Assembly (NCBI GenBank): GCA_951406725.2
Contig: OX597836.1
Coordinates: forward strand, 47,616,001-47,680,000
From: Octopus vulgaris
Lineage: Eukaryota
Direction of reading: 5' to 3'
Length of the DNA stretch: 64,000 bases
In this document: positions 1 to 64,000 of the stretch, one piece after another
Position numbering within the stretch: the first letter of the stretch is position 1
Layout: the number at the start of each line of letters is the position of its first letter
The notes under the pieces: generated by a model
Database searches by the model: none
The model's input: the letters and a program-made list of their open reading frames with translations, nothing else
What the model was told of the DNA's origin: nothing
Program-made: the position numbers and the translations under genes

Positions 1-187
1 AACTTATTCAAAAGCACTACAGAGTGCATTCCTTCCTTTCTCACATCAGATTGACAAACAGCCCCTGGCGACTTCCTTTGCTAGCATTTTGTCCTTGCCA
101 TGAGAAACTACAAATGTGACTTTCCATTACCTTCTTTCAAGGGCTTTTTACAAGACACCATCTTGTTGGTCAGATGGATAACTTTGG

Positions 188-510
188 TGCCAGCATAGCT
201 GTGTGGGAAGATGCTTACTTTCCAACCAAATGGTTCGGAGTTTAGACACCTTGGGCAAGTGTCTTCTACTATAGCCTCAGGCTGACCAAAGCCTTGTGAA
301 TGGATTTGGTAGACAGAAACTGAAATAAATGTGTGTGTGTGTGTGTGTTTGTACTCCACCACCACTTGACAACTGGTGTGTTTATGTCCCTGTAACTTAA
401 CAGTTCAGCAAAAAAGACCAATGAAATAAGTACAAAGCTCAAGGAAAAAAGTCCTTCGGTTGATTTGTCCAAACATGGCCACTGTCAAATGACTGAAACA
501 AGATAAAAGA
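188..510 (+). mobile_element. tRNA-derived SINE, major family (old, internally deleted copy)
   Basis: Degenerate A/B-box head, ccttgggcaagtgtcttctactatagcc core, central (GT)n, tail gtcaaatgactgaaacaag shared with ~20 copies in the window. Confidence 0.85.
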
Positions 511-1405
511 TGTCTGGGCGCTGAGAATACGAACAAATACAACAAAGCATTTTGTCCACCACTCAAGAGCGACAACATAAATGGCTAGGAATTTGGTCTG
601 AGATTCTGACTGCAAAGTTGTTACTTTGAAGTGCATTATTAATTAATGAACCAAATTGTCTGCACAGGTACTAATGAAATCTAGTTTACATACATTATAA
701 ATCATTATAAGCTACAAATCTCTCCACAGTAAAAGCTGGAGAATCAGATCAATCTCACCTTTTTTTTGCACGCTACAGATAAAACCCTTTGGTATAATCA
801 CTTTTTTTTTAAACAGCAAAGCTAAAATTGTATGCTTATCAAAAAGATTATATCTTTTGTTACAATTCAATTTATTCAGGAGTGCTGGGTGGGGCATTAT
901 GTATGCACACACACACACACACACAAATACAAATAATACACTTTGATAATGAAAAAGCAAGCACGTGATCCAAATGTTCTATATTTTGTTTATATATGTA
1001 TTATAAATATTTGGTTCTTACTCCAGTTTGAAAATCTGTGATCATTCATTTTGAGAGACTGCAGAGCATGGAACTTGAGTAGTGGTTGAGTACTTAGCTG
1101 TGTGTGTGTGTACATATACAGGTGTACACATACATATACACACACACACACTTACAAATATACATATGGAGGGACCATCCTGGCTTAACACCTTTTGATG
1201 TCAGTAATGAATCCACCTTGCTACATTCAAGCTAAATTTTTTGTCTGACAATTAACTTCCACCCTTCCTCTACCTGTCTCAGAGCTCCAGCAGCATACAT
1301 GCATATATTATTTAGAATTAATGGATTTTAGTTTTCCCTATTACAAAAGTTGCCAGCAAAGAAAATGCCAGGTAATTTACTTCAAGTAAAATATACAGCT
1401 ACCAC

Positions 1406-1460
<55 letters not shown>

Positions 1461-1974
1461 CTTGTCATAAATCTACTTACTTTTTAAAATAGTGAAATAC
1501 CACAGAGAGGTGATTAATTAAGATAATCCTAATCTTTAATCTTGCTATGAGGTCACAATACAGAGACAAATATGTACACATTTCACTCACACACATACAT
1601 CCCATCAGAATCAGACTGAACAAAACTAAATAATGTCGCATTTTCTTTGGGGTTCAAACTCTATTATAAGTGAATACTCTGCTTACAATCAATCAATCTA
1701 TTATTAATCTAGTTCTATATTTAGGAGTATGTTTCAGCAGGAGTTATATTGTAATTGTTGTTTAGCACCCAAGCATTCAGCCTTGCCTTTTTGTGGGCAT
1801 AGTCTACTTTGGAAGATAGTCACCAATGTATTTTTTTCTGCTTTAAGATGATAAAGTATGATCTGAGATTGCAATTTTCAGTAAACTGAATGAACATGTT
1901 CGCAAGGTTTTCATTAATGCCGTCTGAGAACTCATTGTTTTGTTATCTTTTGCTTTTTTTTATTTTTAATACTT

Positions 1975-2188
1975 ATACTCTTACTCTCTTTTTTATTTTT
2001 ATACTTGTTTCAGTCATTTGACTGCAGCCATGCTGGAGCACCGCCTTTAATCGAGCAACTAGACCCCAGGACTTATTCTTTGTAAGCCTAATACTTATTC
2101 TATCAGTCTCTTTTGCCGAACCACTAGGTTACTGGGACGTAAACACACCACCATCGGTTGTCAAGCGATGTTGGGGGGACAAACACAT

Positions 2189-2240
<52 letters not shown>

Positions 2241-2394
2241 GATGGGCTTCTTTCAGTCTCCATCTACCAAATCCACTCACAAGGCTTTGGTCAGCATGAG
2301 GCTATTGTAGAAGACAGTTGCCCAAGGTGCCACGCTGTGGGACTGAACCCGGAACCATGTGGTTGGTAAGCAAGCTACTTACCACACAGCCACT
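1975..2394 (-). mobile_element. tRNA-derived SINE, major family, near full length
   Basis: Reverse complement of family consensus: head gtggctgtgtggtaag...ggttcagtccc, central (AT)n, (taaaagag)n-like tail. Confidence 0.92.
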
Positions 2395-3351
2395 TTCCTC
2401 TAAGATTGATGTGACTGATACAATTTCTTCAGTTTAGCTCACTGAGATTGATGAGATGGCTGTTCAGCTTGGCCTTCAAAGACTGACATGACTATCAATC
2501 ATGACTTATGAATATCTGTAAGACAATGTCTGTAGGAGAAATCTGAATGGAAGGGAATGATCAGGAATAGGGGTTTATGAGGGGACATGTTGGTGTGGCA
2601 GCAGGAGACTTAAATGAGTAGGGGTGGTATGCCAGTAGCTATTTCATAAGAGCAGATGCTGCTGCAGGAGCAAGTGACAAAAAAGAGGGAGACAGCACTA
2701 TTTTGAGTTAAGACCACTGAAATATGTACGACCAATAAACTGTCTGGGAATGGGTGATTCAATCAATGATACTCTCTGCTTACAACAACTGAGAATACTT
2801 AATGAAATGAATCCAACTCCAATAAGTTACTATTGATACAATTGCTATCAAGAATCAGTAAAGGTCAACTGGAAATCCAGAAGAATTGAAAAGGTCATCA
2901 GGAATTTCTGAAATATTTGTTTGATTTGTCTCAGATCAATATGATTTATACGAAAGAATAAAGGTAAAAGTAATGATTTACAAAATCTGAGCTTCACAAC
3001 AATCAACCAGAATCTATTCTTTCTTGAGAACTATTCACTGAGACATGAAACGTATTTGAACACACACACACACACTCACTCATTATCAATAGCATATTAC
3101 CCAATGTATGAGCTTTGTTTGTTCACCACTACACTGGGGTTTAGCACAGTGGAGATGACTCCCTCCAAGCACTGGGTATTAAAACATCTGAAAGGTGAGA
3201 CAGCATACCAGCAAGCAAGCAAAACACATACACTGAGTATGTGTGATCAATAATGTTCACAACACTAGCACCGTTTCTAATTCATAATTAAATGAATATA
3301 TATATATATATATATATATACAGGAGTGGCTATATATATATAATATATATA

Positions 3352-3750
3352 TAGGCACAGGAGTGGCTGTGTGGTAAGTAACTTGTTTACCAACCACATG
3401 GTTCTGGGTTCAGTCCCACTGCGTGGCACCTTGGGCAAGTGTCTTCTACTATAGCCTCGGGCCAACCAAAGCCTTGTGAGTGGATTTGGTAGATGGAAAC
3501 TGATAGAAGCCCGTCGTATATATGTATATATATGCATATGTGTGTGTGCGTGTATGTTTGTTTGTCCCCTGAGCATTGCTTGACAACTGATGCTGGTGTG
3601 TTTATGTCCCCGTTACTTAGCGGTTCAGCAAAAAGAGACCGATAAAATAAGTACTGGGCTTACAAAAGAATAAGTCCTGGGGTCGAGTTGCTCGATTAAA
3701 GGCAGTGCTCCAGCATGGCTGCAGTCAAATGACTGAAACAAATAAAAGAG

Positions 3751-3752
<2 letters not shown>
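3352..3752 (+). mobile_element. tRNA-derived SINE, major family, full length
   Basis: A-box tggctgtgtgg, B-box ggttcagtccc, CORE-like accttgggcaagtg, internal microsatellite, tail aaataaaagag; sits between (AT)n runs. Confidence 0.93.
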
Positions 3753-3791
<39 letters not shown>

Positions 3792-3794
3792 ATC

Positions 3795-4035
3795 CTCTGT
3801 ATAGGTGTGTGTGTGTTTCCTCTATGCACAGCCAAACCTCTGGATCAATCTGTACCAAATTTATTGGTATGAAGGTTTTTCATTACTCGGGAACAGTTCT
3901 AGGGGGTCAAATTTCGGCCCTTGTTCATATAGAGGGCTGCAGCCCCCTTCCCCCTATACAACCCATCCGATTTTTTTTCAGTGGTATAATACCAAATTTG
4001 GCATGAAGGCTTTTCATTACTCAGGGAAAGTTGTA

Positions 4036-4040
<5 letters not shown>
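3795..4040 (+). mobile_element. Non-autonomous Helitron-like 5' fragment
   Basis: (GT)n followed by ctatgcacagccaaacc...accaaattt(gg)...atgaagg, present twice; architecture resembles the element at 56572-56956. Confidence 0.4.
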
Positions 4041-4072
<32 letters not shown>

Positions 4073-5223
4073 CACAGACATACATGTAGATATAAAGACA
4101 GTTTTCTTTCCTGTTTATTTGTTGCTGTTTAGTTCCGACAAGAGCAAACCTATGATTAAAGGCGTTTTAGCAACGGTCATATCATTTTTCACCTAGACAG
4201 TGAATTCTGCATTCAGGATCATAGCATCCAATGTTTTAAAAAAAATAAAGCAGGTATATATGTCTAGCATTTCAGCCAGCCTCATACAAGCTTCTTTGTT
4301 CATTCATATTAATTATTTTTTTGTAGCTAGATGCACTTCTTGAAGATAATAGTTCTATCCAAGACAAACCTGAGTAGTTAACCTTGACAAAGCTTAAGAA
4401 GCAATGCCTGTGCTACAAAGCAATGTTGAGGATTCAAACCCAAGGGTTAACCAGTTTGTGAACAGACCAAACAGACCGAATGAAATATATTTGCCATGTG
4501 CTGTAATTAATTTTGAAATATAATCAAGAGCTCAGAGAGATTGTGTAAAATATGTTTTTCACTTCTATGTTGTTTGGAGCGTAACAAAATGTTCTTCCTT
4601 AAAATCACATTGCAAAGTTTTAATTTAAATATGAACATCGTGAAATTTGAGGTCTTGTAATACAATACCTTAGGCAGTCTCAAACAATTTATCACAAGGG
4701 ATAAAATTTCACCTTCACCCAAACAGTGATTAACAGTAAAAAAAATTACTTTGAATAATGATTTTGTTGTTGCTGTAGGTTAAACTTGAGTCAGCTCTTA
4801 TGGAGCAAACCTGTGGTCAAAGGCATTCTAGCCTTGACCATCATTGGTATTGCATTTCTTCAACTACATTGGATGGAGTCTTTTTTTTTTTTTTAATTAA
4901 TTCCATTGGTTGGTAGTACCTGGATGGTAGTACCCACTTTGGGAACATTGTGAGCTTAGAATGAGGTTCTATGAGGGTACTGGGTATTTGGAGGGGTTAT
5001 AATAGTTTTTAGAAACAAGATATTTAGACTTATACCAAAATCTCATTTAAATAATGTTGTGCCTGGGGAGGGTCATATTGTCTTAATGCCTTATTATGTA
5101 ACACACTCACTGGTTCAATTTCCACTCATTTATTATTCATATTTTTCTTCCAAAAATTTTCCTTGCTTTTGCAACCTTGTCAATGGATTCTTATTTAAAT
5201 AAGATATTTAAATACCTTACATA

Positions 5224-5858
5224 TAGGGTCATCCCATAAATAAGGCGGTTTTTGCAATTGCATGAACTAAAAGTCGGACAGGAACAGGATAAACTACCTG
5301 CATCAACTTGCTATAAAAGCAGATAGTAATTTTACCTTGTACTTATTTTTAGTGAAAGTCTTGAAGAGTGCAGTTCAATCTTAACAGTTATTTTTTCAAT
5401 GCTTTAATGGAAGTGATAATGGAGCATATTTGGCATATTTTGCCTTATTAGTTCAATAAAGGCAACGATGCAATGGAAAGTGGGAGGAATATTAATGCAG
5501 TATATGGGAATCAGACAATAAGCTAGCGTCAACGATGGTTCCAGAAATTCTGAGCTGGAAACTACAGCCTAGAAAATGAGGCTTATCCTGGGAGATCTGT
5601 AGAGCTTGATGAGGACGTCCTGCAAACCCTAGTGGAACAGAATCCCACTGTAACTGTAAAGGAACTAGCAGAGAAGCTTCAATTCCGTCATTCAACCATT
5701 CATCAATACCTGCATGCCATCAGAAAAGTCAGCAAATTGGGTCCATGGGTTCCTCACAAACTCCCCATATCAAATCAGGTGCAGAGAGTGAATGTGTGCA
5801 CTTCTTTGCTATCACATCTCATGAATAAACCATTTTTGGACCAAATAGTGACTGGTGA
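5224..5858 (+). mobile_element. Mariner-type DNA transposon, 5' half, dead transposase
   Basis: TIR tagggtcatcccataaat after TA; ORF 5632 gives HTH (ELAEKL..HSTIHQYL), WVPHKL motif and IVTGD first catalytic Asp; 3' half replaced by a minisatellite. Confidence 0.92.
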
Positions 5859-6210
5859 CAAGCCATGTCCCTGTATTGACAGCCACATCACTGCATTGAC
5901 AGCCATGTCACTGTATTGACAGCCATGTCACTGTGTTGACAGCCATGTCACTGTGTTGACAGCCATGTCACTGTGCTGACAGCCATGTCATTATCTTTTC
6001 ACAGCCATGTCACTGTGTTGACAGCCACGTCGCTGTGTTGACAGACACGTCACTGTATTGACAGCCATGTCCACTGTGTTGACAGCCACGTCACTGTATT
6101 GACAGCCATGTCACTGTATTGACAGCCATGTCACTGTGTTGACAGCCACGTCACTGTATTGACAGCCATGTCATTATCTCTTCACAGCCACATCACTGTG
6201 TTGACAGCCT
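5855..6210. repeat. 20-bp minisatellite (ttgacagccatgtcactgt[a/g])n, ~17 copies
   Basis: Direct tandem units with minor variants and no unique spacers. Confidence 0.95.
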
Positions 6211-7630
6211 TTGCATTATTTGTTTTAACAGTAATGTCATGCATTGCTGCTTTATCACCAGCGTTTGTGGCTACATGTAGGACATGATGGAACTATTTCC
6301 TCAGTTTCTGCATATCCAGTTTTAATCTACCAGTTTGCAGTATCTTATAGTTTGTTGTCTGTGCAGATAATCTCTTGCTGCCAACATAGGACAAGCAACA
6401 GGTATCTATGGCTTATAAGTTCATCAAACATGCAACTATTCTCTGGTTTGTTTTGGCTGAAATTCCTCGCTTTAGCCTGTTAAGTAAGTTGCTAAACAAT
6501 AAAGGAATTTGAGGGAAAGCATTCAACCACTAGAGCATATTACTGGTACTTAATTTACTGAAGATAACACATAAAATGTATGACTGTGTCTTGATCAAAC
6601 AAAGAAGCCTCTACATGGAAACTCAACCTGCCAGAAAGAGCAGCCAAATATCCCTCATTTCACACTCTACTACTTGAAAATGGTGGGATACAATAGATAA
6701 CACAGTCCATTATATAAAAACATAAAACAGCTATGGATGGACAGCCTTTAACCTGACTAAAACAAGAACAATATACAATAGCTGAATTTGCTAAAACACC
6801 AAAAATTGTACTAGACAGTATCCAAGACTGGGATGCTGCTCTCTCACAACCATCACCATTTTAATACGGAAAAGTTAGAAATAAAAAAAAAAAATTAATT
6901 AAATGGGGAATGTAGATGCTTTTAAAATAGCTTTTTAAAAAAGATCTAAATGGCTCTTGTAAAGAAAGCAGATTAAACATATATATCAACTAATTTTTTT
7001 TTATAATCTTAATATTTAAAGTAATACAAAATTTCGGGCTTACTACAAGAAAAAAAAGTTATTTTCTTTTAGTAATTTTTTCCACTCATTTGTTAGTCTT
7101 AGATGTGCATATGATAATTTGTTCTGCATGTGTGTGCAAAAGCCAGTCTCAGTTTGTAAGACTGGACACACAAAGAAAAACTGTGCGATTATATACACAC
7201 ACACGATATTTATTCTAAGTCATTTTACTTTAATTAAATAAGAAAGCTTGAAAGAAAAGTTTGGGAATATTTTCTTAAATATCAAAATATTTTTGAGAAA
7301 AGTTTTTGAACAAAATCTGACATGTCTCTTAGTGAACAGAAATTCTTTCAAAGAACTTGATACTGAATTCAATATTCAGTCAGATGAGTAAACACACTTA
7401 TTGAATTCAGCAAACAAAATTAAATTTCACATGGTTGTTTCTGTTTTTTGCTTTTATCTCACTAAACTAGACAGGAAAGAATGAAGAGGTTTTAGCATCT
7501 TGAAAAGGGAAATCTGTAAAGCAAACATACTTTGTAATTGGCTGAACACAATAATCAGATTTAGAGTTTTAAGACATAAATGGGATACAAACTTGAAGCT
7601 GTTTCCGTGAAGTATTCAATAAAAAATTAA

Positions 7631-8577
7631 ATCATCATCATCATCATTTAACGTCCGTTTTCCGCGCTAGCACGGGTTGGACGGTTCGACCGGGGTCTGG
7701 GGAGCCAGGGGCTGCTCCAGGCTCCAGTCTGATCTGGCAGTGTTTCTACAGCCGGATGCCCTTCCTAACGCCAACCACTCCGCGAGTGTAGTGGGTGCTT
7801 TTTACGTGCCACCTGCAGAGGTGCCAGAGAGGTCTGGCACCGGCCACAATCGGATGGTGCTTTTTATGTGCCACCGGCACAGAAGCCAGTCGAGGCGGGG
7901 CTGGCATCGGCCACGATCGGATGGTGCTTTTTATGTGCCACCGGCACAGAAGCCATTCATGGCGAGGTTGGCATCGGTCAAGTTCGGATGGGGCTTTTTA
8001 TGTGCCACCGGCACAGAAGCCAGTCGAGGCGGCACTGGCAACGGCCACGTTCGGATGGTGCTTTTTATGTGCCACCGGCACAGGTATCACAACTACTGTT
8101 TCCATTGATATTTGGTTCGATGTTCATGCACTTGACTCAACAGGTCTCCTCAAGCACAGCGAGATGTTCCGGGATCCAAGGTACTTTGAATGGGCAGGGG
8201 CTATGCGGAACTGGTGCCGGAAGCATCCCGGGTCTTAGTAGTCACAGCACATCTCCAGAGATCTCGGTCCTTCGCCATTGCCTCAGTGAGGCCCAACGCT
8301 CTGAGGTCATGCTTGACTACCTCATCCCATGTCTTCCTGGGTCTACCTCTCCCCCTGATTCCTTCAACTGTTCGGGAGTGGCACTTCTTCACACATCTCT
8401 CCTCATCCATCCGCAGTACATGACCATACCATCGCAAGCGTCGCTCTTGCACACCGCATCTGATGCTTCTTATGCCTAGCAATTCTCTCAGGGTGCTTAC
8501 ACTCTGTCGTGCATTCACACTGACATTACACATCCAGCGGATCATGCTAGCTTCATTTCTTTCAAGTCTACGCATAT
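7631..8577 (-). mobile_element. RTE-clade LINE, 5'-truncated 3' end
   Basis: ORF 8201-8575 = RT C-terminus (RRLRWYGHVLRM...GRGRPRKTW...DRDLWR); 3' UTR with ~60-bp tandem units; (GAT)n tail. Confidence 0.95.
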
Positions 8578-8584
8578 TTTTAAC

Positions 8585-9180
8585 AGTGATGTTGGCTCTA
8601 ACTGAAAAGATTTATTAGTCAAGGACATTGAAACCATGATTGCCTTGCCCTTATTCTTGAGGAATGATAAACCCTGGACTACATTATTCAATATGTCCTT
8701 TTCTTTAAGACTGTAAGGTATGACTTGAGGGGATTTTGGCTATTTTGCATATAAAGGCTCCCAAGTTGTTTTGGCTCAACAGTGGTTATAAAGTTACAAT
8801 GTGAGTCAATGAAGTACGGGACGAGTCAACAGAGAACTTAGATAGAAATAGCAGTTACATCTCCTTCAAATCACATCCTATCTTTTAAAAAAAATGGAAG
8901 AGCCCACGGGACATTGTTGTAATAAATATAAAGAGGTGGAGTGGTCATGGCTAGAATACCTGATCATAACTAAAGAGCACTGATAAAACCTCGATGCAGT
9001 CATTCAACTTGATGCCTGGATATCCTTAAAATGCCATCTTGCTATCTTAATAAAGATCATATTGGATAATACCATCTTAGATACAACAGGTTGTCAAAAA
9101 CGATAGGTTACTTGCAACCGGAATACCTTTTATTATATGATCAGCTCAATCAAGCTGACCTGTGGCTCAACAACTGACTT
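8585..9180. repeat. Cluster of an old, highly diverged interspersed repeat in both orientations
   Basis: Motif gttgtttagcc...agacctatgatcaaaggcattccagccatgaccatc...ggtgtgatttgagggagatttggctgct; further copies near 1760, 4125, 4770, 6600, 9480, 9960, 12505, 24780, 44140, 50300-50700, 59610, 60060, 61480, 62515, 63640. Confidence 0.7.
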
Positions 9181-11713
9181 GATCTCCATTTAACCACAAT
9201 ATTAAAATAATACACTATCAATAGATATTAAACACTTCAGTAGTTCATTCAAAAACCCCCATCAAATTCACTAAATTTTCAGATCTAATCCATCCATGCT
9301 AACATGAGCCTGAAACAGTGTTGTTACAAACCAAACTTCTTACCTACACAGTTATGCCTGTGTCCCAAATAATTGGTCGGAGATGAGGAATTTGAGAGAT
9401 AAACTATATTCAACTGAAAATCAAAATAATTAATATATCTGTAAAACAAAAAAAAAGCTATTTTAAAGTAAAATACAACATTGTTTAACCTCCGGTCAGT
9501 GCTGAATTAGTAGACTCAAAAATCAAAGATATTACAGTCTTTTGTATATGTAGAAGCTACATTGTACAATGTGTCCTTCCATTTCGAAGAGGGGCAAGTG
9601 TGGTTTGAGGAGAATTTTGCTGCAATTTCAAGACGGTTGCAGTATGCTAACATTAATGAAATTGAAACAGTTTGGGCATACATTGTGAAGTAGACTCTAC
9701 AGTTTATAGAATGCAGGAGAAACTGAGAAGACAACACAATGAAAAGCAGGATTATCAGTAACAAGAGAACTTCTAGAATTCTACATTAATGACTGAGGAA
9801 TTCTTATGGCAATCCACAAGCTTTGCGGTTAAGAAATTTTAGACTGCATAACAGAAACACCTAAGTAATTAATCCTAGAAAACTAAACTGACAAGAAAGA
9901 AACTACAAAAGAATGAGTTATTAGTGGAGCAGGGAAGAGTTTCTTCTTACTATGTTGTTCTTGTTGGTTATCTCCCAGGTCACCCCACCCCCCTCCAACA
10001 GACCTATGGTCAAAGGTATTCCAGCTATAACCATACCATTATTTCACATAACAGGGACTATATTATCCAGTGTGTGCTGAAACAACAGATTTTAATTTCA
10101 GCAAAGAACCATCGTCTAATGTCATTCACTGAAGTGTTTATTGTACTTCCTGTTTATCCCCAGTGGTCAACCCGGATTCATCACTAGTGTTCCGGTTGTG
10201 ATGTTACCTGTTTTTTCAGAGGTAATTAGGAATAACTTATCAAATATGTCTTTCTTTAAGATGATGGAGCAGAATTTAAAGGAAACAGTAGCTTCCTCAT
10301 TAACATCTTTTTTTTTATATATGATAATCAAAAGAGGAGGTGAAGTACGGGCCATGATCCTCGTTCATCACACTCCCAGAAGGCCGTAGCTGGCATACAA
10401 ATATTTTAAAAACTGATTACAGTTTCTGAATCATTGACAAAAATGTGAAGCGGTTGCACTTTAATCCTTCATGACCATATTTCTTGTTTCAATTAATCTT
10501 CAAAGTAATCAAGAATTTGATGGAAATTGTAAAATAACTTAGTTTTCATAAAGACAGTTTCTGGAATAGGAAGATTTTATATAAAATTATTTTGGAAGTT
10601 CCGCCCACCCACCCCCATTTAAATGGAAGTTTTATATCATGGAACTGGGGGGGGGGGGTCAGATAATGGTCTTCATGGTTTAAAGCAGGTCAAGCACAAG
10701 TATCATTTTTACAGTCTGAATACAAATGGAATTGTCTATTGTCTTAGTTGGAAATTAAATAAGACACAAATAATTAAAGCTAGAATGCAATGATGATTCA
10801 TTAATTAAATCTGCAATTAAACAGTAAGTTTTAAAAAAGTATTGACATACAGATCACAATGGAATTTTCATCCTAATAAGAAAATAGCAATTTTTTTTTT
10901 TATTTTACCAAAGAGGCTGACACCAGATTCTTGTATTATTTTAACAATAAATAAATATGAATTAAAAGCAGAAAGAGGATTTCAGTTGAGAAGTTTTTGG
11001 AGCCTTGAGAAATTTAAAGTTAAGCTGGAATAGAATGAAATGGAAGATAAACATACTGGGCATATAACTAAATATAATTATAATATAAATAAAATAATTT
11101 TAGGAGAAGCAGATCATATTTTCACTGGAACAGAAGAAAAATTAAAACAAAAAAAACAAGGATTAAAAAAAAAAACATAAAAGAGTATTCCATGGAACCA
11201 TACACAATGGACTAAAATTAGGAAGCTACAGATTTTCAGTTTTCATGCACTAAAATATATTTAAGCTAGATCCAATAAATATACAATATACTGCTAAAAT
11301 AATGATTAAAAACAACTAATAGCCAGCACATCCGACAGATCATGATTAAAAAGGAAATACATATTGAAGGAATCTCAAGGAATATGCATGTGTGCAAGGC
11401 ACCACATTCAAAGTTAAGGTCACACATACAAAGTACTACTCATGACACAATGAAACATATTTGTTGAAGGGAAAATGTCTCAAGGGAACATTCTGCAGAG
11501 TAAATACAAACATACTATGGTCTCATCTATGTAATACAGTGAGTTCAAAAGCTTCAATTAACAGTAATTACCCATGCAGTTAATTAGTAAATTAAAAACT
11601 CCCACTAAATGCATTTGAAATTTAAAATCAAGCAAAAGAGAGAATTCAAACAAGATCAGTTGATGCATTTCGGAGTGAATCTATAAATTAGCAATTTCTT
11701 TTTATTTACTTTT

Positions 11714-12432
11714 TTTTTTTTAGTTTAATTACATACACTCAATAATCAAAAGTAAGAATTTCCATATATCAGTTGCCTTCCTATTAATTAACAGTAAATG
11801 CAAGAATTGTTGCTAAAAGTAAAGAGAAAGATCTACAATGAAACCAGCTTAATTATAGAGCAAGTCCCTCGGTAACAGCAATTAGGAAGAAGAATTTGAC
11901 TTTTAATTATTGTATATCTATGACATAAAACAAAAACTTCACTTAGCATTTCTGAAGATGCTCATTTGCAATTTCGTGGTTCAGGATTCAATCGTCTGCA
12001 TGGCAGAGGACATTATTATAAGTTCTACTTAACCCAAACCTATAAGAGTAATCGGGTGGGAGAAACTGTGGAACTCCATAAGATATATTTGTTCTGGAGT
12101 AGCTGACTTAATCCATTGTCCAGTTTAATATGACCAGCAGATTAGCTTTTAGATGTCTTCAGCAGAGTCTAATCTATTGCAAGAATTTGGACCAGCTCTC
12201 TGGTATAAAGATATCAAAATCTTTCGTCCATTCCTCACACCAGATTTGGAATGCCTGTAAAATATATAGAAATTCCTTTTTCTGCTTAAGCTACAAAAAT
12301 AATTTAAAAAGTATATTTTTTGATATCTTTTAGCAACAATTCTTGCATTTACTGTTAATTAATAGGAAGGCAACTGATATATGGAAATTCTTACTTTTGA
12401 TTATTGAGAGTATGTGATTAAACTAAAAAAAA
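11714..12432. repeat. Long near-perfect inverted repeat, ~106-bp arms (11714-11819 / 12327-12432), 507-bp loop
   Basis: Manual alignment shows 2 mismatches in ~106 bp; arms match no other repeat in the window. Confidence 0.95.
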
Positions 12433-12669
12433 TATGATTTGCTATTTGTAGCAAGTTGATCACATGGAGTCTCTCTTTCATTGGCATGAGCAGAGAAGAG
12501 GCTGTCGGTGTTTAACCTGAAGTCAATTCTGATTAATAAAGGACCTATGGTTAAAGGCATTCCAGCCATGACCATCTTTTTTTTAATTGAGGGGCATGTG
12601 ACTGCAATTTTAGAAAGCTGAATGATGATGTAGACTTTCTCAATGGTTTGTGTACAGAAAAAAGTCATC

Positions 12670-12890
12670 AACCCTTTAGCATTCAGATTATTCTGTCAAA
12701 TGCCATGCTTATTTCTTCAGTTTTGAATTAATCATAAATAACCTTGTAGCTTCAAGACTTTGATGAAATGATAGTTTATTTCTAAAATGACATTGCAGGG
12801 TAGGTGTGAGAAGACAGATCTGGTTACTTGAAACTAGAACAGTTAGAATAATTTGGCTAAAATATGATCAGTTTAAATGCTAAAGGTTTA
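12670..12890 (-). mobile_element. TTAA-type (piggyBac-like) MITE, family A
   Basis: Termini ccctttagcatt...aatgctaaagg; related copies at 26697, 46918, 52310, 59828. Confidence 0.8.
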
Positions 12891-13194
12891 CGTGAGGTGA
12901 TATTTACTAGTATGTTTTCCAATCAAATTCCAAATTCCATCTGAGACCAAATAATCCATATTTCTTCAAGTTCTTTGTCCCCTATTTAATTGAAATATAT
13001 AATGTTTACAGTTTATATGAACAGTCACTGTAACTATTTACTTCAGTTTTGGATAGTTCTTTCAAGTGTTACATCTCATCACATTTTCCTCAAAAGCGCT
13101 AGATATGATTGTTGATTATCTTTTTAAGTACAAAATTAATTCATCACAGTAAGAGAGATAAACAAAATACCATTTCCTGTTATGTCTTTCTCTC

Positions 13195-13270
13195 TCTATG
13201 TATATGTGTGTGTGCATATATAAATATGTATGCATACACGTGTGTATATATATTTACACACACACACATA

Positions 13271-13309
<39 letters not shown>

Positions 13310-13478
13310 TTGAAATTTATGAAAAACAAAAGACGGAAGACATGTGTGTGTATTTATACACGTATATATGTGTGTGCATACATGTGTGTGTGTGTATATA
13401 CATATATATATGTATATATATGTCTATATACACATATGTATGTATATTTATATATATATATCTCTATATACACATATG

Positions 13479-13524
<46 letters not shown>

Positions 13525-13715
13525 TATATGTATGTATATTTATACATATATATACACATATATATGTATGTATATTTATATATGTATATATAGTTGAAAT
13601 TTACAGAAAACATAAGACGAAGACAATATATGTGTGTGTGTGTGTATATATATATATATGTATATGTATGTATATATATATATATGTGTGTATACACATG
13701 TGTGTGTATACATAT
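13195..13715. repeat. Compound (AT)n/(GT)n/(AC)n microsatellite field
   Basis: Visible dinucleotide runs; source of spurious YI/CV ORFs. Confidence 0.95.
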
Positions 13716-13910
13716 TCACCATGATAGATCGCTTGCCACTACTCATTCTTTATTTTCTCTCCTTGTTTCTTTCTGTGTTCCTTTCTGTGGAAGAGCAAAG
13801 GCTCGAAACGTTAAAGACTTCTTCACTTCCCGAGTGTTAAACTAATACATCTGTTTGTTGTCTACACCACCTGTCTCCATCTTCTTTGTTTTTTGTGAAT
13901 TCTCCCCCTA
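13716..13910 (+). mobile_element. Penelope-like terminal fragment with hammerhead-like motif
   Basis: cttt-ctgtgga-a-gagc aaag gctc-gaaac-gtt-aaag; related copy at 63245-63475; embedded in microsatellite. Confidence 0.55.
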
Positions 13911-13912
13911 TG

Positions 13913-13963
<51 letters not shown>

Positions 13964-14900
13964 TGTAGATTGTACGATACATGTGTGCGAACTGCCATGC
14001 TTTACAGCAGTGAAACATGGGCTGTGACTGCTGAAGACATGCATAGGCTCAAAAGAAATGAAGCTAGTATGATTCGCTGGATGTGTAATGTCAGTGTTCA
14101 CACATGACAGAGTGTAAGTGCCCTGAGAGAAATGTTGGACATAAGCAACATTAGATGTGGTGTGCAAGAGAGATGACTGCACTGGTATGGTCATTGGTTA
14201 TGTATGGATGGAGAGAGCTGTGTGAAGAAGTGTCATTCCCTAACAGTGAAAGGAGACCATGGAAGAGAGGGACCCAGGAAGACACGGGATGAGGTGGTGA
14301 AGCATGACCTTCGAATGTTGGGCCTCAGGGAGGCAATGACAAAAGACTGAGATCTCTGGAGATATGCTGTGACTGAGAAGACCTGGCAAGTAAAGTGAGA
14401 TCACAGCTGTAGCCTACACCAGGGTTGCATAACCAGCCCACTTAAAAAAAGTATCTTTGGATTGCCAGGTGACATGCTGTGCTTCAGGAGACCTATTGAG
14501 TCAAGTAAATCAAAGTCAAATCAAATGAAAATTGTAGATGTGGCTGATACCGGAGCTGTCTGACTGGCTCCCCGTGCCAGTGTCACATAAAAAGCACCAG
14601 CCAAACGTGATCAATGCCAGCCCCCTCATCCCAACTAGCTCCTGTGCTGATGGCACATAAAAAGCACCATCCAAATATGGCCGATACCAGAGCTGCCTGA
14701 CTGGCCCCCATGCCGGTGGCACGTAAAAAGCACCCACTACACTCTCAGAGTGGTTGGTGTTAGGAAGGGCAGCCAGCTGTAGAAACATTGCCGACCAGAT
14801 TGGAGCCTGGTGTAGCCTCCTGGTTTGCCAGTCCCCAGTCAAACCATCCAACCCATGCCAGCATGGAAAACGGGCATTAAACAGTGATGATGATGATGAT
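13964..14900 (+). mobile_element. RTE-clade LINE 3' end, degraded
   Basis: RLYDTCVRTAMLYSSETW...RNEASMIRWMC with stops; same 3' UTR units and (GAT)n tail as 7631-8577. Confidence 0.93.
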
Positions 14901-14916
14901 ACACAGACACACACAC

Positions 14917-15300
14917 ATTTGCTTCCGAACCACATGGTTCAATCCCTTCATGTGGCACCATGGGCAAATGTCTTCTACTATAGCCTTGGGCCAACCAAAG
15001 CGTTGTGAGTGGATTTGGTAGATGGAAAACTGAAAGAAGCCAGTTTTATATATATATGTGTGTGTGTGTGTGAGTGTATGTGTGTACGTATTTGTATGTC
15101 TGTGTTTGTCCCCTCCCCCTCCATCGCTTGACAACCGATGTTGATGTGTTTACATCTCTGTAACTTAACGGTTCAGCAAAAGAGACTAATAGAATAAGTA
15201 CTAGGCTTACAAAGAATAAGTCTGGTGGTCGATTTGTTTGACTAAAGGTTGTGCTCCAGTATGGCCACAGTCAAATGACTGAAACAGATAAAAGAAAGAA
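14917..15300 (+). mobile_element. tRNA-derived SINE, major family, 5'-clipped
   Basis: Family core, central microsatellite and tail. Confidence 0.9.
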
Positions 15301-15474
15301 TATATACATATATATATAAGGCAATTATTTTAAAAGTTTAAATTATGAAGTTTAGTACCTGCAATTTATATCCAAGAGTACAATGAACCATTAGCAGAAG
15401 CCTGGTGGATCCACAAATGAATTCTTTTTTTTTAAATCTATGAAAAATTATGTGTCAATACGTCAGAACCATAC

Positions 15475-15609
15475 ATCATTGAAGTCATTGAAAAACGATG
15501 TCGTGTAATTTCCAAAGCAGTATTTGTGCAGCTTTGGTTTCCTTCAAAAGTACCAGAGTCTATTCTTCAACCTGTCAGACTAGCAAAACCCAGATTAGTG
15601 GGTTTCAAC
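15475..15609 (-). other. Candidate 135-nt exon (non-coding or start-codon exon) of a minus-strand gene
   Basis: Acceptor gttaacattatgttgttacag|G and donor GAT|gtatgg in non-repetitive DNA; stops in all frames, ends ATG ACT TCA ATG AT. Confidence 0.3.
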
Positions 15610-16020
15610 CTGTAACAACATAATGTTAACGGAAGTGTTGCTATGGCCAATGATTCACTGTTTATATAACAAAATCACTAAGCTGACAAAAATTTGCTTT
15701 ACATATATATGTGTGTGTGTGCGCGTGTATGTATGTACCTATGTTGGTGATTTTGTAAGTTTGTTAAACCGGGAAATAAAAAAACAGGACATGCTCAGGT
15801 AACACTGAGACAAAAAGGAAAAACAAATTAAAGGATGCAATGAATAAATGCTCTAATCGGTCAAAAGTAACTTTATAGCATTTCCCATATTACCACAATA
15901 TCAAACATAAATATATATTAAAAATATCAGGGCATATATTACACACACATTTAGGTATGGTGATGCAAAGAGGAAAAATAGATCTCAAAATATAACTATA
16001 TGTATATTTTTATTGATATT

Positions 16021-16133
16021 TAGCAGAGGGAACACACTCGCAAGGGCTGAGAGTTCCGTGCACTGGCACTTAAGTTTGTTAAGTGCCAATGCACAAAACT
16101 CTCAGCCCTTGAGTCACTCTGTTGCTTCTGCTA
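16021..16133 (-). ncRNA. Candidate structured RNA hairpin (pre-miRNA-like or ADAR substrate)
   Basis: 33-bp stem 16041-16073/16079-16111 with 5-nt loop; all three mismatches are G-U on the minus strand; weaker basal pairing tagcaga/tctgcta. Confidence 0.4.
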
Positions 16134-16288
16134 CACACACACACACACATATATATTAATATGTATACACGCAATAGAGCAAAAGGATAGGCAGTCAACA
16201 AGTATCAAGTCGGTGTGTAACATATTTATACATATACAAATGTAATGAACTTTTCACATCCCAGACTCTACTTGACTTTCTGCTAAAC

Positions 16289-16590
16289 CATCATGATCAT
16301 CGTTTAACGTCCGTTCTCCATGCTAGCATGTGTTGGACGGTTCGACCGGGGTCCGGGAACCCAGGAGGCTGCACCAGCCTCCAGTCTGATCTGGCAATGT
16401 TTCTACAGCCGGATACCCTCCCTAATGCCAACCACTCCATGAGCGTAGTGGGTGCTTTTTATGTGCCACCGGCACAGAGGCCAGGAGGTTGGCAATCGCC
16501 ATGATCCGTTGGTGTTTTTTATGTGCCACCAGCGCAGAAATCAGTTAAGGGGTGCTGGCATCGGCCACGTTCGGATGGTGCTTTTTACGT
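16289..16590 (-). mobile_element. RTE LINE 3' UTR fragment
   Basis: Same tail and hairpin units as 7631-8090. Confidence 0.9.
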
Positions 16591-16844
16591 GTGTATATAT
16601 ACCTTTACGTATATTTGCATTTCCCTTCAGTGTATCATATAAGTATAAAATATGTTATAAACTGACTTGAAACCTGTTGACTGCCTGTTTATGCTTTTGT
16701 TCTCCTATACATATACCAACTCGATAGATATGTTGATATCACGCACTTTCATGTAAAGCTGGGACTTAGGTGCAAATTCTGTCTGACCACTCAATGTATG
16801 CATCTTAGTATATCACTTGATATCTTACTACCCACAACTTTATA

Positions 16845-17055
16845 TACTCTTTACTCACTTTTACTATTTTGCTTGTTTCAGTCATTTGACTGTGGCCATG
16901 CTGGAGCACCGCCTTTAGTCAAGCAAATCAACCCCAGGACTTATTCTTTGGAAGCCTAGTACTTATGCTATCAGTCTCTTTTGCTGAACCGCTAAGTTAC
17001 GGGGACGTAAACACACCAGCATCGGTTGTCAAGCGATGCCGGGGGGACAAACACA

Positions 17056-17127
<72 letters not shown>

Positions 17128-17273
17128 CATACATACGACAGGCTTCTTTCAGTTTCTGTCTGTTCAGAGGATATAGTAGAAGACACTTGCCCAAAGTGCC
17201 ATGCAGTGGGATTGAACCCAGAACCATGTGGCTCGTAAGCAAGCTACTTACCACACAACCACCCCTACGCCTA
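16845..17273 (-). mobile_element. tRNA-derived SINE, major family
   Basis: Family consensus with long (AC)n centre and a small deletion. Confidence 0.92.
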
Positions 17274-17749
17274 TAGTTTGGGGAAGAAAAAGCAGTAGAT
17301 TTCAAAAACCATGATACTACCTACATTTCCTTTGGACACAAACTGTACCACAATGTATTCCTCAGAAATCATAATTTACTTAGTTAAATTCCATAATTAG
17401 TTTTCATGTCTGATTAGCAAGAGTCTTCATGTGAATTTGTGTTGAAACAAGTTTTGCTGTTTCTAGGGAGTCATAATTAGACTCTGATAGAGAGGTAAAT
17501 ATATTTACTATAAATAAATTTGGCTACAATGAACAATGTCAGTAGGACAACTGAAAAAACATATAAAGTTAAAAGCAAAATTACAAGAGAGTATTTCCAA
17601 ATACCAAACTATAACAATTTTTAAGATCAATACATTTCTTAATATTCTCCATTCCTGAGCTGGTATGAATCCAATAATCTCGAAATAGATTTAGACACTT
17701 GCACATTTGTCGTTTGCCACCAGGCAAATATGTAGTAATCTTCCATCGT

Positions 17750-18390
17750 TTTTACTTTTTTATTCGTTTCAGTCACTTAGACTCTGGCCATGCTGGGGCA
17801 CTTTTTTGATGAATTTTATTCAGATGCATCAACCCCAGGACATATTTTCTATTGAAGCCTGGTACTTATTCTGTCATTCGCTTTTGCAAAACTGCTTGTT
17901 TACAGGGATGTAAACACACCAACACCGGTTGTCAAGCAGTGGTGGGGGACAAACAGACCCACATAACGAGCTTCTTTCAGTTTCTAACCTCTAAATCCAA
18001 TCACATGGCATTGGTCAACAAGAAGCTACAGCCCAAACTACCATGCAGTAGAATTGAACCTGGAATAATGTGGTTGGGAAGCAAACTTCTTACCACACAG
18101 CCATCCCTGTGCCTATGTATGATTAAAATAGTTTGTTGTTTTCACTACCAATCCTGTATTGCAACTAAATGCGACTGAAAATGTGAATACATATGGTACA
18201 TCTGCGAATATATATATATATATATATATATGCAGACATGGCTGTATGGTACAAAGTTTGCTTCCCACCTATATGGTTCAGGTTTCAGTCCCACTGCATG
18301 GCACCTTCTGCAAGTGACTTCTACTACAGTATCAGGCTGACCAAAGCCTTGAGTGGATTTGGTAGATGGAAACTGAAAGAAGCCCATCAT
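17750..18390. mobile_element. Two old SINE copies head-to-head (17750-18115 minus, 18232-18390 plus partial)
   Basis: Diverged family head and core motifs in opposite orientation. Confidence 0.8.
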
Positions 18391-18415
18391 GTGAGTATAT
18401 ATGATGCTGATGATA

Positions 18416-18466
<51 letters not shown>

Positions 18467-18850
18467 TAACAATTGAAGATAAAATCTTTAAAAGAAATTA
18501 TAGTATCAGCGTGAAAAACCTCGTAAGAGAAAAAATCCGTAAAATATAAATTAATATTTTCAAAGAGGAAGAATTTATTTTCTCTTAGTTTTCATATACT
18601 ATAATTATATATTTATATTTTTACTGAATAGTTCAATATGAATTTTATTATATATGCATTGCGAAAAGCCCGCCATTTTCATAGATATGTAGGATACATG
18701 CTACGGAATTCTACGGTTGGCTATCGAGTTTGTAATGTTATGTTTTTCTTATATTTCTTGAGTTTGTTGCACTGACGAACATGAAATGCATATTCTGCAT
18801 TAAATGCGAAATCACATGTGATATGTAACTGAACACACACACACACACAT

Positions 18851-18885
<35 letters not shown>

Positions 18886-18986
18886 TATTATATATGTATG
18901 TGTCAAAATAATTGTAGTGATTTTAAATAGAAAATGGAATGAACAATATTCTCTATCATTTATTTATATATACACACACACACACA

Positions 18987-19774
18987 CAGAGGGTGTGATG
19001 GTTAAATTGTTACCATTTTATATCTTTAATTTCATGCATGTGCATTGTGTGTTTTTCATTTTGTTGACTGCACAGTATAGTAGGGTCAATTGGGAACCAT
19101 TTGTGAGAAAAACAGCACCATGATACAATTCACTCTAGCCAGAAATTTGGAAATGACACGCTGTGCTGCTTGGCATTCATGCCAGTGGCTCCAATACCAA
19201 CATGTACCAAGAGTGATAAAAATCAAACATCCAGTCAACATTATGGTGTTTGGAGTGATCACTAGTAATGGCGATGCTATGCCTCCATTCATCTTCTCAC
19301 ACAGCTTCACACTCAACACAGAGACCTACATCAAGTGACTGAAGGAGGCAGTGCTACCCTGGATCAAGAGGGTGGCTGCTGGAAGACCCTATATCTGGCA
19401 ACAGGACTCTGCACCATGTCACACAAGCAGGAGAACCCAGTCATGGCTATCAGACAATTTCTGTAACCACATCACCCCTAACATCTGGCCACCTAACTCC
19501 CCAGACTGCAACCCCCTTGATTATTATGTGTGGGGTGCAGTTGAGTGAGAGACCAACAAAAGATGAACTGAAGGAAAGGATTATGGCAGCATTCACCAAC
19601 CTAATCAAGGAGATAACCCAGAAGAGTTGCAGGAGATTCTGAAGTCATCTGGAGGCCATGGTTGAAACCAATGATTCAATTCAATTTACTCTTAAGTATT
19701 TCAAGATATTTTTATGTCATTTTGGAAAATATATCTGTTAAAATGAGATGTCCATGTTATTTCACCACACCCTG
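18987..19774 (+). mobile_element. Tc1/mariner DD37D (maT-type) transposon, internally deleted, dead
   Basis: IMVFGVI...WQQDSAPCH...WPPNSPDCNPLDYYVW with 37 residues between the 2nd and 3rd Asp; imperfect termini ca(ga)gggtgtg / cacaccctg-TA. Confidence 0.88.
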
Positions 19775-19794
19775 TATATATATACATACACGCG

Positions 19795-20186
19795 CTGTTT
19801 CAATCATTAGATTGTGGCCATGGTGGAGCACTGCCTTGAAGGATTTTTAGTCGAATGTATCAACCCCAGTACTTATTTTTCATAAGCCTCATACTTAGTC
19901 TATCAGTCTCGTTTGCCAAACCACAAAGTTACAGATATGTAAACACACCAGCACTGGCTGTCAGGTGGTGGTGGTGGGGAGATAATCACAGACACAATGA
20001 CACACACACATAAATATATACAGATATACAATAGGCTTCCTTCAGTTTCCGTCTACCAAATCCATTCACAAAGTTTTGGTTGGCCTGAGGCTGTGGTAGA
20101 AGACACTTGCTGCCATGCAGTGAGACTGAACCTGAAACCATGTGGTTGGGAAGCAAGCTTCTTATCACACTGCCATGCCTGTGCCT

Positions 20187-20187
<1 letters not shown>
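19795..20187 (-). mobile_element. tRNA-derived SINE, major family, old copy
   Basis: Diverged family consensus. Confidence 0.88.
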
Positions 20188-20231
<44 letters not shown>

Positions 20232-20449
20232 CATACACACGCATATATATAATTGATACTAATATTACACTAGTATAAAATGTTGCATTTATTCAATAGT
20301 GTTAGGTAGCAGGGAATAGTATTAACTGAAATCCATGTGTACCCGGGTTACTCAGTGGAGTTTCCTCGTGCTTTGTCCTCTGCCACCCAAATACCAACAA
20401 AAACAAGTTCTGAATAGTGACTCATTTTTAAGTTTGTGATTGTGTGGCT

Positions 20450-20803
20450 TTTCTCTTTTATACTCGTTTCAATCATTAGACGGCCATCCTGGGCACAAGC
20501 CTTGGAGAGTTTTTAATCAAAATAATCAACCCCAGTACTTATTTTTCATAAGCCTCATACTTAGTCTATCAGTCTCGTTTGCCAAACCACAAAGTTACAG
20601 ATATGTAAACACACCAGCACTGGCTGTCAGTGGTGGGAAACATACCAACACACACACACACAGGCTTCTCTCAGTTTCCGTCTACCAAATCAACTCATAA
20701 GGCTTATAGAAGAAGACACTTGCCTAAGGTGCCATACAGTGGGACTGAACCCAGAACCATATGGTTGGGAAGCAAGCTTCATACTATACAGCCATACCTG
20801 CAC
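20450..20803 (-). mobile_element. tRNA-derived SINE, major family, old copy
   Basis: Diverged family consensus; shares a 106-bp identical tract with the previous copy. Confidence 0.88.
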
Positions 20804-21399
20804 ACTATGTCCAACTCTTGCCCCAACCTCTCTCTTTTATCTAACATTCATTTGTTTCTCCCCAGCCAACTCATTTCAGACTCTCAATGGTTTACTTCTC
20901 CCATTCATCATTGACTGTTACAAATCCTCTCTTTTTACTGGTATGTATTTCTCTATCTCTCTCAATATTTACATTACAAAAAAATGTGTCAACATTTGAG
21001 TAGAAGACAAAAATAATACAAAGGGGTCGGGGAAATGTTTCCAGTATCTTTGGAGGTTTGACTATATCAAACTATTTTCGTTTAAATTTCTATACACTCT
21101 GACTTACATTTCTTGCAATCACATTTTATAATTTCCCTTTAAGATATAGCCACAAGTCAGCACCATACACTGATAATTTTATTCTACAACAATGATCACG
21201 TAGCTTCCTGGTTGTTCATTTTCTTGATATAAGACTTTTTTCCTCTCTGGTTTAACAAGAAAGAACACTTGCTTTTCAATTGCTTTCATAATAATTTGTT
21301 TCCATCAATAATGGCACAGAAAATATGTGCCACAACTCCAATGTCTTTTGTTGCCGAATGCAAGTGTGCTTCTGAGGGAAACAAACAGATGAACTGCCT

Positions 21400-22320
21400 C
21401 AATAAAGACTGCAAGCTCAATGCTGTTAGGAAATGCAGTTGGCAAGAAATTTGAGACTGATAGTGAACATGACACTATAAACAGAAAGCTACCAGACAGG
21501 GCTGTCCATAGACAAGTAGAAATGCCTGATGAACAACAGGTTCACCATGCATGCATTATGAATGCCCTCAAGAGTGTCAGGCCAGATAGAAAGCTCACGT
21601 ACCCACAGAAGCTGTGGAAAAGAGCTGCCTTCAAATATGATCCTGGGCATAAGTGCGCTTCTGAAAAAATAGTTTCAAATGGTATCTCATTAAAAATTTG
21701 TGACAAGTGCTTGAACAACAAATGGAAACAAGAGACAAGTGCAATATGCCGGTCCAATGGAAAAAGCTAATCTACCAGTTTTTATTGAGCTGCCAGAGCC
21801 CTTTTTACTGCCACCAGAGCCCTTTTTACTGCCACCACTAAGATCTATGCACTTTTAGAAGAACAACAGAAATCATAAGTCATGCAAACTTTTAAAGTAC
21901 AAGGGCAGATCTACCACAAAATCAGTTCACTTTAGCCCCTCCCAATGAAAAGCCTCCATTTCTGAAGCTGTACTTTGCTGTTGACTTGATGAGACAGGTT
22001 CTTAACAGAAACACTGTCTCCAAGTTTGACTTAATTTGTAAATTTCCAGAAATGTTCCATGCATAAAACAGTTATGTCAGGAGTTTCAACTATGCTTTGG
22101 AATCTGCATCTGTTCTGAAGTTTCAAATTGTTTAATGAAAATAAGAGGCCATCTGGAAAACTTATTTCAATGTACTTGAATGAAATGAGGTTGCTGTCAT
22201 TAGGAGTGGAAAGCTACATTACAAAAGAGATCTCATTTTGAAGCACACACACAGCACTCTTAAAAGTATAAATGAGATACATAGATCCTATGATGCAGTA
22301 TAATAATTTCAAATACCAAA
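21400..22320 (+). mobile_element. Helitron Rep/helicase N-terminal region, pseudogenised
   Basis: AAFKYDP...ICDKCLNNKWKQETSAICRSNGK, then LPEP, FKVQGQIYHKISSL, FLKLYF, NSYVRSF, NEVAVI, SYDA: ordered Helitron N-terminal motifs with frameshifts. Confidence 0.8.
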
Positions 22321-22877
22321 ACAAAAAACTGTTGTCACTTTCAATTCTGGAGCCTTCTATATTAATATTTCCATGCCTCTTCCTTTTCAGAATCACTAAA
22401 TGCACTATTATTCCATTTACACACACTTCTTACACACAACATCTTGGTTAGCTCTCATGTGTTGTCTTGCAATTCAGAAACACCTGCTCTTGCCATCACC
22501 CGATGGTTATAAGCAAGCGTCAATGTTATACATGCGATGTTGTTCCTTTCCAGTCTTTCACGGAAAACATGGCTGGCCACGAGAAAATATCTACTGTGCT
22601 CGGGAAAAGGAAAGTCTGGTGACAGAAAGCACTTCTGGGTATATGAATTCCGTGTGACCCATGCAAACACAGAAAAGTGGATGTTATGATAAGGATGGTG
22701 GTGATGATGATGATGATGTGTGCACACGCTGAAACTGAGAACAGATGTAAAACTATATTAAAGACATAATTATCAAGTCACAGAGGCAAATTAAATATCA
22801 CTGAAAAGTAGAAGAAAATTAATGATAACTGTGCAAAGACAGAAGCTGTATGAATGAATGAATGGATGAACAATAAC

Positions 22878-23050
22878 CGTTGATCTTCTGATACATCACC
22901 ATTATAAATCAATGTCTGCTGATTTACTGCCACGGGTACTTCCGATGTAAATACACTGCTGCCACTGGGCTGCAAGTCAGCACTGATCTGAGAAGAACTA
23001 TGATGAAAAAAGTTCCCCACATGACCATCATGTATCTTATTTAGTGGCAT
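22878..23050 (-). CDS. Candidate first coding segment of a minus-strand gene (MPLNKIHDGHVGNFFHHSSSQISADLQPSGSSVFTSEVPVAVNQQTLIYNGDVSEDQR), product unknown
   Basis: Non-repetitive ORF, ATG in aaattATG context, inside a candidate exon 22878-23302 with a strong poly-U acceptor; donor CG|gttatt is weak; upstream ATGs exist. Confidence 0.3.
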
Positions 23051-23302
23051 AATTTATTGAACGTATCCCTTTCTTTTTATTTTATTTTTTTTTTTTTTTT
23101 AAGACTGTAGAGTGCATTTTGAGAATGATACGGCCAAGTGGCCACATAAAGGCTCCTTCAGCGACTTGAGGAGAATTGAGGTACTGCTTGGTAGACACAA
23201 AGGTGTATAAATGTATAACAAATTGCTGGACCATAAACACATGGACTACAGACCAATAAGGTGGTCTTTGAAGTGGTAAAAATAGCAGCTGCAAACTACT
23301 GT

Positions 23303-23532
23303 CTTAAAAAAAAAAAAAAAAAAAAGAAAGAAAGAAATAAAAAGCATTACATAATGCAGACCTATATTATGGCTACAATGCTTTTCATCATATGCTTGCT
23401 GAATCAGAGCTGACCTGCAACAAATCAAGAAATTGTTTTCAATTAGAGGGGAGTGGGGGGAGGAAAAGGAAGAGAGATAAAACAATAAAACAGGAAATTA
23501 CTGAACACAAGAAGGAAAAAGTTGTAACTTAC
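23303..23532 (-). other. Candidate ~230-nt 5' UTR intron
   Basis: Donor AAT|gtaagt at 23532; long polypyrimidine tract then aag|acag|tag acceptors at 23303/23299/23296. Confidence 0.45.
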
Positions 23533-25146
23533 ATTGCTGAGTAACTAATCAAAATGAGTTTGTTGTTGCTGCTGCTGCTATAGGTAGTATAAGAGAGGAT
23601 GTAGAAGAACTAGAAGGAGAGAGTATCAGCAAAGAGATGGAGTGGTCTGTTGGTGAGGTGAATGAAAGATTAATAGGATAGGAAGATAAAATGCTCTGGA
23701 CTGCAAAAGAGCTCTTGCACGTGCTAGAGTCAAGAAACAACTGATGTAGCAATGGATCAGCTAAAAGTTTACAGTTGGTACACATCCTGAAAGTGGAGGA
23801 AGAGTCACTCCTCACTTTATAAAATTTCAAATAAATACTCTCTCTCTCTTTCTGTAAGTGTGTATTTGTCTCTCCCTCTCTCTCTCTCTCTCTTTGTTGT
23901 TGTCAGCCTGTATTTGTCCAAGCACAACTGTAAACAAGAAAGAGGCACAAAGGCCTACAGAAACAATTATTTATTTATCCAGTTTAGGAACTGCCAATGT
24001 TCTGCGGTATATTTGTCTTTCCTACATCATGGTGAATGTTTGTGCGGCCTGGGCATTTTTAACTGTAAAAAAGAGAAAGAGAATATTGAAGAGATCAAAA
24101 AGGAATTATTAATGTTTGTTTTCATTTAAAATATATATATAAGAAAAACTAAATTCAATACTTTTCAGTAGAGTGCCTCATTCATTCTATCTGGGGAAGA
24201 GTTAAGTGACTTCAAACTTTCAGCCTAATTACCATCATCTTTTCTTGAGATGTGTTTAAGCGTTATAACTTCAACAAAATATGTGTTTTGATATTGAATT
24301 TTGAACTTTTACAAGTAAAAAAAAAAGATTATGCGTTATTCAGCAGAGGAGGGCAGTATCCATAATCATATTTTTTCATGGTTTCTGGGTTTCATGATGA
24401 AGAGAAACTTTAATTCAGATTAACCTTGGCTAAGAAGCTTAGTCCAAATGTTTGCAAGAGAGTGGAATGTGTTAAAAGCAGCAAAAGGCTAAGTGGCTAA
24501 GTCTACCACCAAATAACAGTACAACCCATCAAATGAGTTTCTGCAGGTTTGGGTCTTATTTGAAGCAGAAGAGATGTTGCACAAACTTAGACACACAGAC
24601 AGACCTGCAAAATTGCTTATGAAACAAAAATTAAAATTACAGATTAACAATTAAAGAATTGTTACTAGAATCTCAATCCGAACTGAATAATCTCCATGAT
24701 TTATTCCTTGACAAACCTTCAGTTATTAAGAACTGAATTTCAGATTAAAGCTGAAATATAATCAGAAATGTTGCTGTTGATTTCTGATCAAGGAAACTTA
24801 AATTATGAGCAAATACGTTCCAGCCATGACCATGCCATCTAATTTTCATACAATATATTGATGACATCATTATCCAATGAGTCCTTCCTTTCCTAAGGAT
24901 GTTGTTTGAAGGCAACTTTGCTGCTATAAGAGGTGCCCTCACTGATTTGGATATTAATTAGGTGCCAAATATATTTAACTTCCAAGTGTATTTAGATTGA
25001 ATTCAAATAAATGAATTCGCTTTATTTCTTATTAATCTAATTAATTTTTGAGGTAATTACAAACAAATACTTCAGAAGTAAACCATCGTAGCATTTATTT
25101 TACAAAGAAAGAAAAAAAACTCTTCAAAAATATTTAAATTAAAATA

Positions 25147-25545
25147 TAGGCGTAGGAGTGGCTGTGTGGTAAGTAGCTTGCTAACCAACCACATGGTTCC
25201 GAGTTCAGTCCCACTGCGTGGCATCTTGGACAAGTGTCTTCTGCTATAGCCTCGGGCCGACCAATGCCTTGTGAGTGGATTTGGTAGACGGAAACTGAAA
25301 GAAGCCTGTTGTATATATGTATATATATATGTGTGTGTTTGTGTGTCTGTGTTTGTCTCCCTAGCATTGCTTGACAACCGATAATGGTGTGCTTACGTCC
25401 CCGTCACTTAGCGGTTTAGCAAAAGAGACCGATAGAATAAGTACTGGGCTTACAAAGAATAAGTTCCGGGGTCAATTTGCTCGACTAAAGGCGGTGCTCC
25501 AGCATGGCCACAGTCAAATGACTGAAACAAGTAAAAGAGAGAGTA
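25147..25545 (+). mobile_element. tRNA-derived SINE, major family, young full-length copy
   Basis: Intact head aggcgtaggagtggctgtgtgg, CpGs retained, tail gtaaaagagagag. Confidence 0.95.
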
Positions 25546-25911
25546 TAGGAGAAGCTAAAGAACTTATGCAATGATAAATATTCTTAGTGTTTGCCTATTT
25601 CCATTGTTTTCCTAAAAGCAGAAAACCCTGAGAATTCAAACTGCTTCTATCTAAACATTTTTAGGTGCCTGATTGAAATATCCAATTTATAAAAGGTTGA
25701 ATCACATCCTATGCTGGAGCTTTTGCATCTATACGCATGCAAGGATGAGGATGTGGCTGTGAAGAGTTTGTGCATGCACATCTTTATATTGCAATGTATA
25801 AACAAGAGGGCCTGCAGCAGGTTATAGATCTTCAATGAGCCAATCACTGGTTTTTCAAAGTCTTACTGAGGTTCATATATTTTACTGATAACCATCAGCA
25901 AAAGATAAACA

Positions 25912-26460
25912 TAGGCGCAGGCATGACTATGTGGTAATAAGCTTGCTTACCAACCACATGGTTCTAGGTTCAGTCCCACTGCATGGCACCTTGGGCAAGT
26001 GTCTTCTACTAGAGCCTCAGGCTGGCCAAAACCGTGCGGGTGGATCTGATAGATGGAAACTGAAAGAAACCCACCATATACATGTGTGTGTATGTCTTTG
26101 TGTTTGTTCCCACCACCACTACCACTTAACAAATGGTGCTGATGTGTTTAAATCCCTGTAACTTAGCAGTTCAGCAAAAGAGTGCAGTAGAATAAGTACC
26201 AGGCTTATAAACAAATAAGTACTAGGATCAAGTGTCTTCTACTATAGCTTTGTGAGTGGATTTGGTACAAGGAAACTGAAAGAAGCCCATCGTGTGTGTG
26301 GGTGTGTGTGTGTGTGCACACGCATGTGTTTGTCCTCCACCACCGCTTGACAACCATTGTTGATGTGTTTACACCCCCAGAATTTAGCAGTTCAGCTAAA
26401 GAAATCGATAGGCTTTAAAAGAACCTAGTCCTGGGGGTCAATTGATTCGACTAAAACTTC
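25912..26460 (+). mobile_element. SINE major family: old copy followed by a second partial copy
   Basis: Head at 25912; body restarts at aagtgtcttctactatagc near 26230. Confidence 0.85.
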
Positions 26461-26696
26461 TGCCACAGTTGCATGTAGCTTAGATCAGGTCTCTCATCTG
26501 AGAATCACGCAGTGTATTTGATGAGCTGCTTTCTATTGTAATGATCCTCCACTCCTGCTACAAGTCTCAAGTGCCTGTTAAAAAGGCCATGAGTGCTGTC
26601 CTTTGTCTGATAAAGCAATTAAAAATACAAAGAAAAGATTTACACCACCACCCACAATGCTACTAACACATCTCTAAAAGATGAGGTTAATAATCT

Positions 26697-26912
26697 TTAA
26701 TCTTTCAGCATTTAATCCAGCCATATCCATCCCAAATATTCTACCTGTTTTATATCAAAACTGACCAGATCCAACCTCTCACACCTACCCTACAGTGTCA
26801 TTATCAAACACACCATAAAAAATCTTGAAGCTACAAGATAATGCATGATTAATTCAAAACAATGTGAATAAGCAATACATTTGACAAAGAAATCTGAATG
26901 CTAAAAGATTAA
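26697..26912 (+). mobile_element. TTAA-type MITE, family A
   Basis: ttaa-tctttcagcatt...aatgctaaaaga-ttaa; body matches other copies. Confidence 0.8.
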
Positions 26913-27035
26913 AGATAATCCGACATTTAAACATCACCGTTTTTTGGCTCAACCACTTTTCACACTCTCATACAGAATAACTTTATCTTTTGATATTAAT
27001 TCATTTCTGCTGCTCAGCAATGTTTTCAAACTAAT

Positions 27036-27349
27036 GTGGCCCGAATAGCCTCCGTGCCGGTGGCACGTAAAAAGCACCATCTGACCGTGGCCGTTGCCAG
27101 CTCCGTCTGGTCCCCGTGCCGGTGGCACGTAAAAAGCACCATCCGACCGTGGCCGTCTGCCAGCCTCGTCTGGCACCTGTGCCGGTGGCATGTAAAAAGC
27201 ACCCACTACACTCACAGAGTGGTTGGCGTTAGGAAGGGCATCCAGCTGTAGAAACACTGCCAGATCAGACTGGGCCTGGTGCAGCCTTCTGGCTTCACAA
27301 ACCCCAGTTGAACCGTCCAACCCATGCCAGCATGGAAAGCAGACGTTAA

Positions 27350-27389
<40 letters not shown>
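27036..27389 (+). mobile_element. RTE LINE 3' UTR with long (GAT)n tail
   Basis: Three gtgccggtggcac units, family tail, ~13 GAT repeats. Confidence 0.92.
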
Positions 27390-27390
<1 letters not shown>

Positions 27391-27614
27391 GTGCCATCAC
27401 ACACATTTACCAGCTTAGATTCTGCTAAACCTTGCATTAATATTTTGTTGGAGATGCCTAATTCAAGCGTAATCTGGGGTTTCCTTTTAACAAGAAAGGC
27501 TAAAACATAACAGCAAAAACTAAAACTATTACAGTTTTAGTTCCTATCAATGCTGAATGCAGGAGTTGCCATTATTGTTGTTATTTAGCCCCAGGTCAAT
27601 ATTAATTCAACATA

Positions 27615-27735
27615 TCAAGGTGGTGTTCAAAGGTTTTCCGAGAGACACAGAGAGGAATGTATGCACCAGATTCCAGAGCTGTTTTGGGGTCATGGTGGAA
27701 GCAAAGGACAGCTACTTTGAGTAAACTGTTATCTC
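27615..27735 (+). mobile_element. maT-type transposase C-terminal relic
   Basis: Aligns by eye with 54888-55010. Confidence 0.5.
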
Positions 27736-27855
27736 CCTGTTATCTCCCATTCTTTCATAATAATAAGAAAATGTTAAAAACAGTTTACAAGGAAATATCT
27801 TGAGAAAATATTAAACAAAAAGTATTAGGAGCTCAATAAAAATCATGTTTGGTAG

Positions 27856-27887
<32 letters not shown>

Positions 27888-29491
27888 GGAGATATATTTA
27901 GGAGTCTACAAAGAATTTGAGATGAACTGACCTGTTTTAGCATTTTTTATTTTGTGTGAAGCTAAGGGTTGTTTGCTATTTTAAGGGACAGTGTGGGAGG
28001 TTGGGTGGGTGAAGAAAGACAAATGTGGAATTGAAAGGATTTTTTTGTTTCTGTGTTAGTCTGTCATGGTTCAGTGGTTTTGGGGACTAGTCTTAGAGGT
28101 CAGAATGGTCGGGGTGGTGTGTGTAGGTGTGTGCATGTACGTGTTTATATTATATATGTGTGTGTGTGAGTGTTGGTTATGGTTGCTAGAATCATATTGC
28201 AAGTGTATATATGTATGTGTTTTTTCTTGGAATGTGTGAGGGTTTGTGCTCTAGTGTGGGGATATTGTGTTTATGTGTGTGTGTATGGTGTGTGTGTGTG
28301 TGTGTATGGTATGTGTGTGTGTTTGCATCAGAGGTTTGCATTGTTTTTGTGTGTGTGTGATTTTGTATATCTGTATGTGTTTCTGTGTGTTTTGTTTTGG
28401 ATGTGTGCCTGAGGGGTATGTTAGAGTATGTTGAGTTGTGGTCTGTATTTTTGAATAAGATTATTTTCCCTATTTATTCATGTTTGGTCAGTAGTGTTGT
28501 CCGGGCATTGGTATAGTGGGAAAACTAGGAATTTGGGGAACTTGTGTGCACAGAGATCTAAATGCCCACTAAGTGGTATCTGTCTTGCGGTGGGATCCCT
28601 CAATTGTTGGCGGTGAACTGTCATTCTTTCCAATCTTGCATGGGAGAAGACTGCACTTAACTTCATTGTTTGTTGTGTGTGTGTGATTGTTATTAATCCA
28701 AACAAGTGAAGGAACAGAAGAAATTAAAATGCACAGAGAATATATTAGAATTAATTAGAATTTAATTGTATTTTAAAATTAGAAATACACTTGACCGGTT
28801 TCACATTAGATTTTCAAAAATGTATAGTGTTTGGAAATGTGTTGTGAATTATGTCAACTCTGGCCATTGTGATAAAAATAGTTTGTTTTTTAAGTAGGAA
28901 TGTGACTCGGAATGTTTTCTGTTAACATACAAATCGATTGGTCAACATTCCTCTCTTACACTCATGTGACAGTAACACAAGAAGGTCACACAAAAGTTTT
29001 CCTCCATTGAATATGTCATATGACAGTTTAGCAAAGAGATATAAATAACCAATGTAATTATTGTTTACATAAAAAGTGTTACAGATAATTATTGTCAAAG
29101 AATGTGATCCATTAGTATTAATTCCATCCTATTGCACAAGTCAAAACATATCCCTTTTTTTTGTTAACAAGGCATGGGTAAGATAACAAGGTGTTGGATT
29201 AATTTTGGTTTTCTTAACAACTTCAAGCAGACATTCTACAATAATTCAGAGAAGGAGTCTCAGGAATTGCTGATGGTTTTTATATGTTCAGCAGCAGCAG
29301 CAGCTTGTATTAAATAAATGAACTTTCTTTATTAATTGCTTGGTCTGGAGCATAGTCCAAGATAGAGTCAGAAGGTAAGAAATCTGAGAGATTTGGTTTT
29401 TGTGCAAGTGTCCAGATTTTCACTCAGGGGAATTTGTCTTGTTTTGGGGGTTGCATAGTTATTGACAATGAATATTTAATCTCATTCTTAA

Positions 29492-29712
29492 CCCTTTCGT
29501 TACTGTACTTATTTTGAGATGCTCTCTGTTCCTTTCAATTATTTTAAATATAACAAAGAATTTAGTAAAATAACTCAGTTATCATTCAACTAGTGTTAGG
29601 TATATAAATTGCGACTAAGGTTTGGTGGAAGATTTCAATGCAAAACTTATGAAAACAAGACATTTGTACTACAGAGCCAGAGCCGGTTTTGGCCGGGTTG
29701 GTAACGAAAGGG
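29492..29712. mobile_element. piggyBac-like MITE, family B, intact
   Basis: Perfect 12-bp TIR ccctttcgttac/gtaacgaaaggg flanked by TTAA on both sides. Confidence 0.93.
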
Positions 29713-30378
29713 TTAAAGTGGGTTTAGTTTCTCCAATGTAGTCTTCCCTGCATCCACTGCCGTTTAGTACCTTTTGGTTTGCAGTTGATGCCAGTCTCTA
29801 TGTTTGTGTCATTCTTAATACTTCACTTTCTTCCTCTTTCTAACACTACCAAATCTCAATCCAACACTAACTTCTATCCCCCACTCAGCAACACTGTTGC
29901 AACTACACTACACTAGCATACACCAGATGTGCTCCCACACACAAATATCAGAAGCACACACACACATATATGTAGACACATACACACCAGATGTAAAAAC
30001 ACATGCACATGTATTCACCCAGATAAACACACATACATTCACACATTCACATAACTACAGGAATGCACATGCTCATGCTCCACTAAATGTCCATACGCAC
30101 ACACCTACACATGCATTCTAAACAGAAACAGCCACATGCAGCAGATGCTGACTTAAATGTATTTGCACACACACACACACACACACAAAACCAATAAATA
30201 CATAGTTGACACATACATCCACATTTACGCCCAGATAAGTACCCACGTATGGCTCTTATGCACCTGCACTCACACACACACACACAACCTAGCAAACGTA
30301 CACACACACACATGGTTGATACACATCCACATCCATACATAAGCACACCCTAGCAAACATATACAAATGAAATGATAC

Positions 30379-30612
30379 CTATTTCTTTATTACCCACAAG
30401 GGGCTAAACACAAAGGGGACAAACAAGGACAGACAAATGGATTAAGTCGATTGCATCGACCCCAGTGCGTAACTGGTACTTAATTTATCGACCCCGAAAG
30501 GATGAAAGGCAAAGTCGACCTCGGCGGAATTTGAACTCAGAACGTAACAGCAGACAAAATACAGCTACGCATTTCGCCCGGCGTGCTAACGTTTCTGCCA
30601 GCTCGCCACCTT
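30379..30612 (-). mobile_element. Second tRNA-derived SINE family (Meta/MESC-like core), young
   Basis: Head aaggtggcgagctggcagaa...gagttcaaattcc, core gcctttcatcctttcggggtcgataaattaagtacc; perfect 14-bp TSD aaatgaaatgatac (30365-30378, 30613-30626). Confidence 0.92.
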
Positions 30613-31061
30613 AAATGAAATGATACAATAAGCCCTTACCCACACACAGCAGATACACACACATATAAGCACCAGACACCCACATCTATGCACTCATACA
30701 ACTGGTGTACACACACACACACACACATGCTCTTACTAGCCATAGGTCTAAATCTGTACAAGTCCCTTTCGGAGACCAGCCAGACACCATCAGTTTCCTG
30801 TTCAGCCACACAGTCCAAGAAATTCTCCTCCGCAATGTATTTGGTATTGCTAGAATGACAATGTCACTTCTAACAACACCATGTGACCTGCCTCCACAAA
30901 TAGTAGCCCAGTTTCTGCTAACCATCTTGGACTTTCCTGCACCTCTCCATTTGGCAACCTCAACCCAACAAGCTAGGGTAGTATAAGAAGCCTACGAAAC
31001 AGTTTTGAACAATTTGATTCTGTCCCATGCAACTTAAAGTTTCATACGCTTCATACTCTTC

Positions 31062-31259
31062 CAGGAAGAGGCTCGTCTTCTAGGCTATATTTTCTGGGTC
31101 AGAATTTCTGGAACCACTGTTGACACTGGCTTACACTTATTGTCCAATCCCCATATATTGCTTTAATATTCCTCGCACTTTCCATTGCATTATTGAACTT
31201 TATTGAACTCATAAAGCAAAATATGCCAAATATTCACCTTTGTTACTTGCATTATAGCA
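31062..31259 (-). mobile_element. 198-bp inverted copy of mariner segment 33944-34141
   Basis: 6 mismatches in 198 bp; no TIR of its own. Confidence 0.93.
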
Positions 31260-31410
31260 CGGAGTGGTTGGCGTTAGGAAGGGCATCCAGCCGTAGAAAC
31301 ACTGCCAGATCAGACTGGGCCTGATGCAGCCTTCTGGCTTCACAGACCCCAGCTGAACCATCCAACCCATGCTTGAATGGAAGGCGGATGCTAAATGATG
31401 ATGATGATGA

Positions 31411-31413
<3 letters not shown>
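31260..31413 (+). mobile_element. RTE LINE extreme 3' tail
   Basis: gagtggttggcgttaggaagggcatccagc...(GAT)n; another old tail at 32005-32191. Confidence 0.9.
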
Positions 31414-31457
<44 letters not shown>

Positions 31458-31595
31458 TGTGTCTGTAGGGAGTCATTCTCTTTTTAGTGCCTTAATATTT
31501 AACACACTAAAAGAGAATGACTCTCCCCAGACACAACAGAATATGCTTCAACACATGAATTCACATAAAGAATCTTTCAAACCAACTCGAAAAAT

Positions 31596-31648
<53 letters not shown>

Positions 31649-31710
31649 CGGAGATGTACTCGCATAGCAAGTAATTTGATCTGAGATCGTGTGCTGAAAC
31701 GAAAACAATT

Positions 31711-31759
<49 letters not shown>

Positions 31760-32217
31760 CACATGGATGGTGTCTGTTTATCTGGCTGGTCTCTGAAAGG
31801 GACTTGCACAAATTCAGATCCATGGCTGGCAAGGGCATGTGTGTGTGTGTGTGTGTGGATGTGAGTATGCATACACACCAAATGTATGAGTGCATAGATG
31901 TGGGTATCTAATGCCTCTATGTGTGTGTCTGAAGTGTGTGGGTAAGAGCTGATGGTATCAGTTCATTGGTGTATATGTGCATGTTTGCTAGGGTGTGCTT
32001 GTGTGCTGGTGCCACATAAAAAGCACTCAGTCTACTTTGGGAGATGGCTGGTGTTAGGAAGGGCATCCAGCCATAAAAAACTATGCCAAGACAGACACAG
32101 TAGCTTGGTGTAGTCTTCCATCTGCAGAATTCCTATCAAACCATCCAACCCATGCCAGCATGGAAGGTGGACATTAAATGATGATGATGATACATAGATA
32201 CACACACACACATTATA

Positions 32218-32250
<33 letters not shown>

Positions 32251-32269
32251 TACATATATATATATTACA

Positions 32270-32432
32270 TAGGCGCAGGAGTGGCTTGTGGTAAGTAACT
32301 TGCTAACCAACCACATGGTTCCGGGTTCAGTCCGACTGCGTGGCATCTTGGGCAAGTGTCTTCTGCTATAGCCCCGGGCCAACCAATGCCTTGTGAGTGG
32401 ATTTGGTAGACGGAAACTGAAAGAAGCCTGTC

Positions 32433-32516
<84 letters not shown>

Positions 32517-32730
32517 TTGTGTGTCTGTGTTTGTCCCCCTAGCATTGCTTGACAACCGATGCTGATGTGTTTACATCCCCGTCACATAGCGGTTCGGCAA
32601 AAGAGACCGATAGAATAAGTACTGGGCTTACAAAGAATAAGTCCCGGGGTCGATTTTCTCGACTAAAGGCGGTGCTCCAGCATGGCCGCAGTAAGATGAC
32701 TGAAACAAGTAAAAAAGTAAGTAAAGTAAA
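32270..32730 (+). mobile_element. tRNA-derived SINE, major family, young
   Basis: Full consensus with expanded (AT)n centre. Confidence 0.95.
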
Positions 32731-33277
32731 AGTATAACATATATAACATGTATATATTACATGTAACATAAATGTATGTAACATGTAATATGTACTACAC
32801 TACCCACAACCTGTTGGATCATTGATGGTTCAGGTTATGAAACATTGAAGCTGATCTCAACATTGCACTGAAATGAAAGTTGATTTTATGATGATTCAGT
32901 GAAATATTTCAATTTGTTTGTGTCATCATAGGTCTGTTTACAAGTTCATGTTAAAGGTTTTATTGATTATTTACAGCATCCCATAGAAATAGATCTTCCG
33001 GGATAAACTTGAACTCCAGTAACAGCATTTATTTATGGCCTGTGTGCATACTTCTACAAAAAATGCAAAAGTAATTGTTGTATAACATAAAATTAATGGA
33101 AACAATTTTCACAGTATTATATATATTCCCATTTCAGGGTTACGTTACTTTCGGAGTGTTTTTACATTATGTACCGTTTTGGCTGTATTAAATTTCAAGC
33201 ATGCAAGCAATCACAGCAGTGCCCCAGCGTGCCCACAGCCTCAAGGCTGAAACATTCAAGTATGTGTGTATGTATAC

Positions 33278-33319
<42 letters not shown>

Positions 33320-33321
<2 letters not shown>

Positions 33322-33744
33322 TCTTACTCTTTTACTCTTTTACTTGTTTCAGTCATTTGACTGCGGCCATGCTGGAGCACCGCCTTTAGTCGAGCAAATC
33401 GCCCCCAGGACTTATTCTTTGTAAGCCTAGGACTTATTCTTTGTAAGCCTAGTACTTATTCTATCAGTCTCTTTTGCCGAACCGCTAAGTTACGGGGATG
33501 TAAACACACTAGCATCGGTTGTCAAACAATGTTGGGGGGACAAACACAGACACACAAACATATACACACACATACATATATATAACAGGCTTCTTTCAGT
33601 TTCCGTCTACCAAATCCACTCACAAGGCTTTGGTCGGCCCAAGGCTATAGTTAGAAGACACTTGCCCAAGGTGCCACGCAGTAGGACTGAACCCGGAACC
33701 ATGTGGTTGGTAAGGAAGCTACTTACCACACCGCCACTCCTGCG

Positions 33745-33748
<4 letters not shown>
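33320..33748 (-). mobile_element. tRNA-derived SINE, major family, young, with internal ~22-bp duplication
   Basis: Full consensus; ggacttattctttgtaagccta tandemly duplicated. Confidence 0.95.
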
Positions 33749-33786
<38 letters not shown>

Positions 33787-33787
<1 letters not shown>

Positions 33788-35082
33788 AGGGTCATCCCAT
33801 AAATGATGTGGTTTCTTTCAATTGCATGAATTAGAAGTCAGAGGGAATGGGATAAATTACCTGCATCAACTAGCTATGAAAGCAGGTAGTATTCTTAGTG
33901 CAAGTTTGAAGAGTTCAGTTCGATTTTGGCAGTTATTTTTCAATGCTATAATGCAAGTAACAAAGGAGAATATTTGGCATATTTTGCTTTATGAGTTCAA
34001 TAAAATCCAACAACGCAATGGAAAGTGCGAGGAATATTAAAGCAATATATGGGGATTGGACAATAAGTGTAAGCCAGTGTCAACAGTGGTTCCAGAAATT
34101 CTGACCCAGAAAATATAGCCTAGAAGACAAGCCTCTTCCTGCAAGATCTGTAGAGCTCAACATGCATAATGACATGCATAAGATCTGGTCATCAAATCTA
34201 AGTAGAGACTTCAAACTTGAAATCTTCAAAGCCACAGTCGAACCAATTCTACTCTTCTCCTCTGGAAGCCATCTGCTTGTGATACCAGAGGGCGCACACT
34301 CTCCTACCCTGATGTTATCTCCAGGGATACAGGCATCCAGCAACAGGACCTCCGTAATGCCATGATGGACCGTGAAGTCTGGCGTAGCATGGTAAATTCC
34401 ATTGTCTCGACCACGGTCGAACAATGATGATGATGAGAGCTCAACAAGAACGTCCTGCAAGCCCTAATTGAACAAAACCTCGTAACTGTTGAGAAATTTG
34501 CATTTGGTCATTCAACCATTCATCAACAGCTATGAGCCATCAGAAAAGTCAGAAAATTGGATCAATGAGTTCATCACAAACTCTCAGAATATAATCGTGC
34601 GCAGAGAGTGAATGTATGCTCTTCTTTGCTGTCATGTCTCATGAATGGACCTATTTTGGACTGAATAGTGACAAGAAATGGGTTCTGTATAAAAATGTCA
34701 AGCACCGAAGACAGTGGGTAGGGAAAAGAGAAACACAAGCATCCCAGGCCAAAGAATGTCTTCATCCACATAAGGTGTTGTTATCTGTTTGGTGGTATAT
34801 GAAAGGTTTAGTCTACTTTGAACTTTTAAACCAAAACCAAACAATAACAAAGGACGGAAAAAATATGAATTCTGTAGATGACATCAGAACAGAACTGGAT
34901 GAGTATTTTTCATCACGGACAAATGAATTTTGGAAGAGGGGCCTTGCAAGTCTACCATATAAATGAAGAGCATTGTAGAAAATGAAGGAGGGTATATATT
35001 GGATTTTTAAAAAACTGGTTATCCTAATTTTAAAAAATAAAGGAAGTATAAAAAAACACATTATTTATGGGATGACCCAATA
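33787..35082 (+). mobile_element. Mariner-type transposon with both TIRs, internally deleted and interrupted
   Basis: TIRs tagggtcatcccataaat / atttatgggatgacccaata; relic motifs DKKWVLY, LHPHKVLLSVWW, EFWKRGLASLP; same family as 5224. Confidence 0.93.
34163..34435 (+). mobile_element. RTE-like LINE fragment (second family) nested in the mariner
   Basis: KIWSSNLSRDFKLEIFKATVEPILL then AMMDREVWRSMV, (TGA)n tail, 11-bp TSD agagctcaaca (34152-34162, 34436-34446). Confidence 0.88.
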
Positions 35083-35141
35083 TATATACATATATAGATA
35101 GATAGATATATAAATACATTACATTTAACATAATACATATA

Positions 35142-36348
35142 CAGGGGTTGGACAAAATAATGGAAACACTTTAAAATTTCAAACAAATATATTTTAGTAT
35201 GGGGTAGGACCGCCTTTGGCAGTAATTACAGCTTGAATTTTATGAGCTATGGACTCATGCAAAGTTTGAATTGTTTTCAAAGGAATTTTTGTCCATTCTT
35301 CAGCTAAAGCGCTCTCCAGTTCTTGTAGCGATGATGGTCGAGGATATCGACTCCTTACTTGTTTTTCTAAAATGCACCATAAATGTTCAATAATATTGAG
35401 ATCTGGGGACTGTGGTGGCCAGATACGATGTTCATCTTCACTAGAATGTTCCTTGTGCCATTCAGTAACAACTTTAGCTTTGTGAATTGGTGCATTATCA
35501 TCCTGAAAAATTGTATTTTCCCCCAGAAACAGTTCCGCAACCACAGGATGAATTTGATCAGATAAAATGCTTAAATAATCTTGACTATTAATTCTGCCAT
35601 GAAGGGAAGCCATTGGGCCGGCGGATTTCCAAGAATACAGCCCTCCAGATCATCACAGATCCTTCTCCATATTTAACAGTTGTATACTCAGATTGTGGTC
35701 AGAAATAAGGTAAAAGATGACTCATCCGAGAAAATAACATACTTCCACTGCTCAATTCTGTAGGTTTTTACTCCACTCTAAAGACTTTGCAACGTTTGTT
35801 TTTGAAAGTGGTGGTTTTCTGATTGCAGCCCTCCATGAAATCTGGCTTTGTGCAGCTCCCAGCAAACAGCTTTTGTGGAAACTTGGTTCTCAAGGTGGTC
35901 ATTAAGCTCTGCAGTAATTTTGGGACCTGTACTTTTGTGATCCTTTCTAACAATTCACATTAGAGTCCGACGGTCTCCAACTGAAAGCTTTGGTTTTCTT
36001 CTGGAGTTTTGTTTCGACGAGGAGGTTTCTCCCTCTTTCTCAAGGCTGTCATTACTTTCAAGACAGTACTTCTTGATACACCAAACATTTCGGCTGTTTT
36101 TGTTACACTAGCAACCTGCCATACAAGCACCAACAATTTGACCTCTTTGAAAGTCCAATAGATCTGTCATTTTAATGAATTTTAATTACCTTTTTCTGAT
36201 GATATCTGAAAAGAAACAGCAATTTTAGCAAAACAATTAAGCAACACTAATAATAAATCAAAAAACATAAAAATAAACAAGCTTTTGAAGGTTTTATAGA
36301 TATTTTATAGATATGATGCTAAGTGTTTCCATTATTTTGTCCAACCCC

Positions 36349-36350
<2 letters not shown>
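35142..36350 (-). mobile_element. Tc1-like DD36E (Incomer-type) transposon, both TIRs, pseudogenised transposase 36170->35194
   Basis: ~28-bp TIRs caggggttggacaaaataatggaaacac in TA sites; MTDLLDFQRGQIVGA start, VIFSDES, FQDDNAPIH...WPPQSPDLNIIE, end GGPTPY. Confidence 0.92.
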
Positions 36351-36383
<33 letters not shown>

Positions 36384-36425
36384 GTTACATGTAACAGCTG
36401 TAAAAGCAATGTAACAGCTGTAACA

Positions 36426-37701
36426 GTCAATGTAGCAAAGACCAAAGTTTTAGTAAGTAGGAAGGCGAACTCGTCACACACCCCCTTAGGTAGGTGGCCC
36501 TGCTCGATCTGTAGAAAAGGTGTAGGTAGAAACTCCATAAGATGTACCCAGTGTAAACTATGGACACATGGAGCAACATCAAAGGAAAATTAACCAAGAA
36601 GATAGCTTTTGTGTGCGGCAGATGCACAGGGGCAATTGACACCATTGATACTCAGAAAACAGATTCCATTACACTCCAGGGGGAGAAACTAGAATTAGTT
36701 GATAGTTTCCGCTACCTAGGTGACCAAGTTAGTAGTGGGGGTGGATGTTCAGATAGTGTTACCACTATAATAAGAATAGCCTGGAAAAAGTTTAGAAAGC
36801 TTCTTCCCCTACTGGTGACAAAGGGTCTCTTGCTCAGAGTGAAAGGTAGATTGTATGACGCATGTGTGTGAACTACCATGTTTCACAGCAGTGAAACATG
36901 GGCTGTGACTGCGGAGGACATGCGTAGGCTCGAAAGAAATGAAGCTAGCATGATCCACTGGATGTCAGTGTCCATGCATGACAGAGTGTAAGTGCCCTGA
37001 GAGAAATGTTAGACATAAGAAGCATCGGACGTGGTGTGCAGGAAAGATGTTTGCATTGGTATGGTCATGTACTATGGATGGATGAGGAGAGATGGGTGAA
37101 GAAGTGCCACACCCAAACTGTTGAAGGAATCCGGGGTAGAGGTAGACCCAGGAAGACATGGGATGAGGTGGTCAAGCATGACCTTCATACCTTGGGCCTC
37201 ACAGATATGACGAAAGAGTGAGACCTCTGGAGATACGCTATGACTGCGAAGAGCCAACAAATGAAGTGAATTCATGGTTCACAGGACGGCCTGCTGTGCT
37301 AACCTTGGATCATAGGGCAACCTGCTGTGCTTGAGGAGACCTATTGAGTCAATTACATCAACATCAACATCAAAATAAAAATTAAATGGAAATTGTAGCT
37401 ATGATAACCGCCCTGGTGGCACATAAAATGCACCATCCAAACGTGGCTGATGCCAGCGCCGCTTGACTGGTGTCTGTGTCAGTGACACGTAAAAAGCACC
37501 AACCAATCATGCCCCTGTGCCAGTGGCACGTAAAAAGCACCCACTACACTTACGGAGTGGTTGGCATTAGGAAGGGCATCCAACCGTAGAAACACTGCCA
37601 GCTCAAGATTGGAGCCTGGCACAGCCTCCTGGCTTCCCAGACCCCAGTCGAACCATCCAACCCATGCTAGCATGGAAAACGGACATTAAACGACGATGAT
37701 G

Positions 37702-37707
<6 letters not shown>
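36426..37707 (+). mobile_element. RTE-clade LINE, longest 5'-truncated copy
   Basis: VNVAKTKVL, Cys-rich insert, VDSFRYLGD, RIAWKKFR, KGRLYDACV, WYGHVL, GRGRPRKTW, 3' UTR and (GAT)n tail; frameshifts. Confidence 0.95.
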
Positions 37708-37752
<45 letters not shown>

Positions 37753-37759
37753 ATATATA

Positions 37760-37919
37760 CACTCTCAGAGTGGTTGGCGTTAGGAAGGGCATCCAACCGT
37801 AGAAACACTGCCAGATTAAGATTGGAGCCTGGCACAGCCTCCTGGCTTCCCAGACCCCGGTCGAACCGTCCAACCCATGCCAGCATGAAAAACGGACATT
37901 TAACGATGATGATGATGAT
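37760..37919 (+). mobile_element. Second RTE tail in tandem with the previous element
   Basis: Shares the variant gattggagcctggcacagcctcctggcttcccagacccc with 37607-37645. Confidence 0.88.
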
Positions 37920-37940
37920 TACATGTAATATATATATACG

Positions 37941-37980
<40 letters not shown>

Positions 37981-38028
37981 ACGTTAAATTATGATGATGA
38001 TATATACACACACACATATATTACATGT

Positions 38029-38073
<45 letters not shown>

Positions 38074-38363
38074 CATGTAACATATATATGTGTGTGTGTG
38101 TGTGTGTGTGAACAGAATTTGGAATCTGCACTTCAGAAATACTATAGAAAGTATCTTCATAAAAAGTACATGTCTGAATTACCAACAGCGGATATCTTCA
38201 CTTAGCTGGGTTGTGCTTTCCGCATGCATGGCAGGAATGTTGGGTACAAATACCTCTATACAGAGTCATGATATTCAATATTCAAATAATATTGTTGGGG
38301 TGTGCAGATTATACCGAACTAGTAAAGTGCCCCAATTTAAGTACCTAATTCAACTAAATCTTA

Positions 38364-38407
<44 letters not shown>

Positions 38408-38563
38408 ACATATGCATATATATAAACATATATGTACGTACCTACCTCTACATGTACATATACACGCATATATGTGAGTACAGGACACCAAAAGGGACGT
38501 CGAACACAATGAGAAACGAAAACATAGACACAAACCAAAGGAACTGGACATATATTTAAAAAC

Positions 38564-38596
<33 letters not shown>

Positions 38597-38989
38597 AACA
38601 TATATTTTATTACACAGTGCAGACAGTGGAATAATCCATAATAGTGTTGTTGGGTAACTCTCCATTCCAATTAATTACAGATAATCTCATTCATCCCTGA
38701 ATCTGTGGTGTCGCATAATTTATAACGGATAACAGATAAATGGCATTTGAGTTTGCAACAAGTGTTTCGCTGGAAATTTATATAATGCAGTTGTGACCGA
38801 TTACATCATAGAACATAAAGTTCAGCTCCTCAGGCATCACGTAAAGTTAGTCAACCGTAACTTTACCAGTGAAGTTTTAAAGATAGAATTCCAATACAGA
38901 AAAACAAGTGGGTGTGTACAAGACCTGTCACTCAATTAGGTACTGACTAGAGAGAGAGCGCGAGAGAATGAGAGAGAGACAGAATGAGA

Positions 38990-40530
38990 GAGAATGAGAG
39001 AGAGAGAGAGAGAGCGAATGAATAAAAGAGGAGAGAGTGAATGAAAGAGGAGAGACTGAATGAATGAAAGAAGAGAGACTGAATGAATGAAAGAGAAGAG
39101 AGTGAATGAATGAAAGAGAAGAGAGTGAATGAATGAAAGAAGAGACTGAATGAATGAAAGAGAAGAGAGTGAATGAATGAAAGAGAAGAGAGTGAATGAA
39201 TGAAAGAAGAGAGACTGAATGAATGAAAGAAAAGAGAGTGAATGAATGAAAGAGGAGAGACTGAATGAATGAAAGAGAAGAGAGTGAATGAATGAAAGAG
39301 AAGAGAGTGAATGAATGAAAGAGAAGAGAGTGAATGAATGAAAGAGGAGAGACTGAATGAATGAAAGAGAAGAGAGTGAATGAATGAAAGAGGAGAGACT
39401 GAATGAATGAAAGAGAAGAGAGTGAATGAATGAAAGAGGAGAGACTGAATGAATGAAAGAGGAGAGACTGAATGAATGAAAGAGGAGAGACTGAATGAAT
39501 GAAAGAGGAGAGACTGAATGAATGAAAGAGGAGAGACTGAATGAATGAAAGAGGAGAGAGTGAATGAATGAAAGAGAAGAGAGTGAATGAATGAAAGAAG
39601 AGAAACTGAATGAATGAAAGAAGAGAGACTGAATGAATGAAAGAGGAGAGACTGAATGAATGAAAGAGAGACTGAATGAATGAAAGAGGAGAGAGTGAAT
39701 GAATGAAAGAGAAGAGAGTGAATGAATGAAAGAGAAGAGAGTGAATGAATGAAAGAGGAGAGAGTGAATGAATGAAAGAGGAGAGACTGAATGAATGAAA
39801 GAGGAGAGAGTGAATGAATGAAAGAGGAGAGAGACTGAATGAATGAAAGAGAGTGAATGAATGAAAGAGGAGAGAGTGAATGAATGAAAGAGGAGAGAGT
39901 GAATGAATGAAAGAGGAGAGAGGGAATGAATGAAAGAGGAGAGACTGAATGAATGAAAGAGAGTGAATGAATGAAAGAGAAGAGACTGAATGAATGAAAG
40001 AGGAGAGACTGAATGAATGAAAGAGGAGAGAGTGAATGAATGAAAGAGGAGAGACTGAATGAATGAAAGAGGAGAGAGTGAATGAATGAAAGAGGAGAGA
40101 GTGAATGAATGAAAGAGGAGAGAGGGAATGAATGAAAGAGGAGAAAGTGAATGAATGAAAAAGGAGAGAGGGAATGAATGAAAGAGGAGAGAGTGAATGA
40201 AAGAGAAGAGGGGAATGAATGAATGAATGAATGAAAGAGAGTGAATGAATGAAAGAGGAGAGAGGGAATGAATGAAAAAGGAGAGAGTGAATGAATGAAA
40301 GAGGAGAGAGTGAATGAATGAAAGATGAGAGAGGGAATGAATGAAAGAGAAGAGAATGAATGAAAGAGAAGAGAGTGAATGAATGAAAGAGGAGAGAGTG
40401 AATGAATGAAAGAGAAGAGAGTGAATGAATCAAAGAGGAGAGACTGAATGAATGAAAGAGGAGAGAGTGAATGAATGAAAGAGAAGAGAGTGAATGAATG
40501 AATGAAAGAGAAGAGAGTGAATGAATGAGA
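38990..40530. repeat. Purine-rich ~21-bp minisatellite (gaga[g/c]tgaatgaatgaaagag[g/a]a)n, ~70 units
   Basis: Continuous tandem array grading out of a (GA)n run; extreme strand asymmetry. Confidence 0.97.
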
Positions 40531-40986
40531 GAAAGAATGCAAATTTGACTTATGATCTAATACTAAGAAAACAGAGAGAAGTCAAGGCTAATATCGACAG
40601 ACGAGTGTCAGGGCTCACGTTAAGTGCTCATCAAAATACAGAACAAACAATTCTGGTCGTTTCAGTGGAGACAAAGCATTCAGTTCAACCTCAAATACAG
40701 AAGAAAGATTATAAATAATAAAACCATAACACTAGTATACATACAAATTGGCGGTCTTACATACACACTCTCTTTTATACTTCTTATACTTGCTGGATTC
40801 ACACACACACACATACACACGCATACACTCGTATCCATATACATGTATACATTCACAAATGCAGATAAATATATTAATCTATGCACAGCCCTACATATAC
40901 ATGTATGGTTTAACACAGTGCAGTTTTGTGAGTAGTTTGACAAAGCTGTATGGTTCTGTGGGTAATGTGGAAGTACATATATGGGT

Positions 40987-41535
40987 CATCATCATCATCA
41001 TCGTTTAGCGTCCGTTTTCCATGCTAGCATGGGTTGGACGGTTCAACTGGGGTCTGGAAAGCCAGAAGGCTGCACCAGGCTCCAGTCTGATCTAGCAATG
41101 TTTCTACAGCTTGATGCCCTTCCCAACACCAACCCCTCCGTGAATGTAGTGGGTGCTTTTTACGTGCCACCGGCACAGGTGCCAGACAAGGCTGGCAAAT
41201 GGCCACGATCGGATGGTGCTTTTTACGTGCCACCCGCACGAGGCCAGTTGGGGCAGCGCTGGCATCAGCCATGTTCAGATGGTTCTCTTACGTACCACCA
41301 GCACTGGTATCACAGCTGCAATTTCCATTGATGTTGATCGATTTTGATTTTGATTTTTGATTTTCACTTGCCTCAACAGGTCTTCACTAGTAGAGTTTTG
41401 TGTCCCAAGAAGGAAAGGTATGCATAAGTGGAATGGCTACATCCCAGGTAGAGGCCACGGGTTATGGTCTCACTTGTCCTACCGGGTCTTCTTACGCACA
41501 GCATACTTCCAAAGGTCTCGGTCTCTAGTCATTTC
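40987..41535 (-). mobile_element. RTE LINE 3' end
   Basis: Family tail plus terminal codons EMTRDRDLWKYAVRKKTR on the minus strand. Confidence 0.9.
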
Positions 41536-41664
41536 GAGACCTTTGGGTCATGCATATGCATGTATGATCTACATAAGTACAGATATCAGACACACACACA
41601 AACACATACATATGTGTTTGTATTGCTATGTCTGATCAAAATATTAAAAAATATGTCGCATATA

Positions 41665-42080
41665 CGCAGGAGTGTCTGTGGGGTAAAGTAGCTTGCTTAC
41701 CAACCACATGGTCCTGGGTTCAGTCCCACTGTGTGGCACCTTCGGCAAGTATCTTCTACTATAGCCTCAGGCCGACCAAAGCCTTGTGAGTGGATTTGGT
41801 AAACAGAAACTAAAAGAAGCCCATCGTATATGTGTGTATATATATGGATGTGTATGTGTGTGTATATGTTTGTGTGTCTGTGTCTGACCCCCAACATCGC
41901 TTGACAACCGATGCTGGTGTGTCCCCGTAACATAGCAGTTTGACAAAAGAGACTGATAGAATAAGTACTAGGCTTACAAAGAATAAGCTCTGGGGTCGAT
42001 TTGCTCGACTAAAGGCGGTGCTTCAGCATGGCCGCAATCAGATGACTGAAACAAGTAAAAGAATAAAAGAAAGAAAGAAA
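41665..42080 (+). mobile_element. tRNA-derived SINE, major family
   Basis: Full consensus. Confidence 0.93.
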
Positions 42081-42268
42081 TATAAGGAATATGATGAAGT
42101 AGCATTTCATGATGTTTCGATTTAAATAAAGCTTAATATTAACCAACTTAGGTTTCCACTACAATGGTTAGTAACTGTTGCATCTGCAACTTTACTATAA
42201 TACCAGTCTAGTTTCTTCAGGGTCTTCACTGTAATATCCTTTCAGATTGAACTGACTAGGGTTTCATG

Positions 42269-42319
<51 letters not shown>

Positions 42320-42320
<1 letters not shown>

Positions 42321-43906
42321 CGCTCTGTGCATCTAGGATTTAGAAGGCTACCCACTGACGAACCTTGCCTGGGCAAACATATTCTGTATGTTTTGCTAGA
42401 AAGAGGTAGAAACGGATCAGTCTGAGATACATCTATAATGGTAAATGTTTTTGATTTTCATTCCTTTGATGAATTTATCCCTCTTTGTGTTTCTAGCACT
42501 TGCTTCCTTATTTGGGAGCCTTTATTATATTTCTATACGAAAAATATATTGTCTAATGACTAATTCGTCTTTTGTGCTAGGCCACTGGTAATAATAACTT
42601 ATGTTATTACCCTTTTTAATTATGTTTACATATATGTATATATATATGTAAATATAATATGTGACAATTATTCAGTAGCCACGATAAAACTCTGAGTTTT
42701 GGATGTCGGGGCGGAAACCCACGCCACCGAATAATTATCACATATTATATTTACAAATAAATTCCTCTATTTACATAATATCGAGGTCACTTTCATTCTT
42801 TTGTTGACTTGCCATTTCTCTCAATATATATATATATTTTATCTAGTTTCAGCTCACGAGCTGTGGCCATGCTGGGGCACCACCATATATATATATGTCT
42901 TCCCTTCTTGGGATCTTTCCTTCTACTATGTTTCCGACGAAGAGCTCCACTCGAAACGTTAAAGCCTCCTTCTTCCCTGAGCATCCAATAATACTTTATT
43001 TGTTCCACGTCCTCGCGTTGTTGTGTTTTTTTGTGTTTTTTTTTTTGTTTTCTTGTTTGGATTAACTATATATATATACTTTATTAAAAAGTAACAAAAA
43101 TATCACAAAAACTATTACTCAGAGTCTCATGTTCCTGTTCATCGGACAGTTTGGTTTAGAATTCTAAACAAAACTGTCCAACAAATGGGATATTACTCTA
43201 CCTCTGGTATTCGAGTACTATTTTTTCCACCTTGTTTCGCATTTATGTGATTACTCTGGTGTGTGTACGTGAGATAGATAGATAAATAGATAGATAGATA
43301 GATAGATATATATATACTTTTACTTCTTTACTTGTTTCAGTTATTAGACTGCGCCCATGCTGGGGCACTGCCTTGAATAATTTTAGTCGAATGAATTGAC
43401 CCCAGTACTTTTAAAAAAAATTTTTTAAGCCTGGTGCTTATTCTATTGATTCCTTTTGCCAAACTGCTTAGTTACAGGGATGTAAACACACCAACACCGG
43501 TTGCCAAGTGGTGGTGGGGACAAACGCGCGTCTGCCATAAGGCTTTATTTCCACACACACCAGCTTAATTTAATTCGTCCTTAGTCGAAAGACACCTGTT
43601 GTTATGTCCTGTTATTTGTATTTGTGTAGCATTCACCATTTTTTTCTGTCCTTGTTTTCTTATGCATTCGCTGCTTTCTTCGAAGGAAACTAATGCTCTT
43701 AGCTTAGTTTTTCCTTGGGGCTGGCCAGATTGGAGTAATCTCGAGTACAACCAACTGAAATTGCAAAGATAATCTGGAACTTGACTGAGGAAAGAAAACT
43801 CCGAATGACCCATCCTTGTTTTCTTTGTATCGTCAATCAGGATGATTGTTGTCCCTTTCTTGTATCACCTAACTGTCTGGATGTTTTGCATTCTTGTCCA
43901 ATTTTG

Positions 43907-43910
<4 letters not shown>
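42320..43910. mobile_element. Stack of short Penelope-like terminal fragments and SINE pieces separated by (TA)n
   Basis: Modules near 42320-42630, 42660-42825, 42895-43070, 43080-43260, 43540-43910; hammerhead-like motifs at 42355 and 42931; palindrome ggacagtttggtttagaattctaaacaaaactgtcc; SINE half at 43317-43525. Confidence 0.55.
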
Positions 43911-43950
<40 letters not shown>

Positions 43951-44518
43951 GGTGGGCTTCTTTCAATTTCCATCTAGCAAAAGAGACTGATAGAATAAGT
44001 ACTAGGCTTACAAAGAATAAGTCCTGGGGCCAGTTTGTTCAACTAAAGGTGGTGCTCCAGCATAGCCACAGTCAAATGACTGAAACAAGAAAAAGAATAA
44101 AAGGCTTGAAAGCAGTGCTCCAGTATGACCACTGTCCAATGACCAACCCACTAAAAAAGAAAATGCTGTCTTAAAAGAAATAAAAGCATGCATTGGGAAT
44201 TGTTACATTGCTCTTTGGACAGGTTGGTCATGGCTCAAAAGAATTCTTTGAACCAAGCTCTGTTGGTATCAGGGTTGATCTGGGTCTAAACAACAACTAA
44301 ATATTGAGTAGCTGATAAGTAAGATCCATTAGTAGGTATAATGTTGTTTCAATCCCAATATCAAGATGTGAGATATTTTCATAATCGACTGAACAAACAA
44401 TACAGGAATAGAAAAATCTCCAGCCTAAATCAGAGCCTCGGCACTGAAACGGTAAATTGGTTCAGTGCAGTGAATTCTTTGGATGGGGGGTGTGGGTGGA
44501 AATGTGCCGTGTAGAAGA

Positions 44519-44690
44519 GAATGAGAGAGGATGGTAGGGAAAAAATAGGGGGAAAATGGAGTGGGAGAGAGGAAGGAACAAGAAGGGGGGGAAAAAAGAA
44601 AGCAACAAAAAGAATGAGAGAGGATGGTAGAAAAAAAATAGGGGGAAAATGGAGTGGGAGAGAGGAAGGAACAAGAAGGGGGGGAAAAAA
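44519..44690. repeat. Tandem duplication of a ~92-bp purine-rich unit
   Basis: gaatgagagaggatggtag...ggagtgggagagaggaaggaacaagaagggggggaaaaaa present twice. Confidence 0.9.
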
Positions 44691-45276
44691 CAAACAAAAA
44701 AAGAATAAAAGAGAGAGAGAGAGAGAAAAAGGGGAAAAAGAGGAAGGCAGGAAGTGTCAGAGACAAAGAAAAACAGAAAATGATTTCAAAAGAGGGAAAA
44801 AAAAAAGTGAAAAGAAAGTGAAAGAGTGATTGTGTAGCATGGAAGAGAGAGAGAGAGAGAGAATGAAAGTGTGTGAGAAGATGAAATGCAAAACAAAGAG
44901 AACTGAATTCATCTGGTAATGTGAACATGCTATTATTAACATCATCAAATATCATCAAACATCTCCATTCTTATCGCAATGATAATAGCCAAGCTGTCCA
45001 CAGTCCTTTCACATAATGATTTCCCTAGACAATTCCCTCTCCAGACCCCAACTACCTCCAAACATTTCATTTTACAGTGTTAGGACTTTACAGTATAAAG
45101 TCTTCTCTTCTTCACCAAAGCAAATTCTGTCTGTTCTAACAACAAACAGTTCTACACTAAAAGCGTAATCAATTCTCTCCAAATGAAAGGTATATATACG
45201 CTTTCACAAAAAGAGAAATATATATATAAATTAACAGGACTCGTAAAAAAGCAAACTAAAAATAGACTTGATTTTA

Positions 45277-45309
<33 letters not shown>

Positions 45310-45409
45310 GATGAACTAAATATCAATGATACAAAGAAAGATTAAGCATCACATACATACATTAAGGAGCATATTCACACACACAGACACACATCCAGTT
45401 GCTAACTAT

Positions 45410-45620
45410 CATATATATATATATACACACACACACATATATATATACACACACACACACACATATATATATACACACACACACATATATATATACACAC
45501 ACACACATATATATATACACACACACACACACATATATATATACACACACACACATATATACACACACATACACACACACATATATACACACACATACAC
45601 ACATATATACACACACACAT

Positions 45621-45650
<30 letters not shown>
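45410..45650. repeat. Alternating (AT)n(AC)n microsatellite; similar fields at 28120-28410, 29930-30340, 51900-52210
   Basis: Visible dinucleotide runs. Confidence 0.95.
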
Positions 45651-45652
<2 letters not shown>

Positions 45653-45805
45653 TTAGCATCACATACACACACTAAGTACCATACAATCACTAATCATACA
45701 TGCTATACACATATTATGCATCATATATATATATATATACATACATACATACATGTTAAGCATCATATGTACACATGCACACAGATGCTAAGCTCTACAT
45801 CTGTG

Positions 45806-46272
45806 CCCATGGATATATGGCGTAGTGGTTAAGAGTGCAAGCTACTAACACCAAGATTCTGAGTTCGATTCTGGGCATAATAATAATAACAACATCAAAA
45901 AATACCTTAGGAATGAGAACCCAAGTTCAAAATTTCCCCAAGATGAAGACAAATATTTTTGTCAGTGGAGGCACATGGCCTAGTGGTTAGAGCAGTAAAC
46001 TCGCGGTCGAGGGATCGCCAGTTCAAATCTCAGACCAAGTGATGTGTGTGTTTATGAGTGTATACACCTAAGCTCCACGTGGCTCCAGCAGAAGGTAATG
46101 GCGAACTTCTGCTGACTCTTTCGCCACAATTTTCTCTCACTCTTTCCTCCTGCATCTTGCAGCTCACCTGCAACTGACCGGCGTCCCGTCCAGGTGGGAA
46201 ACCTATACGCCAAGAAACCGGGAAACCGGCCCTTATGAGCCAGGCATGGCTCGAGAAGTAACAAAACAACAA
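45806..46272 (+). mobile_element. Composite (dimeric) tRNA-derived SINE insertion
   Basis: Two tRNA-like heads (tggcgtagtggtt...gagttcgattc; tggcctagtggtt...agttcaaatc), (AAC)n-like tail, flanked by 13-bp direct repeat ctctacatctgtg. Confidence 0.75.
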
Positions 46273-46401
46273 CTCTACATCTGTGGTTATCAACCAGGGT
46301 CCACATAAGATTTAATTGTTAAAATTTATCAACAATAAATTCGTTATACTTCTACAATAAACAAAATATTCTAATTTTTTATACAATTCCTAATAATATG
46401 T

Positions 46402-46910
46402 ATTCTTTTACTTGTTTCAATCATTTGACTGCAGCCATGCTGGAGCAGCACCTTGAAAGATTTTGTAGGATTGGGGCCGTGCTGGAGCAGCGCCTTGAAG
46501 GATTTTGTAGGATTGTGGCCGTGCTGGAGCAGTGCCTTGAAGGATTTTGTAGGACTGTGGCCATGCTGGAGCAGTGCCTTGAAGGATTTTAAGTTGAACA
46601 AATTGACCCCAGGATTTTTTCATACCTGGTACTTATTCTATCAGTTCTTTTGCCAAACCGCTAAGTTACAGGGACATAAACACACCAACACCAGTTGTCA
46701 AGCAGTGATGGAGGACAAACAGATACACACACACACACACACACATATATACATATATACGATGGGCTTCTTTCAGTTTCCATCTACCAAATCCACTCAC
46801 AAGGCTTCAGTTGGCCTGAGCCTATAGAAGATACTTGCCCAAGGTATCATACAGTGGACTGAACCCGGAATCATGTTGTTGGGAAGCAAGCTTCTTACCA
46901 CACAGCTACA
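46402..46910 (-). mobile_element. SINE major family, old copy with 4 x 42-bp tandem expansion
   Basis: gcc(a/g)tgctggagcag..ccttgaa recurs at 46434, 46476, 46518, 46560. Confidence 0.9.
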
Positions 46911-46917
46911 CAATGTT

Positions 46918-47557
46918 TTAACTCCGTAACATTTAATCCGGCCATATCCAGCCCAAATACTCTACCTGTTTTATGTGAAAACTAACCAGATCGCAGGAGT
47001 GGCTGTGTGGTAAGTAGCTTGCTAACCAACCACATGGTTCCGGGTTCAGTCCCACTGCGTGGCATCTTGGGCAAGTGTCTTCTACTATAGCCTCAGGCCA
47101 GCCAAAGCCTTGTGAGTGGATTTGGTAGACGGAAACTGAAAGAAGCCTGTCGTATATATGTATATATATGTATGTATGTGTATGTGTGTGTTTGTGTGTC
47201 TGTGTTTGTCCCCCTAGCATTGCTTGACAACCGATGCTGGTGTGTTTACGTCCCCGTCACTTAGCGGTTCGGCAAAAGAGACCGATGGAATAAGTACTGG
47301 GCTTACAAAGAATAAGTCCCGGGGTCGATTTGCTCAACTAAAGGCGGTGCTCCAGCATGGCCGCAGTCAAATGACTGAAACAAGTAAAAGAGTAGAGTAA
47401 AAAGATCCAATCTCTCACACCTACCCTACAATGTCATTCTATAAAAATATGCAAACACGCGGTTGAATTCTTGAAGCTACAAGATAATGCGTGATTAATT
47501 CAAAACAATGTGAATATGTCAAACATTTGACACAGAAATATGAATGCTAAAAAATTA
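46918..47557 (+). mobile_element. TTAA MITE family A interrupted by a young SINE (46993-47402)
   Basis: MITE halves join at a duplicated agatc; the SINE is near consensus. Confidence 0.88.
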
Positions 47558-48004
47558 AATATCAAATGGCTATGAGAGTCCACCAGAGTAACATAAAACT
47601 CTAAGGGGTCCAGAGGCAGGAAAACGGTTGAGAACTCCTACTCTGTATACACTGTCACATGACATCAATGAAAAGTTAAAAACTAATCGATAATAATTTT
47701 CAAATCTTCGTATATTTATCAAACTGATATGTTTATTGACTCGTGACATAAAAAGGAAGGCCTTATGAGCAATACTTAATATTCCAGAAATAAAAATATT
47801 ATTTTACTGGGTTGCAGTGATGCTGAAATACTACCTTTAAGTTATTTTAGTCTATAACATTGACCCCAGGAATTTGTTAACTTTGCCTTATATTTAATTT
47901 ATCGATCCTGAAATGAGAAAAGATGAAATCTATCTTGGCAGGATTTGAACCCAGAACACAGCCCAAAATCATAAAGTATTTTGCTGATACTCTAGCGAAC
48001 AGCA

Positions 48005-48212
48005 TGGTACATAAAGGCACTTGTGCTGGTGGTACTTAAAAAGTACCCATTACACTCTTGGAGTGGTTGGCATTAGGAAGGGCATTCAGCCATAGAAACC
48101 ATACCAAATCAGACTGGAACTTGGTGCAGTTCACCAGCTTACCAGTTCCACTCAAACTGTCTAACCCATGCCAGCATGGAAAGCAGATGCTAAATGAAGA
48201 TGATGAAGATGA
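48005..48212 (+). mobile_element. RTE LINE 3' tail, old
   Basis: Diverged family tail. Confidence 0.85.
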
Positions 48213-49489
48213 AATGTGAAGCAGAAACAGCACTAATGTAATAAACATTATCAACCAGAACCACAGCCTACCAGCAAATACACGGTTTATGAAGGATAAG
48301 TATGTATGATCGATAATGTTCATTACACTAGTGCTGCTTCTATTTCATCTATGAATTTCTTCTTACGTATGCATTTTCCAGGCATACCAGCACATAGTTT
48401 CCACACTTTATGCATATAAATCATGGGCTAGTGGTACAATTCACTTCTGATTTGGTTCAGGTACATGATATAGATAAGCCACAAAAATGGCAAAACATCG
48501 ATGGCCATCACTCCTGAATGGGATTTGGGGTGAGTTGTCTCACCTGTCCATGACTTTCAGATGTTTTAACATCTGGTGCTCTGAGAGTAATTTTCATCAT
48601 GCCAAATCACAGCCTACCAACAAATACACAAAGCGTATACGTTGAGTATATGAGGTTGATAGTGTGTGTGTGTGTGTGTGTGTAGTGGGAATATTTAGCA
48701 ATTAAATCCCTATGTCTGATGTCATGATTTGCTAGAATATTACCTAGGTGATTGAAAAGACATGACCAGTGAAAACTTCACATGAAACAGGCTCCAACAA
48801 CAATTTCATCCTTTGATGTGCTTCTTTCTGAGTTTCACCATCAATATGTGTTCAGCACACCTTAGCTACTCAGCAGAGATGAAATGGCAGACAAATAGCA
48901 AAGAGACGCGAACAACTGCTAAATAATGAACAAATAACAACAGCAACACTGACACCAACAAATCATATTTTGACTATTGCTACAATCACACCAATCCAAG
49001 GACAATTATCCCCAAACTCCACCAATGTTTTGTCATTCATAGCAATGACATTTTTCTTTGTTTACGAAAATGATGAATATTTGGTTTATCAAAAGTCTCA
49101 ACAGATATCCATGTTGTGCTTCATAACATACATACAGATGCACAAACACATGGAGCATAGTGTACTATGGCTTTCCCAAACAGCAGTCCTCAGGCTTTAT
49201 ATCGGAATAATGGGAGTTAAGAGGTGCCTCACTCCCAGTGGTCTTATACCAGGCCAGAAAGGGCCACACTACTGTTAGAAGATCATTGACCCAACAGTAA
49301 GTTCATTTGTCCTTTGTCGGACATTGTTTTGTTCTACAAGGTTTCCAGCAACCAGAGTCAAAATTGATTGATATCATTACAAATGCCACAATAATAAAGC
49401 TTTCTGGAATAATAAATAAATAAATAAATAAATGAGTAGAAATTGAACTGGTGAGTGTGTCATATTAAGGCACTATGACTTATGTCAGG

Positions 49490-50045
49490 TCACTTTCGAG
49501 TGCTGCTGGTAACATGTAACCCAGTACAACTAGTGGCATGGTCGGGTCGTTGGGGACTAAACTGGCAACCCCACCAAGCTTGCTTGGTGAGGAGGGTGTT
49601 TACTGGACACCCTGCGGGATGAAAAACAAAACCCATCAAAGGATGGAGGAAATCTGGAGAGTCAACGGTCATCTAATAAATGTCTTATGGCTGCATCATG
49701 TGCAGGGACATAGAAATATTCGGACTGAATACCCGATCGCGCAGTTAAACCATTGGTAGTGAAGGACTCCAAGCCTTTGTTAGGGCATCCTTCTAGGAGA
49801 AGGTAACTCAGGTAACTGGGATAACTCCGACATAAAACCTGCGGCTCAGTGGTTACCGATGATGTTGACTTGTTCTTCTTTTCAGATTATGGCTGCTGTT
49901 GCTTAGTGAGTGGAATTGACTCAGTGCACAGCATTTCCTCACTTTAAAAAAATCTTCTTGCACAGGAATTGCACGATAACAACATTGATTAAGCTCTGTG
50001 CAATGGCCATACTCGATAACGAGGGGGCAGCCACCATGACTTCCC
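49490..50045 (+). mobile_element. GC-richer interspersed element, possibly RTE 5' UTR-derived
   Basis: Abrupt composition change; motifs gggcatccttctaggagaaggtaactc and ggcaaccccacc resemble RTE 5' regions as I recall them; single copy here. Confidence 0.35.
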
Positions 50046-50089
50046 AGACACACAAATTCACAAAAGAAATCTTGCAAACGAGATACTAA

Positions 50090-50134
<45 letters not shown>

Positions 50135-50740
50135 AGCTAAATATCACTCACAAGAGTTTAGCTGGCCTCAGGATATAGTAGAATCCAGAGCCATATGATT
50201 GTAATGAGAACTTCATTCTACAGCCATTCCTGCACTCATTACTGTATAATAATGTTTATAATATTCACAAGCCAACAACAAAACCATCATTCTAGAAATA
50301 GCAGCCAAGTCTGCTTCAAATCACTTATAAACACATTAGCTATTGTAGCCAAAGATATACCTTCATCATAATTCTACTGGTTCATGGCCTAGCTGGAGTT
50401 AAAACAGCAACTATAGCCGCCAATACTATTATATCACATATATCACACATTAGTATATCAATTATATCACACATACCAAAGAGGATGCTTCAATGTGGTC
50501 ACTTATCCTGCTAAAACAACAGCCAAAAGTCTATCAAATCACACACCTTTTGATCTTAGAAAAGAAAGAATACTCTGCAAATTGTAGTCCAAGACACATT
50601 ACATCAGGAAAATGAAAAAGCTAAAAGATGAATAGGGCCCAGACGATGCTAGCTAGAATATCTTTTGATTATGGGTCTACTAAACACAAACATAATGATT
50701 GTTTATATGAGAGGAAATCTTAATTCAAATGTTTACTTAC

Positions 50741-50812
50741 AGAGTTTTTCTATTCCTTTTGTACAAAAGTATTCCACATTTACTTGATTGTTAAAATTAC
50801 ATCCTGGATATC
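50741..50812 (-). other. Candidate 72-nt phase 1-1 exon (xYPGCNFNNQVNVEYFCTKGIEKL)
   Basis: Branch-like cactaat, acceptor ttgttctttgcag|G, donor CT|gtaagt, one open frame, length divisible by 3. Confidence 0.5.
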
Positions 50813-51324
50813 CTGCAAAGAACAATTAATTAGTGATAATTAACAGTCAAAAAAAAAAAAAGAATTAAGCTAAAAGCAGTTGTTGTTATAGAAACATTTT
50901 GTGAAGTTGGGGTTTAATCAGAACATTAGAATATTGATTGTAATAAAGAGAGACAAACATTAGCAGGGAAAGCCTTTGATCATAAGTCTGTGCAATCAGA
51001 GTTCACTTAGCGATAAAGAAAATACAAAGATACATAAAATATACATATACTTACAAATATATTAACACATATACAACACAAATACATAAATAAAACAATT
51101 GTACACATAAATGAAGCATACATATAAAGCATCCTACATACAAATAAGTTTTGTTATCCAACAAAGATTCATAGGAGTTGCTTTAAAGCAAAGATTTTCA
51201 AGAATTTACAAAATAAATGTGTAAGTGCATTACTCTAACTGCAAACACTCTGCTTTATACTGTTACACACACACACACTCACTCAGAATGAAAGTGCTAA
51301 GCAGTGATGTGTATAAATACAAAC

Positions 51325-51592
51325 TTGTCACCAGTTCAAATATGCTTTGAGGCATATTCAAACCGTTAAGAAAGCCATTCAGTGTATTTTGTCATGGAGA
51401 AAATTTTTCACTGTAGACAAATAGGTGTAAACACACCAAGTCAGTTCGCAATAGACAGAGGGAATGTTGCACACTGATTCATTGTGTTTACGCCTGTCTG
51501 TCTACAGTAAGAAATTTCCTCCATGACAAAATACAGTGAATAGCTTTCATGTAGGTTTGAATATGCCTCAAGCATATTTGAACCAATAACAA
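51325..51592. repeat. Imperfect foldback palindrome, ~110-bp arms (MITE-like)
   Basis: gttcaaatatgc..tgaggcatattcaaacc...tattttgtcatggag...ctgtagaca pairs with 51473-51583. Confidence 0.88.
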
Positions 51593-52309
51593 CATTTTGT
51601 ATATATATATATATAAAAAGGAGATTGGAAAAAAATTTGGTAATATCCATTCACCATTACATGTGTTTCATTTGCTAATAGGAGTAACAAAATTGTACAT
51701 AGAGGAGAAACTTGTAAGACATTTCCTTTCGGAAATTCTGCAGAAAGAGAATCAAATAATACAAAAAAATTTACATTTATATGAAGCCTTTAAACATAGT
51801 AATCAGGAGTCCTACCAAAAGCTGAATGGGGAGAATAAAGAACAAAACTAGTAATTTAGAAAAGAGAGAGAATTAGAGACTGATGTAGGAAATGTACACA
51901 AATACACATTCATGTCTATACACACACATGCATACACAAATACATATGTATATACACATACACAAATGCATATACACAGAGATACACAAATACATATACA
52001 CACACGCACACACAAATATATATATACACACAAATACATAGACACACACACAAATACATATACACACTCATCCATATACACACACACACACAAATATATA
52101 TACACACAAATACATACATACACACACAAATACATATATATATACACACACACACAAATACATATATACACACACAAATACATACACACACACACACACA
52201 CACACACATAACAGAAAAGAGATAAGAAAAGAAAGGAGAGACCCAGGAAAAACTGTATGTGGGTAGCTGACACAGTTCAGCCTCTGACTGATAGGTAAGG
52301 GGTGGTTTG

Positions 52310-52522
52310 AAACCCTTTAGTATTTAGATTATGTTAGCAAATGTAATTCATATTTAATCACACTGCTTTTAATTAATCATGCATTTCACCATAACTTTGA
52401 GGTTTTGTTGATGCGACTGCATATTTTTAGGATATTGTAGGAAAGGATCTGGATCTGGCTGGTTTGAACATAAAACAGAATATTTGGGCTGGATATGGAA
52501 GGTTTAAATGCTAAAGGGTCAA
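52310..52522 (-). mobile_element. TTAA MITE family A
   Basis: ccctttagtatt...aatgctaaaggg termini. Confidence 0.8.
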
Positions 52523-52908
52523 GGGCTACAGTGTGTCTGTCAGATTGCATGTATGTGCATGAATATGCATGTGAGCGGATCACCTATCTGCAATAGCTAT
52601 AAGTCTATATACACTCAGGAAGTCAACCTGGAATTCTAAACTACACACACACACACACACATATAACGGATACATATTAAAGACATCGCAGGATTTACAA
52701 AATATATTACTATGAACTTACAACTTCATACACTAATTTACATTAAAAACCTGTGAAACCTCATAAACCAAAAACAGACAACTGCACATACATTCACGAA
52801 ATGCAGGCATGTGTCACATTGCATACGTTAGTATAAATTTATATACATCTATGTTGAAAGCAAATTCTTGACAAAAGCCAGGGACAATACTAAGGAAATA
52901 ACAATTAA

Positions 52909-54778
52909 CCCATTGGCACCCATAGTCCTCATTTTAGGACCAGAAGGATAATCCATCATATTTCTATAACACCTGTATTTTTCTGAGATATCTTGCTAGG
53001 TCATCAAGACTGGAGTTTTTTTTTCAAATATTACAGCTACTGTCTGATATGTATATGCAACACTGATGTCTCAGTTTTCGGAACAGTGTGAAAATCTTGA
53101 GAGAAAGGATACAATCAGTTTCATCTTTTATTCAATCAAAACTTTTTTGGTAAGTAGTACTTATATGCAACCCATTTTTGATATAGTATAAATAATTGTT
53201 CTGTCCTATAAGGTCAAGAAAATCTTTGAAAGTAATTTTGCTGAAATATAGCATGCTTGGTCCTAATATAAGGACCATGGTCACTAGAACTCCATTTTTT
53301 CCATTTTCTATGGATGTTCCATAAAAGAGAAAATGATTTGCAGGGGCAAATTTTTTATGCTGTGAACATTTTCTATGTATATATTTTTTATTTGTTATTT
53401 TCTTTCTTTATTATTATTACTTTAGTTTTATTTTCAGATACTCCCCCATGGTTTTCTACCATTCAGTTCATGGTGCAGCAAATTATGCAGAAGAAAATAA
53501 GTCTCCTAGTGATGAAAACTTTTTTGATATTGTTGAAATTCCTCCACCAGTAAATGAACTGATTAAGAAGACTCTGATGATGAAATCTCAGATGATGAGA
53601 ACAGAGATCTGACCTTTATCTTGCCAAGGAGTGTTGAGCTTCATTGGTATGATAACGAAGAACTAACACAACCAAAAGGAAAAAGAAAGAAGAGCTCAGA
53701 TTTCTCTTGGAAGAAGACTGAGCCTAATTTTTCAAAACTTGCATCACCAACTACTGATGGAGCAAATGATAGAATGAAATCAATGCAAGATAAAGTAGTT
53801 GGCAAGAGCCCAGTTGAGAATTTTTGAACTTTTGCTTGACGAGGATTTACTAAGTGAAATGTGCAGAGAATCTGTCACTTATTCCACACAGAAAAATGTA
53901 CATGATTTTAGTCTGTCAACAAGCTGCCAGAGAAATTTCATTGGAATCCTACTTTTTATCAGGATACTACAGACTACTGAGTGAATGGCATTACTGGATT
54001 GTGTCTGAAGACCTTGAAACTCCAGTTATTCGAAAAACAATACCAAGAAACATTTTTCTAAACATCAAAAGGTTTCTTCATTTCATTGATAATGAAAATC
54101 CAGAAAATTACAAAGATGATAAAGGATTCAAAATTAGATTGCTAGCTGATGCTCTGAATCAGAAGTTCAAGCAGTTTGAAATATTCTATGAGATGAACAG
54201 CTAGTAAGATACTATGGAAGAAGCTCTCTAAACCAATTTATAAGAAGTAAGCCAATAAGATTTGGTGTCAAGCAGTGGGTGCTTTGTTGTGCCACTGGTG
54301 GTTATGTTTTAGAATGGATTTATATCAAGGAAAGCAAAAAATTCCTATTTCCAATACCAAGAACGATAACACTGTAGGTTCGAGAGTGGTTTTATCAATG
54401 ACCAATCACCAAGAGAACTCCAACGGTCATGGAATTTATGTTGGTAACTTTTTCTCGTTATAACTTATTTGTACAAATGAAATTCTTAGGAATCAGAATC
54501 ACAGGTACAGTGTGTTCAAACAGAACATCCAGATGTCCCCTGCAGGAGGACAAATCCCTGAAAAAGGAAAATCGTGGATCCTATGACTACATATTTGAAG
54601 AAAAGGAAGAACTCTGTTTTTGAAATGGCATGACAGCAGCGCTTTCACAATTGCAAGTAATCATCAATCTACCACCCTTGTTGGAAATGCTAAAAAGATG
54701 ATCAACCAGCCATAGGAATGAAATATTTATTTCTTAGCCATTTCTCACATGTGAGTATAACAAATATACGGGAGGTAT
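52909..54778 (+). mobile_element. piggyBac transposon 5' end and dead PGBD2/3-like transposase
   Basis: TTAA-ccc terminus; LSGY..HYW..SEDL, IPRNIFLNIKRFLHFIDN, DKGFKIR, QFIRSKPIRFGVKQW, IYVGNFF, GIRITGTV, NRGSYDY, YNKYTGG with frameshifts. Confidence 0.9.
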
Positions 54779-54779
54779 A

Positions 54780-55110
54780 TCTCCTGATTTCCATGATTGT
54801 AATCTCATGGATTACTATGTGTGGAGTGCAGTTGAGAAAGACACCAGCTTCACTGCCTGCAACACTAAGGCCAAGCTGGTGGCCAAGATCAAAGAAGTGC
54901 TCAAAGATCTTCTCAGGGACTCAGTGAGGAGTGCATGTGCTAGGTTCTGGAGACATCTTGAGGCAATGATGGAAGTTGAGAGCTGTTACTTTGAGCAGAA
55001 TGTTATCTTCAAGCCATAAAATCTGGTTTTGATAGTTTTCGATTTTTTTAAATACTTTTATTTTTGGATGGGAAATTGTTTTCTTTTCGTTTTAGGTAAA
55101 CTGTCAAATA
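54780..55110 (+). mobile_element. maT-type transposase 3' fragment abutting the piggyBac
   Basis: DCNLMDYYVWSAVEK...RSACARFWRHLEAMMEVE. Confidence 0.8.
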
Positions 55111-55111
55111 T

Positions 55112-55235
55112 ATATATAAATACAAAATGGGACAAGAACGCAAAACATCCAGAAGATGATACAAAAAACATGGACAGGTCATTCGAAGCCTTTAATCTTC
55201 AGTCAAGAACCGGATCATCCTCGCAATTTCGGCTG

Positions 55236-55238
<3 letters not shown>
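55112..55238 (-). mobile_element. Penelope-like terminal fragment in (TA)n
   Basis: Reverse complement resembles 43760-43900. Confidence 0.5.
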
Positions 55239-55294
<56 letters not shown>

Positions 55295-55524
55295 CCTTCT
55301 ATGAGTGTATGTATGTGTCTAGCTACACACATATGAATACCATTATCATTTGTAATTTATGATTTATTTTCAATTTATTTAATTCTGTGTTATCTTCACT
55401 TTTCTGTTATAACCCTCCTCTTCTATTCTTCTTTCTCTTCTCCCTACCAACATCATCATCATCATTATCATCTCAAATTATACTGAGTTCAGTTCTCTGA
55501 AGCAGCTGCTGGCCCCCTTTTTCC

Positions 55525-55755
55525 AAGGTTGCAACTTGGCAGAATCGTTAGCACGCCAGGCAAAATGCTTAGTGGCATTTCATCTGTCTTTATGTTCTGA
55601 GTTCAAATTCCATCACGGTCAACTTTGCCTTTCATCCTTTTGTAGTTGATAAATTACGTACCAGTTGTGCACTGAGGTCCATGTAATTGATTCATCCTCT
55701 CTGACCAAATTTCAGGCCTTTTGTCCAGAGTAGAAAGGATTATTATTATTATTAT
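55525..55755 (+). mobile_element. Meta/MESC-like SINE, older copy with (TAT)n tail
   Basis: Aligns with 30379-30612; head-only copy at 61012-61095 (minus). Confidence 0.85.
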
Positions 55756-56571
55756 TGCTGTTGTTGTTATTTATTAGTATTTCTGTCCATGGTGCTTTGG
55801 CACACCAGTATCTTCAAGGCCAAATGCTGACATCCTCTGTTCAATACTAACATTCATAGCCACACCCTAACATATGATTCAGCTCCTCCTCCCCATACTC
55901 TCAGCTTCTCCTTGACCTTTTCCATTCTCTACCTTGTTGTGTTTAACCCTCTTGCCCTTTCTATGCACATACCAACAAAACTGCCTGCTTTCTTTCCACT
56001 TCTCTCACATACTCTCCTTCCTTTCTCTCCTTCCTTTCTCTCCTTCCTTTCTCTCCTTCCTTTCTCTCATTTCTACCTCTCTTTGCTCTCTCTTCTCCCT
56101 TCCTATACAACTTACTGCTCTGACCGCACACACACACACACACACGGAACAATTTCAGTCAGTTGGTTTATATTTTGAAATGTATTAACTGAGAAAAAGC
56201 CCTGCGTAATGGGATGTGTTTCCTATTATATATTAAGCAGATCTGAAATGTATGAATTAAATGCTCTCAAAATAGCATTATTTGGTTTGACTTCATTATT
56301 ACAATATTATATGCCTTGAAACCAGCGCAAACTAACATGTTGTGACTCCACTTATGTGGATGCTATAACAAGGGTTTGGAGCAGTTTCTCGAGTCAAAAA
56401 TCCTGGTTTCATGCATCATTTATAAGCAAAACATGAAATATATATAAATAGGCAAAGGATTGGCACCTTGGGCGAGTGTCTTCTATTATAGCCCCAGGCC
56501 GACCAAGTGGATTTGGTAGACAGAAATGGTCATATGTGTGTATGTATATATATATATATATAAATATATAT

Positions 56572-56956
56572 ACGAGCAAAATGCTCCCCACCCGTCCAAT
56601 GGACAGTGCTGAGTTGTCAAATTTGGTTTAACACCATTTACATGCAATGGTATTAAACCAAATTTTCTCAAAACAACTTGTCCAACCATCCCATAGGCCT
56701 CCCTTTTGAGAAACACTGATTGAACCTAAATTTGAGACACCGGCAAAAGAAGAAATATAGATAGACATTTTTTTCTATACCAAAAAATGCTTTATCGATC
56801 ACATTCTCACCTGGAATCGATTTTTGTCATTTTTTCAAGACTTATACATGCCCTGATACTGTCGGTATCTACATATCAAATTTGAGTGCAATCGGATGGA
56901 GGATGCCCAAGATCCTAGAAGACACACACACACAGAACGGATTTTATATAATAGAT
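56572..56956 (-). mobile_element. Non-autonomous Helitron
   Basis: Minus strand starts A|TCtattatataaaa+(GT)n and ends with hairpin gtccattggac then CTCG|T (CTRR-like). Confidence 0.65.
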
Positions 56957-56957
56957 A

Positions 56958-57080
56958 TTTGAAAAATGAATAGAAATGGCTTTTCTGATAATTTTTTCAC
57001 TTTAATAATTAGATGTTTAACTCTATAATCATTAAAGTGGAAAAATTATCACATAAGCCATTTCTATTCATTTTTTCAAA
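56958..57080. repeat. AT-rich hairpin, ~53-bp arms, 16-nt loop
   Basis: 4 substitutions and 1 indel between arms. Confidence 0.88.
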
Positions 57081-57892
57081 TCTTATAATAATTCTGCTTG
57101 TCATTCCATTATTTAGCCCATCAGTAACACTTTCACATGATTAGAGAAAAAGCAGGAGAGAATGTAATTGTAAAGCTTTCACATGACTAGGAAAGAGGGA
57201 AGGAAAAGGGAGAGAGAAAAAGAAGGAGAGGGAAGTGCCCATGATATGAGATAGGAGGAACATGATATTTATTACGTGGCTAAAAAAATTAGTTGACAAT
57301 AGTGATGACAGAGGAGGAGAATTAAAAATATAATTTTAGCAGAGGGGTGATGTTCTGATGATGAAATTAAAGAAAGGCAGAGAGAACGAGAGAGATGGTG
57401 ATTGGATAGTGAAGAGTGTATTTTTTTTTATTGAACTAAGTTTTTTATATCACCTATCACTTAATGCATGCATATAAGTGCAATTCTGTGAAATATTCAC
57501 ACTTATTTTACATGGCAGATATATGCAATTTAACTAAAGGTTTTGTATCATATGTATGGGATATTTTTTTTCATTTATGAGGAAAATGGAAAAATAAGAA
57601 TGAATATTTATTTTATGAGTGCTGCGTGTTAAGTCTATAAAATTGTACACAATGTACATGAAGTGCATTTATAGAGTGCATTAAGTAATCATTGTGTTCC
57701 AATCTCTTTCATTTTTCAATGAGCAGCAGATGAGGACTGTCTTTCCATACAGAAACAACACAGGTCACACTTTCAGGTTTTTTGGATAAAGTTTTCAGAA
57801 ATAACCCAATAGGAATACCATTAATTCCATGAAATATTCTCAGGTTCTGCTAGTATATAATACCACACCCAAGGATTTTCTATTTCTTATTC

Positions 57893-57944
<52 letters not shown>

Positions 57945-58155
57945 TGTTTGTGTGTGTCACTACTGCTTGACAGCTGGTGTTGGTTTGTTTACATTCCTGT
58001 GACAGAGTGATTCAGCAAAAGAGATCAACAGAATAAGTACCATGCTTTAAAAAAAAATAAAGAAAATAAAATAAATACAAGGGTAAATTCGTTGACTAAA
58101 ATTCCGCAAGTGCCCCAGAATAGCCAGTCTAATAACTGAAACAAGTGAAAGACAA
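57945..58155 (+). mobile_element. SINE major family, old 3' half
   Basis: Diverged body after (AT)n. Confidence 0.75.
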
Positions 58156-58519
58156 ATGATATATCTTAGTGCAGATGTGCCCTGGATATCTCTTTTGATT
58201 TATTCCATTTCTTCGTCATAGCATGAAGCAAAGAAGGAAAATAATCACCAATTTGTTGATGAGTTTAATATTTGTGAAAGTCATTGAGATTGTCATCATT
58301 ATTATTATCATCTTTATATTTTTGTCCCTGTTGACAGATGAATAATGAAAGCCTGATATGGCAAGAGGTTACACACTTCTTCCTATGGAAAGAAAGCGAG
58401 TGAAAATATGGGGAGGAAAGGAGAGGACACGGTTTTACTTGGTTTTTTTTCTTTTGTTAAGAATTAAATTACAATGTAGCTTGCAATAATACAAAGTTTT
58501 AAATTCAGAAAACAGTTGC

Positions 58520-58810
58520 CGTGGTAGTGGTGATGATGGTGGAGATACAATAAATAGTGTTCATGCTGGTGATGATAGCAGTGGTGGTAGTGGTGGTGGT
58601 GGTAGTGGTGGTGGTGGTGGAGTTGATAGTAGCAAGTGTCCATAATGATGATTATAGTTATGATGGAAATGATGGTAGCAACAGCAGTGGCTGTAGAGGA
58701 AAGAGTGGTAAAAATGGTGCTGGTGGTGGTGGTGGCGGTAGTGGTGGTTTTGGTGATGCTTGCAATGGTGGTGAAAACAACGATGGTGCACTGTGGTTGT
58801 GGTAGTTATG
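58520..58810. repeat. (GGT/GAT)n low-complexity tract
   Basis: Degenerate trinucleotide repeats. Confidence 0.85.
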
Positions 58811-59262
58811 ACGATAGGCCTTGGAGCAACATTCGAAGGATGAGGAGGAAGTTCAAACGATGTAATCAGCAAAACAATGAACTTGATGGAATCTGAATTT
58901 TTTATTTGTTAGAAAAAGTGGGAAGAAAATGAAGAGATGAACTTCAGAAGAAGGAGCGGGGTGGAGGTGGGGGGGAGAGAACCAAACATATGGAAGGCAC
59001 GTGTGTGTGTGTGTGTGTTAGAGAGAGAGAGATTGAGATGGGAAGAGAGAGGAGGAGGGGGGGGAATTGATTTTATTCAGAAACCGAAGCTAAAAGTCCT
59101 TTAAGAAGAGAACAGTGCATAAAGTAGAAAAATATACCTATAAAGAAAGAAGAAATGGGTTGACACGTGCACTGGAACATCCCAAAGCGAAAAAGATTAT
59201 TTCCAGTTGTACAGAAAATTCCATATATCCATTTGTGATAGAGGCAGAATTAATACCGAGAG

Positions 59263-59472
59263 GTAATATTTCACTCCACTTGAATGTAGGTGTTCTGTTA
59301 GAACAAACTATACTGCAGTAGACAGCGTGAGAGACACTCTCTTGTGTTGGCTTTTAGTGCAAAGCGGTACAAAGCAAGCGTGCATTTTGCACCAAGAGCT
59401 AATATGAGAGTTTCTCTCAGGGTATAGTTTGTTCTAACAGAACATCCACTTTTAAGCGGCGATAAATATTAC
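59263..59472. repeat. Imperfect foldback palindrome, ~95-bp arms (MITE-like)
   Basis: Perfect core tgttctgttagaacaaactatac / gtatagtttgttctaacagaaca plus flanking matches gtaatattt/aaatattac. Confidence 0.85.
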
Positions 59473-59827
59473 AAAAACTTCAGTTCAGTGCAATTTTCTT
59501 TGGATGAAGGTCAATCTTTAACACCAACAATTTCATACCCAATAATTAAATAGTCTCAGTGCATCGTTAGACAATATCTTCCTAACCATTATTTTATAGG
59601 ATGGTGTTTAGTGGGGTTAAACAAGGGTAAATATAAAAAGAAAGGCTTTCCAGCCTTGACCATCCACATTTTTTTTTATATATGTTCTTCCTACTTGAAG
59701 ATTATAGGGTGTGATTTGAAGGCATTTGACTCCTTTTTCTAGTAGGTCATGTGATCACATAGAGACTTCTTGTGCAAGTGTTTTGCTTCATTTGATCAAT
59801 TCAAAACAATATGACCCACGATTTAAT

Positions 59828-60050
59828 AACCCTTTACCATTCAAACTGGCCATATCCAGTCAAAATATTCATCCTGTTTTATATTTAAAGTAGCCAGGTC
59901 AGGCCTCTCACATCCATCCTACAATGTCATTCTGAAAACAATCAATCAATCATCAAAATCTTGAAGCTATGAGATAATGCATGATTAATTCAAAGCAATA
60001 TGAATAAATAAGCATTACATTCAACAGATTAATATGAATACGAAAGAGTG
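59828..60050 (+). mobile_element. TTAA MITE family A
   Basis: Body matches 26697-26912. Confidence 0.78.
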
Positions 60051-60186
60051 AAGGCACTGATCAGGAAATCTTTTTTCTCAAACACAATGTAAGATTACAT
60101 CAGCCAATGTGCCCATTTTTTGAGATGAGGTATAGATTAAGAGGAATTTGGTTGCTATATTTAGCAAGGTGAATGACTACATAGAG

Positions 60187-60404
60187 CAGTGGTTCTCAAC
60201 AGAGGTCCATATTTGCTCGACTAAAGGCGGTGCTCCAGCATGGCCGCAGTCAAATGACTGAAACAAGTAAAAGAGTAAAAAGAAAGAGAAAGAATATCTA
60301 ATCATGAAAATAGGAATTTTTAGACACTGAAAGGCTATGAGGGCCCACCTGACTAAAATAGGAATCAAAGGGGTCTACATGCAAAAAATGGTTGAGAACT
60401 ACTG
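60187..60404 (+). mobile_element. hAT-type MITE carrying a SINE tail
   Basis: TIR cagtggttctcaac/gttgagaactactg, perfect 8-bp TSD acatagag; SINE 3' end at 60211-60290. Confidence 0.9.
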
Positions 60405-60529
60405 ACATAGAGAATCCAACTTTTGGCTCCTGTTGGCAAGTGATTCGTTGTGTCTATTCTACCCACCAGTTGACTTACTACTAATCAGCAGCAGAATTAT
60501 GAAATAAGACAAAACTACAGTCCCAATCA

Positions 60530-60835
60530 GGCATGTGGCTAGGTGGTTAGGGTACTTGGCTCATGACTGTAAGATTGTGAGTTCAATTCCTGGCAATGAG
60601 TTGTGTCCTTGAGCAAGACACTTTATTTCATGTTACTCCAGTCCACTCATCTGGCAAAAATAAATAGAATTTCAAAAGGCCAACCTATACCATGCTGAAT
60701 CTCCCTGAGAACTACATCATGGGTACATATATCTGTGGAGTGCTCAGCCACTTGCATGTTAATTTCGCAAATAGGCTGTTCTGTTGATCAGATTAACTGG
60801 AATCATCATCATCATCATAACTGATGGAGTGCCAT
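60530..60835 (+). mobile_element. Third tRNA-derived SINE family (CORE-like), old
   Basis: tggctaggtggtt...gagttcaattcc head followed by ttgtgtccttgagcaagacactt. Confidence 0.75.
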
Positions 60836-61597
60836 TAGTTAGGAATGACACAGAAATTAAAGGTATTGGTCCCAGTAAACCCTGATGAGCCATGAAATAA
60901 ATAAATCATTTTAGGGACGGATAAGAGAGGAGATTGCATTATAAACAGAGAAATAATATCCAGACAAACTGTAAAGAAACAAAGATAAGCATTTTCAAAA
61001 AATTCTTCATTCTTTGAACTCAGAACGTAACGGCAGAAGAAATACAGCTACGCATTTTGCCCGGCGTGCTAGCGTTTCTGCCAGCTCGCCGCCTTACTCA
61101 TTTGCATAATGGTACAAGGTTGACAGATTACCAGAGCAGTGTGTGATTAGTGTTCAATTCCAGTCTGGAATCCTTCCCATTTCATATTGGCTGCAATGTG
61201 ACCATCAAGGGGCCAGGTGTGTTGTGGGGTGGGGAGTAGGTGCACCCCGGGGCATCACATTTCACTTCTCTTAAAACATTTGTAGTTTCTTGTCATTGTA
61301 AGAAATGATTGGGTAACTGGTTATCATTTAATCCCAGATCATCAACAAAGAGGATGAGACAATTTGCGAAAGTTACTGCTATTTATGAAATAGAACTATG
61401 ATCGAAGATCACATTTTCTTTCTTTTACTTACTTATGGTGCAGCTAAAACTGTATTATCAAATATGTTCTTCCTTGTTCGTGTTTAACCTTGAGTCAGCC
61501 TTAACCCAGCAATCCAATAATCAAAGACATTCAAACTGTGTGATGATCTTTCCATTTATTTTAGGGCAGAACATACACAAGGCTACATTACCAAATA

Positions 61598-62040
61598 TTC
61601 TTTTACTCTTATACTTGTTTCAGTCATTTGACTGCGGCCATACTGGAGCACCACCTTTAATCGAGCAACTCAACCCCAGGACTTATTCTTTGTAAGCCCA
61701 GTACTTATTCTATCGGTCTCTTTTGCCAAACCGCTAAGTAACGGGGACGTAAACACACCAGCATCGGTTGTCAAGCAATGTTGGAGGGGGGGACAAACAC
61801 AGACACACAAACATATGCACACACACACATATATATATATATATATACATATATATACATATATACGACGGGCTTCTTTCAGTTTCCGTCTATCAAATCC
61901 ACTCACAAGGCTTTGGTCGGCCCGAGGCTATAGTGGCTATAGTAGAAGACATTTGCCCAAGGTGCCACGCAGTGGGACTGAACCCGGAACCATGTGGTTG
62001 GTAAGCAAGCTACTTACCACACAGCCACTCCTACGCCTAT
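61598..62040 (-). mobile_element. tRNA-derived SINE, major family, young
   Basis: Full consensus with a 9-bp internal duplication. Confidence 0.95.
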
Positions 62041-62322
62041 ATGTTTATTTTTTTAAGATGGTAGAGTATAATTTGAAGTGGATTTGGCAGTTACTTCTAG
62101 CAAGTCCAGAGACCATCGTTGAGGTTCTTGTCACTGGCTTATTTTGGGGAGGATCAGAGAGAGATCACAAGATTCAGACTTTTAGAGAGAGCAGGCTAAC
62201 AGAGTGTAGTACAATTTTCATTATTGTTGTATCAGTCAAGGCAAAATCTAAGCAAATAAAACTGGAAAATAATTTCTAATTAAAATGTCAATATACAAAG
62301 ATTCTGTTTTTATGAGACTCAC

Positions 62323-62444
62323 CAGAATACTATATTTTCTAATAAATGGCCAATTCTCTTTCAAAGAAATACAATACTGGGATACAACTCAAGTATGTGT
62401 TTCACATGAACAAATATCAATACCAAACCGTGTACACATGTACT
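62323..62444 (-). other. Candidate minus-strand exon (122 nt, or 54 nt from an internal acceptor)
   Basis: Donor CTG|gtgagt; acceptors ttttatatcccag and gttgtatcccag; the short form reads YCISLKENWPFIRKYSIL. Confidence 0.25.
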
Positions 62445-62769
62445 CTGGGATATAAAATTGTCTTTTGTTTTGTTTTATTGTTTTTTGTTGATTGTAAAAT
62501 TTATGATAATAATATGTTAATTCAGGCCAGCACTGTTCAACCAGACCTATGATCAAAAGGTGCTCCACCCATGACCATCCTGTTTTTTTTAGACAATGTA
62601 TATAGGACCACATACACTAATATGTTTTTGGGAGTTTTTTTTCCACAGTATTAGGGTATGATTTGAGGGAGATATAGCTGCCAAGAGGGCTCTGATGTTG
62701 ACTCAATGTCAGTGATAATATATGTGAAAAGTTTGGTAACAAAACCAAACTGATGACTGATAGTGAAAC

Positions 62770-62935
62770 CCAACCTAGGCCCCCACATCTGGAATAAGGA
62801 GTGGTTGGAGATCACGCGGTTGTTAGTCTCAAATCGCCAGGCCTGGCAGCGTTTGTGAGAGATGCAGCATTGAGGATGAATGAAGCCAGCTCAACCCACC
62901 CCGGGTGGATGCTGTAAGAAGAAGAATGAAGAATT
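62770..62935 (+). mobile_element. RTE-like LINE extreme 3' end (third family)
   Basis: LGPHIWNKEWLEIT...NRQAW-type terminus and (AGA)n tail. Confidence 0.6.
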
Positions 62936-63024
62936 TGTTGGGTAACTGATGCCCTTTATTGTGAAACCCCAGGTCATCCACAATCAAGCAAACTTACAAT
63001 CAAAATCATTCAAAGAATAGCATA

Positions 63025-63627
63025 GCTTGTTTCATTCGTTAGACTGCGGCCATGCTGGGGCAGCACTGCCTTGAAGATTTTAGTCAAGTGAATCAACTCC
63101 AGGACTTAATTTTTCGTTTAAGCCTGGTACTTATTCTATTGGTCACTTTTGCTAAACTCCTAAGTTATGGGGATGTAAACACAACACCAGATGTCAAGCA
63201 GTGATGGAGGACAAATGCTAAACACACACACACACACACACATCTTTTTCTTCCGGACCATTACATGTTGAACTGTTAATCCCTGCAACATTTTTTTCTC
63301 GTTCGTTTTTTTTTCATTCTTTCTCCTTTTTTTCTTCTCTCAATCCTTTCTGTTGAAGAGCATAGGCTCAAAACATCAAAGACTTGTCCATTCTTCCCAA
63401 GCATCAAACTAATACACTTGCTTGTTATTCTTTCACCTGTCTTCGTCTTTTGTTTTCTGTAAATTTTATATATATATACAATGGGCTTCTTTCAGTTTCT
63501 GTTTACAAAATCCACTCACAAGGCTTTCATCAGTCCAAGACAATAGCAGAAGACACTTGCCCAAGGTGGGACTGAACTCAGAACCATGTGGTTGGGAAAC
63601 AAACTTCTTACCACACAGCCACACCTA
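63025..63627 (-). mobile_element. Old SINE split at its central microsatellite by a Penelope-like fragment (63245-63475)
   Basis: SINE 3' half, insert matching 13716-13910, SINE 5' half. Confidence 0.8.
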
Positions 63628-64000
63628 GCATCTCTAGAACTACGATAACCTATTTTACTGATGTAGGGTGGATGGGGTGGGGAGATAGTAGCATGGCATT
63701 TGAGGGAGATTTGGCATCTCTTGCTACTAAGTCAAATAGTGAAATAGAGACTTCCTTGCTGGTTAACTTGTAAAGTGCTATTTACTTGTGTTCTTTGAGA
63801 AATTTGGTTTAAATTAAAGCAAGAGAGAGAGAGAGAGATTGACACTTTCCAGTTAACAGTGAAAGAAGATATGTTATCAGGAAATACAATAAGCTAGTAC
63901 AGATAACAAAAGTTAGAACTATAGGGAAGAGTAAGAATTCTTTTAAATTATCCATCTTTGGGGATGTCAGGCTAATAGTTTGGAACAATGATAAAATAGC

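What the first reader, a model, noticed from the sequence alone, without database searches (positions are those of the whole stretch)
11714..34141. Set of high-identity local foldbacks with a minus-strand G-U bias: candidate intronic dsRNA scaffold system
Seen: three inverted pairs are far better matched than surrounding repeats (11714/12327, 2 mismatches in ~106 bp; 16041/16079, 3 in 33; 31062/33944, 6 in 198). Of their 9 transition mismatches, 8 form G-U pairs only in minus-strand RNA, the strand of the candidate exons. Established: coleoid cephalopods show very extensive ADAR A-to-I editing that depends on dsRNA. Inference: these duplexes are made locally and retained as pre-mRNA structures that recruit ADAR or steer splicing. 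Caveat: small, post hoc sample, and the older palindromes at 51325 and 59263 show no clear bias.
Basis: partly seen in the sequence, partly recalled or inferred. Interest (0 to 1): 0.72.

Follow-up and report, generated by a model that had tools for sequence, protein, structure and literature searches.

The report
Unrelated foldbacks in an octopus intron
The three mirror-image repeats are real and two sit in a spliced intron of the octopus TMCC gene, but they have unrelated origins (one transposon hairpin and two likely DNA-copying accidents), and their G-U tilt is shared by repeats across the whole gene, so it likely reflects strand-biased mutation rather than a selected RNA-editing scaffold.

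Summary
Coordinates and the 8-of-9 count are correct. An RNA contig splices window position 23533 into minus-strand TMCC, so pairs 1 and 2 are intronic; pair 3 lies upstream of that exon. The three are not one system. Pair 2 is a copy of a dispersed palindromic MITE-like family. Pair 3 is a local inverted copy of part of a decayed Mariner; three of its five transitions fall in one 10-bp tandem overwrite. Pair 1 is single-locus, has a 13-nt templated junction, is likely missing in a sister lineage, and its only transition is G-U on the plus strand. The tilt is regional: 384 of 660 transitions in 30 inverted pairs of the window lean minus. Over 1.86 Mb, close, well-matched pairs give 175 of 349 (50%) and distant pairs 1542 of 2841 (54%) on the inferred sense strand. 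Five of six independent events gives p about 0.2. Incidental ADAR editing is plausible but untested. Ordinary.

The parts
1..23532 (-). Window part of a ~45.7-kb 5' intron of TMCC (transmembrane and coiled-coil domains protein, PF10267); continues ~22.2 kb left of the window
   Evidence: One contig of run X2 joins the exon ending at 23533 to the 47-nt exon L037:7796-7842 and on to the next TMCC exon; TMCC coding exons map 22-197 kb left of the window on minus; Pfam
23533..23786 (-). TMCC 5' exon with GTAAGT donor; only its last 30 letters are shown directly, and the upstream end at 23786 is a predicted acceptor
   Evidence: Loose end maps once in 1.86 Mb, at 23533; the contig carries 363 letters beyond the joint, so the exon may be longer or spliced further upstream
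11714..11819 (.). P1 left arm, single-locus AT-rich intron sequence; likely the template
   Evidence: 2 matches of 2 candidates in G000; DNA contigs of X16 and X17 pass through it unbroken
12327..12432 (.). P1 right arm, inverted copy; likely a young template-switch insertion ending in an A/T run
   Evidence: 98% to left arm; X16 and X17 contigs leave the reference at 12321 with 248 unmatched letters; X1 and X2 contigs cross its inner and outer junction
12318..12330 (.). 13-nt junction patch: exact inverted copy of 12207-12219, overlapping the recipient by a T run and the arm by 4 letters
   Evidence: 3 of 5000 random AT-rich 13-mers had such a copy within 500 bp
16011..16133 (.). P2: decayed copy of a dispersed palindromic MITE-like element; the reported stem is its core 16041-16073/16079-16111
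   Evidence: 81 match rows from 40 scored of 1386 candidates, on many contigs; aligned to 4 copies; folds; no Rfam family in the window
31057..31259 (.). P3 left arm: inverted local copy of the 5' part of the Mariner at 33.8-35.1 kb, abutting a 5'-truncated SINE-like repeat at 31260 with 2 letters of microhomology
   Evidence: Local partner 97%, next best of 40 scored (3574 candidates) 91%; 12 columns shared by both arms against the majority of 10 family copies; junctions
31190..31209 (+). Perfect 10-bp tandem duplication in the left arm that accounts for 3 of P3's 5 transitions (31192, 31196, 31198)
   Evidence: the right arm keeps family-like letters here
33787..35082 (+). Decayed Tc1/mariner DNA transposon containing the P3 right arm (33944-34146)
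   Evidence: PF01359 Transposase_1 E=4.6e-18 at 34595-34963; terminal inverted repeats near 33789 and 35079 read by eye
32269..33750 (.). Ordinary inverted pair of SINE-like repeats (32269-32720/33321-33750, ~92% over 359 columns, ~0.5 kb apart) nested inside the P3 loop; predicted to be a more stable duplex than any of the three reported
   Evidence: duplex energy -682 kcal/mol on minus against -355 (P3), -154 (P1), -60 (P2). 'SINE' is my recalled label

Best explanation
The three foldbacks are likely neutral by-products with separate origins (a transposon palindrome and two likely template-switch copies), and their G-U tilt likely comes from strand-biased mutation across the minus-strand TMCC gene. 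SHOWN: TMCC is spliced on the minus strand across P1 and P2. P2 belongs to a dispersed palindromic family. P1 and P3 arms are each other's closest copies among those scored. Repeats throughout the gene carry more sense-strand C>T and A>G than G>A and T>C changes, whether or not they can pair. LOGIC: in any inverted pair, a C>T or A>G change on the sense strand leaves a G-U pair in the RNA and the mirror change leaves A-C, so a mutational strand asymmetry and a G-U tilt are the same measurement. INFERRED: P1 and P3 arose when a stalled or broken replicating strand switched at short microhomologies to a nearby template of opposite orientation (two switches for P1, via 12207-12219 and then the left arm). 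The asymmetry is inferred to be transcription-associated, mainly deamination of methylated CpG on the exposed non-template strand in the germline. Any ADAR editing of the duplexes would be incidental, as for the many other inverted repeat pairs of this intron.
For: Background tilt: 384 of 660 in 30 non-overlapping window pairs; 55.8% for arms >10 kb apart and 54.7% for <1 kb among 206 overlapping matches. Against family majorities of four repeat families, TMCC domain 1564 of 2855 (54.8%, p=3.5e-7), driven by CpG C>T 577/1921 on sense vs G>A 390/1932. Copies with an inverted partner <3 kb: 1461 of 2793 (52.3%); with none within 10 kb: 906 of 1747 (51.9%); Fisher p=0.78. 1.86-Mb test without the three pairs: close (<3 kb), >=90% pairs 175 of 349 (90 pairs); distant pairs 1542 of 2841 (255 pairs); locally made inverted pairs 11 of 24 (the 12 of 31 that fall in a strand-assigned domain). 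The sign flips in the neighbouring opposite-skew domain (633 of 1346 minus-type). The AT-skew domain begins about at the TMCC stop codon. Of the 5 independent minus-type transitions, 3 are at CpG (16095, 34014, 34129). Locally made inverted pairs are common: 33 of 164 candidate pairs in 1864 kb, about one per 56 kb, next to 36 of 172 direct ones. P1 junction patch; P1 right arm likely absent in X16 and X17.
Against: After removing the tandem cluster, 5 of 6 events still lean the predicted way (not significant). The 3-10 kb partner class shows the strongest tilt (1283 of 2326, 55.2%), which I cannot explain. Sense strands outside TMCC were assigned after the fact from AT skew, and the one long plus-strand ORF I tested had no Pfam match. 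Replication-linked asymmetry is not excluded. CpG methylation was not measured. The absence of the P1 right arm rests on two contigs in truncated tables; partial depth remains in that bin (19.2 vs ~37 in X16), and gain versus loss is not polarised. A neutral origin does not exclude later co-option.
Confidence: 0.82

Rival explanations
1. Selected intronic dsRNA scaffolds: the duplexes are kept by selection to recruit ADAR or steer TMCC 5' splicing, and G-U-keeping changes are tolerated while A-C changes are purged.
For: P1 and P2 are in a real minus-strand pre-mRNA. Duplexes are predicted stable, and P2 and P3 are 9 and 21 kcal/mol more stable on minus. [quoted passage not shown] TMCC has alternative 5' ends.
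Against: No excess over background in any class tested. P1 is slightly more stable on plus and likely not shared with a sister lineage. The nearest coding exon is ~34 kb from P1. 61 overlapping inverted matches of >=50 columns and >=85% identity (P1 and P2 not filtered out) lie in the same intron with the same tilt, 334 of 581. One G-U for A-C swap is about 1% of the P3 duplex energy.
Confidence: 0.06
2. Same neutral origins, but the strand asymmetry comes from replication direction rather than transcription.
For: Skew domains are 100-320 kb. Bacterial leading-strand deamination bias is described in PMC10030826 (passages). The dominant class differs by domain: CpG C>T in TMCC, A>G in the plus-skew domains.
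Against: The domain's left edge (about -192 kb) coincides with the TMCC stop codon (-197 kb), and the T-rich strand is the spliced strand.
Confidence: 0.08
3. P1 and P3 are older pairs kept alike by gene conversion between arms, or P1's right arm was lost in the sister lineage.
For: P3 arms share 12 derived columns, which conversion also gives. P1 arm divergence (2 of 106) is of the same order as the lineage split (47 substitutions in ~3600 letters).
Against: P3's left arm has no Mariner sequence outside the 203 shared letters, so there is no older copy to convert. P1 has sharp ends and a templated patch.
Confidence: 0.04

Closest known systems
Short-range template switching / microhomology-mediated templated insertion (PMC7954356, abstract and passages; PMC8421209, search listing only)
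   Same: Makes nearby near-perfect inverted repeats; enriched at poly(dA:dT) tracts, as at both ends of P1's right arm; multi-step switches leave short templated patches
   Different: Copies here are 106-203 bp from 0.5-2.7 kb away, longer than typical short-range events; the pre-event allele was not read directly
Transcriptional strand asymmetry of mutation (PMC10030826, passages; the mammalian A>G excess of Green et al. 2003 is recalled, not read)
   Same: Sense strand T-rich; excess C>T and A>G on the non-template strand across a long gene, independent of RNA pairing
   Different: In this TMCC domain the CpG C>T class dominates (0.30 vs 0.20 per site) and A>G is weak; germline expression and methylation were not measured
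MITEs / non-autonomous palindromic DNA transposons (class recalled; superfamily not assigned)
   Same: P2: ~130-150 bp, almost wholly palindromic, dispersed, non-coding, AT/TA-rich ends
   Different: Target-site duplication not resolved; no autonomous partner sought
Repeat-derived intronic dsRNA edited by ADAR (PMC9989829 and PMC9068888, passages)
   Same: Young inverted repeats in pre-mRNA would form editable duplexes
   Different: That editing is a general by-product of repeats; editing at these arms was not shown, and nothing marks them as special
Conserved editing-complementary sequences (ECS) at recoding sites (recalled)
   Same: Intronic inverted complementarity in one pre-mRNA
   Different: Neither arm is a coding exon, the nearest coding exon is ~34 kb away, and conservation is likely lacking for P1

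Membership tests
Selected ADAR/splicing dsRNA scaffold (ECS-like) | Both arms in one pre-mRNA on the stated strand | tested here: met
   P1 and P2 lie inside the spliced TMCC intron. For P3 only inferred from AT skew and asymmetry reaching +128 kb
Selected ADAR/splicing dsRNA scaffold (ECS-like) | Pair-keeping changes in excess of the local mutational background | tested here: not met
Selected ADAR/splicing dsRNA scaffold (ECS-like) | Both arms conserved in relatives, with compensatory changes | tested here: inconclusive
Selected ADAR/splicing dsRNA scaffold (ECS-like) | A-to-I editing over the arms | not testable with these tools
   Only assembled contigs were available; they break inside the arms and drop rare variants
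Selected ADAR/splicing dsRNA scaffold (ECS-like) | Pairs with or flanks a coding or regulated exon | tested here: not met
   X1 contig runs unspliced over 11786-12353 and no listed joint falls in the P1 loop (15 of 70 joints shown); no Atlas support for the loop ORF; nearest coding exon ~34 kb away
Template-switch / templated insertion (P1, P3) | Template is nearby and is the closest copy | tested here: met
   (40 of 3574 candidates scored)
Template-switch / templated insertion (P1, P3) | Microhomology or templated patch at junctions | tested here: met
   P1: 13-nt patch, 3 of 5000 by chance; P3: only 2 letters at the inner junction, which is weak
Template-switch / templated insertion (P1, P3) | Empty ancestral site in an outgroup | tested here: inconclusive
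   Sister lineage diverges at 12321 but its 248 letters were not displayed; no outgroup laid
MITE (P2) | Short, non-coding, long terminal inverted repeats, many dispersed copies | tested here: met
MITE (P2) | Target-site duplication | tested here: inconclusive
   Ends lie in AT/TA-rich sequence in the 5 copies viewed
Tc1/mariner (host of P3 right arm) | Mariner transposase domain plus terminal inverted repeats in TA context | tested here: met
   PF01359; repeats read by eye
Known pre-miRNA or structured RNA family (P2) | Match to a curated RNA family | tested here: not met
   0 matches at gathering score in 4227 Rfam families; octopus-specific microRNA lists were not searched
Transcription-associated mutational asymmetry | Follows the transcribed strand and is independent of pairing | tested here: met
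   TMCC domain
Transcription-associated mutational asymmetry | Separable from replication asymmetry; scales with germline expression | not testable with these tools
   No annotation, replication or expression data

The most novel reading that the evidence does not exclude
Template-switch accidents keep seeding perfect foldbacks in giant octopus introns (about one per 56 kb here), sense-strand C>T/A>G mutation passively turns their decay into G-U pairs, and at least one of these (P1 or P3) has been co-opted as an ADAR-loading or splice-steering duplex that controls TMCC's alternative 5' ends.
Probability: 0.06. Interest if true: 0.62.

Novelty: already known. Interest (0 to 1): 0.16.

Why it matters
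As a system it does not hold up. The practical lesson is that a G-U orientation tilt in inverted repeats is arithmetically the same as mutational strand asymmetry, so any test of selection on cephalopod dsRNA must use distant or unpaired repeats of the same intron as the null, not 50:50. The by-product, a clear sense-strand CpG C>T excess across a ~320-kb octopus gene, is a usable marker of transcription units and likely of germline gene-body methylation. If the novel case were true it would give a route by which editing substrates arise without selection and are then co-opted.

Tried and rejected
Editing test: on 8600-13190, run X2 (spliced, so RNA) showed A>G 6 and T>C 1 on the plus strand, and X1 showed 1 and 1. 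Minus-strand editing would read T>C. Three of X2's A>G places (11337, 11846, 12044) are also in DNA runs X16 and X17, so they are alleles. Contigs break inside the arms and drop rare variants, so this is no evidence either way. No listed holder was on record as RNA. X1, X3 and X19 had nothing on the 47-nt exon; no proof of absence. A terminal-exon-like 26-codon frame at 12177-12254 (minus) in the P1 loop: no Atlas support, covered unspliced by X1; rejected, and with it a circRNA/exon-looping reading. P2 as a pre-miRNA: no Rfam match, dispersed family; not pursued in octopus microRNA lists. Pfam on 36 window ORFs found only transposases at meaningful scores. One search's background count had an orientation bug (10 pairs) and was replaced. 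My first reading that all five P3 transitions were separate C>T events (note) was dropped after the tandem overwrite was seen. In some searches the tandem-repeat mask hides 20 columns of P3, which is excluded from those tallies anyway. Literature searches listed no paper on G-U orientation selection in cephalopod introns; one search returned 2 papers with 4 of 5 terms, seen as listings only. No supplements were read; editing-site tables in those of PMC9068888 or PMC9989829 could bear on the editing question.
Full report
Observation. P1 (11714-11819/12327-12432) has one transition, G-U on the plus strand, and one transversion. P2 (16041-16073/16079-16111) has three transitions, all G-U on minus. 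P3 (31062-31259/33944-34141) has five such transitions and one transversion. The 8-of-9 count thus comes wholly from P2 and P3 (two-sided p=0.039 against 50:50).

Setting. The window is G000:C23:47,616,001-47,680,000. An 88-residue open frame 70 kb to the left is 100% identical to Octopus sinensis TMCC2 (PF10267), whose coding exons map on the minus strand 22-197 kb left of the window. One contig of run X2 covers exactly the 47-nt first coding exon. Its loose ends are the next TMCC exon and a sequence found once in 1.86 Mb, at window 23533, next to a GTAAGT donor. P1 and P2 therefore lie in a ~45.7-kb minus-strand intron. This rests on one contig of one run of the four laid. P3 is upstream of that exon; that it is transcribed is inferred only from the A>T skew that runs from about -192 kb to +128 kb.

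P2 is not local. A genome search gave 81 match rows from 40 scored of 1386 candidates on many contigs. Four other copies align over the whole palindrome and one folds into a far longer, nearly perfect stem. It is a decayed MITE-like element (class label recalled). Against those four copies its mismatches are two T>C on plus and one CpG G>A on plus. Rfam has no match in the window.

P3 is a local copy of transposon DNA. The right arm lies in a decayed Mariner (PF01359; terminal repeats read). The left arm's best match is the right arm (97%), against at most 91% for the other 38 of 40 scored places out of 3574 candidates. The arms share 12 columns that differ from the majority of 10 family copies, 10 of them with a majority of at least 8. 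The copy abuts a 5'-truncated SINE-like repeat with 2 letters of microhomology. Three of its five transitions (31192, 31196, 31198) fall where the left arm carries a perfect 10-bp tandem duplication and the right arm keeps family-like letters, so they are best read as one slippage event. The other two are at CpG. The independent tally is then 5 of 6 (p=0.11 at 0.5, 0.20 at 0.58) or 6 of 7 with the cluster counted once (0.06, 0.13).

P1 is a young single-locus duplication. The search found 2 matches of 2 candidates. At its inner junction, 12318-12330 is an exact inverted copy of 12207-12219 that overlaps both the recipient and the arm; 3 of 5000 control 13-mers had such a copy. That is the pattern of two successive microhomology switches; PMC7954356 (abstract and passages) describes template switches making nearby inverted repeats and being enriched at poly(dA:dT) tracts. 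Runs X1 and X2 cross the inner and outer junction of the right arm, so it is no assembly artefact. DNA-sized runs X16 and X17 (47 substitutions in ~3600 letters for X16) pass unbroken through the left arm and both leave the reference at 12321 with 248 unmatched letters, so the right arm is likely absent there. The tables were truncated, some depth remains in that bin, and gain versus loss is not polarised.

The tilt is background. In an inverted pair a sense-strand C>T or A>G leaves G-U and the mirror change leaves A-C, so the tilt equals strand asymmetry of transitions. In the window, 30 non-overlapping inverted pairs (the three included) give 384 of 660 minus-type (58%, p=3e-5). Among 206 overlapping matches, arms >10 kb apart give 55.8% and arms <1 kb give 54.7%. 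In the TMCC domain, pairs of >=93% identity within 10 kb, the three excluded, give 123 of 227 (71 overlapping pairs). Scored against family majorities, with no pairing assumed, four repeat families give 1564 of 2855 in the TMCC domain, mostly from CpG C>T on the sense strand (577/1921 vs 390/1932). The sign flips in the adjacent opposite-skew domain. PMC10030826 (passages) describes deamination on the exposed non-template strand as a cause of such asymmetry.

Sense strands were assigned from AT skew in six domains, after the fact, and only the TMCC one is validated; pairs outside these domains were dropped. Close (<3 kb) pairs of >=90% identity gave 175 of 349 (50.1%, 90 pairs) and distant pairs 1542 of 2841 (54.3%, 255 pairs), Fisher p=0.15, in the direction opposite to the prediction. 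Of 164 inverted candidates, 33 were locally made (partner at least 4 points better than any distant copy in the region), about one per 56 kb, so two in 64 kb is unremarkable (Poisson about 0.3, by hand); 36 of 172 direct candidates passed the same filter. The 12 non-focal local pairs in assigned domains gave 11 sense to 13 antisense. Repeat copies with an inverted partner within 3 kb (52.3%) did not differ from those with none within 10 kb (51.9%, p=0.78); the 3-10 kb class was highest (55.2%), unexplained.

Function. The duplexes are predicted stable (-154, -60, -355 kcal/mol on minus), but P1 is slightly more stable on plus, an ordinary repeat pair inside the P3 loop reaches -682, and 61 overlapping inverted matches of >=50 columns and >=85% identity lie in the same intron. 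PMC9068888 and PMC9989829 (passages) report that ubiquitous editing targets repeats in introns and UTRs and young repeats generally, so incidental editing is plausible; it could not be tested with contigs. ADAR's preference for A-C mismatches is recalled, and would if anything weaken the argument that G-U marks an editing scaffold.

Verdict. Real sequence features and a correct transcribed strand, but three unrelated origins and a tilt that matches the gene-wide mutational background. Neutral by-product with transcription-linked asymmetry 0.82, replication-linked variant 0.08, selected scaffold 0.06, conversion or loss 0.04. Already known kinds; interest 0.16. Earlier AI notes on this genome describe similar inverted copies as repair scars; they are unchecked leads, not support.

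Noticed in passing
TMCC domain, about -192 kb to +128 kb relative to the window start: Strong sense-strand CpG C>T excess (577/1921 vs G>A 390/1932), while the plus-skew domains show mainly A>G excess (399/8525 vs T>C 287/8780). Different genes may carry different asymmetry signatures, perhaps by methylation level.
   Followed up: partly
window 23533-23534: The 5' exon ends in AT; spliced directly to the exon at -68 kb it would create the start codon of the 'MK' TMCC isoforms (P0002, P0010), skipping the 47-nt exon. Inferred; not seen in a contig.
   Followed up: partly
beyond window end, up to about +128 kb (L040-L046): AT skew and asymmetry continue to about +128 kb, which predicts a further upstream TMCC exon or another minus-strand gene; GC-richer open frames that look like a retroelement (recalled label) sit at +130-133 kb.
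   Followed up: no
G000:C23 about 47,028,372-47,034,454: A 6-kb palindrome, 2883 paired columns at 97.7%.
   Followed up: no
L080:6885-8705 (+): 607-residue open frame in unique sequence with no Pfam match at E<=0.001.
   Followed up: partly
window 19859-19964 and 20525-20630: Perfect 106-bp direct duplication inside SINE-like repeats 560 bp apart, far above the best distant copy (82%): a local direct counterpart of P1 and P3.
   Followed up: no
window 38986-40532: 23-bp purine-rich satellite, 68 copies, 90% matches.
   Followed up: no
window 46553-47368, 51312-51607, 56947-57090: Older self-palindromes; minus-to-plus G-U counts 11:6 and 1:2 for the last two; the first is a head-to-head repeat pair.
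   Followed up: partly
window 5400-5595: A third, independent Mariner-family fragment, 80% to the P3 arms.
   Followed up: partly
runs X1, X2 versus X16: Runs under one organism label differ: X1 is nearly identical to the window and has both P1 arms, while X16 is ~1.3% divergent and seems to lack one. The label may cover two taxa, or the arm may be polymorphic.
   Followed up: no
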